The position numbers and the translations under genes are program-made. Positions 1-64,000 of a DNA stretch of 64,000 nucleotides are shown here, in pieces. Within the stretch, counting starts at the first letter, position 1. Each line of letters opens with the position of its first letter. The stretch comes from an uncultured bacterium (GTDB lineage Bacteria; Patescibacteriota; Minisyncoccia; Phycocordibacterales; CAIZLB01). The notes below the pieces were generated by a model. The model saw nothing but the letters and a program-made list of their open reading frames with translations, was not told the origin of the DNA and did not search any database. The stretch spans positions 29,436 through 93,435 of the forward strand of contig CAIZVZ010000006.1 of NCBI GenBank assembly GCA_903936565.1, written 5' to 3'.

Positions 1-600
1 ATATCATCATAATACAAGGTTGATTTAACAGAATTGAAATATGGTTTGTATTTTTCAAATAGCTCTTTTTCTTTCGCCACCAACTCATTTCCCACAATAC
101 CTGTTTGATTATTTCTCTCCTCAATCTTATCTTGCTTCATTATTTCAGCCCAGGAATCAACTAACCCGCTTTCATCAGCACCCACCCAACCGAATCTGCC
201 ATTCGTAGGAATAGTCGCAAGCTTATTGAAAATATTTGCAATTTCCTTTGCCAAATCAATCAACTGTTCATCTGTCATAGATTCAATAACCTGCCCCAGA
301 TCTTGCCCATCAATAAACGAGAGTACCTGGTATGCCATTGGACAATCACTCTTACTGTAATCAGAAGCGATGACTTCCGGAACTTTAATCCCTAGCGATG
401 ACAATAGTTTAATATTTCTTTCTGTTCCGTTAAGTTGCTTTGCTTCAGTGTTCATTCTAACAACTACCTTTTTTGATGGAATTATTACGGAATATACTTC
501 ATTACAAATACCGATAACCATTCGTTTAATTTCAATAGGTTCTTGTTTTGTTTCTTTTATTATAATCGATTTAACTAGCTCAAGATGATCTGTATTCATA
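1..600 (-). CDS. Phosphotransferase-family (APH/choline-kinase-like) protein, N-terminal about 200 codons; the gene continues beyond the window start
   Basis: ATG at 598-600 (minus) opens a stop-free frame down to position 1 (MNTDHLELVKSIIIKETKQEP...SFIDGQDLG...GRFGWVGADESG). It is missing from the ORF track only because no in-window stop exists. The family call rests on general resemblance, not on catalytic motifs, which would lie outside the window. Confidence 0.35.
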
Positions 601-627
601 TAGAAAAAGCATATCATGTTTAAAACA

Positions 628-662
628 AAAATACCCACCGTTTGGTGGATATTTTTGTTTCT
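628..662 (-). terminator. Hairpin (atacccacc / ggtggatat, one mismatch) followed by a T-run on the minus strand; candidate intrinsic terminator downstream of the LRR gene
   Basis: Inverted repeat 631-652, with ttttgttt flanking on both strands. Confidence 0.4.
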
Positions 663-761
663 CTGCGCGGAGTCGTGAATAATGTTAGAACTGCCATTAT
701 GGAAAATAAGGGTGAAATCTACATTCCTGATTTACAAGACTCTAATCCATACTAGCTCACA

Positions 762-1715
762 CTATATAAAATCAAAACTGGTATAATTTCTTAATAATTC
801 TATACCAAGAAATTCTTTGACCTTATCATTCTTTTTTATATTACCCAGAGCCAACAACCCACGCTTTAGTTTGGGATGTTTTTTGAGACAAGAAATATCT
901 TCGGCGCTAAAGTTATTTCCATTTACAATCACAATATCCTCTAGTTTTTTTGCATTTAGTAATGACGACAAATCTTTAAGACCTTTCATGTTGTCCAACA
1001 CAATTCTTTTTAAGCTATCACATTTTGAGAAATCTGGGAGAGATTTTACGTTTTTCAGATCCTGCAAAAATAGAAACTGGAGATTTGTTAATTCAGAGAT
1101 TATATTGATATCAGACAACCCCCTTATCATCCATAGTTCTAAATATTTTAGATTTCCAATTTTAGGTAAAAGTTCAATATCTTTAGTACCTCCTAACTTT
1201 AGTGATAATGACCAAAGCTTCTTTAATGGTAGTAAAACCGACAAATCCTTAAGGGTTATAGATCGCAAATTTAACTTTTCTAAACCAACTAACCCCTTGA
1301 GAACATCAATGTCTTTTGTATGTCCTTCTAAATATAACTCTTTAATATTCCTAAAAAGAGAAATAGGCTTGAGCGATATCTTTTTCTTTGTTTGTCCAAT
1401 TCCTAGATATTCGAGGTCGGCAGATAAGTGTTCGATTCCATCCAAACTTTCAAGTTTAAAAAGATCAACTTGAAAGTTTCTTACAAAAGGATAGAACCTC
1501 AAAAACGAAAGATCTGCGACACCGTCTACATTGTAGAAGCCGTATACTCGAAAAGAAACATCTGGGTATTGTTTTAAAAATAGTGCAAGCTTTTCATGAT
1601 CCATATCCGTAAGCGGGCCATCAAATTGAACCACTCGGCATTTAGAATCGAGGGGCTGTAATTGATCTTCTGTGATTGGAGATCTTATTTGTCTGATAAA
1701 CGGGTAAGTTTCCAT
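762..1715 (-). CDS. Leucine-rich repeat (LRR) domain protein
   Basis: Repeating LxxLxLxxN/L units across the ORF (LKYLELWMIRGLSDINIISELTNLQFLFLQDLKNVKSLPDFSKCDSLKRIVLDNMKGLKDL). Confidence 0.5.
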   Translation of the reverse strand: METYPFIRQIRSPITEDQLQPLDSKCRVVQFDGPLTDMDHEKLALFLKQYPDVSFRVYGFYNVDGVADLSFLRFYPFVRNFQVDLFKLESLDGIEHLSADLEYLGIGQTKKKISLKPISLFRNIKELYLEGHTKDIDVLKGLVGLEKLNLRSITLKDLSVLLPLKKLWSLSLKLGGTKDIELLPKIGNLKYLELWMIRGLSDINIISELTNLQFLFLQDLKNVKSLPDFSKCDSLKRIVLDNMKGLKDLSSLLNAKKLEDIVIVNGNNFSAEDISCLKKHPKLKRGLLALGNIKKNDKVKEFLGIELLRNYTSFDFI

Positions 1716-1745
1716 GTGATAAATACTATCACATTTCCACTACAC

Positions 1746-1776
1746 AAAAAAGAGCCCTATTCCTAGGACTCTTTTT
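1746..1776 (-). terminator. A-tract / hairpin / T-tract, a bidirectional terminator-like element immediately after the tRNA-Asp 3-prime end
   Basis: aaaaaagagccc..tattccta..gggactctttttt inverted repeat. Confidence 0.45.
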
Positions 1777-1781
1777 GTTTG

Positions 1782-1855
1782 CGCGAGCGATGGGACTCGA
1801 ACCCACGGCCTCTTCCGTGACAGGGAAGCGCTCTAACCAGCTGAGCTACGCCCGC
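1782..1855 (-). tRNA. tRNA-Asp (anticodon GUC)
   Basis: Minus-strand cloverleaf GCGGGCG...CTTCC-CTGTCAC-GGAAG...GGTTCGAGTCC...CGCTCGC-G. Seven-bp acceptor stem with one G-U pair; T-loop GTTCGAGTC. Confidence 0.85.
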
Positions 1856-1934
1856 ATTCTTTACACACCGAAGGTGTGTTATCTGACATTATACATTAAA
1901 CTCAATAATATCAAAATCCTCTTATCTGTGAGGG

Positions 1935-2008
1935 TGTCGACGGGAGGGATCGAACCTCCGACCTTGGGCTTATGAGTCCCACGCTCTAACCGACTGAGCT
2001 ACGTCGAC
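1935..2008 (-). tRNA. tRNA with CAU anticodon (elongator Met or lysidine-modified Ile2; the two cannot be told apart from sequence alone)
   Basis: GTCGACGTAGCTCAGTCGGTTAGAGCG-TGGGA-CTCATAA-GCCCA...GGTTCGATCCC...CGTCGAC-A. G1-C72 argues against an initiator tRNA. Separated from tRNA-Asp by a short hairpin (1863-1879, acacacc gaa ggtgtgt). Confidence 0.75.
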
Positions 2009-2094
2009 GTAGTGATACTATATTACAGAATCACCCTTTTTTCAAGCTTTTGATTTAAATACCAAATTTTACCCAGTAGTTTTATCAAACAAAA

Positions 2095-2440
2095 AAGCCC
2101 CCTTTCGGAGACCTCTTTGTTAAATTGTTGCGGAGTCTGGAATTGCACCAGATCTACAAGGTTATGCTTACTACTACAGCTTTCACTGTTTACTTAAAAG
2201 TAATTTGGAGTCTGGACTATACCTTCATCTGCCCTAGACCGAAGTCCAAAACAGAGTCCACCGTCTAGTCTCTACACCTTCAGGTCTTTAAAAAAGACAA
2301 GCTTGGCTCGGTATTGCCACGTATTTTACCACAGAGGTTTCACCGAATTTGATGGATGTTTTCCATAGATCATCACTGTTCTATGAGCCCTAGTTGAGCC
2401 TCGCGTGCGACTGTAACACTCCCCCGCAATTTCAAATTTC
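2095..2440 (-). ncRNA. Candidate structured ncRNA with RNase P RNA-like motifs, roughly 340 nt; unconfirmed
   Basis: No ORF of 60 aa or more on either strand across 2009-2528. A minus-strand TTGATT-17-TATAGT promoter-like element sits near 2470-2500. Minus-strand motifs: GGCUCAACUAGGGCUCAUAG (compare RNase P CR-I GGGCUCCAUAGGGCA), GGUGAAACCUCUGUGGUAAAAUACGUGG (compare GGUGAAAGGGUGCGGUAAGAGCGCACC), and AGAUGAAGGUAUAGUCCAGAC (compare the E. coli 3-prime region AGAUGAAUGACUGUCCACGAC). The 5-prime UUGCGGGG can pair with 3-prime CUCCGCAA (P1-like). The transcript ends in a CUCC-GAAA-GGGG hairpin plus a U-run (2098-2118). Confidence 0.3.
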
Positions 2441-2528
2441 ACACTAAATACTAGTGTGTTAGTACTATATAACATTCCTCAAAATAAATCAATCTTTATA
2501 CGCAGGTATATTTTGAGATAATTACGCA

Positions 2529-3095
2529 ATGATAAAATCAACTCAAGACAAAAAAGGGTTGTCGTCTTCTAAATTAAGAGCTCTTAAGCTTGCCTGTATA
2601 AAGTCAGCACAAAATAGAAGTGCCAAAAGAAACAATGTCATACAAAAGTCGAAAGATGTCGACATTGTAGATATAAAAAGAGCGATCTCAAAAAGAGACC
2701 TTCTGATGCTGGGTGTTGGCTTATATTGGGGAGAGGGGTATAAAAATGGAAACAGTGAGTTTGGATTCACAAACAGTGATCCAGAAATGATAAAGGTCTA
2801 TTTAAGGATACTCAGAGATATTTATAATATTAAAGATGAGCAGCTAGTTCTAAAAATAAATATCAATAAATTATTTATAGACAATCAAAGTACCATCGAA
2901 AAATATTGGCAGAAAATTACAAAAATCAGCAAGCAGCAGTTTACAAGGACAACGGTGATTCAATCAAAATTAAATAAAAAATACAATATCGATGGATACA
3001 AAGGTACAATACGAATAAAGGTAAAGCGAGGTGAATTTCTAAAAACTAGAATTCTAGAATCAATAAATGAAATATGTCGTATTATAGACAATTAG
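2529..3095 (+). CDS. LAGLIDADG-type homing endonuclease-like protein (single-motif, I-CreI-like architecture)
   Basis: LLMLGVGLYWGEGYKNG...FGFTNSDPEMIKVYLRILRDIY matches the LAGLIDADG helix followed by a beta-strand pattern. The 188-aa size fits homodimeric family members. The gene lies directly beside the tRNA pair and the ncRNA candidate. Confidence 0.45.
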   Translation: MIKSTQDKKGLSSSKLRALKLACIKSAQNRSAKRNNVIQKSKDVDIVDIKRAISKRDLLMLGVGLYWGEGYKNGNSEFGFTNSDPEMIKVYLRILRDIYNIKDEQLVLKININKLFIDNQSTIEKYWQKITKISKQQFTRTTVIQSKLNKKYNIDGYKGTIRIKVKRGEFLKTRILESINEICRIIDN

Positions 3096-3889
3096 ATGAA
3101 ATAGAACTCCTCAAACACCTTCCTGTATAAATCAATTGTATTCTGCGCCTGCTCATATGACATCTCGTAAGATGATCCTTCATGGGCAATGGTATTCCTA
3201 ACCTTGTGAGCCCTCCAAGCAGAATCTAGATTATTAAAATCTGATGGCTCTATCACCTTCAGTTTATCAGCTATCGTATCACCCTCATACCCCATTTGCT
3301 CAAGCATTTCATATAATAAAATATCCGCCTCAAGTATTGCCATTCTCCATTCAGAAGAATTCATGGATGCCATATGTTTCTCAATTTCAACCCACTTTTT
3401 ATTTTCTCCAGAATTATTGAGTACAAATTTTGCCACACCACCCTCAACCGATGACCCACCTTCAATAACACCAGCACCTCCATCAACCGACGCTCCACCA
3501 CCAACAGTAGCCTTAGCGGTACTTGAAAGACTTGCAACATACCCCTTCGGTAAACTGGTTTTATACAATGTCAAAATCTCCTTATGTTTATATTTAAAGT
3601 AGATTGAACCTAACACAAAAATCAAAATCAAAAAGACAGAGAGGAAAATTACCATATTAAAAATACCATTGAACAAATCCAACCCACTGTTCAAAATACC
3701 AGAAAAATAATTTATTGAATTTGCCTGACTGTATCCGAGCCTCTCCAAAACATACCTGCCTGTTGCCAGGTATATAACAACAATAAAAGCCACAACCAAA
3801 AAAATCTTTGCCTCCAACTCAAACATGTGCCCCGCTGGAGCAGCAGGCTTTGCCCCCGCCTTTTTTGGATCTGGTTTTTTATCAGCCAT
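3092..3889 (-). CDS. Membrane-anchored protein with a C-terminal DUF4145 / HEPN-like domain (R-x4-H motif)
   Basis: N-terminal basic stretch plus TM helix (IFLVVAFIVVIYLATG), a second TM, a Gly/Ser-rich linker (GGGASVDGGAGVIEGGSSVEGG), then a C-terminal domain ending AWRAHKVRNTIAHEGS (R-N-x3-H signature of DUF4145). Confidence 0.45.
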   Translation of the reverse strand: MADKKPDPKKAGAKPAAPAGHMFELEAKIFLVVAFIVVIYLATGRYVLERLGYSQANSINYFSGILNSGLDLFNGIFNMVIFLSVFLILIFVLGSIYFKYKHKEILTLYKTSLPKGYVASLSSTAKATVGGGASVDGGAGVIEGGSSVEGGVAKFVLNNSGENKKWVEIEKHMASMNSSEWRMAILEADILLYEMLEQMGYEGDTIADKLKVIEPSDFNNLDSAWRAHKVRNTIAHEGSSYEMSYEQAQNTIDLYRKVFEEFYFI

Positions 3890-3891
3890 TG

Positions 3892-4125
3892 TTAATTGAT
3901 TGTATTAATAAAAACTGGATGAGTAAAACATGTTAAAAACAAGTTTATACTTATCATAATAAATACAATGACCAAAAAGAGTATAAGAGCAATGGCTGCA
4001 CCCTCAGTCTTTACAATACGCTTTCTAATTAGAAACAATATTATAGCTGGAACCTCTGAACTTCTTTGAAACTTAGCATATAAAAGACTTCCTTCTTTTT
4101 TCTTTTTTGCTTTTGTGTTATTCAT
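3892..4125 (-). CDS. Small single-pass membrane protein (77 aa), tightly coupled (3-bp gap) to the downstream DUF4145 gene
   Basis: Lys-rich N-terminus, hydrophobic helix AIALILFLVIVFIMISINLFL. Confidence 0.35.
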   Translation of the reverse strand: MNNTKAKKKKEGSLLYAKFQRSSEVPAIILFLIRKRIVKTEGAAIALILFLVIVFIMISINLFLTCFTHPVFINTIN

Positions 4126-4186
4126 GATGGATATATTATATCAATAAACCACAAAACCCCCTAATAGAATATGAACACTCGAACTC

Positions 4187-5665
4187 TTAAGCTGTAGTAA
4201 ACTTTTTTCCTATTGCAAACAATACGTCCTCTCTACATAGCGGCGCCATAAACTGAATCCCAAGTGGTAACTTTATTTTTTCTCCCGCAGAATTTACTTC
4301 ATCCAACTCTACAACACCAGATGGAATAGAAATAGCAGGAATTCCTATCAGGTTGGCCGTAACTGTGAATATATCCTCCAAATACATTGCGACTGGGTCA
4401 CTACTATTCTGCCCCATTTTAAATGCTGGAGACGGTGCGGTTGGAGTCAATATCACATCCACTTCCTCATAGGCCTTTTTAAAATCTGCTGCAATCAAAT
4501 CTCTAACAATATTCGCCTTATTATAATAGGCATCATGATATCCAGAAGATAGCACATAAGTACCAAGAATTATTCTCCTCCTAACCTCCTTACCCAACAA
4601 TTCTCCTCTAGTATTGAGATAATCACCTAATAAATCCTTTCCTTCAACTTTTCCACCGTATTTGATTGAATCAAATCTAGACATATTCGATGAAACCTCT
4701 GCAGGCATCAAAACATAATAAACCGCAAGAGAGTACTTAATATGAGGCAAACTAACCTCCTTTATTTCTACACCAGCATTCTTTAGTTTTTCTATAGAGT
4801 CATTTAAGTTCTTCAAAACAACTGGATTAATCCCCCCCATATTCATAAGCTCAGGAACAATTCCAACACGAAGTTTTTGCAAATTAATATTTGATGATTT
4901 TCCTATTGCGCCCTTAACATCTTCGTCTGATAAAGTAGTTGCGTCATATCTGTCTTGTCCAGAGATAACATTAAATATTTCTTCTACCTCTTCAACTGTC
5001 TTTGCTATTGGGCCTATAACGTCTAGCGATGAGCCCATAGCCATTAATCCATGACGAGAAACTCTTCCGTATGTAGGCTTTAGACCAACTACCCCACAAT
5101 AGCTTGAAGGTTGCCTAATAGATCCACCAGTATCAGACCCCAAGGACACAAGCACAGCGTCCATTGCAACGGATGCGGCTGATCCACCAGAAGAACCGCC
5201 AGCCACCCTACTTAAGTCATTTGGATTCTTCACAACACCATATGCTGAATTTTCAGTTGAACCTCCCATGGCAAATTCATCCATATTTAATCTACCAATG
5301 AATATTGCCCCGGCCTTCTTAAGCTTCGCGATTACAGTTGCGTCATATGAGCTGACATAATTTTCCAAAATTTTTGATGCAGCACCTGCGTGCTTTCCGT
5401 TAATTTGCATATTATCTTTTATAGCAAAAGGAATTCCCAACAGAGACATCGTACTCGCTTGTGTAGGATCGTTTTTTCTAATATCATCTGCATTTTTTGC
5501 CTGTTCCAACGCATCAGAATAAACTTCCCTGAAGGCATTTACTTCCTTGTCGTGTAAGTTTATTTGATCCAAATATGCCTGCACCAATTCTGTGCTTGTT
5601 AGTGTTCCTTTTGTAAACATTTCCCTTACCTTTGAAATTGTCAGTGTTTTTAAATCTATTGTCAT
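4187..5665 (-). CDS. gatA: Glutamyl-tRNA(Gln) amidotransferase subunit A
   Basis: Amidase signature GGSSGGSAASVA; length 492 aa; followed by gatC. Confidence 0.9.
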   Translation of the reverse strand: MTIDLKTLTISKVREMFTKGTLTSTELVQAYLDQINLHDKEVNAFREVYSDALEQAKNADDIRKNDPTQASTMSLLGIPFAIKDNMQINGKHAGAASKILENYVSSYDATVIAKLKKAGAIFIGRLNMDEFAMGGSTENSAYGVVKNPNDLSRVAGGSSGGSAASVAMDAVLVSLGSDTGGSIRQPSSYCGVVGLKPTYGRVSRHGLMAMGSSLDVIGPIAKTVEEVEEIFNVISGQDRYDATTLSDEDVKGAIGKSSNINLQKLRVGIVPELMNMGGINPVVLKNLNDSIEKLKNAGVEIKEVSLPHIKYSLAVYYVLMPAEVSSNMSRFDSIKYGGKVEGKDLLGDYLNTRGELLGKEVRRRIILGTYVLSSGYHDAYYNKANIVRDLIAADFKKAYEEVDVILTPTAPSPAFKMGQNSSDPVAMYLEDIFTVTANLIGIPAISIPSGVVELDEVNSAGEKIKLPLGIQFMAPLCREDVLFAIGKKFTTA

Positions 5666-5733
5666 AATTTTGGAGTTTTATCGTATTTATCTTTTTTTAT
5701 ATTTGCTTTATTGTATGTCTATACCAGCTCAAT

Positions 5734-6042
5734 TTATCCAAGAATTTTCTTAACCTCTACAAATCCACCTTGATACTTCGGTGCAGCTTCCACAAGCCTT
5801 TGTGGTTCTGGGTTAATCTCCTGATCTGAGACATCATCTCTCATAGTGTTTCTATGTGGAAAATCGGCTGAAGTTTTACCTGAAGTGGAGGTTGTATCAA
5901 CCCCTTCTGTCACTTCTTGAATTTGGTCAACATATTTAAGAATACCGCTCAAATCCTTAGCGTATTGCTCAGTTTCTTCATCGGTCAATTTAAGTCGAGC
6001 AAGACTAGCTAATTTCTGTATTTCTTCTGTTGTTATTGTCAT
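5734..6042 (-). CDS. gatC: Asp/Glu-tRNA amidotransferase subunit C
   Basis: MTITTEEIQKLASLARLKLTDEETEQYAKDLSGILKYVDQI is typical GatC. The ORF track extends to 6084, but the internal Met at 6042 is the likely start. Confidence 0.75.
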   Translation of the reverse strand: MTITTEEIQKLASLARLKLTDEETEQYAKDLSGILKYVDQIQEVTEGVDTTSTSGKTSADFPHRNTMRDDVSDQEINPEPQRLVEAAPKYQGGFVEVKKILG

Positions 6043-6086
6043 ATTTGATATAGTAGCATTATTGAAATGAATTTCAAACACCAAGA

Positions 6087-8270
<2,184 letters not shown>

Positions 8271-8330
8271 TTAACATATTTTAAGGCAGTACTGTACCAA
8301 GTAAAGCCCACCCCACCCCGCAAACCCAAG

Positions 8331-8888
8331 TTAGTACTGAACCATCAAACCTCTCTCGACAGTTCTCTTATTTGTAGTATCACATCCACTTTTATCGGAC
8401 AATATTGAAGAGTTATAGCCTCTTGAAATTACCTTAGTAAACGGAACTTCGTCGGGGCCTATGGTAACAAAACCTTTTGTAACCACCACTACCGAACAGG
8501 CGCGATAACCTCCAGAAGAGTAATCTATGACTACGGTTGACGTTGAGTTTTTATCACCCACGGCATTCGGTAACTTTGTAGCTCCAACTACACCGGTACC
8601 ACATTTAATACCAGCAGCTGCTATATCAGTGGAGGTAGCAAAAGGACCGTCTGTAGCAAGAGGGTCACCATTGGCAACCTTAGCATCCCAATATTGCACA
8701 CATTCAGCCCCACTATCAGCTGCGTAAAATGCAATCTGTGAATCTTTTCCAGATCCTGCTAGCAATAATTGTTTTAATATAATGTTTGAAATAGAAAAAC
8801 CAACAGCAAGAAGCAAACTCGAAACCACCATGGCAACAAAGAGAGTAAATCCTTTCTTATTTATTTTTCTTGTTTTTGAATTAATCAT
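8331..8888 (-). CDS. Minor pilin / pseudopilin (prepilin-type N-terminal domain)
   Basis: KKGFTLFVAMVVSSLLLAVGF N-terminal methylation-type motif plus hydrophobic helix. Confidence 0.6.
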   Translation of the reverse strand: MINSKTRKINKKGFTLFVAMVVSSLLLAVGFSISNIILKQLLLAGSGKDSQIAFYAADSGAECVQYWDAKVANGDPLATDGPFATSTDIAAAGIKCGTGVVGATKLPNAVGDKNSTSTVVIDYSSGGYRACSVVVVTKGFVTIGPDEVPFTKVISRGYNSSILSDKSGCDTTNKRTVERGLMVQY

Positions 8889-8896
8889 TTTTTTAA

Positions 8897-9553
8897 TTAT
8901 AGACCAGTTTTAGATGCCCAATTTGTAAAATATTCCCTTAGCGTTAACTTAGCTGGCGTACTTCCATTTTTCCAATATATATTCACAACCATTACAAAGT
9001 CTTGATTATCACCTGTAGTATTACCTGTCCTTTTGAAAAATATTTCTCTTTGAAATTGAGAAGGTACTCCGTCAGCCGCGTCCGTTCCATAAATACCATT
9101 CTTGAACTTCATATATTCCATACTGTTGTATGTAGAAAAACTATATACACCAACCTCTGACCTAACTAATGAATATCTAAAAGCATCTTTGTCTAAAGTG
9201 ATAAGCGGAGTGATTTGTGGTACACCTGGAGGGGCAACGGACAAGACTCCATTCCACCACGCTTCAGGTAATATTGCAGTATCAGGATCATTCAAAAAAT
9301 CTCTTGTAATTGCGATACTTTGATTATCTCTTATGTTTCTAACGTACTCAATAGCCTCTTGCGCTAGATAGTATGCGGTCATTTGGTCTCGAGTATAATA
9401 TGATGTATGTAAAGCCTGTGCGATAATACCCAACGGCCCAACCACAGCAATTGTTAAGATTGATATAGCAACCAAAGTTTCAACCAAAGTTAAACCCCTC
9501 TCACTATTATTTTCTCCTCTAACCTTGTTAATTAGTAATTTAAAAAGTCTCAT
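8897..9553 (-). CDS. Minor pilin / pseudopilin
   Basis: ERGLTLVETLVAISILTIAVVGPL prepilin motif. Confidence 0.6.
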   Translation of the reverse strand: MRLFKLLINKVRGENNSERGLTLVETLVAISILTIAVVGPLGIIAQALHTSYYTRDQMTAYYLAQEAIEYVRNIRDNQSIAITRDFLNDPDTAILPEAWWNGVLSVAPPGVPQITPLITLDKDAFRYSLVRSEVGVYSFSTYNSMEYMKFKNGIYGTDAADGVPSQFQREIFFKRTGNTTGDNQDFVMVVNIYWKNGSTPAKLTLREYFTNWASKTGL

Positions 9554-9554
9554 A

Positions 9555-10223
9555 TTATTTAGGTAAGTTTAAATTTCTCTGTGATATAAGCGTTTGAATT
9601 GCAAAATCTGAGGTCTGAGTTTTATTTACATTTGCAGTGCCTTTTATTACCAAAAATACTCTTGGCTGACCTGAGTAGTCGGTGACTGGATTGGTAACAT
9701 AGAATTTAAAAGTCTTTATATCAACCTCAGCAGAAGTTACGGGATATTGGTTACCAGGATCATCAGAAGTCACTCTCCATATTCGCCCCTTATTAGTTAC
9801 AGGGTCTTGAGATACATAATAATTAACACTTCGTTTGGTACCGGTAATTGTTGAAATCAAAGAAAGGCTCCCCACGCCATCTGGTGTATTATCACAACCG
9901 TTTCCACCACTGACTACATTAGAACTAGCTACCTCTGGATTGGGTATTAAATATTTCTCAGAACTACAGGTATATGCATATCCAGTTTTTATATCCCTTA
10001 CCATACTATCCACAGCAAAGTTTAGGTTATTTGAAACAGAGTTAATGGCTTGTGCTTTTTTGTTTCCATCAATAATTGAGAGTATTGCACCAAGGCTAAG
10101 TGTCATTACCATGGCAAACAAAGAAACAGAAACCATGACCTCAATAAGGGTAAAACCAAAGTGTTCTTTCGATCCACTTTTTGTTATTATTGTATTTTTT
10201 TGTTGGACATTATTTTTTTTCAT
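9555..10223 (-). CDS. Minor pilin / pseudopilin
   Basis: HFGFTLIEVMVSVSLFAMVMTLSL. The likely start is the internal Met MKKNN at 10223, while the ORF track extends to 10265. Confidence 0.55.
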   Translation of the reverse strand: MKKNNVQQKNTIITKSGSKEHFGFTLIEVMVSVSLFAMVMTLSLGAILSIIDGNKKAQAINSVSNNLNFAVDSMVRDIKTGYAYTCSSEKYLIPNPEVASSNVVSGGNGCDNTPDGVGSLSLISTITGTKRSVNYYVSQDPVTNKGRIWRVTSDDPGNQYPVTSAEVDIKTFKFYVTNPVTDYSGQPRVFLVIKGTANVNKTQTSDFAIQTLISQRNLNLPK

Positions 10224-10243
10224 CTCTTTTAATTGTTTTGTTC

Positions 10244-10960
10244 TTATAGTGAACCGTTGGTACAATTTTGACCAGAAGCATTTTCAACCCTTATCTGACC
10301 TGTCACCTCTACGATAATAGCTCGGCAATTAGAATTGTCGGCATTATTAACAACAATAACAGCTGGGCCATTAGTCTCCCTCCTTACAGCTCCTGAAATA
10401 TCAGTTACCCAGAATGTAGCCTCCGGATTTGGTCTCTTAAAAATTATAGCTAATTTATCGACTTTTTTAACACTAGTACTATTGCACGGTATGATAGCAT
10501 TACTACCAGAATTAGTATTTCCCACGCAAATCCGTGTTATCTTATTCCCCCTCTGATTCTTTATCTCATACAAAGATTGAATTTCTGATGGAGTATAACC
10601 TTGCGTATATGTATTATCAGCATTAGAGTCGCCAAAAACCAAAAATTGATATTGGGAGGCTACAGTGGAAGTATCGAAATAAACACCATATCCCTTGTCA
10701 AAATTAATATCGGAAGGCACTGCAGTGGGTGCTATGGATTTAACACTAATTCCATAAGTCTGCGCCTCACGAACAGCAAGAGCGGTCTCGTATGCTAAAT
10801 TAGTTATCATTATACTACTATTCAAACCCGCCTGGTTAAACAATGCCACACTCATGATTACTGAAAAAATACCCAACACTACCAAAAGTTCAATCAGAGT
10901 AAAGCCCGCCTTCTTGAGCTGTACCAATTTTTTGTTTTTTAAATTAAACAACGCCTTCAT
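10244..10960 (-). CDS. Minor pilin / pseudopilin
   Basis: KKAGFTLIELLVVLGIFSVIMSVALF prepilin motif. Confidence 0.6.
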   Translation of the reverse strand: MKALFNLKNKKLVQLKKAGFTLIELLVVLGIFSVIMSVALFNQAGLNSSIMITNLAYETALAVREAQTYGISVKSIAPTAVPSDINFDKGYGVYFDTSTVASQYQFLVFGDSNADNTYTQGYTPSEIQSLYEIKNQRGNKITRICVGNTNSGSNAIIPCNSTSVKKVDKLAIIFKRPNPEATFWVTDISGAVRRETNGPAVIVVNNADNSNCRAIIVEVTGQIRVENASGQNCTNGSL

Positions 10961-11069
10961 TAGTTATATTGTATCACAACCAAAAACAAGAAAATAGGAT
11001 TTAATACCAATTACCATTGAAGCAAGGAGCCAGCATATCAATTATGCTATATATATCATATAAATATAT

Positions 11070-12104
11070 TTAAGAAGTAAAGATTGCAAGGAAATCCATT
11101 ACCGATATATTTAGAAAAAATACGATCAAAAGCCCCAGAATCAGAAATGGTGCAAAAGGTATTTCGCTTTTAAATCTTATTGTAGACAATCCTTCAACAT
11201 TTTTTTCCAAACTCTCGAGCGCCCTATTTACACATTTTCCATCTGCACAATCCATAAGTCTGCGCCTTCTTTTATTTATCTTCCTAGAAATAAACTTCAT
11301 AACAGCGACTCCAACCATTACAATCAGTGATATTACTGCTCCAATCCAAAAGGCAAAAACAATCGCAGAGAAACCATATTTAATTCCCAAGAGCCATCCA
11401 ATTCCAAGAGCGAGCTTTCCATCGCCAAGCCCCATCCATCTGCCACCAGAAACAAGCCAAATAAAATAGAACGGAAAAGCCACAAAAATTCCCGAAAGTA
11501 ATATCAAAATTGCCTCGCTGCCAAATATTCCTCCAGCTGCAAACGGTAAGCCAAAACAAATAGGTGAATTTTGACAATTAAAGTTTAAGAATATTTGTAA
11601 AAAAGCAATAACAGCAAAAGAATATGAAAATTCATCTGGTATTATTTTATGCTTCAAGTCATAAACTGTTATCAAAACGAGTAGTGACATTATCACCAGC
11701 GACACCACTGTAGAAATCGCAAAAATCAAAGGCGATGCCTCTAGGATTGATGCGTTTTTTAGGTAAACAAATAGAAATAGTACTGCTGTAAAAATCTCCA
11801 CCAATACATATTGTGAAGATATCTTACTCTTACACGTTCGACATCTTCCACCAAGCATAAGCCAACTCGCTATTGGGAAAAGATCAGCGACAGAGAGCAC
11901 TCTTTTACATGATGAGCATTTTGATCTTCCCCCTAACCCCTTCCCTGTATTAAACCTGTATAAAACAACATTCAGAAAGCTTCCAATAATAGCGCCGAAA
12001 ACAAAGAAGGCGATAGATAAGTAAATTGTCATGGGTATATAATACATTATTTTCCGCGTAGTGGCGATTTTTATGCAGAATAAGACACTTATCATAGAAA
12101 ACAA
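11070..12104 (-). CDS. pilD: Prepilin peptidase (A24 family), PilD-like; start codon uncertain (alternatives near 12047 or 12032)
   Basis: FGAIIGSFLNVVLYRF...CSSCKRVL...GGRCRTCKSKIS zinc-binding Cys pairs, followed by a multi-TM peptidase domain. Confidence 0.75.
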   Translation of the reverse strand: MFSMISVLFCIKIATTRKIMYYIPMTIYLSIAFFVFGAIIGSFLNVVLYRFNTGKGLGGRSKCSSCKRVLSVADLFPIASWLMLGGRCRTCKSKISSQYVLVEIFTAVLFLFVYLKNASILEASPLIFAISTVVSLVIMSLLVLITVYDLKHKIIPDEFSYSFAVIAFLQIFLNFNCQNSPICFGLPFAAGGIFGSEAILILLSGIFVAFPFYFIWLVSGGRWMGLGDGKLALGIGWLLGIKYGFSAIVFAFWIGAVISLIVMVGVAVMKFISRKINKRRRRLMDCADGKCVNRALESLEKNVEGLSTIRFKSEIPFAPFLILGLLIVFFLNISVMDFLAIFTS

Positions 12105-12173
12105 CCTCTGTATTATTAATACAGAGATTGTTTTCTATTTAGCTACTACGCTATATTATAGATTTGAAGTAAA

Positions 12174-12650
12174 CTACTTACAAGTTATAGTAGTAGCATC
12201 ACCCTTAAATCCTTCTGCGATAGGTAATTCTGTCGTATTTCCTGTACTGTCAACACACCAGTTCTTTGTCACATCTGAAGTTGAAGCCATGAAAGCCCAA
12301 GAACTATTAGATGAGGCACATCTTGTCTTGTTACCAGTCATTGAATTAACACCAGCAACCATGTCCTTTAAAGTACCAGTTGATGTTGTAGCAAAGATAC
12401 CAGCAGCAGCAGTACCTGTACAACCAGTTGTCGAACCTACAGCTGTTCCATAAGTATTCATACCTTGTCCTCCGTACAAGATCTCAGCCTGAGCTCTCAT
12501 GTTTGCTAGACTTGTTTTTATAGCTGCATCATTTCCCTTTTGTCTAGCTGTTGTTAGTGAGGCCAAAACAACCGATGAAAGAATACCGATGATAGCGATA
12601 ACTACCAAAAGCTCAATCAATGTAAAACCTTTATTTGAATTCTTTTTCAT
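12174..12650 (-). CDS. pilA: Type IV major pilin (PilA-like), paralog 1
   Basis: MKKNSNKGFTLIELLVVIAIIGILSSVVLASL; class III signal with Gly-Phe cleavage site and Glu+5. Confidence 0.8.
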   Translation of the reverse strand: MKKNSNKGFTLIELLVVIAIIGILSSVVLASLTTARQKGNDAAIKTSLANMRAQAEILYGGQGMNTYGTAVGSTTGCTGTAAAGIFATTSTGTLKDMVAGVNSMTGNKTRCASSNSSWAFMASTSDVTKNWCVDSTGNTTELPIAEGFKGDATTITCK

Positions 12651-12747
12651 AAACTTTTTTTATTTTTAAATTTAATTGTTATAACAATGAAACTAATTAT
12701 CTAATATTTTCGATTTCATAATCTACTCATTGACTTTTATTTCAAAA

Positions 12748-12777
12748 GTACGTGATTGTCTTTACAACATCACGTAC
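12748..12777 (-). terminator. Perfect 9-bp inverted repeat (gtacgtgat / atcacgtac, 12-nt spacer) between the two pilin genes. It may act as a terminator or attenuator, or as an operator
   Basis: Seen directly; followed on the minus strand by uuuugaaau. Confidence 0.4.
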
Positions 12778-12841
12778 TTCAATTATATAACTTTATATTA
12801 TAATATACCACATAGACATGTGGATATCTTTAATGACAAAA

Positions 12842-13315
12842 CTACATGCAAGTTATATTTGGTGTAAATATACCTGATGTAGTTGCAACAGAGTTTCCCA
12901 TACTATCAACACACCAATTTGGCTTAGCTGTGTCAGTTGTGGAAGACAAAACGGCCCAAGCTGAATTGGATGAAGCACATGCAACATGATCTGCATTTAT
13001 TTTCTTCAGACCAACAATCATGTTTTTAAGGCTTCCTAATGTTGTCGTGCCAAATATATTATCACCAGTTGTATTACAGGGTTTTGAAGGTACAGGCCCT
13101 GTTCCTAGGGATGGTCCATAACTATTACTATGAGCTCCGAAATATATTTCAGATTGTGCCCTCATATTTGCTAGGCTTTTTTTAATTGCAGCATCAGTTC
13201 CTCTGGTTTTTGAGGTATTTAATGCAGCCAAAACGACAGCTGACAAAACACCAATAATTGCTATTACTACCAAGAGCTCGATTAGTGTAAAACCTTTGTT
13301 AAGTGAATTTTTCAT
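12842..13315 (-). CDS. pilA: Type IV major pilin (PilA-like), paralog 2
   Basis: MKNSLNKGFTLIELLVVIAIIGVLSAVVLAAL; the N-terminal 60 aa are nearly identical to paralog 1 and the C-terminus is divergent. Confidence 0.8.
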   Translation of the reverse strand: MKNSLNKGFTLIELLVVIAIIGVLSAVVLAALNTSKTRGTDAAIKKSLANMRAQSEIYFGAHSNSYGPSLGTGPVPSKPCNTTGDNIFGTTTLGSLKNMIVGLKKINADHVACASSNSAWAVLSSTTDTAKPNWCVDSMGNSVATTSGIFTPNITCM

Positions 13316-13465
13316 ATTTTATATTTTATCTATGTGTATCTATTTTGTTATTTGACTTAAAAACTATTTAACTAAAGAAATGTCTTAAGTTCTCAAATTG
13401 GTACTATCTCATTATACAACTTACAGCCCATTATACAAGTATATAATATGTGTATAACCCAAACA

Positions 13466-14677
13466 CTACATAGACGATGATACATTATAAATAGGAATCA
13501 AGACGGACGCCAACAAGAATCCAACTCCCAATCCAAGTGCCACAATCATAATCGGTTCAATTAAATCAACTAAAGTATCAACAGCCTGAATAACCTCTCT
13601 CTGATAGAACTTAGCCAAAGTCTTAAGAATACCACCCAAGTCCCCTGTTTCCTCTCCCACCTTAACCATCTGTACCATAATTCCTGGAATTTCCTTTTGA
13701 TAGGGCATCATAGAATCAGACAATGACTTACCACCACGGACGGACTCAAGGGCGTCAACTAACAAATCTTCATAAACTTTGTTATCCACAACCTTACTCG
13801 TTAACTCCAACGCCTTCACCATCGGCACACCTGAAATAAGCTGCGTGTTCATGTTATCTGCGATTCTTGACAGGTAAAGCTTTTTATAAAGTGCATTCAC
13901 ATAGGGGACCTGCAGTTTAAGCCTTGCAAAAGCATCTTTTCCAGCGGCGGTTCTAGCATATGCAATGAGCATAAAAATACCAACAACCACAACAATACCG
14001 AAGAAAACACCATATCGAACCATGAATTGACTTAGACCAATAACAACTTGAGTATAGACCGGAACAACCTGACCAGAATCAAGAATAATTGAACTAATCT
14101 TTGGAATAACAACAGTAAGCATCAAAATCATAACAGCAAAAAAAGTAAAGATAACGAATGCTGGATAGATCAAAGCGTTCTTAACCTTTGATGAAACTTC
14201 ATAGCTTCTGTCCAGATAATCTGCTAAATATTCAAATGTCTCATCCAACTTTCCAGACTCCTCTCCCGCTTTAATCATGTTAGTATAGAAAGAAGAGAAA
14301 ACTTTTGGGTGCTTTGATAGAGCACCAGAAATCGATGTACCAGACTGAATATCTTCCGCAATTTCACCAAGTTTGGCACGAAGACTCTTGTTCTCCATCT
14401 CTCCGGCAAGCAGTCTAAAAATCCTAAGTGCTGAGACTTGAGCTGTGAAGAGTGTAGCTAACTGTCTTGATAGAATAACAATATCCTTATTTGAAATACC
14501 TGTACCAAAAATCTTTAGATCACGTCCCAAGAGCCCCTTTTCATCCGCGGGCTTAATGGAAGAAATCGTCAGGTTCCTTCTTTGCAGAGAGTTTATGGCA
14601 ATATCAATATTTATCGCCTCAATTGTTCCCTCAGCTTCTCCTCCAGTTTCATTTATTGATTTATATTTAAATAACAT
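13466..14677 (-). CDS. pilC: Type IV pilus assembly platform protein PilC (GspF family)
   Basis: 403 aa with two GspF-type repeats and three TM segments. Confidence 0.8.
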   Translation of the reverse strand: MLFKYKSINETGGEAEGTIEAINIDIAINSLQRRNLTISSIKPADEKGLLGRDLKIFGTGISNKDIVILSRQLATLFTAQVSALRIFRLLAGEMENKSLRAKLGEIAEDIQSGTSISGALSKHPKVFSSFYTNMIKAGEESGKLDETFEYLADYLDRSYEVSSKVKNALIYPAFVIFTFFAVMILMLTVVIPKISSIILDSGQVVPVYTQVVIGLSQFMVRYGVFFGIVVVVGIFMLIAYARTAAGKDAFARLKLQVPYVNALYKKLYLSRIADNMNTQLISGVPMVKALELTSKVVDNKVYEDLLVDALESVRGGKSLSDSMMPYQKEIPGIMVQMVKVGEETGDLGGILKTLAKFYQREVIQAVDTLVDLIEPIMIVALGLGVGFLLASVLIPIYNVSSSM

Positions 14678-14702
14678 TGTTTTCTATATTATATTGACAT
14701 AA

Positions 14703-15764
14703 TTATATCATTCTCTCCAAGTTCTTTGGATTCAAAGAATGTTGATAGGCACTCTCAATTGTAATCTCCCCTCTTCTGACTAATTCAGCAAGAGATCTGT
14801 TCATATCAATCATACCATCACCCATCCCCGTTTCAATAACCGTATTTATTTCATGTGATCTTTTCTCGCGAATTAGGTTTGCTGTTGCGTTATTTGAGAT
14901 CATTAACTCATAAGATGGCACCATACCTCCAGAGATTCGAGGAATCAATCTCTGTGAAAAAATACCAGTCAAAGACGATGCTAACTGCCCTCTGATTTGA
15001 TCTTGTTGATTTGGTGGGAATGAGTCGATGATTCTGTCTATAGTTTGAGCAGCATTATTAGTGTGAAGAGTAGAAAGAACCAAGTGACCAGTTTCTGCTG
15101 CTGTTACAGCGGCGGAGATTGTCTCAGGACTTCTCATCTCCCCCAACAGGATGACATTTACATCTTGTCTGAGAACTGAAGTAAGTGCGGCCTCAAACGT
15201 GTTAGTGTCGACATGAATCTCTCTTTGATCGATGATAGACTTCTTTTGTGTATACAAATATTCGATTGGGTCTTCAATCGTAATAATATGTTCAGCTCTC
15301 TCTTGATTAATTAGTTCAACCATTGAAGATAGCGTCGTTGACTTACCTTGACCAACTGGACCAACAACCAAAAAGAATCCCTGTTTCATTCTTGTAAAAC
15401 TCTCAAGAACCTCAGGTAGTCCAAGTTCCTTGAGAGATTTAATTTTATTTTGAATGAGTCTAAGAGCAATACTGTAACAACCTCTTTGAATATACGCATT
15501 TCCTCTAAATCTTGATTCAGGGTTAAATTGATATGAAAAATCAAGCTCCTTAGTATCAGCAAAACGCTTACGAGAAGCGTCATCAATCATCAAATTAAGA
15601 AGTGAATTGATATCTTCGTGAGTTAATATTGCCTTTCTTACAAGTGGAATTAACAATCCATTTACTCTTATTGTTGGATACCTTCCTTCTGACAAGTGGA
15701 GATCAGACCCACCCTCAAGGGTGACTGTTGCTAAAAGATCTTTTAATTCTTGTTCGTAATTCAT
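14703..15764 (-). CDS. pilT: Twitching-motility retraction ATPase PilT
   Basis: Walker A GPVGQGKSTT, Asp box, ILLGEMR; 353 aa. Confidence 0.8.
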   Translation of the reverse strand: MNYEQELKDLLATVTLEGGSDLHLSEGRYPTIRVNGLLIPLVRKAILTHEDINSLLNLMIDDASRKRFADTKELDFSYQFNPESRFRGNAYIQRGCYSIALRLIQNKIKSLKELGLPEVLESFTRMKQGFFLVVGPVGQGKSTTLSSMVELINQERAEHIITIEDPIEYLYTQKKSIIDQREIHVDTNTFEAALTSVLRQDVNVILLGEMRSPETISAAVTAAETGHLVLSTLHTNNAAQTIDRIIDSFPPNQQDQIRGQLASSLTGIFSQRLIPRISGGMVPSYELMISNNATANLIREKRSHEINTVIETGMGDGMIDMNRSLAELVRRGEITIESAYQHSLNPKNLERMI

Positions 15765-15790
15765 GTTGATTTGATTAAATAATATTAAAC

Positions 15791-16204
15791 TTAAGCCATA
15801 CTCTCTCTCCTTGACTTTGTTCTCTCCAGTAGAGCCAATACTTCAGTTACAATCTCTGAAGGGATAGAAGTTGCTTTAACAATGTAACCATCTACATTAT
15901 ACTGCTTTGCTTTTTCAATATCAGATGGTTGTCCTTGATTACTTAAAACCATAATCGCTGCGCGCTTCGCTAATCCTCCTGCCCTGATTGCAGCAAGCGC
16001 CTCGATTCCATCCATTACAGGCATTACAACATCCATCAAAATAATATCTGGTTCATACCCCTCTTTTAGTTTATTGATTGCCGCCTGCCCATCCCCTGCG
16101 AGAGTCACATCAAACTTACTATTTGTAAATTTTATTGAATACATATTCAATAGAAATTTATCATCATCAACTATCATTACTTTGTATGGTTTATCTCCGT
16201 TCAT
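15791..16204 (-). CDS. Single-domain CheY-like response regulator (receiver only)
   Basis: MIVDDDKFLL...DIILMDVVMPVMDGIEALAAIR with conserved Asp pocket; embedded between pilB and pilT. Confidence 0.7.
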   Translation of the reverse strand: MNGDKPYKVMIVDDDKFLLNMYSIKFTNSKFDVTLAGDGQAAINKLKEGYEPDIILMDVVMPVMDGIEALAAIRAGGLAKRAAIMVLSNQGQPSDIEKAKQYNVDGYIVKATSIPSEIVTEVLALLERTKSRRESMA

Positions 16205-16342
16205 ATTTTTATTATATCATAAAAAAATTACAATCAAGTGGAAAACAGAATGGTGACATAAAGAGATGGTAAAAACTATAGAATAAGACTTGAAAGGCAA
16301 TCAATTGCAAGGCAACAGAACAACGATTATTTTACAATGCAA

Positions 16343-18070
16343 CTAGACTTTGCCAATTTCCTCAATTGGAATCACCTTATTTAACGCCTTAATCACAGCA
16401 TCTTCCTTCATTAATATCATTCCCTGTGTTCTCGCATAACTTGTAATAGCAAGCTCCGTTGGCTCTTTTAGAATTATTTCCTCCATTTTCTTATCAACTT
16501 CAAACATCTCAGTCACAGCAATACGTCCTTTTGTACCCCTTGGGCAATCTGGAGTTGGGTTTATTTTATATACTTCTTTAGCATCTGGAATAACGCTTCT
16601 ATAGTCATTAGGAATTTCCTCCAAATATTTATCCAACATTATCTTTGTAGAGCCCTCAATAGGAACACTGGCAACAGCCGAAGTTTGAGCCTTTCCAACA
16701 AGTCTCTGCGCCATTCCAAGAATTAAAGTCGGTGCAATAAGATAAGGGTCAATACCCATATCCACCAAACGAGGAATAATACCTACAGCTGAGTTGGTGT
16801 GAATCGTTGAAAGCACCAAGTGACCAGTAAGAGCAGCTTGAATAGCCAATTCCGCCGTTTCCTTATCACGTATCTCACCAACCATTATAATGTCAGGGTC
16901 TTGACGAAGTGTTGTGCGCAATCCGTTCGCAAATGTATAACCAATTTCAGGTCTTACCTGTGATTGACTCATTCCTTCAATGTTATATTCAACCGGGTCC
17001 TCCAGCGACAGCACGTTGTTTTCCTCCAAGTCCAACTCCTTAATCATTGAGTACAATGTAGTAGTCTTTCCAGAACCAGTTGGTCCAGAAATTAATATCA
17101 AGCCATATGACTTATTCAGCGCTTCTTTAATTAGTTTCAAATTTCTTTCTGGAAATCCCAATTCACTAAGTTTTTGGACACTCTTTTGTTGGTCCAAAAT
17201 ACGCATTTCAATCTTCTCACCGTAATATGTTGGAAAAGTAGAGACACGAAAGTCAATTTTTCTTCCGTCAATTCTAGCTGAAAATCTATTATCTTGTGGC
17301 TTACGCTTTTCATCCAGCTTAATATTTGAAAGAATTTTAATACGTGCAATAAGTGCATCATGAACTTTTGCAGGCAAAACAATACTTGTATATAAAACAC
17401 CATCCACACGGAATCTAACACGCACCTTTTCCTTCATTGGTTCAATGTGCACGTCAGACACTCCACCTTCAATCGCATACCTTAGAATTGTCGCGACGAT
17501 TTTCGTAACAGGAGCATCTTCAATTATATTCGGCGCACCACCAACAGCGGGCGCAACACCCAAGTCTCCCCTATCCTTCATCATCTCCACTTCCTCCGCA
17601 GAGAACTCAGTCTCCAGGTCATCGAGCGCCTTACTAACTTCGCCAGATAGACCATTATATGCATTTAATGCCTGCATGAAATCGTCTTCCGATATAAGGA
17701 AAATTTTAAAAGGTAGATTAGTCTTATTTGAAATGAAGTTAAGCGCATCTCTAGCTTCAATGTTTTCTGGATCTACAATTCCAACCTCAAGCACACCTCC
17801 ATCAATAGCTAATGGAATAATTTTATAGTGAGTAGCGGATTCCTCTGGAATATATTTTAAAACATCAAAGCTAATTTTTTGAGGATCTATCTCCTTGGTT
17901 GGTATATTTAAAAAGTCACTTTTAGCTTTTAGAATTACAGTAGCACTAATTTGTTTAGAACGTAAAACATCCTCAACAGATTGATTAGAAGTCTTGGCTT
18001 CTTCCAATATGTAAGGTACATCGTCCTTTGATATTACATTTTGCTTTACTAATATGTCTAAAAAACTCAT
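16343..18070 (-). CDS. pilB: Type IV pilus assembly ATPase PilB (GspE family)
   Basis: Walker A GPTGSGKTTT, GspE N-terminal domain; 575 aa. Confidence 0.85.
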   Translation of the reverse strand: MSFLDILVKQNVISKDDVPYILEEAKTSNQSVEDVLRSKQISATVILKAKSDFLNIPTKEIDPQKISFDVLKYIPEESATHYKIIPLAIDGGVLEVGIVDPENIEARDALNFISNKTNLPFKIFLISEDDFMQALNAYNGLSGEVSKALDDLETEFSAEEVEMMKDRGDLGVAPAVGGAPNIIEDAPVTKIVATILRYAIEGGVSDVHIEPMKEKVRVRFRVDGVLYTSIVLPAKVHDALIARIKILSNIKLDEKRKPQDNRFSARIDGRKIDFRVSTFPTYYGEKIEMRILDQQKSVQKLSELGFPERNLKLIKEALNKSYGLILISGPTGSGKTTTLYSMIKELDLEENNVLSLEDPVEYNIEGMSQSQVRPEIGYTFANGLRTTLRQDPDIIMVGEIRDKETAELAIQAALTGHLVLSTIHTNSAVGIIPRLVDMGIDPYLIAPTLILGMAQRLVGKAQTSAVASVPIEGSTKIMLDKYLEEIPNDYRSVIPDAKEVYKINPTPDCPRGTKGRIAVTEMFEVDKKMEEIILKEPTELAITSYARTQGMILMKEDAVIKALNKVIPIEEIGKV

Positions 18071-18090
18071 TTTTTATTATTTAAGATTAA

Positions 18091-18705
18091 CTATCGAGCT
18101 TTAGTGGTTGTTGCTTTCGTTGTTTTTGAACCTGAAGGGCTTGAAGTTGCTGTACCCGCACTGCTTGAAGTCGCAACAGCCGGTGCTACATCTTCAGGTG
18201 AGGTAGTGGAGTCACCGAATGTTGCTGGACTGATTGTTGATTTGGAGTTTTTACTAACATTAGAATCAGACCCTTCAGTTACAGGAACGCCATTTGTAGA
18301 TTGAATAACTGTACCGTTTACGTCCTGATAATTAATAGGTTCAGGTCCAACATCCTTTCCAACAGGAGCAAAGGGGTTTGGACGACCAATTAATTGAGGG
18401 TCAATTCCCTTGTGATTATCAACCAGTCCCAAGAAAACTGGGTCCTTAAATATAGCTGTCTTAATTTCAATTCCCCTTATAATCAATAGTTGATCAACGA
18501 ATGTTTTTGCCAAATCGTTGTCTGGTATACTTGCTCCAGAGCTAGGTATGGACACAATATTTCCAGACCCGTCGACTACTGTTTTTTGAAGTGCTGAAGA
18601 CGAAGATGTATCCCCAGATGTGTAAATTGTATAACCAATAAAAGCGGCGACTAGTACAAGTACTATTATGATTAGATATTTGAATTTTTTAAGTGTTTCA
18701 AGCAT
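18091..18705 (-). CDS. Membrane-anchored Ser/Thr-rich protein of the pilus locus (PilP-like position; function unassigned)
   Basis: N-terminal TM helix and a low-complexity S/T-rich C-terminus; sits between pilO and pilB. Confidence 0.3.
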   Translation of the reverse strand: MLETLKKFKYLIIIVLVLVAAFIGYTIYTSGDTSSSSALQKTVVDGSGNIVSIPSSGASIPDNDLAKTFVDQLLIIRGIEIKTAIFKDPVFLGLVDNHKGIDPQLIGRPNPFAPVGKDVGPEPINYQDVNGTVIQSTNGVPVTEGSDSNVSKNSKSTISPATFGDSTTSPEDVAPAVATSSSAGTATSSPSGSKTTKATTTKAR

Positions 18706-18709
18706 ATTT

Positions 18710-19258
18710 TTATTTTAGCCAATAAGTTTGCAAAGTCACATTAAAATCGTACTTATCCCCATCAGCAGCGCCGAATGAAATATCTGAGACATCGACCAAT
18801 CTCAAGTTATCTTCAAGACTCTGCAGGAAAACAATAAACTGATCGTAGGTTGTAGTTACACTAAAAGAGAGAGCTATTGAACCATATTTTTTACCATCAG
18901 CGCTAACCGCAGCTCCTCCCCCAGTAGTTTTACCAGCTGAGCCAGCAACCCTCGCCCCCTTGATGTCTTGCGAGAGAACAATGTTTGCAATATGTTGAAT
19001 ATCAATAATGAGCCTTACATTCTCTACTCCGTCTGGAAGGAATTTAAATAAGTTCTTCAGCTGTACATCACTAATTTGATTTCTGGTAGTTGTGAGTTGC
19101 TCTCTTTTAGCACGTAACTCCATCGCCTTACCATTTGCATCATCCAATCTTTTAAATTCAGCCTGCTTCTGTTGAATCAAGGTGTAAGTTGGATTAATAT
19201 AAAACACAAAGGCAGCGATCGTTGCGGCTATAAAAAATATTTGTGCAAGAATTTTCAT
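18710..19258 (-). CDS. pilO: PilO-like pilus assembly protein
   Basis: N-terminal TM, coiled-coil, position after pilN; 182 aa. Confidence 0.5.
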   Translation of the reverse strand: MKILAQIFFIAATIAAFVFYINPTYTLIQQKQAEFKRLDDANGKAMELRAKREQLTTTRNQISDVQLKNLFKFLPDGVENVRLIIDIQHIANIVLSQDIKGARVAGSAGKTTGGGAAVSADGKKYGSIALSFSVTTTYDQFIVFLQSLEDNLRLVDVSDISFGAADGDKYDFNVTLQTYWLK

Positions 19259-19262
19259 ATTA

Positions 19263-19934
19263 TTAATTATTTGTGCTTGGTGTTACTTTCTTTGTAGTAT
19301 CGACCGCAGAACCTCCAGCTGTATTTGTTGTCTTATTATTTGGATCTGATTTTAACTTATAGTAATTAAGCAACGTCGGATCTATTCCTGTGGAAACAGT
19401 AAAAGACGCCTTACCGTTCTCATTTAAATCTGGATCACTGAAAATGGTGTTTCTGAAAACATTTCTAAGCTTTGGATTCATAAACGCACTTGACTGGAGA
19501 ACAACAGCTTCGTAGCTTGAAGCTTCACCCGTTAAATTTATGGAAATCTTGTCTCCACCAGCATTACTATATTTAAAACTTGAAAATCTAACATTTCTAA
19601 GAGTCACGTCCCCTATTATCTTAAACAATGACGATGGTGCGACGTGCTGCTGTAACAAAGTATTAGCTGAATTAATTCTGTTATTCAATAAGGTAAATTC
19701 CTTGATAGTGTTTTGGTCAAAAGAATTTCGGAGTGTAATCAAATTAGAATTTACACTTATAATCTTCTGATCCAATTGCTTATTCCAAAGATATACACCC
19801 CCGCAAGCAACACCTCCAGCAATAAATATCAAAAAAGAAATCAAGAAGAAAATATTTGAACCGAGAGAATGAGATCTGACAGGTTCATTGACAGGTTGTT
19901 TTGGTATAAATGATGATTGGAACTTTGTATCCAT
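19263..19934 (-). CDS. pilN: PilN-like pilus assembly protein
   Basis: Single TM (IFFLISFLIFIAGGVACGGVYLW), position after pilM; 223 aa. Confidence 0.5.
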   Translation of the reverse strand: MDTKFQSSFIPKQPVNEPVRSHSLGSNIFFLISFLIFIAGGVACGGVYLWNKQLDQKIISVNSNLITLRNSFDQNTIKEFTLLNNRINSANTLLQQHVAPSSLFKIIGDVTLRNVRFSSFKYSNAGGDKISINLTGEASSYEAVVLQSSAFMNPKLRNVFRNTIFSDPDLNENGKASFTVSTGIDPTLLNYYKLKSDPNNKTTNTAGGSAVDTTKKVTPSTNN

Positions 19935-20015
19935 AGGTTATTTAAATATAGTATATCATTAATTAAAATTAAATTGCACTCTTTTTTAAGAGTTTTCCAC
20001 ACCTGTCAAAATTCA

Positions 20016-21137
20016 TTATGACATCTCCTGCAATTTTCTAAGTGCAATACCAACAGCAACAGCAAACTCAAGTCCAGCTGTCTGCAAAACACCCTCCAAA
20101 AATGCAGGCGTCTCGATTTTACTGAATGGATCTCCAATTTCAACTGTTGTTTGGAAGTTAGCTCGGGCCAACTCCACCACCCCCTTCATCGCCACACCTC
20201 CACCTGTTAGAATAACTTTTGAAATTGTCTTGTTAAATCTCTTTTGATAATTCAACAGAACACTGTTGGCCTCAGAAAAAATATAATCCATGGTAATTGA
20301 GATTATTTCGTATATTTTACGCTCATCCGCCTCAGGAAGAGTGCCAAGAGAGCGTTTCATATGTTCCGCCCTATCAAAACTAACAGTCATTCCCTTAGAG
20401 ATACTATTTGTTACCTCCTGAGAACCCCTGTTAATAATGTGTGAGGATTTAATGACACCTCGTTCTAGCATGTAAATTTTTGTTGTTGCTGCACCCATGT
20501 CAAAAATCATCACAGGATCAATTTCCCCGGAAATTAACGCCCTAGTACTACTAAACATTTCAATCTCGAAAAAGCCCGTGTCGAGACCGGCCTCCTTAAC
20601 GATGGTACTGTATGTATTTAGAACCTCGTTGTGAATTGAGACAACCAAAACTTGGACCTTGTGCTCTGGTGACATTTTTTGACCATCTTCATCTTCTGAA
20701 TCCACAAAATCCAAATCCCCATGATCATTTGGAATTATCCACCAGTCCATGGTTACCTCACTTATTGGAACTGGAATGTACTTACGTGCCTCAATGGGAA
20801 TCATCTCCTTTAGTTCCGCGTCACTAGCCTTTGGTAACTCAACAAGCGAAACAAGACTGGATTTAAAAGGAATAGAAACACCAGACACAACACTTGTGAC
20901 GTTAGACTCTTTAATTATGTCTTTTATAGCTTCTGAAATCTTCTCAGCAGGCAATGTGACCACTTGACCTACATCAACTCCTCCATATGGACCAAGGGCA
21001 ATTTCACCGTAAGTTTCAAGTACAGCCTTGCCACGATGCTTTTTTATTTGTACAACCTTAATTGAAGAAGACCCAATATCAACACCAATTACACTCTGAT
21101 TGTTTTCTTTAAAAATTCTTTGGAGAAAATTTGACAT
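20016..21137 (-). CDS. pilM: Type IV pilus assembly protein PilM (actin-like ATPase)
   Basis: IGVDIGSSSIKVVQIKK...GGGVAMKG actin-fold motifs; 373 aa. Confidence 0.75.
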   Translation of the reverse strand: MSNFLQRIFKENNQSVIGVDIGSSSIKVVQIKKHRGKAVLETYGEIALGPYGGVDVGQVVTLPAEKISEAIKDIIKESNVTSVVSGVSIPFKSSLVSLVELPKASDAELKEMIPIEARKYIPVPISEVTMDWWIIPNDHGDLDFVDSEDEDGQKMSPEHKVQVLVVSIHNEVLNTYSTIVKEAGLDTGFFEIEMFSSTRALISGEIDPVMIFDMGAATTKIYMLERGVIKSSHIINRGSQEVTNSISKGMTVSFDRAEHMKRSLGTLPEADERKIYEIISITMDYIFSEANSVLLNYQKRFNKTISKVILTGGGVAMKGVVELARANFQTTVEIGDPFSKIETPAFLEGVLQTAGLEFAVAVGIALRKLQEMS

Positions 21138-21208
21138 GGGTGTGTTATATAAAGATGTTGTACGACTACAACACTATTATTAACAGTATACACCATAAAA
21201 AACAAAAT

Positions 21209-30896: not shown

Positions 30897-32043
30897 AGTG
30901 AGAGCTGTCTTTACCCAAGACAGTGGTCTTTAGAATATCTGTTATTTTCTTTGCATCAGATATGGACAATCCCTGTAGAATAACACCTGAAAACACAGCT
31001 TCTGGTCTGCCGTTTCTACCAATAGCCACTTGTTGCTGAGCAGCGTTTTCAATAAAGACCCTCGCTAGACCGAACAGTCTCTCTATAATCCCCTGCTTAA
31101 CTGTTACATCTTGAATTGATGAATAAGGCATGTGCTTTTCAGATAAACTGATTACTCCTTCACGATAATAAATATGCTCTGGTGTAAATTTGAATGAATA
31201 ATTTTTCTTCCAAAGGAATAGGGCTATCGTCCTAAATATCATTATAGCAACACCTAGTATCAACCAACCTAATACAATATATACAAACGCGTTCTCAAAA
31301 GATATATTCTTAGCCTTTCCTAAAATAACAAATAATACAAAGAAGGAAATTATAAATGAGCTTATGAATTTATTCACAAGCGAAACTCCTATCCATTTGT
31401 TAGATAACGGATATTTATCACTTGAAATATCCTCATTTAATTTAATTGTCTTACTGACTTTCTCAGGGGCTCCAGAAGAGTGACTGGCTGCCGTCTGAGA
31501 ACCATCGTTCTTTTCAGTATGGCCCCTACCAGAAACCTTATCCAAGAAGAACTTTTTAAGACCCTCTGATGCCGCATAGTCAACACCATCGATGTGTGCC
31601 TCAATACTAGAAGCGGATGTTGCACTTGCGATGTGAACATCATAAAGACCCATGATTCTATCCAAAATATCTTGATCGACATATACGTCTTGAATCTTTT
31701 GCCATTGAACATGGATCTCAGATGGAGCAAATACTCCTTTTTTAATAGTTATGAAATGCTCTTCTCCTGCGTAATAGTATCTCTTTATATAGACCTTAAC
31801 ATATAGACTATAGATAGACATTGATACAATGAATAAAACAACAATACCCACAACCGCTGAAATAAATATTGTATAATTCGAACCAACGTCACCTCCAGAA
31901 GAAGCGATCGAAATCAAAACGCCCGTAAAACCTCCAATGAATATACTTGCAAAAGCATAACCGATTACATTAGAGATGATTTTTTTCCAGTATTTTTTTG
32001 GACTTAGTGGATATTTCTGCTGAAGGTCGCTTTGATTATTCAT
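30886..32043 (-). CDS. Membrane protein with two bacterial PH (bPH_2 / DUF304, YdbT-like) repeats
   Basis: Two copies of TM-hairpin plus bPH pattern (YSLYVKVYIKRYYYAGEEHFITIKKGVFAPSEIHVQWQKIQDVYVDQDILDRIMGLYDVHI and FKFTPEHIYYREGVISLSEKHMPYSSIQDVTVKQGIIERLFGLARVFI). Confidence 0.5.
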   Translation of the reverse strand: MNNQSDLQQKYPLSPKKYWKKIISNVIGYAFASIFIGGFTGVLISIASSGGDVGSNYTIFISAVVGIVVLFIVSMSIYSLYVKVYIKRYYYAGEEHFITIKKGVFAPSEIHVQWQKIQDVYVDQDILDRIMGLYDVHIASATSASSIEAHIDGVDYAASEGLKKFFLDKVSGRGHTEKNDGSQTAASHSSGAPEKVSKTIKLNEDISSDKYPLSNKWIGVSLVNKFISSFIISFFVLFVILGKAKNISFENAFVYIVLGWLILGVAIMIFRTIALFLWKKNYSFKFTPEHIYYREGVISLSEKHMPYSSIQDVTVKQGIIERLFGLARVFIENAAQQQVAIGRNGRPEAVFSGVILQGLSISDAKKITDILKTTVLGKDSSHYGL

Positions 32044-32149
32044 TTTTTATTATTTAATATTATTATGGACTAATAATACAATAATATGTCAAATTGTCCA
32101 GTGTCTCACGGATAGCTTATCTATTCACTAATCGCCCACTAGACAACCC

Positions 32150-32848
32150 CTATCTCCAATCTATCTCCCCCGACCCTAACTTTTTCAGATATTCATTAGC
32201 CTTGCTGAAATGCTTCGAACCAAAGAATCCATTATAAGCAGAAAATGGCGAAGGATGTTGGGATTCAAGTACTAAATGTTTAGTTCTATCAATCTTCTCG
32301 CCTTTTTTCTTTGCATAATTTCCCCATAAAATAAAAACCAGGTTTTCCTTTTCATTCGACAGTTTTTCAATTACAGAATCAGTAAATTCTTCCCATCCCT
32401 TTTTCTGGTGAGAACCTGGAGTGCTCGCTCGTACAGTAAGCGTAGCATTCAATAGTAGAACTCCCTGCTTCGCCCAACGAGAAAGATCGCCGTTTTTCTC
32501 TGGAGCGACACCTAAATCGCTCTCAATTTCCTTAAAAATATTTTGTAATGATGGTGGTAACACAACTTCAAACCCCTTATCGGTCACCCCCTCGCCCCCA
32601 ACCGCAAAACAAAGACCGTTCGCCTGATTAGGACCATGATATGGATCCTGTCCAATAATCACCACTTTAGTATTTTGAAACGGACAAAGATCAAATGCTC
32701 TGAAAATATTTTTAGGTTTAGGATACACGACTCCGGCCTTATATTCTTTATTAACAAAATCAGACAGGTCTTTAAAATAAGACTTAGAAAACTCATCGGT
32801 AAGTACCGACTTCCAGGATTCCTCAATTTTTACATCCTTATGCTCCAC
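32150..32848 (-). CDS. ung: Uracil-DNA glycosylase, family 1
   Basis: GQDPYHGPNQANGLCFAV water-activating loop, HPSPFSA motif; 232 aa. Confidence 0.85.
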   Translation of the reverse strand: MEHKDVKIEESWKSVLTDEFSKSYFKDLSDFVNKEYKAGVVYPKPKNIFRAFDLCPFQNTKVVIIGQDPYHGPNQANGLCFAVGGEGVTDKGFEVVLPPSLQNIFKEIESDLGVAPEKNGDLSRWAKQGVLLLNATLTVRASTPGSHQKKGWEEFTDSVIEKLSNEKENLVFILWGNYAKKKGEKIDRTKHLVLESQHPSPFSAYNGFFGSKHFSKANEYLKKLGSGEIDWR

Positions 32849-32917
32849 TCCCTGTATTATAGGGGTAAATGAAAAATTTTGAAATATTCAAAATATACGA
32901 TATACTGCCCCTTGTAC

Positions 32918-33005
32918 GGAGGATTGGATGAGTGGCTTAAATCAACAGTTTACTAAACTGTCGGCTTGGAAACAGGCCCGTGAGTTCGAATCTCACATCC
33001 TCCGC
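32918..33005 (+). tRNA. Type-II (Ser-like: long variable arm, discriminator G) tRNA whose canonical 7-nt anticodon loop TTACTAA reads anticodon ACU
   Basis: GGAGGAT...ACAGT-TTACTAA-ACTGT, variable arm GGCTTG-GAAA-CAGGCC, GTGAG-TTCGAAT-CTCAC, ATCCTCC-G. Its loop differs from tRNA-Ser(GCU) TTGCTAA by G34 to A. Confidence 0.6.
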
Positions 33006-33145
33006 AAAATAATGGGCAAAGCCCATATATTTTGCGTTAGTCCTTAGCGAAGCTAAGGGCTCCGCAACGAGCGAAGCTCGTATAATTTTCGAGAGTGCAG
33101 AATAAGGAGCGATAGCGACTAATATTTTGCCTCCGCAAAACCACA

Positions 33146-33586
33146 ATGACCGACACCCCCAAAACAGCATTATTCATCTGCAAGGGCAATTGGTTCAGAA
33201 GCCAGATGGCTGCTGCTATCTATAATAAACTAACAGATTCAAACAACGCAGACTCTGTTGGAACTTACACAGGAGCCTCCGATGAACCAGAGGGACAAAT
33301 TCTTGAAGACTTATTCAAAACACCTCACTTCTTTGAAACGATGGAGAAAAATGGCATGAATGTGCGTAAAAATTCTACGAGGCGCCTCAAACCAGAAATG
33401 CTTGATGGATATGATTTGGTAATCTCGATGACAGAAGAACCCTATATCCCTGATTTTCTAAAAGACAACGAAAAAGTAATTTGGTGGAAGATTGAGAACC
33501 CAACCTTTGTTGACCAAAAAATTGCCGAGGATGCTTATGAAAAGATTTATAATTTGGTGAGCAAACTAATCATTGAAAATAAATAA
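33146..33586 (+). CDS. Low-molecular-weight phosphatase / ArsC-like protein (second paralog)
   Basis: C-x5-R P-loop ALFICKGNWFRSQMAAAIY; 146 aa. Confidence 0.6.
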   Translation: MTDTPKTALFICKGNWFRSQMAAAIYNKLTDSNNADSVGTYTGASDEPEGQILEDLFKTPHFFETMEKNGMNVRKNSTRRLKPEMLDGYDLVISMTEEPYIPDFLKDNEKVIWWKIENPTFVDQKIAEDAYEKIYNLVSKLIIENK

Positions 33587-33650
33587 CTACACATATTACA
33601 AACTTTATGCCAACTATACAAATCGCCATTTCAAAGCTAAACTTAACAAC

Positions 33651-33875
33651 ATGAAAATTCAAATATCTTCTGCCCCAAGTGAAATCGATGCTTCTATCAT
33701 CAAAGGACAATTGGAAGCCGCTGGAATATCTGCAACCATCGTTCCAGATAATAATAACTTCTCCTTGAGTCTTCATGTTTCAAGGGGTCCGAATGTAACC
33801 TATGTAATTTTTGTAGAGGAAGAAAAGGTAGAAGAAGCAAAAAAGTTGTTAGCTGAAATGCAAGATAAGATATAA
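33651..33875 (+). CDS. DUF2007-like small protein (putative signal-transducing protein fold)
   Basis: MKIQISSAPSEIDASIIKGQLEAAGISATIV...VIFVEEEKVEEAKKLLAEM matches the DUF2007 pattern. The internal Met was chosen as start; the track begins at 33573. Confidence 0.4.
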   Translation: MKIQISSAPSEIDASIIKGQLEAAGISATIVPDNNNFSLSLHVSRGPNVTYVIFVEEEKVEEAKKLLAEMQDKI

Positions 33876-33976
33876 TTGACACCACCTCAGTCTTTGCTAA
33901 TATATATACAAATAGACTTTTAGTCGCAACCCCAAACTTTCCCAAAGAGTTTGGGGATTAAATTTTCAACACTAAT

Positions 33977-34498
33977 ATGAAAAAAATCCTCTACACAGAA
34001 ATTGGACCAAACAACTCACCCTACAAGAAGGGTGATTGGAAAAACTTTGCTATTCACAATGAATCTCTGATCAAAGGATTCTTTGGTGAATATAGATTTC
34101 TCAGCAATTTCTGGCCGGCAAAGATTATTTTGGACAGTGTAGGATATAAGAATGTTGAACTTGCCTATCAAGCTGCAAAATGGAAACCTGAATCTAGGCG
34201 CTTTTTCCTAACCTGCACAGAATTAGAATCTATTGATTATAACAGAACCAATATTCCAAATGGATATTCTACGGATGAATGGAATTCAATTAAGCTAAGT
34301 GTAATGTCTAATCTTATTAAACAAAAGTTTGACCCAACAACAAATCCAGAAAATCATAAATTATTAATAGAAACACAAAATAAGCACCTGGAAGAAATGA
34401 ATTGGTGGGAAGATTTATATTGGGGTACAAATAAAGATGGAGAGGGTGAAAATAACCTTGGAAAGATCTTGATGAAAACGAGGGATATTTTTGAATAG
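33977..34498 (+). CDS. NADAR (YbiA/DUF1768) domain protein
   Basis: FFGEYRFLSNFWPAKIILDSVGYKNVELAYQAAKW signature; 173 aa. Confidence 0.7.
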   Translation: MKKILYTEIGPNNSPYKKGDWKNFAIHNESLIKGFFGEYRFLSNFWPAKIILDSVGYKNVELAYQAAKWKPESRRFFLTCTELESIDYNRTNIPNGYSTDEWNSIKLSVMSNLIKQKFDPTTNPENHKLLIETQNKHLEEMNWWEDLYWGTNKDGEGENNLGKILMKTRDIFE

Positions 34499-34512
34499 AA
34501 ATATTACCAAAC

Positions 34513-35358
34513 CTACCTAATCTTTTTCTTCTGTATATCCTTTAAAAAGTTCTGATTCCCAACAACTTTTTCACCAGTTTTATCTTCTATGTCTTTCCTT
34601 GTTCTTCCTGCCACCTCCCCACCATCCTTTGCATCTTTAGATAAAGCTGGAAAACCTTTGGAATCTCTCTTTGTTGTTATCTTGGTCGTCGTAGCTTCGC
34701 CAAGCATTGTTAAAATAAGTTCAAGTTCATTCATGTGATCTCGTGGATTATCAGGATTACCCAATGATTTAAATTCTTTAATTTGTTTTGCATTCATATC
34801 AAAAGTACCCTTATAAATTTCATTTGTAAGAATTGCAAAATCAAAACTATTTCTTGCTCCCCTGTTTTTCCATTCATCAGTTAAGGTATTACGAATATTA
34901 ATTCCTCTCATTCTCTTGGAAATCCAGTCACCATCATACCCCTTTTGTTCATATATCTTTTTTGCACGAACTATTGCCCTCTCAGGATCTTGAATCTCTT
35001 CAATTCTCTCCTGTCCAACTTGAGCTAACCATTGTTTGAATGGTTCAGCTTTTGGTGATGGAATAGATTGAATTATACGGAAAATACCACGTAATTGAGA
35101 CATGTTTTCCTTACGTTTCTTGTTATCCCTAGATACCGTTTGAAGAGGGGTACAAATTGTACCCCAGTTGACATTAAGCTCATTGTCACGTGTCCTAATT
35201 TTCTTAATATACTGTTTTACATCATTTGAATCTGTAAGTATCTTGACTACATCCGATATCGCAAAATACCACTGATCATTATGCCATACGCGACGAACTT
35301 CTCTTTCTTCGAATAATGCTACCTGCTTCTTTTGTGATTTTGGCATTTTCATAATCAT
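34513..35358 (-). CDS. Bro-N domain / DinD-like (DNA-damage-inducible protein D family) protein
   Basis: N-terminal Bro-N pattern (FEEREVRRVWHNDQWYFAISDVVKIL...GIFRIIQSIPSPKAEPFKQWLAQVGQERIEEI). The C-terminal FDMNAKQIKEFKSLGNPDNPRDHMNELELILTMLGE resembles the E. coli DinD C-terminus. Confidence 0.5.
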   Translation of the reverse strand: MIMKMPKSQKKQVALFEEREVRRVWHNDQWYFAISDVVKILTDSNDVKQYIKKIRTRDNELNVNWGTICTPLQTVSRDNKKRKENMSQLRGIFRIIQSIPSPKAEPFKQWLAQVGQERIEEIQDPERAIVRAKKIYEQKGYDGDWISKRMRGINIRNTLTDEWKNRGARNSFDFAILTNEIYKGTFDMNAKQIKEFKSLGNPDNPRDHMNELELILTMLGEATTTKITTKRDSKGFPALSKDAKDGGEVAGRTRKDIEDKTGEKVVGNQNFLKDIQKKKIR

Positions 35359-35465
35359 TTATTATTTAATTAATTTAATAAATCTCTCTTTTTCTAGTTC
35401 AGAAAGTATACCAAATCAACCCCAAAGTATTCATAAAGAAAAAATAAAGAAAACCCGAAGCTTTC

Positions 35466-35870
35466 TTAAACCAACTTCGTAGTACAATACGCACACCTTG
35501 TAGCCTCAAGCGGAATCTCACTAAAACACTCTGGGCATTTTTTGGTTGTAGGATCAGCTGGAACTTTATCCCTCTTTGATCTTGTAATAAGGGTATTTAC
35601 TGGTACCACCACAAAGAAATATATTGCAAAAGCAATTATTAAAAATGAAACAAGAGCGTTTATGAAATCGCCAATCATAAACTTACTATCATTTATTATA
35701 AAGAAAACTCCTGAGAAATCTGGAATCTTTGCAATTGCTCCAATCAGCGGAGTCAAAATATCTTTAACCAAAGCTTCCACTATTTTACCAAAAGCCGCTC
35801 CAATTACGACTCCAACTGCCAAGTCCACTACATTTCCTCTCAAGATAAATTGTTTAAATCCCTTTAACAT
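35466..35870 (-). CDS. mscL: Large-conductance mechanosensitive channel with a C-terminal CxxC-x13-CxxC zinc-ribbon-like tail
   Basis: MLKGFKQFILRGNVVDLAVGVVIGAAFGKIV canonical MscL N-terminus; tail KKCPECFSEIPLEATRCAYCTTKLV. Confidence 0.8.
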   Translation of the reverse strand: MLKGFKQFILRGNVVDLAVGVVIGAAFGKIVEALVKDILTPLIGAIAKIPDFSGVFFIINDSKFMIGDFINALVSFLIIAFAIYFFVVVPVNTLITRSKRDKVPADPTTKKCPECFSEIPLEATRCAYCTTKLV

Positions 35871-36003
35871 ATTTTTAGATTATACTTATATTTTAATACC
35901 GTGATTACATATCATAATTTAAATATACACTACAAACAATAGAGCCGCTAGAGAATAAACCTAGCAGCTCTGTCTATTGTGATACGGAGCCGCACCCAAG
36001 GCG

Positions 36004-36297
36004 CTATTCCTCCGTCACGACTTCATATTCCCCTCCCTTGAGTTCAATCTTCCAACCCTTCAGCCAAATCCTGTTCCAGTGTCGGTAAACATCTGAATTT
36101 GGACCATGCTTCTTGGCCAGTGCCCTCAGTCCGACCTGCCTCGATATGGACAATCCGACCGTCCGGCGTACCCCGCGGAGTGACAAATAGTGAGATTCCT
36201 TGGTTATAACCCAGGTCTCCGGAATTGGTATTTTAACGCCACTCCATCCATTCAGAGGGCCTCGATTCGTGTCATTTATTACGGCAAACTTTTTCAT
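36004..36297 (-). CDS. Hypothetical 97-aa basic protein encoded in a GC-rich (about 50 percent) islet
   Basis: The ORF coincides exactly with a compositional island (35940-36330). No recognisable domain. A hairpin at 35941-35972 lies downstream. Confidence 0.35.
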   Translation of the reverse strand: MKKFAVINDTNRGPLNGWSGVKIPIPETWVITKESHYLSLRGVRRTVGLSISRQVGLRALAKKHGPNSDVYRHWNRIWLKGWKIELKGGEYEVVTEE

Positions 36298-36443
36298 GTA
36301 TTCGTCCCTAATCTAATTGTTAGCAGTTTGATCGGACAAGAAGTGTTGTACCTTTGTCCAAAATAAGAATACAATTTTGTAAAAAATAGTCAATTTTGCC
36401 AGAGCAACCGCAGATTCCAAATTGTAACAGACACAATAAATGT

Positions 36444-36863
36444 CTACGACCTAAACTCAACCTCAAATCTATACATCCCCATTCCACACATTCCTTGTAG
36501 GACACCTACGGTCGAAGTTCCTGCATTAATATCGGTCGCACCGGCCTGTGGTAGTACCTGGCTGACATTCAAACTTGGAATTCGTATTGAAGATGAACAG
36601 TCGAAAGTTCCATTAGTTTTGAATCTTATAATAGTCGACACTCCAGCTTTGGCGACACTCTTCCCCGGCTTATAACCTCCCTTAACATCGATCATAATAA
36701 TTTGCTTTCCATCAACCATGGTGACATTGGGAGACATTCCGCCAGCTTGTACATTTCCCTGTGCGCCAGTTTGTGTTTCCACTCCACCGTTCCCTAACAT
36801 GGAAAGCGTAAATGCTCCGATCACCAATACCACCGCGACTGTAATTGCTATATAAGTTTTATT
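36444..36863 (-). CDS. Secreted cupredoxin-like protein of the copper operon (Met/Cys-rich C-terminus QGMCGMGMY)
   Basis: Signal/TM MNKTYIAITVAVVLVIGAF (internal Met chosen as start), beta-rich body. The last gene of the csoR-copA operon. Confidence 0.4.
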   Translation of the reverse strand, partial: NKTYIAITVAVVLVIGAFTLSMLGNGGVETQTGAQGNVQAGGMSPNVTMVDGKQIIMIDVKGGYKPGKSVAKAGVSTIIRFKTNGTFDCSSSIRIPSLNVSQVLPQAGATDINAGTSTVGVLQGMCGMGMYRFEVEFRS

Positions 36864-36876
36864 CATAAATATTTTA

Positions 36877-37950
36877 TTAAAAATTAAAAACTGGCGAAAT
36901 AATTCCAATCACCACTAAACTGTTTATTAAATTGAAAACTGCAAACATAATTACAATGAGCCCTGCAGTTTTGAAAAACACACCCTTCTTTGCACTATTT
37001 ATAACACTAAATGAACTGAAACTGATAAGTGCGAGAACTGGTAGCGTTCCTAATGCAAATGAAAGCATTGTTAGTCCCCCTCCAAGAAAGCTCCCCGTTG
37101 ATAAGGTGTACAATTGCATTGACTGAGTAAATCCACAAGGTAGGAAGAATGTTGCAACACCCACAAGAAGTGGAGTTAATGTGTGATTTAATTTTGTCAC
37201 ACCCTGCGCATGTTTTGAAATAAATCTAGGCATTCCAATCTGCATTCTTTTGGCCCATGGAAAAACATCGAGTAGATTTATTCCCAAGACCAACATCACA
37301 AGCGCAATAATTATTCCCAATATAAAAGTAGCTGAAACATTCAAGGTAAACGCACTACCCAAAACACCAATCACTCCACCCAAAACAAAGAATGAAACTA
37401 AACGTCCTCCATGGAACATTATTTGTGGTTTTATTCTATCACCCTCTTTGGCAAAAGTAGCAGACAAGGAGAGTAGAAGTCCTCCAACCACAGCCATACA
37501 AGATGAAAGCGATGCGATAATTCCAATTACAAATGCAGTTCCATATGTTACACCACCCGATCCTACCAAATTTACAAGACCCGCTTTTTGAAGTAGCAAA
37601 AACAAAACCAAGAACCCGAGAGTAATTGGGGCGGCAATTTTGAAATCGGACCATTTGGACACGGCGGTATTATTTTCTTGACCTTCATCAGAATTATTTC
37701 CGTCGCCAACACTTTCATGAGTAGAAATTTTATATCCATGTTTCTCAACCAGTAATGAAAGCTCTCTAGCAACATCCTCCTCACTCTTATCTTTAAAATC
37801 CCCGACAACCTCAACACACCCCCCGCTTAAATCAACAACCGCCTTCTCAACTAAGGCGTGATCGTTCAATTCAGTTTCCGTCAAAAGTACACAGGCTCTG
37901 CAGTGCATACCTTGTACATAGAATTTATATTTTTTGGATTGATTATTCAT
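36877..37950 (-). CDS. HMA (heavy-metal-associated) domain fused to a multi-TM permease (TauE/SafE- or DsbD_2-like)
   Basis: N-terminal YVQGMHCRACV metal-binding MxCxxC, then about 8 TM segments with conserved Cys in TM regions (SLSSCMAVVGG, FFLPCGFTQ). Confidence 0.55.
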   Translation of the reverse strand: MNNQSKKYKFYVQGMHCRACVLLTETELNDHALVEKAVVDLSGGCVEVVGDFKDKSEEDVARELSLLVEKHGYKISTHESVGDGNNSDEGQENNTAVSKWSDFKIAAPITLGFLVLFLLLQKAGLVNLVGSGGVTYGTAFVIGIIASLSSCMAVVGGLLLSLSATFAKEGDRIKPQIMFHGGRLVSFFVLGGVIGVLGSAFTLNVSATFILGIIIALVMLVLGINLLDVFPWAKRMQIGMPRFISKHAQGVTKLNHTLTPLLVGVATFFLPCGFTQSMQLYTLSTGSFLGGGLTMLSFALGTLPVLALISFSSFSVINSAKKGVFFKTAGLIVIMFAVFNLINSLVVIGIISPVFNF

Positions 37951-37951
37951 G

Positions 37952-40246
37952 TTATTTTAATTTTTTGGTTTTTAATCGAAGAGAGTTTGTAACGACCGAC
38001 ACACTACTTCCCGCCATCGCTAGTCCCGCAAAAACGGGATTAAGAATTATTCCCCACATCGGATACAATAGCCCCGCTGCAATAGGAATTCCTATGATGT
38101 TGTAAATAAATGCCCAGAAAAGATTTTGTTTTATTGTTCTCATGGTGGAGCGAGATAGAACAAAAGCTTGTGATAATTTATTTAAATCCCCATATAGCAA
38201 TGTTATTCCAGCAGATTCAATCGCAATATCAGTTCCAGTCGCCATTGCTATTCCAACATCAGCCTGGACGAGTGCAGGTGCATCATTGATACCATCGCCA
38301 ACCATCGCGACTTTTGCACCAGCTCTCTGAAGTTCTTTAATCTTCTCCGATTTTTCATCTGGCATCACCTCTGAAATTACATCGTCAATTCCAGCCTGCT
38401 TTGCAATATAGTGAGCAGCTAAATGATTGTCTCCCGTGAGCATCACAACCTTTATTCCCCTTTTATGCATTTTGGCGATTGCTTCTTTTGCTCCATCTTT
38501 TATGGTGTCGCTAAGTGCAATGAGTCCAATCTCTTTCGAATTAACCTCAACAATTACAACAGTCTTGCCTTGTCCTTGTAATTCGATTATTTGTTTATCT
38601 TCGCCGTTAGCAACATTCGGCTTATGAACATAAATTATTTTTCCCTCAATCTCTCCCCTGACACCAACACCTTCGAGCGCAGAAAACTTTTCAACTTTCA
38701 AAATCACAGCGCCAGTTTCTTCTGCCTTATCAACAACAGCCTCAGCAAGTGGGTGCTCAGAAAGTTTTTCAACACTTCCAGCAAATTGCAAAATTTGCTG
38801 TTCACTAAATTCTTTATCCAAAATGATTACATCCGTCACTTCAGGCTTTCCCTTTGTAATTGTTCCAGTCTTATCAAGCACCACCGTATCCACCCCACTT
38901 AACTTCTCCAGCACCTCAGCATTCTTAATTAAGATTCCATATTCCGCACCCTTCCCGACTCCAACAATAATTGCAGTTGGAGTTGCAAGCCCTAATGCAC
39001 ACGGGCAGGCAATAACCAAGATGCCGACGAAAGATAAAATTCCATAAGATAGTGCTAAAGAAAATCCAAGGAAAGCCGCGCCGACAGTGAGCCATAGCAT
39101 AATAGTTAAAACCGAGATTCCCAAAACTATCGGTACAAAGACGCTAGAAATTTTATCAGCTAGTGCCTGAATTGGAGCCTTTGAACCTTGTGCTTCTTCT
39201 ACCATTTTAATTATTTGCGATAGCAAAGTATTGGATCCGACCTTAGTTGCAGTGAATCTGAAATTTCCTTGCTTATTTATTGTCGCGCCAACAACTAGCT
39301 CCCCCACAGTTTTATCAACAGGAATTGACTCACCTGTAATCATTGATTCATCAATAGATGTTGTTCCTTCAGTAATCTTTCCATCGACTGGAATCTTTGC
39401 ACCAGGCTTAACAATCAGAATATCCCCCATATTTACCTCGCTAATTGAAATTTCAATTTCTTTCCCATCTCGAAATACAAGTGCAGTTTTTGCTTGAAGT
39501 CCAAGCAACTTCTCAATCGCCAAACCAGTTTGTAATTTTGAACGCGCTTCTAAATATTTTCCAAAAATAACAAAGCCAATAACGACTATCGTTACATCAA
39601 AATATGTATATTCTGGTAGACTCAAAGCAAGAGCCACAGCCGGGAACAATGTCACGACGACACTATATATGTATGCAGTTAGAGTTCCAATTCCAATCAA
39701 GGTGTCCATGTTGGCAACTCTGTATTTAATAAATCTAACAACGCCCTGCAAAAATGGTTGACCGATCCAGAACAACACAACCGTCGCAAGAATCATTGAG
39801 ATTGTATTGAAGATGGACATCGGTATGGGAAAAATTGGAATCGAAACAAATATCTTTGACGAAATATCCCACATCATTAAAACAAAAACCATTAGGGCGA
39901 TAGGAAGAACAAATTGAGTTTTAACTTTCATATCCACCAACTCCTTATTCTTTTTATCCTTAGATTGTTTCAAACCAAAGTGTTCTGAATGAACCATTCC
40001 CTCATCACCTCCTCCTCCATGGCCCGCCGTATCCGCTTGCTCTACAAATGAATATCCGAGCTTCTCAATTTCCTCATTTATATCTTTTATGGAAATCTTT
40101 TGATCATCAAATTCTAATCCTACTTTCTCAGTTGAAAAATTTACATCAACTTGCCCAACCCCGTTAAGCTTTGAAACTTTTTTTTCAATTATACTTGCGC
40201 AACTCGCACAGTGCATACCCTTAATTTTTAAAGTTTGTCTTATCAT
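37952..40246 (-). CDS. copA: Copper-translocating P1B-type ATPase
   Basis: N-terminal [16 protein letters not shown] motif ([11 protein letters not shown]), DKTGTIT phosphorylation site, GDGINDAP hinge; 764 aa. Confidence 0.9.
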
Positions 40247-40258
40247 AGTTGATGAATA

Positions 40259-40822
40259 TTAAATGTTATACCACTGACTTCTCCAGTCTTTGAAGACCTT
40301 TAGTGTAGTAGTTAAAAAAGTTTCCACCTCATCCGCGTTATTTAAAACTTCAGTTCTACTTGATTTTGTCTTTACCTCTTTTGTCATTAATAGTCCAGCT
40401 TCATGATGAGCAATTAGGGCATTTAGAAAACGTAGATCAAATTTATCATCATAATTCCCAAGATTTGAAACAACAGGATCTTTAACTTGCCTTGTATCTC
40501 CGTACCAATTTTTCTTCCAAGCATAAAGCTCGTCTATCGCCTTAGGTTCATCATTTAAAATCTTTGCCGACAAATCTTTCATTTCTTGTCTTGTTGTTTT
40601 TTGACTTGCCGGCTCTGCCAGAAGCATTGCTCCCCTGTGATGAGAAATCATGGCGTTTAAATACCTAAGATCAAGATTCTTGTCAGCCCTTCCAAGATCC
40701 ATTGTAGTTTTATCAAACATGCCGTTCTTGTAATCTGGAGTTAAGGAATATCCAATGCTCAAACCAAAGACACCAGCGACAATTATTAGCGATATAGATA
40801 GTGGTAACGATATTTTAGACAT
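40259..40822 (-). CDS. DUF305-domain protein (metal-homeostasis associated), signal-anchored
   Basis: Duplicated FL/YLNAMIxHHxGAxxM motifs (YLNAMISHHRGAMLLAEP and FLNALIAHHEAGLLMTKE). Confidence 0.6.
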   Translation of the reverse strand: MSKISLPLSISLIIVAGVFGLSIGYSLTPDYKNGMFDKTTMDLGRADKNLDLRYLNAMISHHRGAMLLAEPASQKTTRQEMKDLSAKILNDEPKAIDELYAWKKNWYGDTRQVKDPVVSNLGNYDDKFDLRFLNALIAHHEAGLLMTKEVKTKSSRTEVLNNADEVETFLTTTLKVFKDWRSQWYNI

Positions 40823-40847
40823 ATTATATTTAATTTTTATTTACCTT

Positions 40848-41123
40848 TTATTTACGCTTCAATTTATAAACCTTTAATATCTCAGCTTTCGCCTTTTCAG
40901 TTTGACCTTGTGCAACTTGCTTAAGAACACAGTGTCCAAGGTGATGTTCAAGTAACAAATCCTCAACGTTTGATAGACCCTGCTTAACAGCCGAAGTTTG
41001 AGTAATAACATCAATACAATACGTATCCTTCTCAATCATTTGATGTAGGCCCCTAATTTGCCCTTCAATCAATTTGAGACGACGAAGGATTTTCTCTTTT
41101 TTCTCATCATGTGTGTGTTTCAT
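40848..41123 (-). CDS. csoR: CsoR/RcnR-family copper-sensing repressor
   Basis: KEKILRRLKLIEGQIRGLHQMIEKDTYCIDVITQTSAVKQGL...HLGHCV (C-H-C metal ligands). The track start at 41159 reads through the operator palindrome, so the internal Met at 41123 was chosen. Confidence 0.8.
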   Translation of the reverse strand: MKHTHDEKKEKILRRLKLIEGQIRGLHQMIEKDTYCIDVITQTSAVKQGLSNVEDLLLEHHLGHCVLKQVAQGQTEKAKAEILKVYKLKRK

Positions 41124-41135
41124 AATTAGTATTGT

Positions 41136-41153
41136 ATACCCCCTAGGGGGTAT
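41136..41153. promoter_or_regulatory. Perfect 18-bp palindrome ATACCCCCTAGGGGGTAT, a CsoR-type operator 12 bp upstream of csoR
   Basis: Seen directly. It matches the GC-rich pseudo-palindromic class of CsoR operators (B. subtilis copZA operator ATACCCTACGGGGGTAT). Confidence 0.7.
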
Positions 41154-41183
41154 GGTCAATGTCTATCTTAAACAAGAGCTAGT

Positions 41184-41723
41184 ATGCTAAACTTAAACAG
41201 CAAAGCCATGAGAAAAAACCCAATTACAATCACCGTGAATGACAAGATGCAGAAAAATTATAAGTACACTCTAACGGAGTCTACTGGTAAAAACTTTGAC
41301 CCAGATTTTAGACCACAACTTACTCCCAAAGAAATGCTTGAAATGGGAGTCTTTGGTGGAAAATATATGACCGATTGCCAAAGTGAATTTCCAAAAGATT
41401 GGTATAAAAATGCGAAGTTCTCCCCCACCAAACGAGACGCGAAAATAAATTATTACAAAGTAAATGCCAGCCAACCACTTTCTGTTTGGCAAAAGAATGG
41501 GTGGATTTACAAAGAGGATCCAAGAGGCTGGTTTCAATGGTATTGCAGGTATTACATGGGACGAAGAATTCCAGATGAAGACAGAAGGCAGATCAAGCGA
41601 TGGATTGCAATGAGGCGTCACATATCACAGATTCAAAATAATTGCAGAGTCGGAGATTTCAGTTGCCACACCAGGCAAAGGCAAGCGGTCCTTCACTGGG
41701 CGTATGATAGCAGAAAGTTTTAG
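41184..41723 (+). CDS. Conserved hypothetical protein (Trp/Tyr/Cys-rich: GWFQWYCRYYMGRR...RWIAMRRH)
   Basis: 179-aa ORF divergent from csoR; no family assignable from memory. Confidence 0.35.
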   Translation: MLNLNSKAMRKNPITITVNDKMQKNYKYTLTESTGKNFDPDFRPQLTPKEMLEMGVFGGKYMTDCQSEFPKDWYKNAKFSPTKRDAKINYYKVNASQPLSVWQKNGWIYKEDPRGWFQWYCRYYMGRRIPDEDRRQIKRWIAMRRHISQIQNNCRVGDFSCHTRQRQAVLHWAYDSRKF

Positions 41724-41846
41724 TAACATCACAGTTATTTAGCCCCCTTTTTTTACCTACTACTCCACATTTTCTCACTGTTTTACTCATATTTCCTCCA
41801 TCAAACCGCACTAGCCTTTGATATGCTAAACTTATAAACATAAACC

Positions 41847-44066
41847 ATGCCCGAAAAACCAAAACCAATTAACCTCAAATTCACAGAATATCCACTTTCA
41901 TCAGTAATTAGAATTAATCCTGATCAGATTTCACATCTCAAAAAATTAAACCTATTCACAATCGGTGACATACTGAGGCACTACCCCATACGATATGGTG
42001 GTGCATCAGAAGCGCAATACATCAATCAATTAACAGTAGGACAAAACGCCACAGTCTATGGAAGAATTGGAAAATTAAAGACTGGAAAAAGTTTTAAAAG
42101 CCATACCGCAATGGCAGAAGGAGTTATCTCAGATGACACGGGAAATCTAAAAGTAGTTTGGCTTCATCAACCATATATCGCAAAATTAATTCAAGAAGGC
42201 AGTCTGGTAAAGGCAACAGGTAAAGTAACCAAGCGTGGCGATTATGTTGGAATGTTAAATCCAGAAATAGAATCAGTTGGTGTTATGCCAAATCAAATTG
42301 GTCACAATCTCTTTGCCGGAACAGAAGCACCAATAGAACACTTCTCTCCCGTTTATCCAGAAACAAAAGGCGTGACCTCAAAATGGATTTATCACACACT
42401 TCAAAGAATATTTAAGAATCCCTTATTTGAAACAATAGAAGATCCAATTCCGGGGGATATATTAAAAAAATATAATCTCCCCTCTCTAAAGAGTGCGTTA
42501 ATTTGGATTCACACTCCACAAAAAGAAACTGACGCTCAGGTGGCAAGAAAAAGATTTTCATTTGAAGAAGTTTTTTATATTCAAATCAAGAATCAACAAG
42601 CCAGAGCCTCCGCTCAAAAAGAAAAAGCTTACGTGATTGAGCCCTCTTCCAAGAGCTTGAAAGAATTCACAGACAGATTCCCTTTTGCAATGACTTCTTC
42701 GCAAAAAAAATCAACAGATGACATCTTGAGTGATTTCCAAAAAGGTACACCAATGTCTCGTCTCCTTGAGGGAGATGTGGGATCAGGAAAGACTGCCGTC
42801 GCTGCAACTACAGCATATGGTGTCGTGACAACAAGACCTAAGAACAAAAATTCAAAGGTGCAGGATTATGGTAATTTACAAGTCGCATACATGGCACCAA
42901 CTGAAATCCTCGCCAAACAACACTTTGAATCATTTATTCAATATTTTAAACACATGCCAATTTCTATTGGCTTCATAAGCGGAACGGGGTGTAGAAAATT
43001 TCCATCAAAGGTACAGAATCGCGGGGCGGATGGTAACAGCGGTTGGACCGATATTTCAAGATCACAATTATTAAAATGGGTAGAGAGTGGTGAAATTGCA
43101 ATCTTAATTGGAACACACGCCTTAATTCAAAAGTCCGTAAAATTCAAAGACCTAGCGTATGTCATCATCGACGAGCAGCATAGATTCGGAACCGCACAAA
43201 GACAAAAGCTTGCACGCAAACATGACATCGTCCCCCACCTCCTATCAATGACGGCAACACCGATTCCAAGAACCTTAGCACTCACTCTTTATGGTGATCT
43301 AGACCTCTCACTAATCGATCAAATGCCAACAGGAAGAAAACCTATCATTACAGAAATTATTACAGAACCAAAACGGGAAGCTACATATGAGAAAATTAGA
43401 AAGGAATTAAAAGACGGCAGACAAGTTTATGTAATTTGCCCAAGAATCGAGGAAGCTGATCCAGACAAAGAACAAGCGCTCAATGTTAAGTCAGTAGTGG
43501 AGGAAGCAAAGAGATTAAAAGAAAGTGTTTTTAAAGATTGGAATATCGATATATTACACAGCAAGATGAAGCCAAAGGAAAAGGATGCGATTATGATGCA
43601 ATTTGAAAAGAAAGAAATTGATATTCTTGTTGCCACAAGTGTTGTTGAGGTTGGAGTAAATGTTCCAAACGCAACAATAATTTTAATTGAAGGTGCTGAG
43701 CGGTTTGGATTGTCACAGCTTCATCAATTACGCGGACGTGTAATTAGAAGTAATCATCAAGCGTATTGTTATGTCCTTAGCGATAGCAAGAGCAGTAAGA
43801 CAGTTGAGCGACTTAAAGCATTGAATACCGCAAAGAACGGTTTTGAATTATCCGAAATGGATTTGAAATTGCGTGGCGCTGGGGAACTGTATGGTGGCAA
43901 GCAATGGGGTATTACAGATATCGGAATGGAAGCAATCAAAAATATAAAAATGGTAGAGGCCGCACGCAATGAAGCCCAAATTATTGTTAAAGAAGATCAA
44001 ACACTAAGCTCATTCCCTATTTTGAAAGAGATGATGGATACGAAGAGAGAAATACATTTTGAATAA
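41847..44066 (+). CDS. recG: ATP-dependent DNA helicase RecG
   Basis: N-terminal wedge/OB domain, helicase motif I GDVGSGKTAVA, DEQH box (IIDEQHRFG), motif VI QLRGRVIRS; 739 aa. Confidence 0.85.
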   Translation: MPEKPKPINLKFTEYPLSSVIRINPDQISHLKKLNLFTIGDILRHYPIRYGGASEAQYINQLTVGQNATVYGRIGKLKTGKSFKSHTAMAEGVISDDTGNLKVVWLHQPYIAKLIQEGSLVKATGKVTKRGDYVGMLNPEIESVGVMPNQIGHNLFAGTEAPIEHFSPVYPETKGVTSKWIYHTLQRIFKNPLFETIEDPIPGDILKKYNLPSLKSALIWIHTPQKETDAQVARKRFSFEEVFYIQIKNQQARASAQKEKAYVIEPSSKSLKEFTDRFPFAMTSSQKKSTDDILSDFQKGTPMSRLLEGDVGSGKTAVAATTAYGVVTTRPKNKNSKVQDYGNLQVAYMAPTEILAKQHFESFIQYFKHMPISIGFISGTGCRKFPSKVQNRGADGNSGWTDISRSQLLKWVESGEIAILIGTHALIQKSVKFKDLAYVIIDEQHRFGTAQRQKLARKHDIVPHLLSMTATPIPRTLALTLYGDLDLSLIDQMPTGRKPIITEIITEPKREATYEKIRKELKDGRQVYVICPRIEEADPDKEQALNVKSVVEEAKRLKESVFKDWNIDILHSKMKPKEKDAIMMQFEKKEIDILVATSVVEVGVNVPNATIILIEGAERFGLSQLHQLRGRVIRSNHQAYCYVLSDSKSSKTVERLKALNTAKNGFELSEMDLKLRGAGELYGGKQWGITDIGMEAIKNIKMVEAARNEAQIIVKEDQTLSSFPILKEMMDTKREIHFE

Positions 44067-44120
44067 AGCAGGAAACCGGCCCGCGCGTACGCGGACCGGT
44101 GTTTGTTTGATTCGTCTGAA

Positions 44121-44645
44121 TCAGTCCCTGATGACAATGTCTGGCTGTGGACCATCATCATCCAGAAATGCGGCTGAAGCCGTCGATCTCCTTGCCGACA
44201 GGCAGGCTGGTTGCATCGAGTACATTGTGGCGCCACGGATCATCCTTCTGGCGCGCCTTTTCCATCCGTCGAGGGCGACAAGCTTTGGGGCATCAATGAG
44301 AAAGTCCAAATCATTTTCCACATCACCTCGGTTATCAATGATCCGTCGGATCTGGATAACTGAGGGGTCTCCAATGCGACCCTCCCTAGAAAACCCGACA
44401 TCGTGGCAGATCCTTTCGTAACTTGCCTTCGATATAGGGTAATCAATCTCATTGATACGCAGGGCATAACCATAGCCCCCAAACACCCTCACTCCAGACA
44501 GCGAGCATATGAAGCTCGGCTTATCTTCTACTTTCTTTTCTGGCGGTTTACTTCTTTTCATTGTGTGCAGGTTGGTTGAATAATCAGAGATGAAAGAAAA
44601 ATGGTGACCACCACCATTCTCAGTCTGTACAACATAATGACACAT
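44121..44645 (-). CDS. Hypothetical protein in a GC-rich (about 52 percent) islet adjacent to the tRNA with the UAU anticodon
   Basis: ORF boundaries coincide with the compositional island 44060-44650; no recognisable domain. Confidence 0.35.
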   Translation of the reverse strand: MCHYVVQTENGGGHHFSFISDYSTNLHTMKRSKPPEKKVEDKPSFICSLSGVRVFGGYGYALRINEIDYPISKASYERICHDVGFSREGRIGDPSVIQIRRIIDNRGDVENDLDFLIDAPKLVALDGWKRRARRMIRGATMYSMQPACLSARRSTASAAFLDDDGPQPDIVIRD

Positions 44646-44714
44646 TCTTTTACAAAATGCAAATTAAGATTTTACTTGTGCACCCCCCCAATCGAAGAAA
44701 AAGTATTATTTCTG

Positions 44715-44787
44715 TGCGAGCACTAGGATTCGAACCTAGGACCGGTCGTGTATAAGACGACTGCTCTACCAACTGAGCTATGCTCGC
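44715..44787 (-). tRNA. tRNA with UAU anticodon (would decode AUA, Ile)
   Basis: GCGAGCATAGCTCAGTTGGTAGAGCA-GTCGT-CTTATAC-ACGAC-CGGTC-CTAGGTTCGAATCCTAG-TGCTCGC-A; U33 and A37 are in place. Confidence 0.7.
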
Positions 44788-44875
44788 ATGAGCCCCATAT
44801 TACACCAGTTTTAATTTTTAGAAAAGGGCATATGAGGCGAGACAAACCGACCACCCCGACAATCACAAACTGAGC

Positions 44876-47014
44876 CTAGATAACCTCCGACTTCTTCTTT
44901 GGCACAATTCCATTCGCAACTAATATTGCATCGAACTCCGCTTGTTCCAATGTTTCCTTATCAATCAAAGCAATAGAAATTGCATCCAAGACCTTGCGCT
45001 TCTCTGTAATAACATCGAGTGCAATTTTATATGAATCATTCATAATCTTTGAAATTTCTTGATCAATTATAGCGCCAGTTGAAGCAGAATATTCCTGCTC
45101 CCCCACACCTCTACCTGACATTGCGCGTCCATTTCCTTCAAGTGCAATAGGACCAATCTTATCTGACATACCATATTTAGTAACCATGTCGCGCGCTAAG
45201 GCTGAAGCAACTTGCAAATCATTTGATGAGCCAGTGGTTAATTCATCGAAGATATGTTTCTCAACAACATATCCTCCAAGAGATACAACAATGTCATCCA
45301 AAAATTCCTTTTTGGATTGCAACTTCTTGTCTTCAATCGGAAGCTTCATGGTGTAACCCGCCGCACGTCCACGAGAAATAATTGAAACTTTATGAACTGG
45401 ATCAGCATGAGGAAGAACTGAGGCAAGAAGGGCGTGTCCCGCTTCATGATATGCAGTCAATTCCTTTTCTTTCTTTCCAAGTAAATGACTCTTTCTCTCA
45501 GGGCCTAACAATACTTTTTCAATTGATCTGATTAGATCGTATTGTGCAACCTTCTTTCTATCTTCTCTTGCGGCAAGAATAGCAGCTTCATTAACCAGTG
45601 AGTGAAGATCAGCACCAGATAGCCCTGGAGTACGAGATGCAATAACATCTAAATTGACATCCTCTGCTAGTGGCTTGTTTTTTGTATGCACCTCAAGAAT
45701 TGCAAACCTATCCTTTCTATCAGGTAGATCAATTACAACTCTTCTATCAAATCTTCCGGGACGAAGAAGTGCAGGATCCAATACGTCAGGTCTGTTTGTG
45801 GCAGCCATCATAATAACTTTTTCATTTGGTTCAAAACCATCCATCTCAACAAGAATTTGATTCAGTGTTTGTTCACGCTCATCATTTCCTCCACCAAAAC
45901 CAGTTCCTCTAACACGTCCAACCGCATCAATTTCATCGATAAAAATAATTGCGGGGGCTGAAGATTTTGCAAGCTTAAACAAATCACGAACACGTGACGC
46001 ACCAACTCCGACAAACATTTCAACGAACTCAGCACCTGATACTGAAAAGAATGCAACGCCAGCCTCTCCCGCAACAGCACGAGCAAGCAATGTTTTTCCA
46101 GTTCCCGGAGCACCAGTTAGCAATATCCCCTTTGGAATTCTTGCGCCAATATTAATAAACTTCTCAGGGTTCTTTAGGAAGTCCACAATTTCAGCAAGTT
46201 CTTGCTTTGCCTCCTTTGCACCAGCGACATCTTTGAATGTAACTTTTGTTTTTGTATCATCAGGAGAAATCATACGAGCCCTAGTTTGACCAAAGCTCAT
46301 CGCCTGCATATTTGCGCTTCTCGCCTGTCTGGACAGGTACCAGATTATAAAAATCAAGAATAGAATTGGTAGCGCAAATGGGAGAATGTTATTAACCCAG
46401 AACCACGCACCTCTGTCGTCCTTATTTTCAATTTTAACTTGTGCCAATTTTGCAGGATCAACGCCGAGATTTTTCAAAGAGTCTGAAAGAGAACTCTGCG
46501 CCTCCTTTTGTGTAGTCTTTTTCAAAACACCAGCGGGACTTGAAGAAGCGGAAGATGTGGCAGAAGACTTAACAACAGCGAGTGCCGTTGAAGATGACGA
46601 CAATAGAGAGGATGATGTTGCCGATCCGGGCACCGACACTTCCGACGAAGTAGAAAATGCTCCGTCTAGATATTCTATATCCACCTTATCCCCTGAAACC
46701 TCAACCTTCGCTACCCTACCAGCATTAATATCAACTGCTAATTCAGAAAGACTTATTTCTTTTATTGGAGTTGGGCTGGTGTAAAATAGAACGTAAATAC
46801 TTATGATTGCTACAAATATTAGAAATGTTGCAAAAAAATTATTTAGAATCAAAGCACCAACACCCTGCTGCTTTTTTGGAATCTTGGGCATTTTAGAACC
46901 CATTTGCTCTTTTGGTGTCTTATGATGCGTGTGTGGTTTATCTTTTGGCTCGTTTTTAGCCATATCTTCAACCTCCTTTTCCTCGATATTTGGAATATTA
47001 TTGTCTTTAGTCAT
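44876..47014 (-). CDS. ftsH: ATP-dependent zinc metalloprotease FtsH
   Basis: Walker [30 protein letters not shown] zinc motif, two N-terminal TM segments with a Ser-rich periplasmic loop. Start at MTKDNN is likely (the track extends to 47044). Confidence 0.9.
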
Positions 47015-47159
47015 GTGGGCAAAGTATACACAAATAATGAGCAAAATAAAAGTTTTTTCTAATGAAAGTCAACGAACATGGCCCCGAATATAACATTAAC
47101 CATCAAAAGCACCGAAGAATAACAATATATTGACGAAAGTGAAAAAATGTGCGAAACTA

Positions 47160-47600
47160 TGTGTCCCTTAGGTGGGTATTTAGGCCGGAGCGCCAGATCC
47201 GTACGGAATTAAATCCCTACAAATTCCAAAGTCTAAATACGACGATCCAACTATAACCGAGATTGCCCAGCCGTGCACACTTGCTTTTGACGCCGTCAGC
47301 CAAGTTAACTCGATCATAGAATGACACAATTTGTCATTTGGACCGATCAAAAAAGAAGGGTTATGTGTGATCCGGCCAAGTGCCAGACACCTAACACATA
47401 TTGTCACCAGAGGAACAGGTGACAGACGCAACTAGTTCCAAAACTAGGGTAACTCGGTGCAAGTGCCACCGTAACAAATTAACCAGCGTTTAAGGTCGAC
47501 GAAGACCACACTTCTAGCCCGACTCACGACAAGGTGAGCGGGCTATCCTTTTGGCTTTTTTTCTTGTACTCACGTACACCACCCTACCACCCTACTTCTG
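47160..47600 (+). ncRNA. Unassigned candidate structured ncRNA (about 440 nt, GC about 50 percent) ending in a strong intrinsic terminator
   Basis: ORF-free GC-rich block between divergent ftsH and smpB. Hairpins include atgaca-caatt-tgtcat and tgtcacc-agaggaaca-ggtgaca. Terminal hairpin agcccgactcac-gacaag-gtgagcgggct followed by ttttggcttttttt (47550-47600). No RNase P, SRP or tmRNA consensus recognised. Confidence 0.3.
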
Positions 47601-47647
47601 CGCAATTCCATAATTGTAAAAAAAGATATATACTAAGAAAAATAAAG

Positions 47648-48103
47648 ATGACCATAAAGACCCTCGTAAAAAATCAAAAAGTTTTCTTTAACTATGAAAT
47701 AACGGATAAATATAACGCCGGTATTGAGCTTTTTGGGTACGAAGTAAAAGCAATTCAAAAAGGTCTCGGTAATATGGAAGGGTCGTATATCGTCATAAGA
47801 GGTGGGGAGGCGTTTTTAATAGGGCTAGATCTTCCACCATATCAGCAAAAAAACACTCCCACAGAATACGATTCAAAGAGAAATAGAAGGTTATTATTAA
47901 ACAAAAAAGAGCTCATAGAGTTGGCAGAAAAGGAGAAAGAGAAAGGCTTGACTATCGTGCCAATAGCGTTGTACAATAACGGTCGCAGAATCAAGCTAGA
48001 GCTTGGTATTGCAAAGGGAAAGAAGAAATTTGATAAGCGTCAGAATATCAAAAAAAGAGAGAGTGATAAGGAAATCAACCGCGCACTCAAAGGCGGAAGG
48101 TAA
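47648..48103 (+). CDS. smpB: SsrA-binding protein SmpB
   Basis: IAQNKKAFFNYEI-like N-terminus (KNQKVFFNYEITDKYNAGIELFGYEVKAIQ), LPPYQQ, C-terminal basic tail GKKKFDKRQ. Internal Met start chosen. Confidence 0.85.
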   Translation: MTIKTLVKNQKVFFNYEITDKYNAGIELFGYEVKAIQKGLGNMEGSYIVIRGGEAFLIGLDLPPYQQKNTPTEYDSKRNRRLLLNKKELIELAEKEKEKGLTIVPIALYNNGRRIKLELGIAKGKKKFDKRQNIKKRESDKEINRALKGGR

Positions 48104-48173
48104 TCTATACCCTCTTGTGATAAGATATAGACGCCTTCAATAGACGGCTCAGAATTTTGACAACAATAAATAT

Positions 48174-48568
48174 GGGGATGACATGCTTTGACACATGACT
48201 GGATTTTTTATGTGCGTAACCGAGTGCCCGAGAATCTCGTTAAACTTCCGGAACCCTTAGATGCAAAAGCCCAAAAAGCAGTCGCTTCTCCATTCTTTGG
48301 AGTAAACGACTTTGCATTTGCAACAGCTAGAGCCTAGCTCGCTATTGCAACGTTCTTACCTACTCTTTTTGCAAGTAGGATAAGGGCGCAATAATTGCAA
48401 AATAGATTTACAGAAATCTTAGACTGTAAATTAAAACAAATAAGATCGACGACGTTGTGTTTTGATAATTTTATAGCACCGCCGTTTAAAAACAAAAAAA
48501 ATCATCTACGCTACGTAGACTCATAAAGAAACATCGTGTGCACGCGGGTTCAATTCCCGCCATCTCCA
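48174..48568 (+). ncRNA. ssrA: tmRNA (ssrA)
   Basis: 5-prime GGGGATG pairs with 3-prime CATCTCC, including a G3-U70 wobble pair. T-arm GCGGGTTCAATTCCCGC, discriminator A. Internal candidate tag frame ending at UAG 48335-48337 (...NDFAFATARA). Located immediately downstream of smpB. Confidence 0.8.
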
Positions 48569-48583
48569 CATCAATAAAAATAG

Positions 48584-48619
48584 GACCGCCGAACGAAAGT
48601 GAGGTGGTTTTATTTTTGT
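48584..48619 (+). terminator. Intrinsic terminator after tmRNA
   Basis: gaccgcc-gaacgaaagtga-ggtggtt with G-U pairs, then ttttatttttg. Confidence 0.5.
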
Positions 48620-48751
48620 TGAATAGTGGAGTATCAGCCGGGAATTGAAAGGCGGACTGAAGTTCTGCAATGAGCCGTCAGACATGACGGCGAAGCAGAA
48701 CGAAGGAGCCGGGGTCGCGCAAAAAATTGAGAAGCAATTTTTATGCGTGAC

Positions 48752-48765
48752 CAATTCCCGCCATC
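48752..48765 (+). repeat. 14-nt exact (about 20 nt imperfect) direct repeat of the tmRNA 3-prime end, 187 bp downstream of ssrA. Read as an att-site-like scar
   Basis: caattcccgccatc at 48551-48564 and again at 48752-48765. Confidence 0.55.
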
Positions 48766-48906
48766 ACGTAATTTACCTTGACACATAGGCCTGTCTGTAT
48801 TATTGTTTGCGTGAATAAAGTTCCCTGCCCCCCCCCGTTGTGTTTAGAATCGAGCCTGTGGACAAATCGCGGGCCTGCTCTAACCACAACCCCAGAATAT
48901 CAGACC

Positions 48907-49374
48907 ATGTACGTTGCATATAATCCAAAATCGTTAGTTCAACCCATAAGCGCCAAAACCGGAGTGGACGCCCTGGAAAGCATCGCTGCTTTCTTCAAAG
49001 AACTTCTCAGACTCCGTGCTGAGGGGAAGCATTCAGAAATCGAAGGTCACATCGACTTGGATAAACCCGAGTTTCGTGATGCCTGGACGAACCCCCACGG
49101 TAGCAAACTTCGACTCTTCACCCTTACACGAAATGTCGATCACGCAACTCATCTCTCCGGATGGGCATTCAGATGCTGGGCGCGACCGTATGCGAAGGTT
49201 ACGGTGGATGACCACTTCGAAACCATCGATTTGGGAGCCTTGCTGTTTGAAGTCCGTAGCGATGAATATCAAATTCTTCTACAGTGGGCCCAAAGACACT
49301 TCACGGATGACTTGTATCCATGGGAATGCAACCTTCACAGTAGAAAAAGCATCCTGTGGCTCGGAGAAGGCTAA
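48907..49374 (+). CDS. Hypothetical 155-aa protein in a GC-rich (about 52 percent) islet immediately 3-prime of ssrA and its duplicated end
   Basis: Start MYVAYNPKSL chosen (track start 48778); followed by a GC hairpin terminator. Confidence 0.4.
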   Translation: MYVAYNPKSLVQPISAKTGVDALESIAAFFKELLRLRAEGKHSEIEGHIDLDKPEFRDAWTNPHGSKLRLFTLTRNVDHATHLSGWAFRCWARPYAKVTVDDHFETIDLGALLFEVRSDEYQILLQWAQRHFTDDLYPWECNLHSRKSILWLGEG

Positions 49375-49407
49375 CAACTTCATTTCTTCATCACCCCGAA
49401 CCCGAGG

Positions 49408-49436
49408 CACCCCGCCCGCAAGGTCGGGGTGTTCTT
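49408..49436 (+). terminator. Intrinsic terminator (caccccg-cccgcaaggt-cggggtg, then ttctt)
   Basis: Seen directly; marks the right edge of the GC-rich islet. Confidence 0.5.
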
Positions 49437-49464
49437 ATAAGTAAATAATTTGGGATACCACAAA

Positions 49465-50100
49465 TTAAAATATTTCCTTCAAATCCACCAGGCCACCTAT
49501 AACCTTCCAAGCATCTTCTTCAATATGCGATCCTTTAAAAGTAATACCTCTTCCCGTCGCCTTAAACATTTCTATGTCATTATCCCCATCCCCAATACAT
49601 GCACATTCATCCAAACCAATTCCCATCTTTTCAGCAACATCCTCCAAGAGTTTAAGTTTACCAAAAGCATTATCGCCAGTATTTATTATATTCACAAGAC
49701 AATCGTTATCATCAAAAACAAAAGTACTATTTGCTTCAAATAAATCTATACCCAATTCCTCGGCAATCATGTTAACCAATATATCAATAGAACCTGATAT
49801 TAAACCTATTTTATAATCCTTGTCCTTAAGATAAGCTATAACTTCCTGTACTCCTCTACGGTAAGAATATTTACTTAAGGCGACAGTAATGTGCTGGCGA
49901 GTCGCCTTTCCACTTGCCTTATATTTCTCTAATAAAATATTGTTCCACTCGTCATAAGATATTTCTTTATTTTTATATTGATGAAATAGCACCTCGTCGT
50001 CTTCTTTGCTAATACCTAAAGCCAAATTAAGTTCATACCAGCTATTTTCTTTAATAAGGGTTTTATCTAGATCAAAACAAATTAATTTTACATCACTCAT
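49465..50100 (-). CDS. HAD-superfamily hydrolase, SerB-like (phosphoserine phosphatase family)
   Basis: Motif I FDLDKTL, motif IV GDGDNDIEM; internal Met start at 50100 chosen. Confidence 0.7.
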   Translation of the reverse strand: MSDVKLICFDLDKTLIKENSWYELNLALGISKEDDEVLFHQYKNKEISYDEWNNILLEKYKASGKATRQHITVALSKYSYRRGVQEVIAYLKDKDYKIGLISGSIDILVNMIAEELGIDLFEANSTFVFDDNDCLVNIINTGDNAFGKLKLLEDVAEKMGIGLDECACIGDGDNDIEMFKATGRGITFKGSHIEEDAWKVIGGLVDLKEIF

Positions 50101-50135
50101 CGTGTAATTAGTATACACAATCCAACAAGTAGGCA

Positions 50136-50840
50136 CTACCTCCCCCTCAACCACCCGTTCAAATCAAAAAACTTCTCCCCATCCAAAAGATCAAAAACCA
50201 ATCTCAGTGTATCATTCACAATCTTCGTCACCCCCTTGTCTTTAATAACCAAAGCAAACTTAGCCCTTGGATTAGCTAATAATAAAAAGTTTTCCGTAGA
50301 CATTATCTCCCCCGGAGCAATAAAACTATCATTAGAAAAAATCTTCAACCCCTGAGATCTTCCAATATGAGACTTGATCATATCCTTATTCAACTTATCA
50401 AAATGACCCAATGCCTTTTTATTTGAAATTCCCTTCATGACAATTCCCCTCCTTTTAAATACCCTATGTGCTTCTTTAATAAAAAGCGTGGGCAAGTTAT
50501 CAAACTCGCTTTTTGCAGCATCACTACCTTGAATAGATAATATCGTCGTTTGTTTAGGAAGATTCAAAAGCTGATTATATGCCTGCACAATTTCCTTATC
50601 CTTATAAACCCTATAATGGTTTTTATTATGATCATTTTTATAAACAGGTTGCCAGATTGACTTCCTCCCTTCAATATTTTTCTTAACCAAGCCAGAATCA
50701 GAAAGACGCCCCAGACGATATTGAATGGTAGTCCTCAGAACTCCAAGTCTCCTGGATATTTCTGAAGGATACATAGGCTCAGTACCTATAATTTTTAAAA
50801 TTTTACTATCCAAGCTATCTATTCCGATCATGATTAACAA
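50136..50840 (-). CDS. TrmB-like winged-helix transcriptional regulator (paralog A)
   Basis: N-terminal HTH LDSKILKIIGTEPMYPSEISRRLGVLRTTIQYRLGRLSDSGLV. Confidence 0.5.
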   Translation of the reverse strand: MLIMIGIDSLDSKILKIIGTEPMYPSEISRRLGVLRTTIQYRLGRLSDSGLVKKNIEGRKSIWQPVYKNDHNKNHYRVYKDKEIVQAYNQLLNLPKQTTILSIQGSDAAKSEFDNLPTLFIKEAHRVFKRRGIVMKGISNKKALGHFDKLNKDMIKSHIGRSQGLKIFSNDSFIAPGEIMSTENFLLLANPRAKFALVIKDKGVTKIVNDTLRLVFDLLDGEKFFDLNGWLRGR

Positions 50841-50956
50841 TGATACTTATTGACAAATATTTTGTCAATACAATCCATGATAAGCCAATAAATACAGTAC
50901 CATGATCATGTCTATTGATTTTCATACGATTATATACATCAAGATGATTTAATCTA

Positions 50957-52288
50957 ATGCATATGAATAACATAGCGATTACATACTTAGCTGCGTATTT
51001 GGTAATACTGGCCATTATTACTTGGCGGTCAGCAAAAAGAGAAACTCCCGCTGATTATATCAATAGCGGCAAGAACTTATCCGCAAACGATTCAACGTGG
51101 ACCACCTTCGCTTCTCTATTAACTGGCTACAATTTTGTAATAGGTGTTACATTTTCATTCTTGTATGGCTTTTGGTATTTAATGGTATTTGTCGGAGCCG
51201 GAATGGCATTTGTTGTTTTATATCTATTTTACAAGAAACACCTACTCCCTCTTCAAAGAGATCATGATCTATTTTCCATCGGAGATTATTTTGGTTTAAA
51301 GTATGGGTCGTTAAGCAAGAAACTAATTAATTTAATTTTATGCGGTGGACTTATATTATTTCTAATTCTTCAAATGTTTGTAAACACAACGCTTTTCTCA
51401 GCACTACTTCATATTGAAAAGCTGACAGCATTAATTATTACCACAGGCGTAGTCTGTATATACCTATGGTTTGGCGGGTTTAAAGCCTCAGTCAAAACAG
51501 ATATCTTTCAAGGTCTTTTAATGTTGCCGATAATTATGACAATTTTCGTTTTTCCTGTGCATTTTACATTAGGAAAAATTCCGCAGGCTTTTGACCCCTC
51601 ACAATTTTGGTTTGCCATAGGTTTAATGTTATTGCAGTTTTTGAGCCTGCTTGGACAAGCGGAAAGTTTTCAAAGAATATTTGCAAGTAGAGATGTGGAA
51701 TCTCTAAAGAAAGGTTTGGGAAGAGCATTCATTCTTCTTGCACTAGTCGCCGGATCAATCGCTTATCTTGGAATAAATTTTAAATTTTCAGGTCTAATAA
51801 GCGACCCTTCAGATTTATTTACCAAAGGAGTTCTGACTGCATTACCTTCATGGCTTGGACCATTATTAACCATTTCACTCATTGCATCTTTTATGGGAAC
51901 GATAGACTCAAGCGCTTTTGCATTCGGTGTTCTTGTCGCAAAAATGAGAGGAGCAAAAGAAAAATCAATCATAAAATCAACCAGGCTTTTTACTCTTCTC
52001 GGTATAATTGTCTCTGCAATTTCATCACTATATCTATTCTCATTCTTGTCCTCTGTGTTTGCACTAATATCATTAATATCAGTTGTGGGTGCGACGCTTG
52101 TAGTTTCAATTACACTCAGACCAAGCACATTTGAAATTAATACATTTCTAATTGTTGGTTCCGTCATTTTTATAGTTGGTTTGATTTTAAAATTCGTAAC
52201 TGACAATCCCTTAACGTCATTGATTCCAAGTGGAGCTGCCCTTTTAGCCATGTTGTTAGTTCGAGCATACGTGAGTTTTAAAAGATGA
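50957..52288 (+). CDS. Sodium:solute symporter family (SSS) transporter
   Basis: About 13 TM segments; N-terminal RSAKRETPADYINSGKNLS pattern typical of SSS. Confidence 0.6.
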   Translation: MHMNNIAITYLAAYLVILAIITWRSAKRETPADYINSGKNLSANDSTWTTFASLLTGYNFVIGVTFSFLYGFWYLMVFVGAGMAFVVLYLFYKKHLLPLQRDHDLFSIGDYFGLKYGSLSKKLINLILCGGLILFLILQMFVNTTLFSALLHIEKLTALIITTGVVCIYLWFGGFKASVKTDIFQGLLMLPIIMTIFVFPVHFTLGKIPQAFDPSQFWFAIGLMLLQFLSLLGQAESFQRIFASRDVESLKKGLGRAFILLALVAGSIAYLGINFKFSGLISDPSDLFTKGVLTALPSWLGPLLTISLIASFMGTIDSSAFAFGVLVAKMRGAKEKSIIKSTRLFTLLGIIVSAISSLYLFSFLSSVFALISLISVVGATLVVSITLRPSTFEINTFLIVGSVIFIVGLILKFVTDNPLTSLIPSGAALLAMLLVRAYVSFKR

Positions 52289-52614
52289 ATCTAGCTAGGC
52301 AGTCAGTCAAACCACGGCGCATAGTTATATTGACTTTTAGGCCTATTGATGTTATTGTATATTTAGCAAGTTCCCGATCAGGAGTTGTGTTTGGAATAAG
52401 GCCTGTGAATAAATCGTTGGCCCTATCTACAACACACACCCCTGAATTCATGAGAAATTACCAGTATGTCTTTCTAGGAATGTCGGCGCAAGCCTTCTGT
52501 ACCGCAATCTGGCTAGTGAAAGGAACCACACCAGTAAGTGTCGGCCAACAGCTATTCCTCGCAGCTTTGTTTGGCATCGTCGCCATCATCATTCGCAAAT
52601 GGAAACGGAACTAA
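52285..52614 (+). CDS. Small hypothetical membrane protein overlapping the SSS stop by 4 bp
   Basis: 109 aa, C-terminal TM helix LFLAALFGIVAIIIRKW; somewhat GC-richer than its flanks. Confidence 0.3.
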   Translation: MNLARQSVKPRRIVILTFRPIDVIVYLASSRSGVVFGIRPVNKSLALSTTHTPEFMRNYQYVFLGMSAQAFCTAIWLVKGTTPVSVGQQLFLAALFGIVAIIIRKWKRN

Positions 52615-52619
52615 CCCAA

Positions 52620-52666
52620 GACCCTCACGAGATCGACCTTCAACAGGCCTCGCGAGGGTCTTTCTC
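52620..52666. terminator. Bidirectional intrinsic terminator (gaccctcacgag ... ctcgcgagggtc)
   Basis: 12-bp inverted repeat with one G-U pair, T-run on the plus side; sits between convergent genes. Confidence 0.55.
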
Positions 52667-52683
52667 ATTTCTATATAATTTAA

Positions 52684-53796
52684 CTACTTCACCTCCACGA
52701 ACTTCCCATCCTTAATTGCCTTCAACATCAACTCCTTATACATTCCAACTCCCCTACTATCAACAGACAAACTTCCATTTGCTCCCTGATAATTATTCAA
52801 GCTTGCCAATTTATTTCTCACACAATCTTTATTTTCATATCCGCAAACGGCAATTGAATCTTTCAAGATGTTAAATGCATCGTACACGTTTGCAGATGTT
52901 AGATCTGCATCTACTCCATATTTATTTTTATATTTCAAAGCATAGTCTTGCCCTGCATCATTAGCTAATTTATCCTTAGGATAAGCATAGATAATTCCTT
53001 CAGCTAATTTATAATCCGTAATAGGCCCTTGTATAGCGTGAATACCAAATTTTGGTAGATTGTTAACACCCTGAACATTCATTTCTTTCAAAATATTATT
53101 GAAGTCTCCACCATGTGCAACAATCATTAAAGAATCAGGATTAGATTCCTTAATTTTCAAGACAGAAGTCTTAAAATCACCCAACCCCTTAACTACTGCC
53201 TCATCAGCTACAATAGTTCCTCCATTATCTTTGAAGTATTTTACAAAGTGTTTATAGTTTTCATCTTCAAACGCACCTTGCATGTGAATAATACCTACTC
53301 GTTTAAAATTCTTGGATTGCATATTTGAAGTAATGTCCTTCATTAAGTATTCAATTTCAGGAGAGAAAGTAAAATGATTTGGACCCATGTTTGCGATACG
53401 ATTAGATGGCAGACCAATAGAAATTGACATCACACCGTTATCCTCAAATAATGTCTCAGTTGAAATAGAAGCCTCATTACACATCGGCCCTATTATATAA
53501 TTTACCTTGTCCACCGTAATCAATTTTTGAACTGCACTAATTCCACTAGAACCGTTACATTTATCGTCCTCTTTAATTATCTTATAATTAGATCTTTCAC
53601 TTTGTGGCACACCCTCTAAAGCGAGGTTCAATCCATTTTGCATATAGTCACCAAATGAAGCGGCTGGACCAGAAAACGGACCCACCACGCCAATTTTTAT
53701 AACATTACTATCATTGTTGCTGTTATTATTAAAATAGACTAGCACGCCTACAATCACTATAATCGCCAAAACTATATATTTATATTGTATTTTCAT
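52684..53796 (-). CDS. Periplasmic-binding-protein type I solute-binding protein (LivJ/Peripla_BP_6-like), membrane-anchored, orphan
   Basis: TM anchor, then IKIGVVGPFSGPAASFGDYMQNGLNLAL. Confidence 0.65.
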   Translation of the reverse strand: MKIQYKYIVLAIIVIVGVLVYFNNNSNNDSNVIKIGVVGPFSGPAASFGDYMQNGLNLALEGVPQSERSNYKIIKEDDKCNGSSGISAVQKLITVDKVNYIIGPMCNEASISTETLFEDNGVMSISIGLPSNRIANMGPNHFTFSPEIEYLMKDITSNMQSKNFKRVGIIHMQGAFEDENYKHFVKYFKDNGGTIVADEAVVKGLGDFKTSVLKIKESNPDSLMIVAHGGDFNNILKEMNVQGVNNLPKFGIHAIQGPITDYKLAEGIIYAYPKDKLANDAGQDYALKYKNKYGVDADLTSANVYDAFNILKDSIAVCGYENKDCVRNKLASLNNYQGANGSLSVDSRGVGMYKELMLKAIKDGKFVEVK

Positions 53797-53926
53797 AACA
53801 ACAGAATAATATCAGGTTGTCCAGTGTTTGTCTCATGTTTATAACTAATAGTGACAAGATTATTAATACATGCTATATTATAAGGGTATTTTAATAGCTT
53901 AATGTAGTCCAAAATATGAACTTTAT

Positions 53927-54664
53927 ATGAAAATTGAAAACATACTCACCAAATACGGATTAACAGAACATGAGACACTTATATATATTTGTCTCCTTAA
54001 ACACGTTGAGGCAACCGCTTTTACGCTAGCAAAGGAAACTCATATCCCCCGGGCGACAACCTACAGAATTTTAGACTCGTTAAAAGAAATGAAAATGGTC
54101 TCTGTTTGGAAGAAGAATAACATTTCATACTTCAGTGCGGAAAGCCCCAATCGCCTACTCAAACTTTTGGATGAGAAAAAGGAGATGCTTAATTCCATAT
54201 TACCGGAGATGATGAATTTAAGGCAAATAGACAGCCTTACCCCCGCCACAAGAATATATGAAGGAAAGGAAGGCTTGAAAATTGTTTGGGACGATATATT
54301 AGATACCGCTGAGAAACAGGGGCTACGAGAAATTCATGCGATCTCAGGTCTCGATGTTTTGAAATATCTTCCAAGATACTTTCCGGAATGGTTAAAAAGA
54401 AGAGAAAAACTCGGTGTCTTCAGCTATGTGATCACAAAAGAGACCAATCCATCAACAGATTCCACCCTAGTAAAAAATCGCCTCAGAGAAACTAGAGTGA
54501 TGCCGATGGGGCTCATGGGTAATGGAACAATAGATATTTATGGAAACAAGGTTGCCTTCTTCTCCCTAAAGGACGGCCAAATATATTCTATAATATTGGA
54601 GTCCCCTTCTATTGCCGAGTTCCTTAGAAATTTCTTTATTTCAACTTGGGGCTTACTGAAATAA
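53927..54664 (+). CDS. TrmB-family transcriptional regulator (paralog B)
   Basis: ILTKYGLTEHETLIYICLLKHVEATAFTLAKETHIPRATTYRILDSLKEMKMV. Confidence 0.6.
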   Translation: MKIENILTKYGLTEHETLIYICLLKHVEATAFTLAKETHIPRATTYRILDSLKEMKMVSVWKKNNISYFSAESPNRLLKLLDEKKEMLNSILPEMMNLRQIDSLTPATRIYEGKEGLKIVWDDILDTAEKQGLREIHAISGLDVLKYLPRYFPEWLKRREKLGVFSYVITKETNPSTDSTLVKNRLRETRVMPMGLMGNGTIDIYGNKVAFFSLKDGQIYSIILESPSIAEFLRNFFISTWGLLK

Positions 54665-54724
54665 ATTTCAGAGAATAATATCCCAACAAAAAAACCACCC
54701 ATGTGGTTTTTTGTTTCCTATCTT

Positions 54725-55444
54725 CTACTTTTTAACCGCAATCATTACCGAATCCATCCATTGTCTATAGACCGTAGAAATACTTTCGTAATTATTTTGT
54801 ATTAACAGCCTAGATTGTTCAGATTCAGTAAATCTAACCTTTTCATCCTCAGCATAGTGCTTAATCCATTCCTCCTTGACGTCAGATCTTCCAATCTGAA
54901 CGAAAGCCTCAAATGTATTTATGGTATTCTCTATATATTCCTTCTGCAAAGGACCATCATCAACGGTACATTTGTCGCCATTCACAAAGATACCTCCTTT
55001 TTTTGTAACTCTAGCAATCTCTTTGAATAGTTCGTTTCTCTTCTCTATACTGAAGTTGTGTATTACATATCCTGAGAAGACCACATCGAAGTAATTGTCA
55101 TCAATGGATTTAAGATAATCCATTATCTCTGATTCTATAAAATCTATTTGCGATATATTCTGAAACCTTTTCTTTAAAGCCTCGAGCATTTTAGTTTCAT
55201 TATCAACTGCATAAATTTTATAATTATCCATTTTCACATCATCACAGGCTTGCAGTACGAAAGCTGTAGTTATTCCTGATCCAATACCAATTTCTAACAT
55301 TCGCACCTCTTCAGCTGATTTGATATTTTTAACTATAGTGTTAGCCACAGCTAGTTCTAAATCATCATAATACCAGAGTGCTTTCTTTAATAGGTCATAT
55401 TCCTCTCCACCTAACAGCCCTGAAAATCTTTGATCATTGTTCAT
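54725..55444 (-). CDS. Class I SAM-dependent methyltransferase
   Basis: Motif I LEIGIGSGITT, acidic post-I residue; 239 aa. Confidence 0.65.
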   Translation of the reverse strand: MNNDQRFSGLLGGEEYDLLKKALWYYDDLELAVANTIVKNIKSAEEVRMLEIGIGSGITTAFVLQACDDVKMDNYKIYAVDNETKMLEALKKRFQNISQIDFIESEIMDYLKSIDDNYFDVVFSGYVIHNFSIEKRNELFKEIARVTKKGGIFVNGDKCTVDDGPLQKEYIENTINTFEAFVQIGRSDVKEEWIKHYAEDEKVRFTESEQSRLLIQNNYESISTVYRQWMDSVMIAVKK

Positions 55445-55450
55445 GTTGTT

Positions 55451-56554
55451 TTATTTAATCTTATAAGGCTTATTGTCCTTTATTCCCATCAGTGCAAACT
55501 CTTTTGTAAATCCTCCCTTACCGTCTGATTTAAGATCTCCAGATTGACCCTTGTACTCAGTTATTGTGTGTATGTATTCCTGAATCTTTGTAGTATCTAA
55601 TCCGTTTGTGTTCTTAATCCCCTGAGCTATTAGCATGACTGAATCGTACGCTGTATCTGCACCACCCTCAATTTCTATTCCATACTCCTTTTTATATCTC
55701 TCTTCGAAATCTTTATTTGGAGTTAGGCCACTTAGGTATATCCAGCCATCACAAGACCCTTCACAAGTTGAGATAGTCTGTTTATCCATCGTCACCCCGT
55801 ATACGGGTAGTTTGATACCAATTTCCCTCATCTGTCTTCCGTATACAGAAGTTATGCTATACCCATCGGATGTTATGGCGATAGCATCAACTCCGGGAGT
55901 ATTCTTTAGTTTCAGTAAATCAGTTCTTACATCGGTTGAACTAACTAGTGGTTCATTTATGAAAATCGCATGACCGCCAAGTTGTTCTATTTTATTCTTG
56001 ATTGTAATAGTTTGATCTTTTACCCAAGGATCCTGTGCACCTAGGATGGCAATATTTTTATGACCATCCTTTATCATCATTTCTGCCAACTTCTCCGATA
56101 GTATATAGTCATGAGTATATGTATTGAAGATGTATGGGCTAGCTTCATTAAAAGCTGCGACACCCAGAGTTGGTGATATAACGACTGTATCCTTCACCAA
56201 GTCTTTTATGGCTAAACCATTTTTTGTCCAAGTTGGACCTATAATAAACTTTATACCTTCAGCATCCGTCAGTTTTCTGAAGGCGGTTACCGTTTTTGCT
56301 GGATCTCCTTGATCGTCTTCAACAACAGCTTCTAGTTTCTTTCCAAGAAGTCCTCCTTGATTGTTTATGTCCTTAATTGCTAAGTTCATACCGTTTACGG
56401 TAGCCTCACCCAAGGACGCCCCGTCACCGGACATTATCAAGACAGCTCCTATTTTAATGATCTTTTGATCATTACCGCTTTTCACATTTACGATACCAAT
56501 TATTAATAATATTGTTATAAGTATTGCTACTATGGTTGTTTTTTTGTTTTTCAT
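55451..56554 (-). CDS. Periplasmic-binding-protein type I solute-binding protein (second paralog), orphan
   Basis: TM anchor, then IKIGAVLIMSGDGASLGEATVNGMNLAIKDIN. Confidence 0.65.
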   Translation of the reverse strand: MKNKKTTIVAILITILLIIGIVNVKSGNDQKIIKIGAVLIMSGDGASLGEATVNGMNLAIKDINNQGGLLGKKLEAVVEDDQGDPAKTVTAFRKLTDAEGIKFIIGPTWTKNGLAIKDLVKDTVVISPTLGVAAFNEASPYIFNTYTHDYILSEKLAEMMIKDGHKNIAILGAQDPWVKDQTITIKNKIEQLGGHAIFINEPLVSSTDVRTDLLKLKNTPGVDAIAITSDGYSITSVYGRQMREIGIKLPVYGVTMDKQTISTCEGSCDGWIYLSGLTPNKDFEERYKKEYGIEIEGGADTAYDSVMLIAQGIKNTNGLDTTKIQEYIHTITEYKGQSGDLKSDGKGGFTKEFALMGIKDNKPYKIK

Positions 56555-56689
56555 AGTACTAATATCGTATATTTTTGACAGAGTTATTCAAAAGTGCTCT
56601 GAATTTCTTATCGAAAATATCCCATTTAGCCCTTATTTACAGTGCTATATATCTGTTGACAATACTCCGACAAAATGTATAATTAAACC

Positions 56690-57454
56690 ATGCAAATTTC
56701 AAAACTAAAAGAACTAGGATTTACAGACAAAGAAGTAGAGGTGTATGTTACCCTCTTGGAACAGGGGCGTCTAAACCCCTCCAGAATCGCCCTATCTAAC
56801 GGCATCAAAAGACCAACTGTATACGGAATTCTTAAGGAGCTTATAAAAAAGGGGGTAGTAGTAGAAGAAACCAGACAAGGTAAGCGGCTCTTCTCTGCCC
56901 TACCAGTCAAAAGTCTTGGCGATATAATTCTAAAAGAAGAAAGAGAGTTGCAATACAAGAAAACGTTGGTAAATCAAGCTATTGAGGAACTTGAATCTCT
57001 AAGTCTTAAAACAAAAAAGTCTATCCCCCGAATAACATATATATATGAAGAAAACATAGAGAACTTTTTATACAAACAAGCTTCAGCTTGGAACGAAAGT
57101 ATCTTGCAAAGAGATGGCTCATGGTGGGGATTCCAAGATCCAGAGGTTCTAAAAAAATATGGAGAATGGATTGATTGGTATTGGAAAGAAGAAAACACCC
57201 CCAAACAGGTGGTATTAAGACTTCTAACAAGTCAGTCGGAGTTTGAAAAAAGGATGGCAGCCAGAGGCTACAACAGAAGATTGATTAAGTTCTGGAATGG
57301 AGGACAAGATATTGATACTACGACTTGGGTAATAGGTGACTATGTAATCATTGTAGCCACAGGTCAGAAACCATATTATCTCGTCCAAATACACGATGAG
57401 GTGTTGGCAAAAAACATGAGAGAGATGTTTAAATATATATGGGAGACTCAATAG
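56690..57454 (+). CDS. TrmB-family transcriptional regulator (paralog C)
   Basis: LKELGFTDKEVEVYVTLLEQGRLNPSRIALSNGIKRPTVYGILKELIKKGVV. Confidence 0.6.
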   Translation: MQISKLKELGFTDKEVEVYVTLLEQGRLNPSRIALSNGIKRPTVYGILKELIKKGVVVEETRQGKRLFSALPVKSLGDIILKEERELQYKKTLVNQAIEELESLSLKTKKSIPRITYIYEENIENFLYKQASAWNESILQRDGSWWGFQDPEVLKKYGEWIDWYWKEENTPKQVVLRLLTSQSEFEKRMAARGYNRRLIKFWNGGQDIDTTTWVIGDYVIIVATGQKPYYLVQIHDEVLAKNMREMFKYIWETQ

Positions 57455-57601
57455 AGCTTTATTTATTGTCCACGCAGGAGATATCGAATGCCTAATTGCG
57501 ATGTATTGACAGGTACACAAAACGTGTTAATCTATCACCAGAGTTCCAAAAAACAACAAAACACAGGCACTCTTCTAATTCTGTAACCCCAAAACACGCA
57601 C

Positions 57602-58249
57602 ATGAGCAAAGAACTGACTGAATTCGAATTAATGGTTGCTACACAACTGAAGCAACTGGATAGACACCGAGACACAACCGAAGCTGCGGCAAGACAGACC
57701 ATTGTTGGCCAACAACGGTGGGGACAATGGGAATCGTTGGCGGAAATCTCTGCCGACACCATTCTTCAGTTGTCCGCCGAAGCCGGCGGGACCATGGTTG
57801 ATATGGTCTTGTGGGCTGACGAAAATGGCTACAAGGGAATCCTGGTGGACGTTGCCACCACCCTAGCTACTGGTGTCAGACCAATCGCCACCGCAAAATC
57901 AACCGAGATTGGTGAAGTCACAGGAAGTGTGCCTTTGGTAAAAACCCCAGAAGCAGCACTGCCTGAGTTCCAAATCAATGACGGCTACCTAGCAAAGGCA
58001 TTCCAGTTATCAACAACAGCCTCTAGTCTGGCGCAGCAAGGGCGGTTGTATGAGTCTCTCAACTGCTTCAGGACAAGTCTCACATACTTGTTCCTGGCCA
58101 AGGTACCAACCAACATCGAGAAGAGGAAGACGTGGGCCGTTGAAACCATCACGGAAGTGGACTTGATCCTTGCTGGGCTCATCGCCCCCTGTTTCCAGAG
58201 GGCACGCGCAGCGGGAAAACAGCTCATTCTCGTCACTGGGAAGTCCTGA
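57602..58249 (+). CDS. Hypothetical 215-aa protein in a GC-rich (about 52 percent) islet
   Basis: Compositional island 57480-58860. Its own hairpin terminator lies at 58305-58335 (ccccacg...cgtgggg). Confidence 0.4.
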   Translation: MSKELTEFELMVATQLKQLDRHRDTTEAAARQTIVGQQRWGQWESLAEISADTILQLSAEAGGTMVDMVLWADENGYKGILVDVATTLATGVRPIATAKSTEIGEVTGSVPLVKTPEAALPEFQINDGYLAKAFQLSTTASSLAQQGRLYESLNCFRTSLTYLFLAKVPTNIEKRKTWAVETITEVDLILAGLIAPCFQRARAAGKQLILVTGKS

Positions 58250-58538
58250 AAAATACCCACGTCAAGGCACCACTTCCAAACACCTTACCCCCGCATCCTA
58301 TGAGTCCCCCACGAACTCACGGACGTGGGGGATTTCATTTAACCTTAGAAATTTATCCACTTCGACCTAATAGTTATTGAAGTGGTAATTATATCAGACT
58401 TGACTTAAACAACATATAGTGTTATTATATGGAAAGCTAAGTTCCCATTGTGAGGTATGGTTTGATTTAGGATTGTCGTCGCAAATCAAGGCATTCGGCC
58501 TTCGATCGTGACCGCAAACTGAACCAAACCATTACCAA

Positions 58539-58784
58539 ATGAAAAACGCACGACACTTCGTATTCGAACTAAACTCTGCCGGCTCCTTTATGTTTGAGGG
58601 CATCGGTGACGATAAAGAAATCGACCGTGGGCAGCAGGACTACGTGAGAAGATTGGTCGAAGCCGCTCAGCTAGCGGTGGCAGCCTCGGGTAAACCCGTG
58701 GATCACTTCGAGAATGTCATCAGGCTCGCCGAAATTGGCCATATCATCAACTCGCTTTCACCACCAGCAGCAAAGACACCTTGA
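58539..58784 (+). CDS. Hypothetical 81-aa protein in the same GC-rich islet
   Basis: Followed by a hairpin terminator at 58815-58850 (ggacctt...aaggtcc, ttttcattt). Confidence 0.35.
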   Translation: MKNARHFVFELNSAGSFMFEGIGDDKEIDRGQQDYVRRLVEAAQLAVAASGKPVDHFENVIRLAEIGHIINSLSPPAAKTP

Positions 58785-58909
58785 CCCCCCCCGACCTCCG
58801 TGAACTGGACCTTCAACAGTCCTTCTCGCGAAGGTCCTTTTCATTTGAATAATTTATTCTATCATCCTCCAATCATTAGCAATAAACTCCATGATATAAT
58901 ATCCCTACT

Positions 58910-59470
58910 ATGCCCCATGTATATCACGCATCAAAAGCACAAAATTTAAAAACAATAGAAACTCGTAAAAGTACCCACGGAATACCTTGGGTCTATGCAA
59001 TGTCAAAGCCAGAGTATGCTTTAATTTTTATAGGGACCGAAGGAGACCTGGTTAATCAAGTTGGTTTCATCAACGGCCATCCTCGCATTGTAGAGAGATT
59101 TCCAAATTCCCTAGAGTACTCAGCAAGAAATAAATCGGGGTCAGTGTACACGTTAGATGGAACGGATTTCAAGAGTAGAGTAACATCATTCGAACTGGAG
59201 TTGGTGTGCGATCATAATTGCGAGGTATTAGAAGAAAATAAAATTGAAGATGTTCTTAAAAGTTTACTCGATCTTGAAAAGGAAGGTCTGATAGCAATAT
59301 ACAGATACCCAAACATGCCGAGCGATATGCCAAATGACAAAAGCGATTTGATAGAGCGAGCCGTAATGTGGTCAAAGCAATTTCCTGTTGAGGAAATACT
59401 GCGCGATGTCGAGAGATATCATCCAGATATATTGGAGGAAGTAAAAAGACAAATTGAAATTGAAGATTAA
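58910..59470 (+). CDS. Hypothetical protein (186 aa)
   Basis: ORF only; convergent with the NUDIX gene and overlapping it by 4 bp. Confidence 0.35.
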   Translation: MPHVYHASKAQNLKTIETRKSTHGIPWVYAMSKPEYALIFIGTEGDLVNQVGFINGHPRIVERFPNSLEYSARNKSGSVYTLDGTDFKSRVTSFELELVCDHNCEVLEENKIEDVLKSLLDLEKEGLIAIYRYPNMPSDMPNDKSDLIERAVMWSKQFPVEEILRDVERYHPDILEEVKRQIEIED

Positions 59471-59967
59471 GTAGTTAAAAAACTGATATCCCTAACCTTA
59501 GTATATTTTACCTGCATAGGTGTCGCGTACAAACTTATTTCACTTGTCGATTCCAAGAGGGACAGCGCTTCGCTAATACTTACCCACAACATCTCCTTTC
59601 CCTCTTTTATCTCATCCTGCATCAAATTTAAATTACCCTTTGTACCAATAACATTTGCCTTGTAACAAAAAGTTTCATTTATTAGTTTTTTATCTCTCAA
59701 ATATTCTTTAACAATTCCAACCTCGCTAATAATTTTAATATCGCAACCCGCTTCTTCTTTCACTTCACGAATTGCACCTTCCTCTAATGTCTCATCAGCT
59801 TCAACTCCCCCACCAGGTAATTCATAATAACCCCTAATCTTGGCATGAACTAGAGCTATTTTATTTTCATCATCAGTGACGATAACTCTTACTGCACGTC
59901 TGTGTTTATACGTCTCAATCTCATCGTCAGTTATGTTTTCATCGTTTAAGATTGTGAGTAGTTTCAT
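59467..59967 (-). CDS. NUDIX hydrolase
   Basis: Nudix box GGGVEADETLEEGAIREVKEEAG. Confidence 0.8.
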   Translation of the reverse strand: MKLLTILNDENITDDEIETYKHRRAVRVIVTDDENKIALVHAKIRGYYELPGGGVEADETLEEGAIREVKEEAGCDIKIISEVGIVKEYLRDKKLINETFCYKANVIGTKGNLNLMQDEIKEGKEMLWVSISEALSLLESTSEISLYATPMQVKYTKVRDISFLTT

Positions 59968-60068
59968 ATATTAATTGTATCATTATATTTTCTTATTAAG
60001 TACATTTTATCCAATGAATATCACATAAGATATCGAAGATTTAAGTGATATGATAGTATTAAAAAATA

Positions 60069-60356
60069 ATGCCCCACCCACTCTCCAGCAAAAAAATAAC
60101 AAGAAGTCACACCACATTAATCGATGGAGCAATTAATGTTGTTAGACATGCGGTAAAGATGCCCGAGGTCTCTAAAGTGAGTTTGGGAATTATTAAAAAA
60201 ATAAGCATCGGAAAACCTAGAATCAAATTCCTACCAATCACCGGCGGCGTCAAAGCAATCGTCCGAGGTAATGCTTACGTTCAGGAAATTTTTATATATA
60301 CAAGCGACGATAAAAAGACGGTTGCTGTCCTAACCAAACTTTTTGAAAATAAATAA
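60069..60356 (+). CDS. Hypothetical small protein (95 aa)
   Basis: ORF only. Confidence 0.3.
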   Translation: MPHPLSSKKITRSHTTLIDGAINVVRHAVKMPEVSKVSLGIIKKISIGKPRIKFLPITGGVKAIVRGNAYVQEIFIYTSDDKKTVAVLTKLFENK

Positions 60357-60439
60357 ATTTATAAATCAACTCCAATCTATCCCTTTTGTACACTTATTAT
60401 GCAACCCAGCAGCCATTATTTAATCTAATTCAAAAGCCT

Positions 60440-60960
60440 AAAGCTCTTGACAACTTAGTTGATTAGAGTAGTATTTTGTCATCCACGGCAAGTCGATAAG
60501 ACAACAGGCCGGATGAGTTCTTTTTTTACCAACAGCCATCATTTAGGCAAAAGTTAAGTAGAACTAGAACCGTGCCGACCAACCAACGCATGATGGATAC
60601 GGCTATCTAACACTAAGGTAAAACCAACGGAAGTGTAATCTCTCGAACAACCAAACGTGTTACATAGCCAAGATTTCCGGCCGCTAGGCCAAAACAACTT
60701 GGCGGGGAGTGATGATACCCCGACCCAAGCCCGGTACTGGTAACACTGGGTGAGAATGAGGTGAGTGGGCTTTCGGGCCCGAACCCGCCTGGGGTGGCAG
60801 ACCTGGTTAACGAGTTTTCAGGTTAGACTGGTAACACGATGCACAGTCATGCGCACCCGGGCGGGTTCAAACCTCACCCAACCGGCTTTGGAACATTTCC
60901 ATAGCCATCCCCGCTTCGGGCAAGGAAACGCCCTGGCGGTTTTTTGTTGCCTAAAATACT
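60440..60960 (+). ncRNA. Unassigned candidate structured RNA or long leader (about 520 nt, GC about 50 percent) upstream of infC
   Basis: ORF-free GC-rich block. Contains AAGCCCGG ... CUGGUAACACUGGG ... ACCCAACCGGCUUU (loosely reminiscent of the RNase P P4 region). Several GC hairpins with a UUCG-type loop; ends cgccctggcgg plus ttttttg. Confidence 0.25.
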
Positions 60961-61057
60961 CCAATAAGGCTAGCCTGAAAACCACCACCTCGCGATAATA
61001 GCACCAAAACCATAGCCAATCGCCAAATCAAATGCTATACTGCTTCCATACCAATAT

Positions 61058-61576
61058 ATGGCAACACAACAAATACACGTTAGAATCAATCACCAAATAC
61101 GCGCGGCAGAACTACGTATTCTAGGACCTGAGGGAGAAAATTTCGGAGTAATGACCTTTGAGGACGCTATGGCCAAGGCCCGCGAGCTTAATTGTGACCT
61201 TATTGAGATATCCCCTAGAGCCAATCCACCAGTTGCAAAAATCATGGATTATGGTAAATTTCAATACGACGAAAGTAAAAAACAGAAGCAGGCAAAAGCT
61301 AATGCAAAGAATTTTGAAGTTAAGAGTTTACAGGTAAAAATAGGCACTGGAGACCATGACTTAGCCCTAAAGGCTAAAAAGGCCTCAGAATGGCTACAAG
61401 AGGGGCATAGAATCAAGTTTGACCTATTCCTCCCAGGTAGAACCAAGTACCTAGACGAGAAGTTCCTCAAAGAGAGAATGGACCGTTTACTCAACCTTAT
61501 AAGCACTGACTACAAAATAGCAGATCCGGCTAAAAAAAGTCCAAAGGGTTTAACTATCATTTTGGAGAAGGCATAG
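61058..61576 (+). CDS. infC: Translation initiation factor IF-3
   Basis: INHQIRAAELRILGPEGENFGVMTFEDAMAKARELNCDLIEISP; followed by rpmI and rplT. Confidence 0.85.
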   Translation: MATQQIHVRINHQIRAAELRILGPEGENFGVMTFEDAMAKARELNCDLIEISPRANPPVAKIMDYGKFQYDESKKQKQAKANAKNFEVKSLQVKIGTGDHDLALKAKKASEWLQEGHRIKFDLFLPGRTKYLDEKFLKERMDRLLNLISTDYKIADPAKKSPKGLTIILEKA

Positions 61577-61724
61577 TCGGTACTTTACAAGCTTTTACCT
61601 CGCCTACCTTGTGACTGAGGGCTGTGGGCTCCTTACTCCACCTGTACATCAATCACGTTCGTCTTAAATTATTAGTTAGTTAACAAAGGTCAGATGCCTC
61701 GCGGTGTCGTGGCCTGCAAAAAAT

Positions 61725-61910
61725 ATGAAGACAAATAAGTCCTATGCAAAACGTCTTAAGGTTTCTAAGAATGGAGTGATCACTTCTAGAGCCAAGGGAC
61801 AAAACCACTTCAATTCAAAGAACAGTGGTAGAAAGGGAATCTCAAAAGGTCGTACCGTTCCGTTCGTTATGAGTACTCGTGATAGACGCCGTTTCTTGGC
61901 TCAATCATAG
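61725..61910 (+). CDS. rpmI: 50S ribosomal protein L35
   Basis: MKTNKSYAKRLKVSKNG; internal Met start (the track starts at 61704). Confidence 0.75.
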   Translation: MKTNKSYAKRLKVSKNGVITSRAKGQNHFNSKNSGRKGISKGRTVPFVMSTRDRRRFLAQS

Positions 61911-61974
61911 TCTCTAAACTTAATTTTATAAAATAATTAACCCAGTAGGTGATCCTGCTGGATCAAATAAATAT

Positions 61975-62358
61975 ATGGTACGTATCAAAAAAGGAGTTAC
62001 AGCTTTAAAAAGCAGAAGATATATATTAAAGGCCGCTAAAGGTTTCCGTGGACCAAGAAAGAGTAAAGAGAAGTTAGCAAATGAGCAATTAGTACACTCG
62101 TACGCTGCAGCATTTGCTCACAGAAGAGACAAGAAAGGAGACTTTAGAAGATTGTGGAATGTTAGAATCAACGCAGCACTACGTCCTCATGGAGTTTCTT
62201 ACAGTAAGTTTATCGGATTCCTTAAGAAGCAAGAGATTGAGCTAGACAGAAAGACACTTTCTGAAATGGCGCAAAATGCTCCAGTTTCATTTGAGAGAAT
62301 CGTTAAGCAAGTTATGGCAAAAGCTTCAGTTGAGACAAAGGTTGCACCAAAGGCATAA
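61975..62358 (+). CDS. rplT: 50S ribosomal protein L20
   Basis: MVRIKKGVTALKSRRYILKAAKGFRG...FRRLWNVRINAALR. Confidence 0.85.
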   Translation: MVRIKKGVTALKSRRYILKAAKGFRGPRKSKEKLANEQLVHSYAAAFAHRRDKKGDFRRLWNVRINAALRPHGVSYSKFIGFLKKQEIELDRKTLSEMAQNAPVSFERIVKQVMAKASVETKVAPKA

Positions 62359-62395
62359 GCCGAACAATCTGGGCCAACACAAAGCTAAACAAAAT

Positions 62396-62428
62396 CGCCC
62401 CAGTGAATTAAATCTCAGGGCGTTTTTG
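62396..62428. terminator. Bidirectional intrinsic terminator between rplT and the convergent solute-binding-protein gene
   Basis: cgccc...gggcg hairpin with A-run and T-run flanks. Confidence 0.5.
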
Positions 62429-62471
62429 TTTGTCTGTTTGAATGGTAAATGAAGCAAAGGGTGTCACGGAT

Positions 62472-63617
62472 CTATTTCAAATCAACCAGCTTGTTATCAA
62501 CCACTTCCCTCAAATAATAAACATCGTTACCAATTGGATCACCATTTCTATCGAAACTTAGATTACCTGTCACACTAGGACGCGACTGCATGGAATAAAG
62601 ATAATCCTTTATTTTACTTGAATTATTTCCAACCTTACCAATTGCTTCGAATATAATTTCGCCAGTATCATATCCAAGCGTTGCACCAAACGGATAAGTG
62701 GGAGGATTTCCAAACAACCCAACGAACTGAGCATTAAACACATCTAACGTCTTAGTATCTTTTGCAGCTCTAAAATCCACAATCTTCACGCCATTAACCC
62801 ACTTACCACTTTTTACAAAATCATCACCAGATATAAAGTATGTATAAATCTGACCTGTATATCCTATCTCCCTTAACGACTTCACCAACTTACTTCCTGA
62901 TGCTCCAGTCTGAACATTCAAATACAGAGCTTCAGGATTTACAGACTTTATCTTAGCAGAAATTGTATAAGCATCATCACTATCCAGTAATATTGAGTCA
63001 TTATAAATCAGATTAGCACCCAATTCCTTAATCTTATTTTCAAAAACAGGAATGATAGTTTGGGACGCTAATGTTTTCTCAGAAACGATACCGACGTTCT
63101 TAAATTCATCCTTAGTTATAGTTTCAGCAATTATTTTTCCTGAGTTTTCATCGGATGGCGGAATTCTAAAGACAAAATCTCCCGCCTTCGTTACACCTGG
63201 CGATGTTGAAAAGGAAGATATAAGTAAGACCTTATTTTGTTCAGCGATTGGTGCTATAGCCATAGTTTCATTTGAACACTGACCACCAAAAATTACCTTA
63301 ACCTTATCTACATTAATTAATTTTTGGGCTGCCTTTACCGCTTCCTTACTATCACACTTTCCATCCTCGAATATCATTTGAATTTGATCATTTTTTATAA
63401 CACCTCGACTAATCGAATCCTTAAGTGCCAGTTCGATCCCCTGCTTTACTGGAACACCATAGGGTGATGCCTCTCCGGTTAGAGGTCCGATAAAGCCCAC
63501 CTTAATAACCTCACTGTTATCTCTGTTATATAAAGCAAGATATATTACAACAATCACAACACACACCACCGCGACAATCTTGATAATTATTCTGTTTATT
63601 TTGTTTTCATTTTTCAT
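62472..63617 (-). CDS. Periplasmic-binding-protein type I solute-binding protein (third paralog), orphan
   Basis: TM anchor, then IKVGFIGPLTGEASPYGVPVKQGIELAL. Confidence 0.65.
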   Translation of the reverse strand: MKNENKINRIIIKIVAVVCVVIVVIYLALYNRDNSEVIKVGFIGPLTGEASPYGVPVKQGIELALKDSISRGVIKNDQIQMIFEDGKCDSKEAVKAAQKLINVDKVKVIFGGQCSNETMAIAPIAEQNKVLLISSFSTSPGVTKAGDFVFRIPPSDENSGKIIAETITKDEFKNVGIVSEKTLASQTIIPVFENKIKELGANLIYNDSILLDSDDAYTISAKIKSVNPEALYLNVQTGASGSKLVKSLREIGYTGQIYTYFISGDDFVKSGKWVNGVKIVDFRAAKDTKTLDVFNAQFVGLFGNPPTYPFGATLGYDTGEIIFEAIGKVGNNSSKIKDYLYSMQSRPSVTGNLSFDRNGDPIGNDVYYLREVVDNKLVDLK

Positions 63618-63739
63618 ATTTTTAATATCTAATTTGACACACTCATTTTTAATGTCGTAATTTTAATATATTTGAGGATATTGTCAAATATTGTTGAACA
63701 GATGTTGACAACTATTCAACAACAGAATATACTTACATC

Positions 63740-64000
63740 ATGACGCTATCAACTAATCTTAAAAAGCTGGGCCTTAACAATAAGGAGATAGAGATCTATC
63801 TGACCTTAATCAAGAAGGGTTCTACATCCCCCACCGACCTTGCCAAGATAACTAAAATTAATAGAGCCACTATTTATAGCTCAGCCAAGAACCTTCAAAA
63901 TAAAGGTTTGATAATTGAGGATATCTCTGGCACCAAGACGGTCCTTACCCCTGCCCCAGCAACGCAGCTGGAGCAAATAATTAAACGTGGAGAAAAGGAG
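63740..64000 (+). CDS. TrmB-family transcriptional regulator (paralog D), N-terminal part; continues beyond the window end
   Basis: LKKLGLNNKEIEIYLTLIKKGSTSPTDLAKITKINRATIYSSAKNLQNKGLI. Confidence 0.5.
   Translation, partial: MTLSTNLKKLGLNNKEIEIYLTLIKKGSTSPTDLAKITKINRATIYSSAKNLQNKGLIIEDISGTKTVLTPAPATQLEQIIKRGEKE

Follow-up and report, generated by a model that had tools for sequence, protein, structure and literature searches.

Does a bacterium carry a working serine tRNA with the anticodon ACU, and, if it does, which codons does that tRNA read? Why anticodons that begin with A are so scarce has long been a puzzle. According to a 2021 review and a 2026 experimental preprint, split-box ANN tRNAs, among them tRNA-Ser(ACU), are "universally missing", from which both conclude that selection against them has been strong and ancient, and the natural bacterial exceptions that have A34 all serve family boxes (Arg ACG, Leu AAG and Thr AGU). 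ACU is absent from the serine anticodons recorded for any organism in published reviews, tRNA-Ser(ACU) does not figure in a 2026 survey of the tRNA genes of Patescibacteria (PMC13011429), and our own literature search, with incomplete coverage, returned no description of it in bacteria, Patescibacteria (CPR) or phages. The tRNA is apparently undescribed, though it is surely present in automated annotations. The gene considered here is an ordinary tRNA-Ser body with an anticodon of a class thought to be excluded. It lies in a window of 64,000 nucleotides, which is the whole stretch of DNA that we analysed, and it had been picked out there from the sequence alone. That original prediction offered a pseudogene, a sequencing error or a genuinely unusual decoder as explanations, and our results favour the last of the three.

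An intact tRNA-Ser gene with the anticodon ACU

The gene predicted to begin at position 32918 is real. ARAGORN calls a tRNA-Ser with anticodon ACT at 32918-33005 (plus strand) in the 64,000-nt window, and the Rfam tRNA model (RF00005) aligns over its full length, model positions 1-71 of 71, to tRNA positions 1-73 at 32918-33004. The alignment scores 52.6 bits against a gathering score of 29 (E-value 1.8e-10), with no pair flagged as non-canonical. A whole-window scan at the Rfam gathering score did not list the gene. A local rerun with looser filters gave the 52.6 bits, and we attribute the miss to loss at the speed filter, having rejected a weak gene as its cause. The original prediction would have been refuted by a covariance-model score that classed the gene as a pseudogene; with 52.6 bits, beside 54.3 bits for the neighbouring tRNA-Ser(GCU), that classification was not borne out.

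The serine features listed in the prediction (a long variable arm, a 3-bp D-stem and G73) can all be read in the sequence and in the Infernal alignment. The acceptor stem is GGAGGAU/AUCCUCC, with G73 as discriminator; the D-stem consists of G10-C25, A11-U24 and U12-A23, plus G13/A22; the anticodon stem is ACAGU/ACUGU; the variable arm, GGCUUG-GAAA-CAGGCC, has 6 bp and a GAAA cap; and the T-arm is GUGAG-UUCGAAU-CUCAC. CCA is not encoded. In its cloverleaf score and its paired long variable arm the gene is a class II elongator tRNA-Ser. Bacterial SerRS, as known from E. coli, uses an identity set that does not depend on the anticodon, namely the long arm, G73, G1-C72, G2-C71 and A3-U70. G73 and these three base pairs are all present in the window gene.

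The sequence, the Infernal alignment and ARAGORN agree on the anticodon, A34-C35-U36 at 32952-32954 (plus strand), in the 7-nt loop UUACUAA at 32950-32956 (U32 U33 A34 C35 U36 A37 A38); ARAGORN places its start at gene position 35. A34 is base 32952, and position 32953, to which the original prediction had assigned it, is C35. The anticodon is complementary to the serine codon AGU, and U33 and the purine A37 are both present. An alternative register, which would make the tRNA a CUA or UUA suppressor, would place A at position 33 and break the geometry of the 7-nt loop; we rejected it because Infernal aligns the loop cleanly as UUACUAA. The tRNA is also not a tRNA-Sec, as its anticodon is not UCA and its 7/5 acceptor/T geometry is standard.

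The flanks of the gene carry candidate transcription signals. A promoter-like TTGAAA-16 nt-TATACT at 32879-32906 (plus strand; 10/12 matches in a consensus scan) ends 11 nt before tRNA position 1. Sites with at least 9/12 matches occur at the promoter position in 15% of 110 family members, compared to 4% in shuffled upstream sequence, and the site is suggestive only. Downstream, a terminator-like hairpin, ATGGGC-AAA-GCCCAT followed by ATATTTTG, begins 7 nt past the tRNA at 33012-33035 (plus strand); it is a consensus match from a terminator scan.

Reproducibility and genomic setting

To fetch the same locus from elsewhere, we used a neighbouring gene for a 146-aa low-molecular-weight (LMW) phosphatase as an anchor, a protein found in 38 collection blocks. 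The tRNA is identical, A34 included, in three metagenome assemblies (ENA ERZ27313454, JGI 3300045671 and ENA ERZ18659942), and identical as well in a GTDB species-representative MAG from a lake metagenome bin (CAJBHC010000033.1, CAJBHC01); the loci that carry the identical gene are L001, L002, L003 and L033. Because the sequence is the same in four independent assemblies, a sequencing or assembly error is refuted as an explanation of A34.

From its gene content and genome matches, the window is chromosomal DNA of a freshwater bacterium of the ultra-small Patescibacteria (CPR). Its G+C content is approximately 37%, and it encodes LigA, GatA, RecG, FtsH, a CopA-type ATPase, PilB/PilC, SmpB, uracil-DNA glycosylase and MscL. 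The genes around tRNA-Ser(ACU) are of the usual chromosomal kind (uracil-DNA glycosylase, LMW phosphatase, MscL, CopA, RecG and FtsH), and neither an integrase nor a tRNA array was seen near it in the window.

The ARAGORN calls in the window number five and include a tRNA-Ser(GCU) with the loop UUGCUAA at 28423-28511 on the minus strand (28422-28511 by ARAGORN; 54.3 bits with Rfam), 4.4 kb upstream of tRNA-Ser(ACU) and on the opposite strand. A tRNA-Ile(UAU) at 44714-44787 (minus strand; Rfam, 73.6 bits) lies directly downstream of ftsH. The UAU anticodon is rare in bacteria, where the usual reader of AUA is a lysidine-modified CAU tRNA. In 12 of 95 CPR loci a tRNA-Ile(UAU) accompanies the two serine tRNAs, Ser(GCU) and Ser(ACU), and the ATA codon is frequent in the window (27.6 per 1000), which suggests that AUA may be read without TilS in these bacteria. 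A tRNA-Met (1933-2008) and a tRNA-Asp (1781-1855) lie beside a group I intron at 2193-2406 (minus strand; Rfam, 56.7 bits) located just upstream of them. Excising this intron in silico with many combinations of boundaries yielded no host tRNA that ARAGORN recognized. The window also contains a 398-nt tmRNA at 48174-48571 (plus strand; Rfam, 118 bits), which ARAGORN did not detect, immediately downstream of smpB at 47534-48103 (plus strand). The 56 long ORFs of the window end in TAA (32), TAG (21) or TGA (3), so that the share of TGA is unusually low, given a G+C content of 37% and apparent use of the standard code.

Conservation in Patescibacteria

We scanned one genome per GTDB species (596 Gb) with a pattern for class II tRNAs that have the loop YUACUAA (A-R-N-GG-N3-AA-N9-YTACTAA-N22-36-GTTCRAATC). 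The pattern matches once in the window and in none of 100 shuffles, and it has at least 120 matches in the species-representative genomes, compared to an estimated 8 or so expected by chance in 596 Gb. Of the 120 matches listed, 118 contain a full-length tRNA-Ser(ACU) by ARAGORN. By their lineage labels, which are as deposited and some of which are probably loose, 93 of these 120 listed matches come from CPR records (Saccharibacteria, Paceibacterota/Parcubacteria, Nomurabacteria, Magasanikbacteria, Zambryskibacteria, Taylorbacteria, Pacebacteria, Minisyncoccia and "Patescibacteria group"); the remaining listed records are 13 bacteria with no lineage label and 14 with other labels. Some of these 14 look like mis-binned CPR DNA (L063, for example, matches the Magasanikbacteria type), others match phage-array tRNAs, and some have mismatched acceptor stems. 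Ser(ACU)-like tRNAs with the loop CUACUAA were also observed in Polynucleobacter and a betaproteobacterial MAG (L043, L046 and L053). The acceptor stems of the Polynucleobacter copies L043 and L053 are mismatched, which suggests that these two may be hybrid genes from integration events in isolate genomes outside CPR.

Conservation in more than 100 species is accompanied by covariation. We aligned 103 distinct CPR-type tRNA-Ser(ACU) sequences and counted pairs against the cloverleaf. Standard pairs fill 99.0% of stem cells, compared to 79.8% in shuffled alignments, and 17 of the 25 pairs show double-sided (compensatory) changes. The covariation score is 0.548, compared to 0.166 for shuffles and at most 0.098 for slid partners; none of 500 shuffles reached the observed paired fraction or the observed covariation score. 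All helices contribute, the variable arm included, in which all five tested pairs are compensatory and 95.7% of cells are paired. None of the 103 sequences departs from G1-C72, G2-C71 or A3-U70, and at least 90% of them retain G73. Structural covariation together with retention of the SerRS identity set is the signature of a working tRNA, and on this sequence evidence tRNA-Ser(ACU) is under selection as a tRNA.

Pairing with tRNA-Ser(GCU)

The window's arrangement of two AGY-box serine tRNAs is common. Among the matches listed, 74 of the 118 other genomes with tRNA-Ser(ACU) have tRNA-Ser(GCU) in the same 8-kb locus. Counting the window, both genes occur in at least 75 loci, separated by 12-5951 nt (median, 227 nt); GCU lies upstream of ACU in 72 of the 75 pair loci among those listed. 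The two genes form separate families: mean identity is 81% within the ACU family and 79% within the CPR GCU family, compared to 64.5% between them. The original prediction had described the ACU loop as a single G34-to-A change from that of the gene at 28423. The two loops do differ solely at position 34, but the window's own ACU and GCU genes are only 64% identical overall, which indicates that the pair is old and did not arise by a recent change of G to A, and rules out a recent duplication of the neighbouring GCU gene. What the prediction overlooked is that there are two separately conserved families, and that the ACU gene is conserved across Patescibacteria and occurs in phage tRNA arrays as well.

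Since the genome scan fixed the sequence of the loop, the conservation of A34 rests on a smaller sample, a free-loop scan in which the D-arm and the anticodon stem were fixed and the seven loop bases were left free. This pattern is not specific to the family and also caught ordinary Ser(GCU) and Ser(UGA) tRNAs of other bacteria and phages. In metagenomes, the loops among the matches listed were UUGCUAA (63), CUUGAAA (29) and UUACUAA (28). Twenty of the 25 ACU matches recovered at full length, among those listed, have a separate Ser(GCU) in their locus. Where a copy of the ACU-type body lies beside another Ser(GCU), the listed matches have A34 in 20 of 20 cases, and all 59 listed copies with G34 are the sole AGY-type Ser tRNA of their locus.

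The CPR ACU tRNA thus has the body seen in the lone GCU tRNA of other bacteria, with A34 whenever a second GCU gene is present. Like canonical tRNA-Ser(GCU), for example E. coli serV, it is a class II tRNA with G73, G1-C72, G2-C71, A3-U70 and a UU-N-CUAA loop, and it shares D-arm and anticodon-stem sequence with the GCU tRNAs of the 59 single-copy loci of other bacteria among the matches listed. The mean best identity of these 59 to the ACU family is 84%, a figure biased by the pattern. It differs from canonical tRNA-Ser(GCU) in having A34, not G34, and in existing beside a second, divergent GCU gene (64.5%). From these comparisons, which the scan pattern biases, we infer that the CPR ACU gene may descend from an ancestral GCU gene.

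Occurrence in phage tRNA arrays

In IMG/VR, the free-loop pattern found the loop UUACUAA in at least 13 matches. tRNA-Ser(ACU) is present in six IMG/VR loci (L247, L262, L310, L320, L334 and L364), in arrays of 13-27 tRNAs, and in all of these except L247 we recorded it as the only AGY-box tRNA, together with Arg(ACG). The combination of Ser(ACU) and Arg(ACG) in phage arrays suggests that the tRNA is used in deaminase-bearing cells. The phage tRNAs resemble the window gene in their anticodon loop, in a similar body and in that CCA is not encoded; they differ from it in lying on viral contigs, in arrays of 13-27 tRNAs, without a GCU partner. Further A-starting anticodons were observed in such arrays: between them, L286, L301, L330 and the six loci above contain Ile(AAU), Tyr(AUA), Leu(AAG), Thr(AGU) and Ser(ACU). 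Phages are described in published surveys as being without such A-starting anticodons.

Codon reading

We estimate a probability of roughly 0.65 that tRNA-Ser(ACU) is a functional, vertically inherited chromosomal gene of Patescibacteria that encodes a second AGY-box serine isoacceptor, with A34 unmodified and reading AGU. In this proposal, the tRNA would be transcribed alone, from the promoter-like site to the terminator-like hairpin, and would receive its CCA post-transcriptionally. Seryl-tRNA synthetase would charge it with serine by way of the long variable arm, G73, G1-C72, G2-C71 and A3-U70. A34 would stay adenosine and pair with U3 of the codon in Watson-Crick fashion, restricting the tRNA to AGU, and the linked tRNA-Ser(GCU) would cover AGC plus, by wobble, AGU. 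Of the two decoding scenarios in the original prediction, AGU-only reading is judged the likelier, and reading of AGU, AGC and AGA through inosine is judged unlikely.

Codon usage is compatible with this assignment in one respect: AGU is the commoner codon, with 285 occurrences compared to 101 of AGC in 56 long window ORFs (74% of AGY), and with 2584 compared to 1286 (67%) across 108 ACU-bearing loci. AGU is not specially favoured, as AAU and AUU make up 74% and 77% of their U/C pairs in the window. The ACU gene also persists in loci of approximately 50% G+C in which AGC is at least as frequent as AGU, which weakens adaptation to AT bias as a sufficient explanation. A G34 tRNA already reads AGU by wobble, which leaves a dedicated A34 decoder with no obvious benefit.

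The best functional analogue is an engineered M. jannaschii tRNA studied in E. coli by Schmitt et al. (2024, PMC11066159), which has the same ACU anticodon, is unmodified and reads AGU. E. coli TadA did not edit it and no inosine was found; it discriminated between AGU and AGC by at least 95:5, and its reading of AGC and AGA was below detection (PMC11066159). It did read AGG weakly but detectably (PMC11066159), so that some Arg-to-Ser error is possible. The engineered tRNA is an artificial construct with another body, and it carries tyrosine and has to compete with the full E. coli set (PMC11066159), whereas the CPR tRNA is natural, conserved and of the Ser type. A natural precedent in a reduced genome is tRNA-Thr(AGU) of Mycoplasma capricolum, which has an encoded A34 that is not converted to inosine (Andachi et al. 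1987, as cited in the 2021 review and the 2026 experimental preprint). That tRNA serves a four-fold family box, in which reading all four codons is harmless, whereas the CPR tRNA serves a box split between Ser and Arg, in which reading of AGA or AGG would be mistranslation and AGA specifies invariant arginines of the window's FtsH and RecG. Eukaryotic tRNA-Ser(AGA), read as IGA, is likewise a serine tRNA with an encoded A34, but it belongs to the UCN family box and undergoes obligatory deamination by ADAT2/3.

Alternative explanations

That split-box A34 has been published as universally absent favours reading the gene as a pseudogene, or as a GCU gene altered by an error of assembly or sequencing. 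We consider this extremely improbable. The stems are intact, the Rfam score is normal, the gene is conserved and reproducible in four independent assemblies, at least 118 orthologues show covariation, and the window has an intact GCU gene besides; the normal covariance score and the compensatory covariation across 103 distinct sequences together refute a pseudogene, and the identity of the gene in three metagenome assemblies and one GTDB representative MAG disposes of the sequencing error that the original prediction had allowed for. Recent delivery of a non-native, auxiliary tRNA by a phage or an integrative element has circumstantial evidence in its favour: Ser(ACU) occurs in the large tRNA arrays of IMG/VR contigs; several non-CPR matches (Polynucleobacter, Planctomycetes and Flavobacteriales) have mismatched acceptor stems or resemble phage-array tRNAs; a gene for a Bro-N protein lies 1.5 kb from tRNA-Ser(ACU); and 11 nt of the tRNA 3' region recur 131 nt downstream. 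This last feature is an exact direct repeat, CCTCCGCAAAA, which takes in the 3' end of the tRNA and 4 further nt, at 32999-33009 and 33130-33140 of the window, with three small GNRA-type hairpins between the two copies, and it may be the scar of an earlier integration at the tRNA, or chance. We nevertheless rejected a phage origin of the window copy, which we regard as very unlikely. Its neighbours are housekeeping genes with no integrase or tRNA array among them, the window contains no second copy of the tRNA 3' half, the GCU-ACU linkage is common to at least 75 loci (the window and 74 species-representative genomes), and the closest of 50,697 GenBank phage records is 75% identical.

The alternatives that accept a native, functional tRNA concern what it does. 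It may be charged with serine and serve mainly outside decoding, as a serine donor for cell wall or lipid, or it may act as a regulatory RNA or an integration target. Staphylococci provide a model for the donor role in their non-proteinogenic tRNA-Gly. The anticodon is one that is avoided in normal translation, and the GCU tRNA already covers AGY. The gene has served for integration in at least one strain, if the joining of its 3' 38 nt to unrelated DNA is taken as such: in L004 (1-460; JGI 3300045649), from the same species, only these 38 nt remain, from TGGAAACAGG on, matching window positions 32968-33004, and the preceding 415 nt match neither the window nor any fetched locus. Either an element integrated into the tRNA gene has its junction here, or the contig end is chimeric. 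A non-decoding role is quite unlikely in our estimate, because a function independent of decoding would not demand that the loop be retained exactly, and it is exact (U33, A37 and ACU) in 20 of 20 pair loci among the free-loop matches listed. The T-stem and acceptor stem also look standard, and translation-supporting phage arrays carry Ser(ACU) as their sole AGY-box tRNA. Conversion of A34 to inosine, or another modification of it, in a functional tRNA would yield an ICU anticodon that reads AGU, AGC and in part AGA. Genomically encoded A34 in bacteria normally becomes I34, as in tRNA-Arg(ACG) and, in Streptococcus and Oenococcus, tRNA-Leu(AAG); the loop UUACUAA differs at two positions from that of Arg(ACG), CUACGAA; and a 2026 preprint reports conversion to I34 of an engineered split-box A34 tRNA (Phe) in E. 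coli. The TadA substrates tRNA-Arg(ACG) and tRNA-Leu(AAG) of Lactobacillales share with the CPR tRNA an encoded A34, U33 and A37-A38, but they have G36 and I34 and serve family boxes, whereas the CPR tRNA has U36 and serves a split box (PMC13249217, PMC8007984). The behaviour of the engineered ACU tRNA in E. coli, which had no inosine and preferred AGU over AGC by at least 95:5, also speaks against inosine (PMC11066159).

The position of the loop in question, UUACUAA, is occupied by U36 where a TadA substrate would have G36, and to our knowledge all known TadA substrates share G36. An ICU anticodon would moreover duplicate the linked GCU tRNA and misplace serine at AGA. AGA is the commonest arginine codon, both in the window (324 of 653 Arg codons) and across the 108 ACU-bearing loci, and in the window it encodes invariant catalytic arginines of FtsH (motif RPGRFDR) and RecG (motif DEQHRFG), which makes inosine unlikely at position 34. 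We also searched the window and 0.87 Mb of scattered CPR loci, approximately one genome-equivalent and a sample of low power, for TadA, using tblastn with E. coli and S. aureus TadA queries and a scan for the motif H/CAE...PCxxC. No TadA-like ORF was found in this sample; the search yielded just a cytidine-deaminase-like ORF (L067) and a dCMP-deaminase-like ORF (L136). The same small sample contained no tRNA-Arg(ACG) that we could see, and tRNA-Arg(GCG) was present in two CPR genomes (L050, 542-614, minus strand; L087, 5649-5721, plus strand). In other phyla, replacement of ACG by GCG accompanies the absence of TadA (PMC8007984). The missing TadA-like ORF and the presence of Arg(GCG) in scattered CPR DNA are at most a hint that the deaminase is lacking.

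Implications

The structural conservation of tRNA-Ser(ACU) in more than 100 species, and its presence in phage arrays, make it a natural counter-example to the description of this tRNA as "universally missing". Annotation pipelines and codon-adaptation models should not take such CPR genes for pseudogenes or errors. If A34 is unmodified, a split-box A34 decoder would be tolerable over very long times, and these bacteria would offer a test ground for what forbids A34, whether cross-reaction with the deaminase, misreading of NNG and NNA codons or the kinetics of the ribosome. We would give even odds to the broader proposal that an ancient, vertically inherited pair in Patescibacteria, Ser(GCU) and Ser(ACU), splits AGY between two Watson-Crick decoders, with the split-box A34 unmodified in an anticodon that current reviews describe as missing from cells and phages alike. 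If this is true, the pair would be a natural system for asking why A34 is avoided elsewhere and, together with tRNA-Ile(UAU) and, in some members, Arg(GCG), it may be part of a phylum-wide strategy in which extra unmodified tRNAs replace the modification enzymes TilS and TadA.

Follow-up and report, generated by a model that had tools for sequence, protein, structure and literature searches.

GC-rich islets in an AT-rich patescibacterial genome as candidate exchangeable single-gene expression cassettes

The window analyzed here, a 64,000-nucleotide stretch of DNA, contains small GC-rich islets, each of which is a stand-alone unit made up of a predicted sigma-70-like promoter, a small open reading frame (ORF) and a predicted hairpin terminator. 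We lean towards the interpretation that these islets are autonomous, moron-like and exchangeable expression cassettes from a lineage-restricted gene pool, situated in flexible hot spots of a freshwater genome. In related strains the control sequences are kept around an unrelated coding part, which we see as ordinary genomic-island turnover in an unusual form.

Sliding-window GC analysis confirmed the four GC-rich islets listed in the initial annotation of this AT-rich genome, at 35921-36337 (mean 0.477, 200-nt peak 0.565), 43992-44579 (mean 0.490, peak 0.585), 48502-49463 (mean 0.488, peak 0.54) and 57553-58895 (mean 0.489, peak 0.58). Overall, islets averaged 46-50% GC with 200-nt peaks of 0.52-0.59, compared to 0.377 for the entire window and 0.361 for the background. 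The earlier estimate of about 33% GC for the surroundings was slightly low, the background being at 36%. With a binomial standard deviation of about 0.034 (200 nt, p = 0.377), the islet peaks lie 5-6 standard deviations above the mean. Additional islets, absent from the initial list, were found at 52363-52737, 47239-47622 and 60526-61072. Two other peaks in GC, at 4978-5337 and 17388-17708, fall within conserved genes, apparently for an amidase and a PilB-type ATPase, and were rejected as islets. The units have the following predicted features.

35938-36393, minus strand: islet 1 unit, between an mscL-like gene (by translation) and a copper-resistance operon
36366-36393, minus strand: islet 1 promoter-like sequence TTGACT-16-TATTCT, followed by a leader of ~70 nt
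36004-36297, minus strand: islet 1 ORF, 97 aa, GC 0.49, GC3 0.55, domain-less
~35938-35979, minus strand: islet 1 terminator hairpin
44066-44645, minus strand: islet 2, starting 69 bp from the tRNA-Ile 3' end
44121-44561, minus strand: islet 2 ORF, 146 aa from the likelier start at 44561 (public gene calls: 174 aa from 44645)
44066-44100, minus strand: islet 2 terminator, a bidirectional hairpin used by recG too
44597-44621: conserved hairpin upstream of the islet 2 ORF
44714-44787, minus strand: tRNA-Ile (anticodon TAT; ARAGORN and Rfam), bordering the islet 2 hot spot
48174-48571, plus strand: tmRNA gene (Rfam RF00023, 118 bits), anchor of the flexible island
48572-58885, no strand: tmRNA-anchored flexible island of ~10.3 kb with cassettes i3, i52, i4a and i4b; AT-rich genes between them are HAD, MarR-like, SSF transporter, two periplasmic-binding-protein/TrmB pairs and methyltransferase
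48572-48766, plus strand: mini-insert i3a, the tmRNA terminator and a strongly folding element of ~130 nt
48778-49436, plus strand: cassette i3
48778-48806, plus strand: i3 promoter TTGACA-17-TATTGT
48818-48825, plus strand: AAGTTCCC in i3
48837-48890, plus strand: i3 hairpin leader
48907-49374, plus strand: i3 ORF, 155 aa
49389-49436, plus strand: i3 terminator, type A
52330-52670, plus strand: cassette i52, missing from the initial list
52330-52358, plus strand: i52 promoter
52368-52375, plus strand: AAGTTCCC in i52
52384-52447, plus strand: i52 hairpin leader
52450-52614, plus strand: i52 ORF, 54 aa, hydrophobic
52635-52670, plus strand: i52 terminator, type B
57506-58340, plus strand: cassette i4a
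57506-57533, plus strand: i4a promoter-like sequence TTGACA-16-TAATCT
57542-57547, plus strand: AGTTCC in i4a, followed by a C/A-rich leader
57602-58249, plus strand: i4a ORF, 215 aa, GC3 0.57
58306-58340, plus strand: i4a terminator hairpin
58400-58846, plus strand: cassette i4b
58400-58428, plus strand: i4b promoter TTGACT-17-TATTAT with TG upstream
58439-58446, plus strand: AAGTTCCC in i4b
58539-58784, plus strand: i4b ORF, 81 aa, followed by a C8 run
58808-58846, plus strand: i4b terminator, type B

In agreement with the initial description of one or two domain-less proteins per islet with their own hairpin terminators, we found one ORF in each islet and two in the fourth, each with a GC-rich hairpin plus T run downstream. 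The proposed location beside tRNA or tmRNA genes applied to two of the four, adjoining tRNA-Ile(TAT) and the tmRNA respectively, and not to the remaining two. Islet 1 has the same architecture and stands on its own; in the module comparison it carried neither the common leader nor the common terminator modules.

GC content was 0.47-0.52 for cassette ORFs and 0.33-0.42 for core genes. At the third codon position, nine unrelated cassette ORFs showed values of 0.51-0.58, compared to 0.27-0.42 in 18 core genes, and the second codon position was the lowest in all nine (chance ~(1/3)^9). Because of these two features we judge the islet ORFs to be coding: they look translated and are candidate proteins. 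The reverse assignment, in which the islets with ORFs would encode structured non-coding RNAs, GC-rich as such RNAs are in an AT-rich genome, and the ORFs would be chance products of a low stop-codon density, is in our estimation very unlikely. It would be in line with fold z-scores of −4.7 and −4.4 for two neighboring GC-rich units without an ATG ORF (47160-47565 and 60478-60950) and of −4.8 for the i4a transcript (ORF alone −3.3), as well as with the lack of Shine-Dalgarno sequences before the ORFs, including those behind the ~60-95 nt leaders of i3, i52, i4a and i4b, a possible weak AGGGA before islet 1 being the only exception. However, at least two core genes of the window are likewise without a Shine-Dalgarno sequence and seem to be leaderless, the ORFs span their own units from leader to terminator and, by our arithmetic, the probability that a given frame at 52% GC stays open over 215 codons is ~1e-4. 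The second-position minimum in nine of nine ORFs and the protein-level conservation and confident fold of islet 2 speak against it as well, as does the absence of any Rfam match for the islets at E<=1. Between 35.5 and 62 kb, only the tmRNA and tRNA were significant at this threshold, the other listed hit being a chance-level one in recG; at 47.05-47.65 and 60.35-61.06 kb no credible match appeared at E<=10.

The islet ORFs are predicted to encode real but taxonomically restricted proteins. They gave no significant match in Pfam, PHROG, PADLOC or NCBIfam and no phage or plasmid match. Large-database searches covered the 215-aa i4a protein, with zero relatives among 5.77 billion proteins, and the islet 2 protein, with just five relatives among 1.84 billion representatives; one traced member of this six-member family, P0017, is the positional homolog from relative L009. 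For the 215-aa protein, single-sequence AlphaFold2 modeling was uninformative (pLDDT 35). All-versus-all BLASTP revealed the islet proteins to be unrelated, except for the islet 2 positional homologs. The shared family of small accessory proteins suggested initially was thus not found, and the part that is common is regulatory DNA.

Records of the 215-aa protein come from 34 contigs, which contradicts an origin of the islets as chimeric-assembly joins with reads of a higher-GC organism. The window was matched by ten contigs that had been assembled independently, from eight samples with two pipelines; the match was 100% for nine of them and the tenth had one mismatch. Analogous units occupy the same sites in relatives. 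The matches cover islet borders within 41.6-64 kb and agree across them, which excludes a misassembly there. With the composition jump as its sole support, the chimeric origin has a negligible probability.

The tmRNA-island cassettes, which make up most of the units, share control modules at both ends. The 5' module consists of the promoter, AGTTC(C/T) 8-12 nt past the −10 box, a 55-nt hairpin that may be present or absent, a C/A-rich stretch and ATG; the 3' module combines a C-rich CACCCCGAC-like motif with a terminator of type A or B. Promoter-like sites were not enriched across the region (63 found versus 51 expected). The promoter plus AGTTCC pattern was observed three times with zero expected, and AGTTC(C/T) occurs in eight of eight tmRNA-island cassettes, including those of relatives L008, L009, L012 and L082. 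Folding of the leader hairpin predicts 21 pairs, two of them compensatory. The i52 and i3 leaders are 77% identical over 64 nt and their promoters are alike too, the i4b promoter and AAGTTCCC are common to i3 and i52, and the i52 and i4b terminators are 82% identical. Type A terminators were found in the window, L008 and L012 and type B in i52, i4b and L012. The modules mix freely, with the leader combined with either type, a short leader with A and another leader with B, and the same terminator was seen in different contexts (HAD in the window, ParE in L008).

Comparison with relatives, which covered islet sites other than that of islet 1, pointed to ORF turnover between these modules. In the i3 slot, L012 and L082 carry an unrelated 125-aa ORF between the same leader and terminator. 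Identity between the window and L012 is 89.6% for the MarR-SSF segment, 85% for the leader and 87% for the terminator, and similarity is lost from ~15 nt before the ATG until ~17 nt past the stop codon. This clean same-slot swap was documented once, in the window versus L012 and L082, the other cases being module mosaicism. In the tmRNA-proximal slot the window, L008, L009 and L012 each have a different ORF. Similarity to L006 and L008 ends exactly at the last base of the tmRNA; the whole ~10-kb island is missing in L008 and L009, where other cassettes, ParE/Phd or a prepilin-like gene (read from the N-terminus) follow the tmRNA, and L082 holds only patches of the island, giving a patchwork. 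The mini-insert i3a (fold z-score −10.1) is flanked by 14-nt direct repeats of the tmRNA 3' end (48553-48566 and 48753-48766), which in L009 are perfect over 19 nt. It is 96% identical between the window and L009, with flanks at ~80%, and missing in L008. Att-like repeats of the tmRNA and tRNA-Ser 3' ends were seen; that of the tmRNA bounds only the 190-bp insert, and no distal copy was found near 58.9 kb.

Islet 2 is the positional exception. Diverged homologs (23-41% amino-acid identity) occupy the same RecG/tRNA-Ile gap in four of four relatives, with GC3 of 0.53-0.55 in three and 0.35 in two others, and members of the family share conserved motifs, with a fold that is predicted confidently. 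Neither the shared cassette modules nor, near the islet, a repeat of the tRNA-Ile 3' end could be found. We attribute islet 2 to a putative fast-evolving gene family that holds its position, in a gap that appears to be one strain-variable hot spot; as its diverged homologs are syntenic in relatives, the initial idea of acquired cargo is refuted for it. This behavior, at such low identity, would fit an explanation in which all islet genes are resident, vertically inherited, lineage-specific and fast-evolving, with GC kept up locally by GC-biased gene conversion at recombination hot spots or by selection for stable mRNA structure, and without import. Cassette transcripts do fold more strongly, with z-scores of −1.4 to −4.8 relative to shuffled sequences versus −1.2 to +0.5 for core gene segments. 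We nevertheless consider residence without import rather unlikely. The ORFs of the window and L012 are dissimilar at 90% flanking identity and therefore beyond the reach of point mutation, the same terminator recurs in other contexts and the 10-kb block is missing in relatives.

The GC3 of the cassettes is uniform at ~0.55, compared to ~0.33 for core genes, which suggests that the AT-biased chromosomal regime did not shape these ORFs and points to a separate gene pool with fast turnover. The same offset, together with the strain-variable sites beside tRNA and tmRNA and the att-like repeats, could also reflect separate recent acquisitions, one per islet, from a donor of higher GC content, for instance the host on which an episymbiotic bacterium lives. 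We regard such a series of imports as improbable. Promoters, leaders and terminators are AT-normal, were found only in this narrow lineage and are common to several cassettes, which argues that the units were assembled or maintained within it; no homolog of the 215-aa protein and few of the islet 2 protein were found, phage and plasmid matches are absent and islet 2 keeps its synteny in every relative. Of the repeated acquisition of foreign cargo proposed in the initial annotation, turnover and exchange are retained, since close relatives carry different DNA at the islet sites. The higher-GC partner or host is unsupported because no donor was detected.

For the favored exchangeable cassettes, the end modules may serve as portable homology arms. 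DNA uptake or transfer, followed by homologous recombination between modules, a step we infer from breakpoints alone, would replace the ORF or move the whole cassette. Site-specific integration directed by tRNA or tmRNA genes would bring in island DNA and leave att-like direct repeats. The Pfam-annotated gene lists for 41.6-68 kb contain no recombinase, integrase or transfer gene; an rve-type gene was present only in relative L082. More speculatively, and with a low probability in our view, the conserved hairpin in the leader and the C-rich motif plus adjoining terminator hairpin could be more than homology arms and act as recombination sites of an undescribed integron-like exchange system in Patescibacteria, the tmRNA-side expression slot being loaded with unrelated GC-rich ORFs by a recombinase or retroelement encoded elsewhere. 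The pool of GC-rich ORFs would in that case arise or be kept outside the chromosome. As to their role, the ORFs probably have strain-specific conflict or interaction functions. We propose this from their neighbors, since AbiEii and ParE/Phd toxin-antitoxin modules occupy these hot spots in relatives.

Among known systems, the units resemble phage morons (the Hendrix/Juhala concept, criteria summarized in PMC2920897): single genes with their own promoter and terminator and deviant composition, between genes adjacent in relatives, in hot spots with differing units and with toxin-antitoxin and abortive-infection modules as alternative occupants. At the sequence level, own control sites and the GC offset are present, and so are variable slots, the latter with the exception of islet 2, which occurs in all relatives. 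They differ from morons in that the replicon is a cellular chromosome (ftsH, recG, smpB, tmRNA, infC) and not a phage or prophage, the neighbors being RecG, FtsH, SmpB, tmRNA, IF3, L35 and L20, without phage matches, and in having exchangeable leader and terminator modules and ORFs for which no homologs were found elsewhere. With tRNA/tmRNA-anchored islands, including the Prochlorococcus tycheposons (bioRxiv 10.1101/2020.12.28.424599), they share a variable island at a tmRNA or tRNA 3' end, which is the case at the tmRNA and for islet 2 at the tRNA-Ile 3' end, a streamlined AT-rich genome, partial 3'-end repeats and strain patchwork. Unlike in tycheposons, the gene lists for 41.6-68 kb showed no integrase or mobility gene in the island, the repeat bounds the 190-bp insert and not the 10-kb block and the GC-rich units consist of one gene each between common regulatory ends. 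Putative mobile promoters ('Promoter propagation in prokaryotes', PMC3488235) likewise place homologous upstream regions before non-homologous genes in one genome, as in i3 versus i52 and partly i4b, but the present units also have in common a structured 5' leader, paired with shared terminators, so that reuse extends from the promoter to the entire transcription-unit frame.

Integron cassettes are similarly compact, single-ORF and mostly of unknown function, with hairpin-forming 3' ends and unrelated ORFs in equivalent slots, whereas the present cassettes have their own promoters (a promoter-like site in every one), unlike the promoterless cassettes that an integron expresses from a common promoter Pc, and are scattered rather than in one array. 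Neither IntI nor attI was seen; no tyrosine recombinase was among the genes called at 41.6-68 kb. Inspection by eye, without an attC model, revealed no attC cores (RYYYAAC...GTTRRRY), the 3' modules reading CACCCCGA..GGGGTGTTCTT and GACCTTCAACAG..GGTCTTT. Finally, the ORFs resemble ORFans in being short and domain-less, in occurring in variable regions and in their restriction to one narrow lineage. ORFans and acquired genes usually have a lower GC content than their host genome, whereas that of the present ORFs is ~13-15 points higher, with GC3 raised by ~0.2.

In 200-nt sliding windows, the four islets listed in the initial annotation (about 36.0-36.3, 44.1-44.6, 48.9-49.4 and 57.5-58.9 kb) had a mean GC of 0.48-0.49 with peaks of 0.54-0.585, compared with a background of 0.361; the GC of the window overall was 37.7%. 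Each contained one ORF, except for the fourth, which contained two, and downstream of every ORF lay a GC-rich hairpin with a T run. The proteins encoded by these and related cassettes, including those from relatives, gave no significant match in Pfam, PHROGs, PADLOC or NCBIfam, and Rfam assigned no family to any islet at gathering or E-value thresholds. GC-rich islets in AT-rich surroundings, coding for domain-less proteins with their own GC hairpin terminators, were thus described correctly. Three additional islets were found by sliding-window GC, and two other GC peaks were rejected because each falls within a conserved gene, one reading as GatA and the other as PilB.

47.24-47.62 kb: additional GC-rich islet
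52.36-52.74 kb: additional GC-rich islet
60.53-61.07 kb: additional GC-rich islet

The DNA that hosts the islets is a cellular chromosome segment with recG, ftsH, smpB, tmRNA, infC-rpmI-rplT and a copper-resistance operon. Searching with SmpB retrieved four close relatives (83-99% SmpB identity), all bins from stratified lakes; the nearest named genomes were Candidatus Harrisonbacteria and Saccharibacteria MAGs at 48-49%, which makes a Patescibacteria-type organism likely. Ten loci, which come from eight samples and two assembly pipelines, were retrieved by exact-protein look-ups; nine are 100% identical to the window across 6.6-16.4 kb and one has a single mismatch. Jointly, they cover all islet borders between 41.6 and 64 kb. 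The initial annotation had left a chimeric assembly to be checked at these borders, and the ten independent matching loci rule out misassembly.

The similarity of the window to the related loci L006 and L008 ended at the last base of the tmRNA. It picked up again in L008 at 58886, so that a 10.3-kb block (48572-58885) is missing from that locus. This tmRNA-anchored island holds four GC-rich cassettes:

48778-49436: cassette i3, ORF of 155 aa
52330-52670: cassette i52, ORF of 54 aa
within 48572-58885: cassettes i4a and i4b, ORFs of 215 and 81 aa

In relatives, other GC-rich ORFs followed the tmRNA (191 aa in L009, 118 aa in L008), with a prepilin-like gene or ParE/Phd on their 3' side. Locus L082 was a patchwork, having MarR-SSF in common with the window and ParE/Phd in common with L008; the ParE/Phd pairs of L082 and L008 were 93.5% identical. 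Two further features were observed in L082:

L082 3795-4126, plus strand: cassette X, with a AAGTTCCC leader and terminator B
L082 7135-8214, minus strand: orphan of 359 aa, GC-rich (about 0.5), following the SSF gene at the place of i52 in the window

One clean ORF swap could be documented, between the window and L012/L082. MarR-SSF was 89.6% identical, promoter and leader 85% and terminator A 87%, whereas the sequences were unrelated in between, over a stretch reaching from roughly 15 nt ahead of the ATG to roughly 17 nt past the stop codon. The i3 slot was occupied by an ORF of 155 aa in the window and of 125 aa in L012/L082.

The ends of the cassettes were built from shared modules. The promoter and the 90-nt leader were homologous between cassettes i3 and i52; two of the 21 predicted pairs of a 55-nt hairpin in the leader showed compensatory changes, and the same leader was also present ahead of unrelated ORFs in L009 and L012. 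Each of the eight tmRNA-island cassettes examined (i3, i52, i4a, i4b and those of L008, L009, L012 and L082-X) had AGTTC(C/T) 8-12 nt past its -10 box. The combined promoter and AGTTCC pattern was expected zero times in the window and observed three times. The 3' ends carried one of two conserved terminators, preceded by a C-rich CACCCCGAC-like motif:

terminator A: i3, L008 and L012
terminator B: i52, i4b and L012/L082-X

The 5' and 3' modules were joined in varying combinations, and terminator A was found next to a HAD gene in the window and next to ParE/Phd in L008. Given these different gene contexts and varied pairings, the modules belong to the cassettes and not to the sites. A single JGI metagenome contig (L012) and no viral contig matched the leader pattern, and 198 kb of related loci searched with a leader covariance model yielded no additional copies. 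In viral contigs the terminator A pattern gave 0 matches; the 49 matches of the terminator B pattern all lay in high-GC coding DNA without a hairpin and were rejected as chance matches. More distant relatives of the 186-aa neighbour gene had neither the modules nor comparable islets. Across the collections searched, the cassette end modules are lineage-restricted.

C homopolymers of 7-9 nt were observed at cassette edges (48829-48837, 58785-58792, 44686-44692 and near 6440 in L007), located in the i3 leader and directly 3' of the stop codons in i4b and in the L007 homolog of the ORF at 44.1-44.6 kb; a role as signals for slippage or recombination is possible. The GC-rich cassettes had leaders of 60-95 nt. 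The core-type genes at 56656-56690 and 58893-58910, by contrast, are seemingly leaderless: their ATG follows a consensus -10 box at a distance of 6-11 nt, and no Shine-Dalgarno sequence precedes it.

GC2 was the lowest codon position in 9/9 mutually unrelated cassette ORFs, six from the window and three from relatives, and GC3 amounted to 0.51-0.58 compared to 0.27-0.42 in 18 core genes. In each case, the ORF occupied the span from leader to terminator. Islet 2, at 44.1-44.6 kb in the gap between RecG and tRNA-Ile, had diverged homologs in the same gap of all four relatives (15-41% identity, conserved motifs); its neighbouring genes shared about 80-87% DNA identity with theirs. Based on codon-position GC, the filling of the units and the islet-2 homologs, the cassette ORFs look like real genes. 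Exhaustive HMMER searching of 1.84 billion representatives placed only six members (five besides the query) in the islet-2 family. An AlphaFold2 model from the six-sequence alignment reached a pLDDT of 71, with 77-90 for most of the core, and had no significant structural neighbour. No tRNA-Ile-derived repeat was detected at the far end of islet 2. An AbiEii/DUF6922 pair is also present in the RecG/tRNA-Ile gap of L006 and L008. The tRNA itself carries an anticodon uncommon in bacteria, where AUA is usually decoded by a lysidine-modified CAU tRNA:

44714-44787, minus strand: tRNA-Ile, anticodon TAT (UAU)

The 215-aa protein of i4a had zero relatives among 5.77 billion proteins; large-database protein searches with this and the islet-2 query returned nothing but the queries themselves, and tblastn with the i3 and i4a proteins gave no phage or plasmid match. 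A shared family of small accessory proteins, as initially proposed, was not borne out, all-versus-all BLASTP showing the cassette proteins to be mutually unrelated apart from the islet-2 positional homologs. The 54-aa hydrophobic peptide of i52 (52450-52614) is labelled 'glucose uptake protein GlcU' by JGI, for which Pfam gives no support; its placement in a 90% cluster with a 413-aa arginine-deiminase-like reading is probably a clustering artefact, the sequences being unrelated on inspection.

A GC3 that is uniformly about 0.55 speaks against equilibration of the cassette ORFs with the chromosome. Acquired genes and ORFans are usually AT-biased, and the GC-richness of the islets is the opposite of this. 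The initial annotation had proposed acquisition from a higher-GC partner or host; a common source of this kind is disfavoured because no donor homolog was found. What stands of that interpretation is strain-variable exchange, without the higher-GC host and the single protein family. The GC3 of islet 2, high in three lineages despite saturating divergence and down to 0.35 in two others, is compatible either with repeated replacement from a GC-rich pool or with a process that maintains GC locally, biased gene conversion for example.

Two GC-rich units lacked an ATG ORF but had a predicted promoter and terminator:

47160-47565, plus strand: unit between ftsH and smpB with terminator hairpin, fold z -4.7
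60478-60950, plus strand: unit of about 470 nt upstream of infC, TTGACA-16-TAGTAT promoter, fold z -4.4

The 5' 270 nt of the former were about 70% conserved in L006-L008. The latter, with GC up to 0.595, showed patchy homology, including UUCG-type hairpins, to the same site in L008 (14841-15457). Neither matched an Rfam family, the infC-proximal unit having no hit at E<=10, and both are probably structured RNAs outside known families.

Repeats of RNA-gene 3' ends bounded two inserts. A 14-nt tmRNA 3'-end repeat (19 nt and perfect in L009) enclosed 190 bp that L008 lacks, and an exact tRNA-Ser(GCT) 3'-end repeat of 21-23 nt enclosed a purine-rich 133-bp insert at 28.27-28.42 kb. Apparent traces of site-specific integration exist in these inserts. 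No integrase was present among the genes called at 41.6-68 kb, and no tmRNA-derived repeat was found at the distal border of the 10-kb block. Several related features were observed:

28266-28445, minus strand: tRNA-Ser(GCT) site, att-like layout as at the tmRNA, no cargo gene
48634-48766, plus strand: element of about 130 nt directly past the tmRNA terminator (L009 4579-4709)
32918-33141, plus strand: tRNA-Ser, anticodon ACT, called by ARAGORN and absent from Rfam at the gathering threshold
33977-35358: neighbouring genes for NADAR and Bro-N domain proteins
2193-2406, in region about 2135-2430, minus strand: group I intron (Rfam, 56.7 bits)

The closing stem of the 130-nt element pairs GCCGGGAATTG with the second tmRNA 3'-end copy (CAATTCCCGCC), and its fold z was -10.1, terminator included. 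It was 96% identical in L009, with few differences, located in loops, whereas its flanks were only about 80% identical; it could be a small RNA or an att-site relic. The 3' end of tRNA-Ser(ACT), CTCCGCAA, was repeated twice within 230 nt around GCGAAGC-type mini-hairpins, which together with the NADAR/Bro-N neighbours hints at a decayed mobile element. The group I intron appears to interrupt a tRNA gene, lying between the tRNA-like halves GCGGGGGAG...CTCAA and TCTGGTGCAATTCCAGACTCCGCA; ARAGORN made no tRNA call there.

We propose that the end modules would provide the homology arms through which ORFs and cassettes are exchanged by recombination in the gene pool of the lineage, and that the island would be fed by tRNA/tmRNA-directed integration. 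Patescibacteria, which live attached to other cells, have tiny genomes, and to our knowledge very little is known of their accessory-gene turnover. The lineage would keep ready expression frames of promoter, leader and terminator that exchange unrelated small genes, and the GC-rich ORFs would mark a gene pool with a reservoir that billions of sequenced proteins have so far not revealed. If true, this offers a simple 'plug-and-play' route to try new genes in a streamlined genome and a tractable place for asking where orphan genes originate. The shared leader defines a candidate regulon and a candidate new cis-regulatory RNA motif.

Integron cassettes were rejected as a model, there being no attC cores and the cassettes having their own promoters. 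By published criteria for phage morons (PMC2920897), the islets are alike in promoter, gene, terminator, deviant composition and hot-spot occupancy, but differ in their cellular-chromosome location and in the reuse of common end modules. The reused ends resemble 'mobile promoters' (PMC3488235), here extended to whole transcription frames. Judged from sequence, this is a set of moron-like cassettes in a tRNA/tmRNA-linked flexible island, both of known kinds, with a modular ORF-swap architecture added.

Follow-up and report, generated by a model that had tools for sequence, protein, structure and literature searches.

A conserved tRNA-Ile(UAU) gene beside a small hypervariable cassette at the recG-ftsH locus of Paceibacteria

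Overview of the locus

Members of the class Paceibacteria probably possess a vertically inherited tRNA-Ile(UAU) that reads the codon AUA, and beside it, in the genome described here, lies a small hypervariable cassette carrying a genus-restricted gene. The DNA is a stretch of 64 kb (hereafter the window) from a metagenome-assembled genome of a freshwater member of the Patescibacteria/Paceibacteria, ultra-small bacteria belonging to the CPR. The features discussed below are collected in Table 1. The tRNA forms part of a conserved block with the order recG, tRNA-Ile(UAU), ftsH, tmRNA and smpB.

Table 1. Features of the window, with the evidence on which each assignment is based
Feature	Position	Strand	Evidence
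tRNA(CAU), elongator type (G1:C72, conserved A31-G39 mismatch), Met or Ile2	1935..2008	-	ARAGORN, Rfam
Initiator-like tRNA(CAU) split by a predicted 230-nt group I intron (2167-2396) between U33 and C34	2128..2428	-	Rfam Intron_gpI, in-silico splicing
recG, conserved flank	41847..44066	+	ORF; Pfam RecG_wedge/DEAD/Helicase_C on identical gene; 80 related loci
Bidirectional intrinsic terminator, GC-rich 11-bp hairpin (44076-44099) with U-rich tails on both strands	44061..44109	.	RNA folds, terminator scan
Hypervariable cassette, recG stop codon to tRNA 3' end	44068..44697	.	blastn against sister species
CDS of 146 aa, clade-specific protein family	44121..44561	-	Homologues, shared slot, dN/dS, AF2
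Terminator-like hairpin with U-run, between tRNA and CDS start	44597..44621	-	Terminator scan, RNA fold centroid, sequence
tRNA-Ile(UAU), loop CUUAUAC, discriminator A73, CCA not encoded	44715..44787	-	ARAGORN, Rfam RF00005, family alignment
ftsH, conserved flank	44876..47044	-	ORF; Pfam AAA/Peptidase_M41; synteny

The tRNA-Ile(UAU) gene and its conservation

ARAGORN places a tRNA-Ile(tat) on the minus strand at 44714-44787, and the Rfam tRNA model (RF00005) scores 44715-44787 at 73.6 bits with zero non-canonical pairs. The molecule has a canonical cloverleaf with a UAU anticodon, U33 and A37. A genomic UAU anticodon, which the initial annotation described as uncommon, is rare among characterised bacteria (PMC3575796, PMC8450103).

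The gene was compared across 80 related species-level genomes or loci, each carrying recG. A tat tRNA is located ≤4.7 kb downstream of recG in 62 of these, usually with ftsH next to it, and in two further genomes (L057 and L058) the gene is present in this slot with a GAU anticodon; among the 66 loci having ≥1 kb of sequence downstream of recG the tat tRNA is found in 59. Alignment of 32 family members revealed compensatory changes at 16 of 21 stem pairs, none of which was broken, and an invariant CUUAUA loop. Position 38 is C, sometimes U, whereas a canonical Paceibacteria tRNA-Ile(GAU) has A38. This record of covariation, together with the model score and the fully canonical pairing, confirms that the gene is genuine and not a pseudogene. 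Its assignment to a foreign islet, on the other hand, has to be abandoned, since the position between recG and ftsH is conserved across the Paceibacteria and compensatory evolution has been extensive. Judged by its sequence and those of its relatives, this tRNA is a conserved core gene of the Paceibacteria and not foreign DNA; it would have been inherited vertically within the class.

tRNAs with a CAU anticodon

The window encodes two tRNAs with CAU anticodons. The first (1935-2008, minus strand) scores 69.8 bits with Rfam and is also called by ARAGORN; it is conserved in loci L091-L093, where pairs 27:43 and 28:42 have changed in a compensatory manner. Because of its G1:C72 pair it is of the elongator type, as the initial annotation had thought it might be, and is consistent with tRNA-Met, Ile2 still being a candidate identity.

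The second, at 2128-2428, had been overlooked. It includes a group I intron (Rfam Intron_gpI, 56.7 bits, the gathering score being 50), and splicing in silico gives a tRNA(cat). The predicted product equals the intronless homologue at 4892-4963 of L091, except for one compensated pair in the T-stem, while a more diverged intronless copy is found at 5393-5463 of L092. In this tRNA the D-loop, which is unusual and conserved, lacks GG, and the T-loop is UGCAAUU. On these features we regard it as an initiator-like tRNA(CAU) with a predicted group I intron. Group I introns are known in bacterial tRNA-fMet and tRNA-Ile2 genes of cyanobacteria and of Azoarcus/Acidovorax (PMC8450103). The present intron resembles these in being of the self-splicing type, in interrupting a CAU tRNA within its anticodon loop and in its patchy occurrence among relatives; it differs in its CPR host, in the D- and T-loops just described and in its predicted insertion between U33 and C34.

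Decoding of AUA

In most bacteria AUA is read by a lysidine-modified tRNA-Ile2(CAU), and it is this role that the UAU tRNA would fill in the present host. AUA is frequent (27.1 per 1000 codons, 31% of the Ile codons) and, from the anticodon and the codon usage taken together, would be translated as isoleucine by means of a U34 that the genome itself encodes. At the AUA sites of the window's ftsH and recG genes the orthologues have ATT, ATC or ATA in 47-50% of their codons and ATG in 2%, while at the ATG sites of the same genes ATG makes up 51-52% of the orthologue codons. AUA is thus used as an isoleucine codon, its substitution pattern being like that of Ile sites and unlike that of Met sites. 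The unusual anticodon, taken by itself, might bring to mind a reassignment of AUA to something other than isoleucine, for example to methionine as in many mitochondria, but the AUA sites exchange with ATT, ATC, Val and Leu codons as other Ile sites do, with ATG at the low level just given. In addition, many members of the UAU tRNA family share the acceptor stem and D-arm of a Paceibacteria tRNA-Ile(GAU), and the same gene in the same slot carries a GAU anticodon in L057 and L058. We disfavour reassignment and consider it scarcely credible.

Nothing resembling tilS was detected in the window or the related loci. The SGGxDS motif of the PP-loop has no match in the 64-kb window, and a tilS-like ORF is likewise absent there; in approximately 1.2 Mb surrounding recG/ftsH in the 80 related species the motif is matched twice, neither time in a TilS-like protein. 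The initial annotation had proposed a search of the genome for tilS, whose absence would fit a UAU-dependent decoder; the present result speaks for the window and the related loci. A cluster of tilS, hpt and ftsH is common in other phyla, which counts against a tilS gene standing elsewhere in this host.

A second decoder is nevertheless a serious, if less probable, alternative: tilS and a tRNA-Ile2(CAU) would be encoded elsewhere in the genome, and the UAU tRNA would be a supplementary reader of AUA. The window covers only about 64 kb of the host genome, the CAU tRNA at 1935-2008 could be Met or Ile2, and tilS together with tRNA-Ile(TAT) has been documented in Lactobacillus casei, Cyanothece and Ferrimonas (PMC3575796). 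Against it, the two CAU tRNAs can be explained as an initiator-like gene and an elongator gene, the searches above yielded no tilS-like PP-loop protein, and the UAU tRNA is argued to be needed because it is conserved throughout the class in reduced genomes. Charging of a UAU tRNA is expected to involve an IleRS in which Trp905 is replaced by Arg or Lys, or an IleRS of the eukaryote type; no IleRS gene was found in the window or in any related locus. A literature search produced no paper tying lysidine or TilS to Patescibacteria/CPR, and the Minisyncoccus genome paper gives a tRNA count only.

We give roughly even weight to a bolder, compound proposition: that the Paceibacteria as a class, which form a very large lineage of the CPR, gave up the lysidine (TilS/tRNA-Ile2) pathway and rely for AUA entirely on a tRNA-Ile(UAU) in fixed synteny that bears the C38 loop signature, and that the adjoining slot holds a polymorphic gene common to several species, with balancing or diversifying selection maintaining its divergent allele classes.

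Comparison with other bacterial and archaeal tRNA-Ile(UAU)

Bacteria with tRNA-Ile(UAU) and no tilS number nine species in one survey, which also listed 371 metagenomic tRNA-Ile(TAT) genes of unknown origin (PMC3575796); another reported tRNA-Ile(UAU) as the AUA decoder in 17 genomes (PMC8450103). The experimental model is Mycoplasma mobile, in which tilS is absent, U34 is unmodified, IleRS has Arg865 and the ribosome discriminates against AUG (Taniguchi et al. 2013, PMC3575796). The tRNA of the window resembles the tRNA-Ile2(UAU) of that organism in having a genomic UAU anticodon for AUA as Ile, in the A37 of its loop and in residing in a small AT-rich genome. Unlike it, the present decoder is known from sequence, its gene is conserved with fixed synteny across a whole class, and position 38 deviates from the canonical A38. 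A tRNA-Ile(UAU) also occurs in Bifidobacterium and Neorickettsia, where it is accompanied by a eukaryote-type IleRS, and in the archaea Nanoarchaeum and Korarchaeum, where it is called 'tRNA-Ile3' (PMC8450103). In all of these the UAU tRNA stands in place of tRNA-Ile2(CAU) and the C34-modifying enzyme is missing; whereas they are isolated genera, here at least 62 species-level genomes have the gene.

The hypervariable cassette

Between the 3' end of the tRNA and the recG stop codon is a cassette of 630 bp. Blastn comparison with sister species showed 88-90% nucleotide identity in recG and ftsH, which is lost at 44065-44067 and returns at approximately 44698-44710; the intervening segment has no match in L005 or L006. 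The G+C content is 51.1% over 44100-44500 and 50.7% in the 146-aa CDS, compared with 37.7% for the window, and the GC3 of the CDS is 53% versus 31% in recG and ftsH. The GC-rich segment which the initial annotation put at about 52% is therefore elevated, but less so than claimed, having 46.8% over 44121-44710. Similarly, its description as a foreign-looking islet stands insofar as the segment between tRNA and recG is compositionally odd and hypervariable, and fails in having included the tRNA. The convergent CDS and recG are separated by the bidirectional terminator at 44061-44109, for which folding energies of -27.6 kcal/mol (z-score -4.5) and -27.1 kcal/mol (z-score -3.6) were calculated.

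In relatives the slot also houses AbiEii/DUF6922 toxin-antitoxin pairs and an IS transposase; the 3' flank of the tRNA is therefore a flexible spot. Flexible genomic islands, both additive and replacement, are known to adjoin tRNA genes. The cassette resembles such islands in that similarity is lost abruptly at the 3' end of the tRNA, in its deviant composition, in the differing gene content or alleles of close relatives and in the arrival of toxin-antitoxin and IS genes. It is unlike them in being tiny (0.6-1.6 kb), in having neither integrase nor att repeat, and in that one homologous gene is always kept, as very divergent allele classes.

The raised GC and GC3, the cassette border lying exactly at the tRNA 3' end and the mobile genes in the slot of relatives would all suit a recently acquired mobile element or phage remnant integrated at that end. 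This origin is nonetheless unlikely. An integrase-mediated tRNA-linked island was rejected, since the 146-aa CDS is all that the gap contains, an integrase gene is missing, and a search for a direct repeat of the tRNA's 3' end at the far border was negative. A phage origin was likewise discarded, the IMG/VR contigs containing neither a relative of the ORF nor an exact copy of the tRNA anticodon arm. No homologue was found in viral contigs, PHROGs or the defence library; every homologue among 5.8 billion plus 1.8 billion proteins comes from the same slot of the same clade; and four independent metagenome assemblies of the species carry identical copies of the segment.

The ORFs in this slot fall into three divergent allele classes, whose distribution is out of step with the flanking genes. 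The allele of the window shares 44% identity with that of L085 (RecG 88-90%) and 31% with that of L005, where RecG is 97% identical; in the latter pair the dN of the ORF (0.83) approximates the dS of recG (0.84). This discordance points either to an exchange of whole alleles through recombination in the conserved flanking genes or to the retention of an old polymorphism by several species. Part of the discordance could stem from lineage-specific acceleration of rate rather than from exchange.

The 146-codon gene

The ORF as originally delimited (44121-44645, minus strand) specifies 174 amino acids. Its first 28 codons overlap the terminator-like hairpin with U-run (44597-44621), and the homologues P0002-P0005 and P0007-P0011 align from about residue 30 onward, none of them over those codons. 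The 174-aa start was for these reasons rejected, and M29 at 44561 is the most likely start, giving a predicted product of 146 aa (44121-44561). No clear Shine-Dalgarno sequence or promoter was found before M29.

As the initial annotation stated, the protein has no recognisable domain, and Pfam gave no noteworthy match; the further claim of orphan status does not survive in the strict sense, since some 10 distant homologues exist, each occupying this slot in a related species. A word-indexed search of 5.8 billion proteins returned at E≤0.01 only the protein itself, and the approximately ten family members were recovered by an exhaustive profile search plus an alignment search. Every one adjoins recG and/or the tRNA. 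The family is absent from all loci with a RecG identity of 66% or less and, as far as these searches indicate, is found only in a genus-level clade. Neither the protein nor its family has a significant sequence or fold match in Pfam, NCBIfam, PHROGs, PADLOC or PDB (with PHROGs nothing meaningful, with the PADLOC defence library nothing at all), and BFVD holds no fold match to the protein.

One may ask whether this is a gene at all, or a non-coding segment (structured RNA or decaying DNA) that stays open since GC-rich sequence has few stops. The want of a known domain and of a Shine-Dalgarno sequence, and a protein divergence between the window and L005 close to neutral drift at the dS of recG, would agree with the latter. 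Yet about ten lineages that share no detectable nucleotide similarity have retained open ORFs of 127-152 aa that can be aligned in a single frame; a strong terminator follows the stop codon; and the AF2 model predicts a compact fold (pLDDT 71, core 80-90). For the close allele pair L005-L088 dN is 0.048 and dS 0.27, and the resulting dN/dS of 0.18 (0.18-0.3 for pairs within allele classes) indicates purifying selection. A non-coding RNA was sought with Rfam at E≤10 over 43950-44900, and only the tRNA and chance-level matches emerged. A spurious ORF thus seems very improbable, and on comparative sequence evidence the gene is real; it evolves fast, with purifying selection acting among alleles of the same class.

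Its product would be soluble, with a Lys-rich N-terminal tail, and the gene would have its own bidirectional terminator. A link between the ORF and AUA decoding was rejected, since the tRNA occurs throughout the class, whereas the ORF family is missing at RecG identities of 66% or less and does not extend beyond one genus-level clade. Our guess, offered with low confidence, is for this reason that the product is a putative strain-variable accessory or conflict-related protein rather than an AUA-decoding factor.

Implications

Lysidine-free decoding of AUA has hitherto been regarded as something rare, confined to a handful of genera (Mycoplasma, Bifidobacterium, Neorickettsia). With the UAU tRNA in 62 of the 80 sampled genomes, the Paceibacteria are a plausible home for part of the metagenomic pool of 371 tRNA-Ile(TAT) genes. 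The adjoining cassette illustrates, in little space, how a streamlined genome can harbour a hypervariable locus. If the bolder proposition holds, the Paceibacteria would be by far the largest known bacterial clade to decode AUA without lysidine, which would imply lineage-wide adaptations of IleRS and/or the ribosome, or a new modification of U34, to avoid reading AUG. It would then matter for how CPR tRNAs are annotated, for the use of tilS as a gene taken to be almost universal and for the way in which misreading of AUG by U34 is prevented, and TilS, usually essential, may prove dispensable in a major bacterial class.

tRNA-Ile(UAU) and the decoding of AUA

ARAGORN predicted five tRNAs in the window, among them a tRNA-Ile(tat) of sequence GCGAGCAUAGCUCAGUUGGUAGAGCAGUCGUCUUAUACACGACCGGUCCUAGGUUCGAAUCCUAGUGCUCGCA with the anticodon loop CUUAUAC. 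The Rfam tRNA model places this gene at 44715-44787 with 73.6 bits, the highest score among the tRNAs of the window, and without non-canonical pairs; the UAU anticodon claimed in the initial annotation is thus borne out.

Features of the window considered in this section
Feature	Position	Strand	Remarks
tRNA(CAU), predicted elongator type	1935-2008	-	
tRNA(CAU), second, intron-split	2128-2428	-	Rfam intron match and in-silico splicing
Group I intron, 230 nt	2167-2396		between U33 and C34 of the second tRNA(CAU)
tRNA-Ser(ACU)	32918-33005	+	class II
recG	41847-44066	+	one flank of tRNA-Ile(UAU)
Bidirectional terminator	44076-44099		between the ORF and recG
174-aa ORF	44121-44645	-	
Most likely CDS, 146 aa	44121-44561		
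Terminator-like hairpin	44597-44621		
tRNA-Ile(UAU)	44714-44787	-	ARAGORN
ftsH	44876-47044	-	other flank of tRNA-Ile(UAU)
tmRNA	48174-48571		same neighbourhood as tRNA-Ile(UAU)

Across 34 long window ORFs, AUA occurs at 27.1 per 1000 codons, makes up 31% of the isoleucine codons and is commoner than AUG. At AUA sites of ftsH and recG the orthologues carry ATT, ATC or ATA in 47-50% and ATG in 2% of cases; ATT and ATC sites give the same pattern, and at ATG sites the orthologues have ATG in 51-52%. Since AUA sites are substituted like other isoleucine sites, AUA appears to be read as isoleucine in this host, which would need a dedicated decoder, and the proposal that the UAU tRNA fills this role is supported.

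Conservation across the Paceibacteria

Relatives were gathered with RecG from 80 species-level genomes, all Patescibacteria/Paceibacteria MAGs and mostly from freshwater; RecG identity to the window is 97%, 96% and 89% for the closest genomes and ≤66% for all others. A tRNA-Ile(tat) lies downstream of recG in 62 of the 80 loci, on either strand and at a distance of 5 bp to 4.7 kb, usually with ftsH next; among the 66 loci having at least 1 kb of sequence beyond recG it is present in 59. The 56 distinct UAU tRNA sequences share an invariant CUUAUA, with C or sometimes U at position 38, and an alignment of 32 sequences revealed double compensatory changes at 16 of 21 stem pairs and no broken pairs. 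Its recG-linked conservation and these stem changes argue that tRNA-Ile(UAU) is an old, selected and vertically inherited gene rather than the passenger of a foreign islet; as far as the tRNA is concerned, the islet reading was rejected.

Two further loci, L057 and L058, have a GAU-anticodon version of the same recG-linked gene, which suggests a switch between UAU and GAU within it. These tRNAs (L057:3298-3371 and L058:7011-7084) keep the loop of the UAU family (CUGAUAC, C38), and a canonical Paceibacteria tRNA-Ile(GAU), found in L078, has the loop CUGAUAA, unlike that family.

CAU tRNAs, TilS and IleRS

The initial annotation had suggested that the CAU tRNA it reported might be elongator Met, and its G1:C72 pair indicates that it is indeed of the elongator type. 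Among its relatives compensatory changes at 27:43 and 28:42 accompany a retained mismatch (A31-G39) at the anticodon-stem base, which is seen in all four species examined (the window and L091-L093).

Just upstream of this gene Rfam reported a group I intron match at 2193-2406. Joining U33 (2397) to C34 (2166) in silico yields a second, 71-nt tRNA(CAU), and the predicted splicing is confirmed by intronless homologues in related loci: L091:4892-4963 is identical to the product apart from one compensated T-stem pair, and L092:5393-5463 has compensatory changes in every stem. The gene still carries the intron in L093:4920-5230. In E. coli the determinants for formylation of the initiator are G2:C71, C3:G70 and G4:C69. 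The acceptor stem of the spliced tRNA (UGCGGGG/CUCCGCA, A73) fits these and has a weak U1:A72 pair, and we read it on this match as initiator-like. Its unusual D-loop (no GG) and its T-loop UGCAAUU are both conserved. In relatives the stretch separating the second CAU tRNA from tRNA-Asp contains LAGLIDADG ORFs, which in L093 do not fall within the Rfam intron match.

The PP-loop motif SGGxDS is in none of the ORFs of the window, and approximately 1.2 Mb of related loci gave only two matches, both in proteins that are not TilS-like. No IleRS was found among the large ORFs of the window, whose products include type IV pilus proteins, DNA ligase and GatA. Together, an fMet-like, an elongator CAU and a UAU tRNA are the set expected under UAU-only decoding of AUA, an expectation that falls short of proof.

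The variable cassette between recG and the tRNA

The 174-aa ORF next to the tRNA had been described as an orphan, and a word-indexed search of 5.8 billion proteins matched it to itself only; exhaustive HMMER against 1.8 billion representatives recovered the homologues P0002 (43% identity), P0003 (40%), P0004, P0005 and P0007, and a profile search added P0008-P0011, so that it is not strictly one. Since all these alignments begin near residue 30 and the terminator-like hairpin overlaps the first 28 codons, the CDS is most likely the shorter, 146-aa frame. The terminator towards recG is strong (z -4.5 and -3.6). Homologues with readable context all occupy one slot: ftsH and the tRNA lie upstream of them, and recG is convergent. 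The absence of members from loci with RecG identity ≤66% indicates that the family is confined to one genus-level clade.

The G+C content rises to 0.54 (44100-44400), compared with 0.377 for the window as a whole; it is 51.1% over 44100-44500 and 50.7% in the CDS. A GC-rich segment of 590 bp had been put at roughly 52%, which is somewhat high, as 44121-44710 has 46.8%. GC3 is 53-56% in three alleles (the window, L005 and L086) and 31% in the flanking genes. The L006 and L085 alleles are lower (34-44%).

While recG and ftsH are 88-90% identical in nucleotide sequence between the window and L005 and L006, similarity is lost at 44065-44067 (the recG stop) and regained at about 44698-44710 (the tRNA 3' end), and blastn found no match for the gap itself in either locus. 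The L005-L088 pair gave dN 0.048, dS 0.27 and omega 0.18, and L005-L089 an ORF dN of 0.30 versus a recG dS of 1.56; the ORF is thus constrained within allele classes. The window, L005/L088 and L006 have RecG proteins 96-97% identical, yet represent three allele classes at 21-33% identity, and the window allele is nearest to that of L085 (44%), though RecG of the latter is just 88-90% identical. From this discordance with the flanks we infer that old allele classes are swapped through recombination within the conserved flanks. A weaker alternative is rate heterogeneity, which could also put alleles out of step with their flanks.

The 3' flank of tRNA-Ile(UAU) is a recurrent landing site in relatives: an AbiEii (PF08843) and DUF6922 (PF21956) pair separates the tRNA from the ORF in L005:9967-10867 and L088:54-956, and an rve-type IS transposase occupies this interval on the P0007 contig. 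Neither an integrase nor an att repeat was found in the cassette, nor a viral relative of its ORF, and "foreign islet" is only loosely apt for it.

tRNA-Ser(ACU)

The window also contains a tRNA-Ser(ACU) with the loop UUACUAA, which the Rfam tRNA model did not report at gathering score. It is conserved across the Paceibacteria with compensatory stem changes, being found in L007, L008, L012, L013, L016, L026, L028, L032, L033, L046, L053, L055, L075, L082 and L086; in several loci (e.g. L008, L012, L028, L032 and L082) tRNA-Ser(GCU) is at most a few hundred bases away, and in the window the gap is about 4.4 kb. Its encoded A34 is unusual in bacteria outside tRNA-Arg. AGU is three times commoner than AGC in window genes (16.8 vs 5.3 per 1000).

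Relation to known bacterial UAU tRNAs

Bacterial tRNA-Ile with a UAU anticodon has been described in M. mobile and in a handful of further genera, which lack tilS and have an adapted IleRS or ribosome (PMC3575796); tRNAscan-SE 2.0 lists 17 bacterial genomes with such a tRNA, and also 36 genomes whose fMet or Ile2 tRNA is masked by a group I intron (PMC8450103). Our literature search found no paper tying lysidine or TilS to CPR bacteria. The present gene would add a new lineage to these by virtue of its UAU tRNA; loss of tilS, the type of IleRS and the state of U34 are further features of such systems. The main value of the finding lies not in this one locus but in the class-wide conservation of tRNA-Ile(UAU) and the possible dispensability of TilS that it implies.

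Follow-up and report, generated by a model that had tools for sequence, protein, structure and literature searches.

The tmRNA gene (ssrA) of a small freshwater bacterium of the Parcubacteria type carries a genuine insertion scar, in which an approximately 182-bp gene-less insert lies between two copies of the ssrA 3' end, and within this lineage ssrA serves as an active hotspot of integration. From the analysis of a 64-kb stretch of DNA (hereafter, the window), we favor with moderate confidence a history of two separate events at this hotspot, namely an insertion scar followed by fusion of a cassette to it. Integration at tmRNA genes is textbook knowledge; in tDNA integration, the element is found between the regenerated gene end and a displaced fragment. 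No description of ssrA integration in the reduced genomes of Patescibacteria was found in the literature searched, and to our knowledge none exists. The type of feature is known and the lineage is new, and the conserved mini-insert is unusual. The features of the scar are as follows:

47648–48103, + strand: smpB (Pfam PF01668 SmpB, E 4e-47)
48174–48571, + strand: ssrA, an intact one-piece tmRNA gene (Rfam RF00023 and sequence reading)
48551–48569, + strand: direct repeat copy 1 (attL side), CAATTCCCGCCATCTCCAC, from the third T-loop base to the gene end
48570–48622, + strand: replacement ssrA terminator supplied by the insert, a long hairpin with a T-run behind it (−27.6 kcal/mol, z −9.0)
48626–48647, + strand: left inverted repeat of the fold-back module, GTGGAGTATCAGCCGGGAATTG, which copies the ssrA 3' end imperfectly in inverted orientation
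48638–48765, + strand: fold-back module, folding into a three-way junction of 44 base pairs, with repeat copy 2 in the closing stem (folding and conservation)
48752–48765, + strand: direct repeat copy 2 (attR side, displaced ssrA 3' fragment), with 14 of 19 nt kept

The first-pass annotation had recognized a tmRNA from its G3-U70 acceptor, its T-arm, and its position after smpB, and this identification was borne out. The Rfam covariance model RF00023, a check that it had proposed, matched ssrA over its full length (model positions 1–374; 118.4 bits, E 1e-45, gathering score 47) and fixed its ends at 48174–48571 on the + strand, directly after smpB. As read from the sequence, the 5' GGGGAUG pairs with CAUCUCC, including G3-U70, the T-arm is complete (GCGGG-UUCAAUU-CCCGC), and CCA is not encoded at the gene end. 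The tag frame (48263–48334), followed by a TAG stop (48335–48337), encodes the tag peptide AKAQKAVASPFFGVNDFAFATARA, which has the C-terminus ARA instead of the common LAA. The tRNA-Ala-like acceptor with G3-U70, the T-arm, and the internal tag frame with its stop identify the gene as a tmRNA; ARAGORN did not call a tmRNA at this position, where Rfam does. Upstream of smpB, we also observed a covarying RNA candidate of approximately 430 nt.

The terminal sequence of ssrA was said to recur 187 bp downstream, and the 14-mer CAATTCCCGCCATC indeed has exact matches at just two places in the 64 kb, namely 48551–48564 and 48752–48765, with a spacing of 187 nt. From base composition, this exact match would be expected 3e-6 times in 1 kb and 4e-4 times in the full window when both strands are counted. 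A longer stretch of 21 nt is 86% identical (48544–48564 versus 48745–48765), so that an imperfect likeness of copy 2 reaches back to 48745. The full repeat is 19 nt long and begins with the third of the seven T-loop bases, as in the ssrA islands of Dehalococcoides (PMC3146451). The interval between the two copies (48570–48751, 182 bp) contains only short mechanical ORFs of at most 77 aa, none of them credible as a gene, and is made up of the replacement terminator, which adjoins the regenerated ssrA end, and the 128-nt fold-back module. An intact target gene is thus accompanied by a displaced 3' fragment in direct orientation (48551–48569 and 48752–48765), as in the Islander definition of an integrated island, and the bounded 182-bp segment lacks the integrase gene which that definition includes. 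Repeats of the att type flanking a segment that lacks recombination genes are also characteristic of CIMEs and non-autonomous elements.

Comparison with relatives, which were retrieved via the SmpB protein (83–99% identity), showed the site in several states. In L004, L028, and L029, the order is ssrA, 19-nt repeat, insert, 19-nt repeat, and native trailer; CAATTCCCGCCATCTCCAC is duplicated perfectly, and copy 2 retains all 19 nt. The native trailer, present in these three genomes, is missing after copy 2 in the window. The segment equivalent to 48570–48622 also forms a terminator hairpin in the relatives and is only 44–47% identical. L003 provides a precise empty site, with the trailer directly after ssrA, and hence the uninterrupted site in a related genome that the Islander definition calls for. 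Its trailer is 92% identical to that following copy 2 in L004. In L001, a large serine recombinase occupies the ssrA junction in place of the insert. Genomes with ssrA 86–99% identical therefore exhibit four states: empty, mini-insert, mini-insert with fused cassette, and serine-integrase element. The proposal that ssrA serves as an integration hotspot is upheld by the empty site of L003, the inserts of L004, L028, and L029, and the recombinases of L001, L031, and L032, and ssrA is accordingly a plastic hotspot in this lineage. The ssrA of the window is 98.7% identical to those of L001 and L003 and 86–90% identical to those of L004 and L029. Because L003 and L001, neither of which has the insert, are phylogenetically nearer to the window than L004 is, the distribution requires two gains or two losses of the insert, which counts against the scar history.

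These comparisons bear on two other explanations of the repeat. Chance, replication slippage, or tandem duplication could account for a short insert with no gene in it and would require no mobile element; we consider this very improbable and rejected it, since the expectation for the window is only 4e-4, the sequence between the repeats is not a copy of ssrA, and the same insert with perfect 19-nt repeats recurs in three other assemblies, alongside a precise empty site in a relative. Some tmRNA genes contain group I introns, for which the T-loop is a known site (PMC13011429). As repeat copy 2 starts in the T-loop and a group I intron is present elsewhere in the window, the segment from the T-loop to the second copy might be read as a small group I-like intron. 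This explanation has, if anything, even less in its favor and was likewise rejected: copy 1 already completes an uninterrupted ssrA and is followed by a strong terminator, Intron_gpI gave no match at E values up to 5 in 43900–49600, and the T-stem 5' strand preceding copy 2 is degenerate (GCGTG).

The serine recombinases of L001, L031, and L032 (approximately 510–590 aa; Resolvase, Recombinase, and Zn_ribbon_recom domains) lie on the reverse strand and abut an ssrA that is 98.7% identical to that of the window, with ORFs that run into the 3' end of this gene. In Parcubacteria, the L001-type recombinase has more than 2,200 homologues, and most of those inspected have the C-terminus VEMxGIEPxC, which is an antisense translation of the tmRNA T-arm. 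A large serine recombinase family of this group sits at exactly the ssrA junction. The reverse-strand recombinase beside attL that is typical of Dehalococcoides is found in L001, L031, and L032 and is absent from the window, in which a tblastn search with the L001 integrase matched only the antisense-ssrA stretch. No second repeat of the L001-type element was found within 11.5 kb in L031, its far end lying beyond that distance. The serine-integrase elements at ssrA are probably not the parent of the insert, because the element side in L001 opens with integrase codons and not with a terminator, and because the unintegrated forms L033 and L035 have only approximately 8 nt in common with the ssrA end and not 19; the module is absent from these two forms. 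This also weighs against the scar history, as does the outcome of the search for a full-length parent element carrying the module. A scan of viral contigs with a gapped pattern gave no matches, and a scan of metagenomes for the mini-insert yielded two further ssrA-linked copies (L028 and L029); a third candidate, L030, was rejected as an unrelated match of only 12 bits. The 23-nt ssrA end occurred in 20 viral contigs, most of which carry whole tmRNA genes and are therefore uninformative on the attP of the insert.

The fold-back module is more conserved than would be expected of a scar and is unlike decaying junk, which is a further point against the scar history. Its identity is 94.5–96.1% among the window, L004, L028, and L029, and that of the flanking non-coding DNA is 44–60%. 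The z score of the predicted fold is −6.1 for the + strand and −5.7 for the − strand, and in the folds of all four copies GTGGAGTATCAGCCGGGAATTG pairs with CAATTCCCG...CTCCAC. Variable columns are unpaired in eight of 10 cases (p 0.0014); of the two changes at paired positions, one converts U-A to U-G. As the module is 95–96% identical while ssrA differs by 7–14% and the flanks are 44–60% identical, and as substitutions avoid pairs, some constraint acts on it. The covariance model of the module matched only these four copies in the 324 kb of sequence scanned, and no match was found in Rfam.

Such constraint raises the alternative that the module is functional itself, as a small structured RNA, with a closing stem in which an imitation of the tmRNA 3' end pairs with its complement, or as a single-strand fold-back attachment site with a stem imitating a double-stranded target, the duplicated ssrA end being kept by selection and not as a leftover. 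We regard this as a minority possibility that deserves to be taken seriously. The conservation of the module relative to its flanks, its fold on the + strand, and the concentration of variation in unpaired columns all speak for it, and two G-U pairs favor the + strand. Lineages have different left flanks, GTGGAG being found in the window and GTGGTAGGT or CTGGTAGGT in the others, and the pairing of the flank with ATCTCCAC is retained. The attP of CTX-phi and the attC of integrons are single-strand fold-back attachment sites, and a direct repeat with an inverted copy approximately 100 nt away resembles the layout of such hairpin sites, which by analogy may favor a function of this kind. However, there is no compensatory pair among the 44 pairs in the four sequences compared, no conserved promoter between the ssrA terminator and the module was seen when the sequences were read by eye, and the only four copies are all located at ssrA in one small clade. 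Furthermore, the 3' arm is truncated in the window, where full-stem function would be impaired, and L003 and L001 manage without the module. That the module is a new miniature integrative element or a new RNA, a fold-back in which the tmRNA 3' end and an inverted copy of it form the stem, seems to us rather improbable. If so, it could be a hairpin attachment site imitating its own target, by analogy with CTX-phi or attC sites, or a structured RNA acting as a decoy of, or antisense to, the tmRNA 3' end. Should this reading be correct, the module and the reused regulatory modules described below would together amount to a system by which Parcubacteria exchange cassettes downstream of ssrA.

Downstream of the scar lies a GC-rich gene, ORF155, within a cassette (c1) of a variable region:

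48778–48906, + strand: promoter and leader of cassette c1 (promoter scan and shared leader)
48907–49374, + strand: ORF155, an orphan protein gene of 155 aa (open frame with one homologue)
49392–49431, + strand: c1 terminator, a GC-rich hairpin followed by UUCUU (−22.6 kcal/mol, z −3.1)
48572–58885, no strand assigned: variable region downstream of ssrA, with cassettes c1 to c4 among low-GC genes (blastn synteny map)

ORF155 is a real gene of foreign composition and a strain-specific acquisition situated outside the scar. The contrast in GC content noted in the first-pass annotation is real, although its values were not: ORF155 has a GC content of 49% and not 52%, and the window mean is 37.7% and not 33%. 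The GC3 of ORF155 is 0.51 versus 0.29–0.42 in neighboring genes. ORF155 is absent from relatives with ssrA 98.7% identical, and, by the refutation test set out in that annotation (conservation in synteny), it counts as acquired and not as native. Only self-matches were found among 5.8 billion clustered proteins, and an exhaustive phmmer search, answering the suggested BLAST-type check, confirmed an orphan with a sole distant homologue, P0007 (45% identity, E 3.6e-17). The two proteins have in common FRDxWTNPxG, FRCWxRP, DDHF, and ALLFEVRS, among other conserved blocks, and the neighbors of P0007 on L007 are unannotated as well. Profile searches of Pfam, PHROGs, PADLOC, NCBIfam, and PDB gave no match for ORF155; its AlphaFold model, built from a two-sequence alignment, was unusable (pLDDT 53), and Foldseek found nothing below E 0.3 in the PDB.

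The c1 cassette is self-contained. Its sigma-70-like promoter (48778–48806, TTGACA-17-TATTGT) agrees with the consensus at 10 of 12 positions and precedes a leader with an AGTTCC box (approximately 48819–48824) and a hairpin (48837–48890; z −4.2 to −5.0, two compensatory pairs). This leader recurs in the cassette at 52330–52452 and at 4891–5016 of L004 (nhmmer E 1e-31 to 1e-35), in the latter case before an unrelated ORF. The GC hairpin terminator attributed to ORF155 is present at 49392–49431 and is 90% identical over 49 nt to 7679–7727 of L003, where it follows an unrelated ORF. Promoter-leader and terminator modules are thus reused, and the GC-rich cassettes combine them with unrelated ORFs. 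The leader hairpin was considered as an integron attC site and rejected, since its boxes (GTTGTGT ... CACAAC) have the opposite arrangement to RYYYAAC ... GTTRRRY and it lies upstream of the ORFs; the list of ORFs contained no IntI.

The 10.3-kb variable region contains at least four promoter-leader-ORF-terminator cassettes, with promoters at 48778, 52330, 57506, and 58400, whose ORFs were mutually unrelated in an all-against-all comparison. The region has no counterpart in L004 or in L003, the corresponding interval of the latter being 1.4 kb long, and the best non-self homologue of its HAD gene (49465–50100) is only 54–56% identical. ORF155 had been proposed as the single cargo of a minimal islet integrated at ssrA and starting at repeat copy 2. 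Copy 2 does abut the ORF155 unit, with the promoter 13 nt away, ORF155 is foreign in composition and absent from close relatives, and tandem islands with ssrA repeats between them occur in Dehalococcoides (PMC3146451). We nevertheless hold this islet to be quite improbable. The segment bounded by the repeats (48570–48751) has no ORF, ORF155 lies downstream of it, and no third repeat was found further downstream when up to two or three mismatches were allowed. In L004, L028, and L003, the equivalent cassettes are located beyond the native trailer and its terminator, unattached to any repeat, and the like cassettes at 52330, 57506, and 58400 lie away from any tRNA-like gene. ORF155 is therefore not a single cargo; its GC-rich cassette belongs to a set of four or more that are alike. 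The comparison of relatives downstream of ssrA thus supported the hotspot and the acquired ORF, not the proposed islet geometry.

We accordingly return to the two-event history, in which the geometry of the insertion, the empty site of a relative, the lack of a homologue of the lineage's serine integrase in the window, and the foreign composition and strain specificity of ORF155 are direct observations, and from which we infer a recombinase-mediated origin, mobilization in trans, and the order of events. In the first event, the gene-less segment of approximately 182 bp would have entered the ssrA 3' end by site-specific recombination, with a crossover region starting in the T-loop. The insert would have supplied its own copy of the 19-nt ssrA end as well as a terminator, and the original 19-nt end would have been displaced downstream; since the insert brought both parts, the essential gene stayed intact. 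As it contains no recombinase, the insert would be either a miniature element that is not autonomous or what is left of a larger one, with an integrase acting in trans. In the second, later event, a rearrangement would have deleted the native trailer along with the final 5 nt of the displaced copy and fused the scar to the self-contained ORF155 cassette of foreign composition (promoter, structured leader, ORF155, and terminator), one of the cassette family in the 10-kb strain-specific region. The shortening of repeat copy 2 from 19 to 14 nt and the loss of the trailer point to such a later rearrangement. The reuse of regulatory modules by the GC-rich cassettes, if it reflects an exchange mechanism, would bear on how such tiny genomes acquire and test new genes.

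The closest known systems include the islands collected in Islander, which applies the same endpoint definition to tDNA-integrated islands (Williams laboratory, PMC4383910). As in those islands, the tmRNA gene is regenerated by the element, a displaced 3' fragment lies downstream in direct orientation, the crossover runs from the T-loop, and a relative has the empty site; unlike them, the bounded segment is only approximately 182 bp, without integrase or cargo, and its displaced fragment is truncated in the window. In the ssrA islands of Dehalococcoides, which include tandem or degraded ones, a serine integrase lies beside attL and the repeat is embedded in the integrase gene (PMC3146451). The plastic region downstream of ssrA resembles the DsiB islands among them, as do the reverse-strand serine recombinases by attL that read into ssrA in L001, L031, and L032; the unintegrated relatives L033 and L034 carry ParB and a second serine recombinase, like the Dehalococcoides integration module. 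The window differs in lacking such an integrase; in addition, L031 shows no second repeat over 11.5 kb, the overlap of the unintegrated forms with the ssrA end is limited to approximately 8 nt, and the phylum, that of Parcubacteria-type Patescibacteria, is a different one. CIMEs are remnants flanked by attL and attR without recombination genes (PMC5704250). The insert is like them in having att repeats around an integrase-less segment, presumably derived from or moved by an autonomous element, but it is far smaller, its interior is a highly conserved fold-back and not decayed cargo, and its mobility is putative. Finally, c1 resembles phage morons, which are promoter-ORF-terminator units of deviant GC content, in having its own promoter, leader, and terminator and a deviant GC content. 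In contrast to morons, c1 showed no recognizable prophage context and had no match in PHROGs, and at this chromosomal slot in relatives, modules of the c1 type accompany other, unrelated ORFs.

An Rfam covariance search placed the tmRNA gene just 3' of smpB (118 bits across the entire model), at a position absent from the ARAGORN calls.

47648-48103, smpB, just 5' of ssrA
48174-48571, plus strand, tmRNA gene (ssrA)

As read from the sequence, ssrA has the acceptor stem GGGGAUG/CAUCUCC, including G3-U70, and the T-arm GCGGG-UUCAAUU-CCCGC; the frame at 48263-48334 encodes the tag AKAQKAVASPFFGVNDFAFATARA, and the 3' end carries no encoded CCA. The 14-mer CAATTCCCGCCATC, whose first base corresponds to the third of the ssrA T-loop, has two exact copies in the whole window, starting at 48551 and 48752 (chance recurrence, ~4e-4 expected), and similarity around the copies reaches 21 nt at 86% identity. 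Downstream, an ORF of 155 aa (ORF155) is open at 48907-49374, with a TTGACA-17-TATTGT promoter-like site on its 5' side and a GC-rich hairpin on its 3' side. These data confirmed the first-pass annotation, which had recognized the tmRNA from its G3-U70 pair, T-arm, and position after smpB, and had noted the repeated 3' end and a GC-rich ORF with its own hairpin terminator. Small numerical corrections were needed: the GC contrast is real, but amounts to 49% (not 52%) against a window mean of 37.7% (not 33%). The GC3 of ORF155 was 0.51, compared with 0.29-0.42 in neighbouring genes.

Four close relatives, all lake metagenome-assembled genomes, were obtained by an SmpB protein search of species-representative genomes; all genomes compared here are metagenome assemblies. 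Remoter SmpB matches and homologues of neighbouring genes carried the names Parcubacteria, Paceibacterota, Nomurabacteria, or Vogelbacteria. The blastn map showed that recG, tRNA-Ile, ftsH, smpB, and ssrA are collinear among the relatives, and that, whichever genomes are compared, homology breaks off where ssrA ends. In the relative L003, ssrA is directly followed by a native trailer of ~115 nt (AAAATTAAGGAACGAGGG...) with a terminator at its end. In the relative L004 and two metagenome contigs (L028 and L029), ssrA is followed by a terminator hairpin, a conserved module, a second and perfect copy of the last 19 nt of ssrA (CAATTCCCGCCATCTCCAC), and then an L003-type trailer. In the relative L001, as in the longer versions of L001 (L031 and L032), ssrA directly abuts an ORF on the reverse strand that encodes Resolvase, Recombinase, and Zn_ribbon_recom domains. 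Judged from the order of these segments, L003 represents a precise empty site, the window, L004, L028, and L029 have an insertion between 19-bp direct repeats, and L001 has a different, recombinase-carrying element at the identical ssrA junction. An element that integrates into the gene for a tRNA or tmRNA regenerates the 3' end of that gene and displaces the original one, a standard signature (PMC4383910); the ssrA repeat is such a signature. The earlier suggestion that ssrA is an integration hotspot was supported by the empty site, the mini-insert, and the recombinase element, all seen at this junction.

The insert itself spans 182 bp between the 19-nt frames (48570-48751). A strong terminator (z -9.0) occupies its initial ~53 nt, and the equivalent segment of the relatives is also a terminator, albeit merely 44-47% identical. 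The module at 48638-48765, which includes the second repeat copy, showed 94.5-96.1% identity in all pairs of the four known copies, on which the module statistics rest; between the same genomes, ssrA was 86-93% and the trailer 52-60% identical. The module is predicted to fold, with 44 base pairs, into a three-way junction (plus strand, z -6.1; minus strand, z -5.7), in which the closing stem pairs CGGGAAUUG with CAAUUCCCG of the repeat. ATCTCCAC is the pairing partner of the left-hand bases, which read GTGGAG in the window and GTGGTAGGT or CTGGTAGGT in the other copies. Consequently, the module is bounded by inverted repeats, and the end of ssrA itself serves as one of them. Eight of the 10 variable columns were unpaired (hypergeometric p 0.0014), one paired change was U-A to U-G, and the four sequences contained no compensatory pair. 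No conserved promoter was seen between the insert terminator and the module. In 324 kb of collected loci, a covariance model derived from the four copies recovered only these, the module had no Rfam match, and a scan of viral contigs for the insert found nothing. Our conclusion is that the insert represents an integrative element, either in miniature or as a remnant, that lacks a recombinase. The module interior is under some constraint, which could act on an RNA, a single-strand attachment site, or a protein-binding site.

ORF155 had been proposed as the single cargo of a minimal islet, but it is located outside the ssrA repeats, and this geometry was not borne out. In the window, the second repeat copy ends after 14 of 19 nt, the trailer is missing, and the promoter of the ORF155 cassette starts 13 bases past the repeat copy. 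By inference from this arrangement, the cassette was fused to the repeat-flanked scar in a subsequent deletion or insertion event. Searched exhaustively with phmmer, 1.84 billion representatives contained a single homologue beyond the protein's own cluster (P0007; 45% identity, E 3.6e-17), which has conserved blocks in common with ORF155 and lies among hypothetical genes on an unrelated contig of ~43% GC. The cluster itself consisted of the same protein with differing start calls and one frameshifted variant. ORF155 is a real gene, but searches against protein families, defence systems, and structures gave no match, and its AlphaFold model was unreliable.

Four instances of TTGAC-N17-TATTAT/TATTGT with AGTTC after it were found in the window (48778, 52330, 57506, and 58400), all on the plus strand within 48.6-58.9 kb. 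On the 3' side of each lie a GC-rich ORF of 54-215 aa, with a GC3 of 0.51-0.57, and then a hairpin terminator. Three of these cassettes have a TTGAC-N17-TATTAT...AGTTCC promoter as in the ORF155 cassette:

52330-52680, plus strand, cassette with GC-rich ORF of 54 aa
57506-58340, plus strand, cassette with GC-rich ORF of 215 aa
58400-58830, plus strand, cassette with GC-rich ORF of 81 aa

The ORFs of these three had no family match, and the cassette ORFs are unrelated to one another. The promoter-leader of the ORF155 cassette (~130 nt) is common to the cassette at 52330 and to the cassette after the L004 trailer (nhmmer E 1e-31 to 1e-35), and its leader hairpin, also found at 52330, showed two compensatory pairs. 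The ORF155 terminator was 90% identical to that after an unrelated L003 ORF, and the motif GACCTTCAACAG was found in the terminators of both the 52330 and 58400 cassettes. The slot after the trailer holds a different GC-rich ORF in each of L003, L004, and L028. On the blastn map, 48572-58885 had no counterpart in L003 (equivalent, 1.4 kb) or L004, and the HAD gene beside the ORF155 cassette had no homologue above 56% identity, although genomes with 83-99% identical SmpB are present in databases. This interval is thus accessory DNA, in which ORF155 is one acquired unit among several, not the single cargo of an islet bounded by repeats; its acquired status was supported by its foreign GC3, its one distant homologue, and its absence from close relatives. 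The variable region also contains TrmB/HTH-type regulator genes (50136-50840, 53927-54664, and 56690-57454), with which Peripla_BP_6 binding-protein genes (52684-53796 and 55451-56554) are repeatedly paired within 50136-57454; the binding protein has another paralogue at 62472-63617.

Elsewhere in the window, the following features were observed:

2193-2406, minus strand, Rfam group I intron match (56.7 bits) adjoining tRNA-Met and tRNA-Asp
32918-33005, plus strand, tRNA-Ser with the unusual anticodon ACT (ARAGORN)
44121-44645, minus strand, GC-rich 174-aa ORF between recG and tRNA-Ile(tat)
47125-47570, plus strand, ORF-free ftsH-smpB gap (~47% GC) that opens with a promoter-like TTGAC and closes with a hairpin and T-run
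60470-60955, plus strand, ORF-free, strongly structured stretch of ~50% GC 5' of infC, with a promoter-like start and a terminator (z -5.3)

The stretch at 47125-47570 (fold z -4.9) showed compensatory changes against L001, L002, and L003 in 22 of 76 predicted pairs, compared with 8.7 +/- 2.2 in shuffled controls (0/500 reached the observed value) and 3-6 in slid controls. Rfam gave no match to it up to an E of 5, and L004 showed a short partial match (56 nt at 75%). We regard the stretch as a candidate for a new structured RNA, ~430 nt in length. For 60470-60955, without an Rfam match at E up to 1, the promoter CTTGACAA...AGTAGTATTTTGT was identical and in the same place in L003, and the body was hardly alignable. 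The interval holding the 174-aa ORF was not alignable among relatives by blastn, and tblastn found same-site ORFs with 38% (L004) and 33% (L003) identity. This ORF is a syntenic, very fast-evolving GC-rich gene, so high GC here does not always indicate recent acquisition. The group I intron is probably inside a tRNA gene missed by ARAGORN; such introns within tRNA genes have been described in Patescibacteria (PMC13011429). The tRNA-Ser was not reported by the Rfam tRNA model at the gathering threshold.

To return to the ssrA junction, the L001 element and its relatives encode large serine recombinases (proteins P0008-P0018):

L001 6705-8471, minus strand (L031 and L032, 10001-11767), large serine recombinase gene

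The L001 recombinase had >2,200 homologues, the family being found in Parcubacteria. In most of the recombinases inspected, the final ~10-15 codons lie antisense to the tmRNA T-arm, and their translation gives the common C-terminus VEMxGIEPxC; the P0008 ORF extends 77 codons deeper into ssrA. The arrangement of the recombinase, its many homologues, and these C-termini show that ssrA is a heavily used integration site in this group. A search across the window found no homologue of the L001-type recombinase. The local serine-integrase elements are probably not the parent of the mini-insert, because the element side of L001 opens with integrase codons, not a terminator, and the unintegrated forms have only about 8 nt in common with the ssrA end. 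The exact 23-nt tmRNA 3' end GGTTCAATTCCCGCCATCTCCAC was also present on 20 IMG/VR viral contigs (L008-L027), 16 of which carry a tmRNA gene by Rfam (14 full-length and 2 cut by the contig end); these are either virus-borne genes or proviral host flanks.

The ssrA insertion is thus a new instance of a well-known phenomenon, and the literature searched contained no description of ssrA integration in this lineage. Two details are unusual, the strongly conserved fold-back mini-insert and the reusable cassette modules, and both merit a wider search. In the ssrA islands of Dehalococcoides, the integration site lies in the T-loop, with a repeat as long as that found here, and a ~540-aa serine integrase mobilizes the islands; its gene, in which the repeat is embedded, lies on the reverse strand beside attL (PMC3146451). 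The L001 recombinase is arranged as their integrase, and the repeat of the window lineage equals theirs in site and length. Moreover, the apparently unintegrated element L033/L034, which has ParB_N and a second serine recombinase beside Prim-Pol/AAA_25 as well as a serine integrase (P0017), resembles their integration module.
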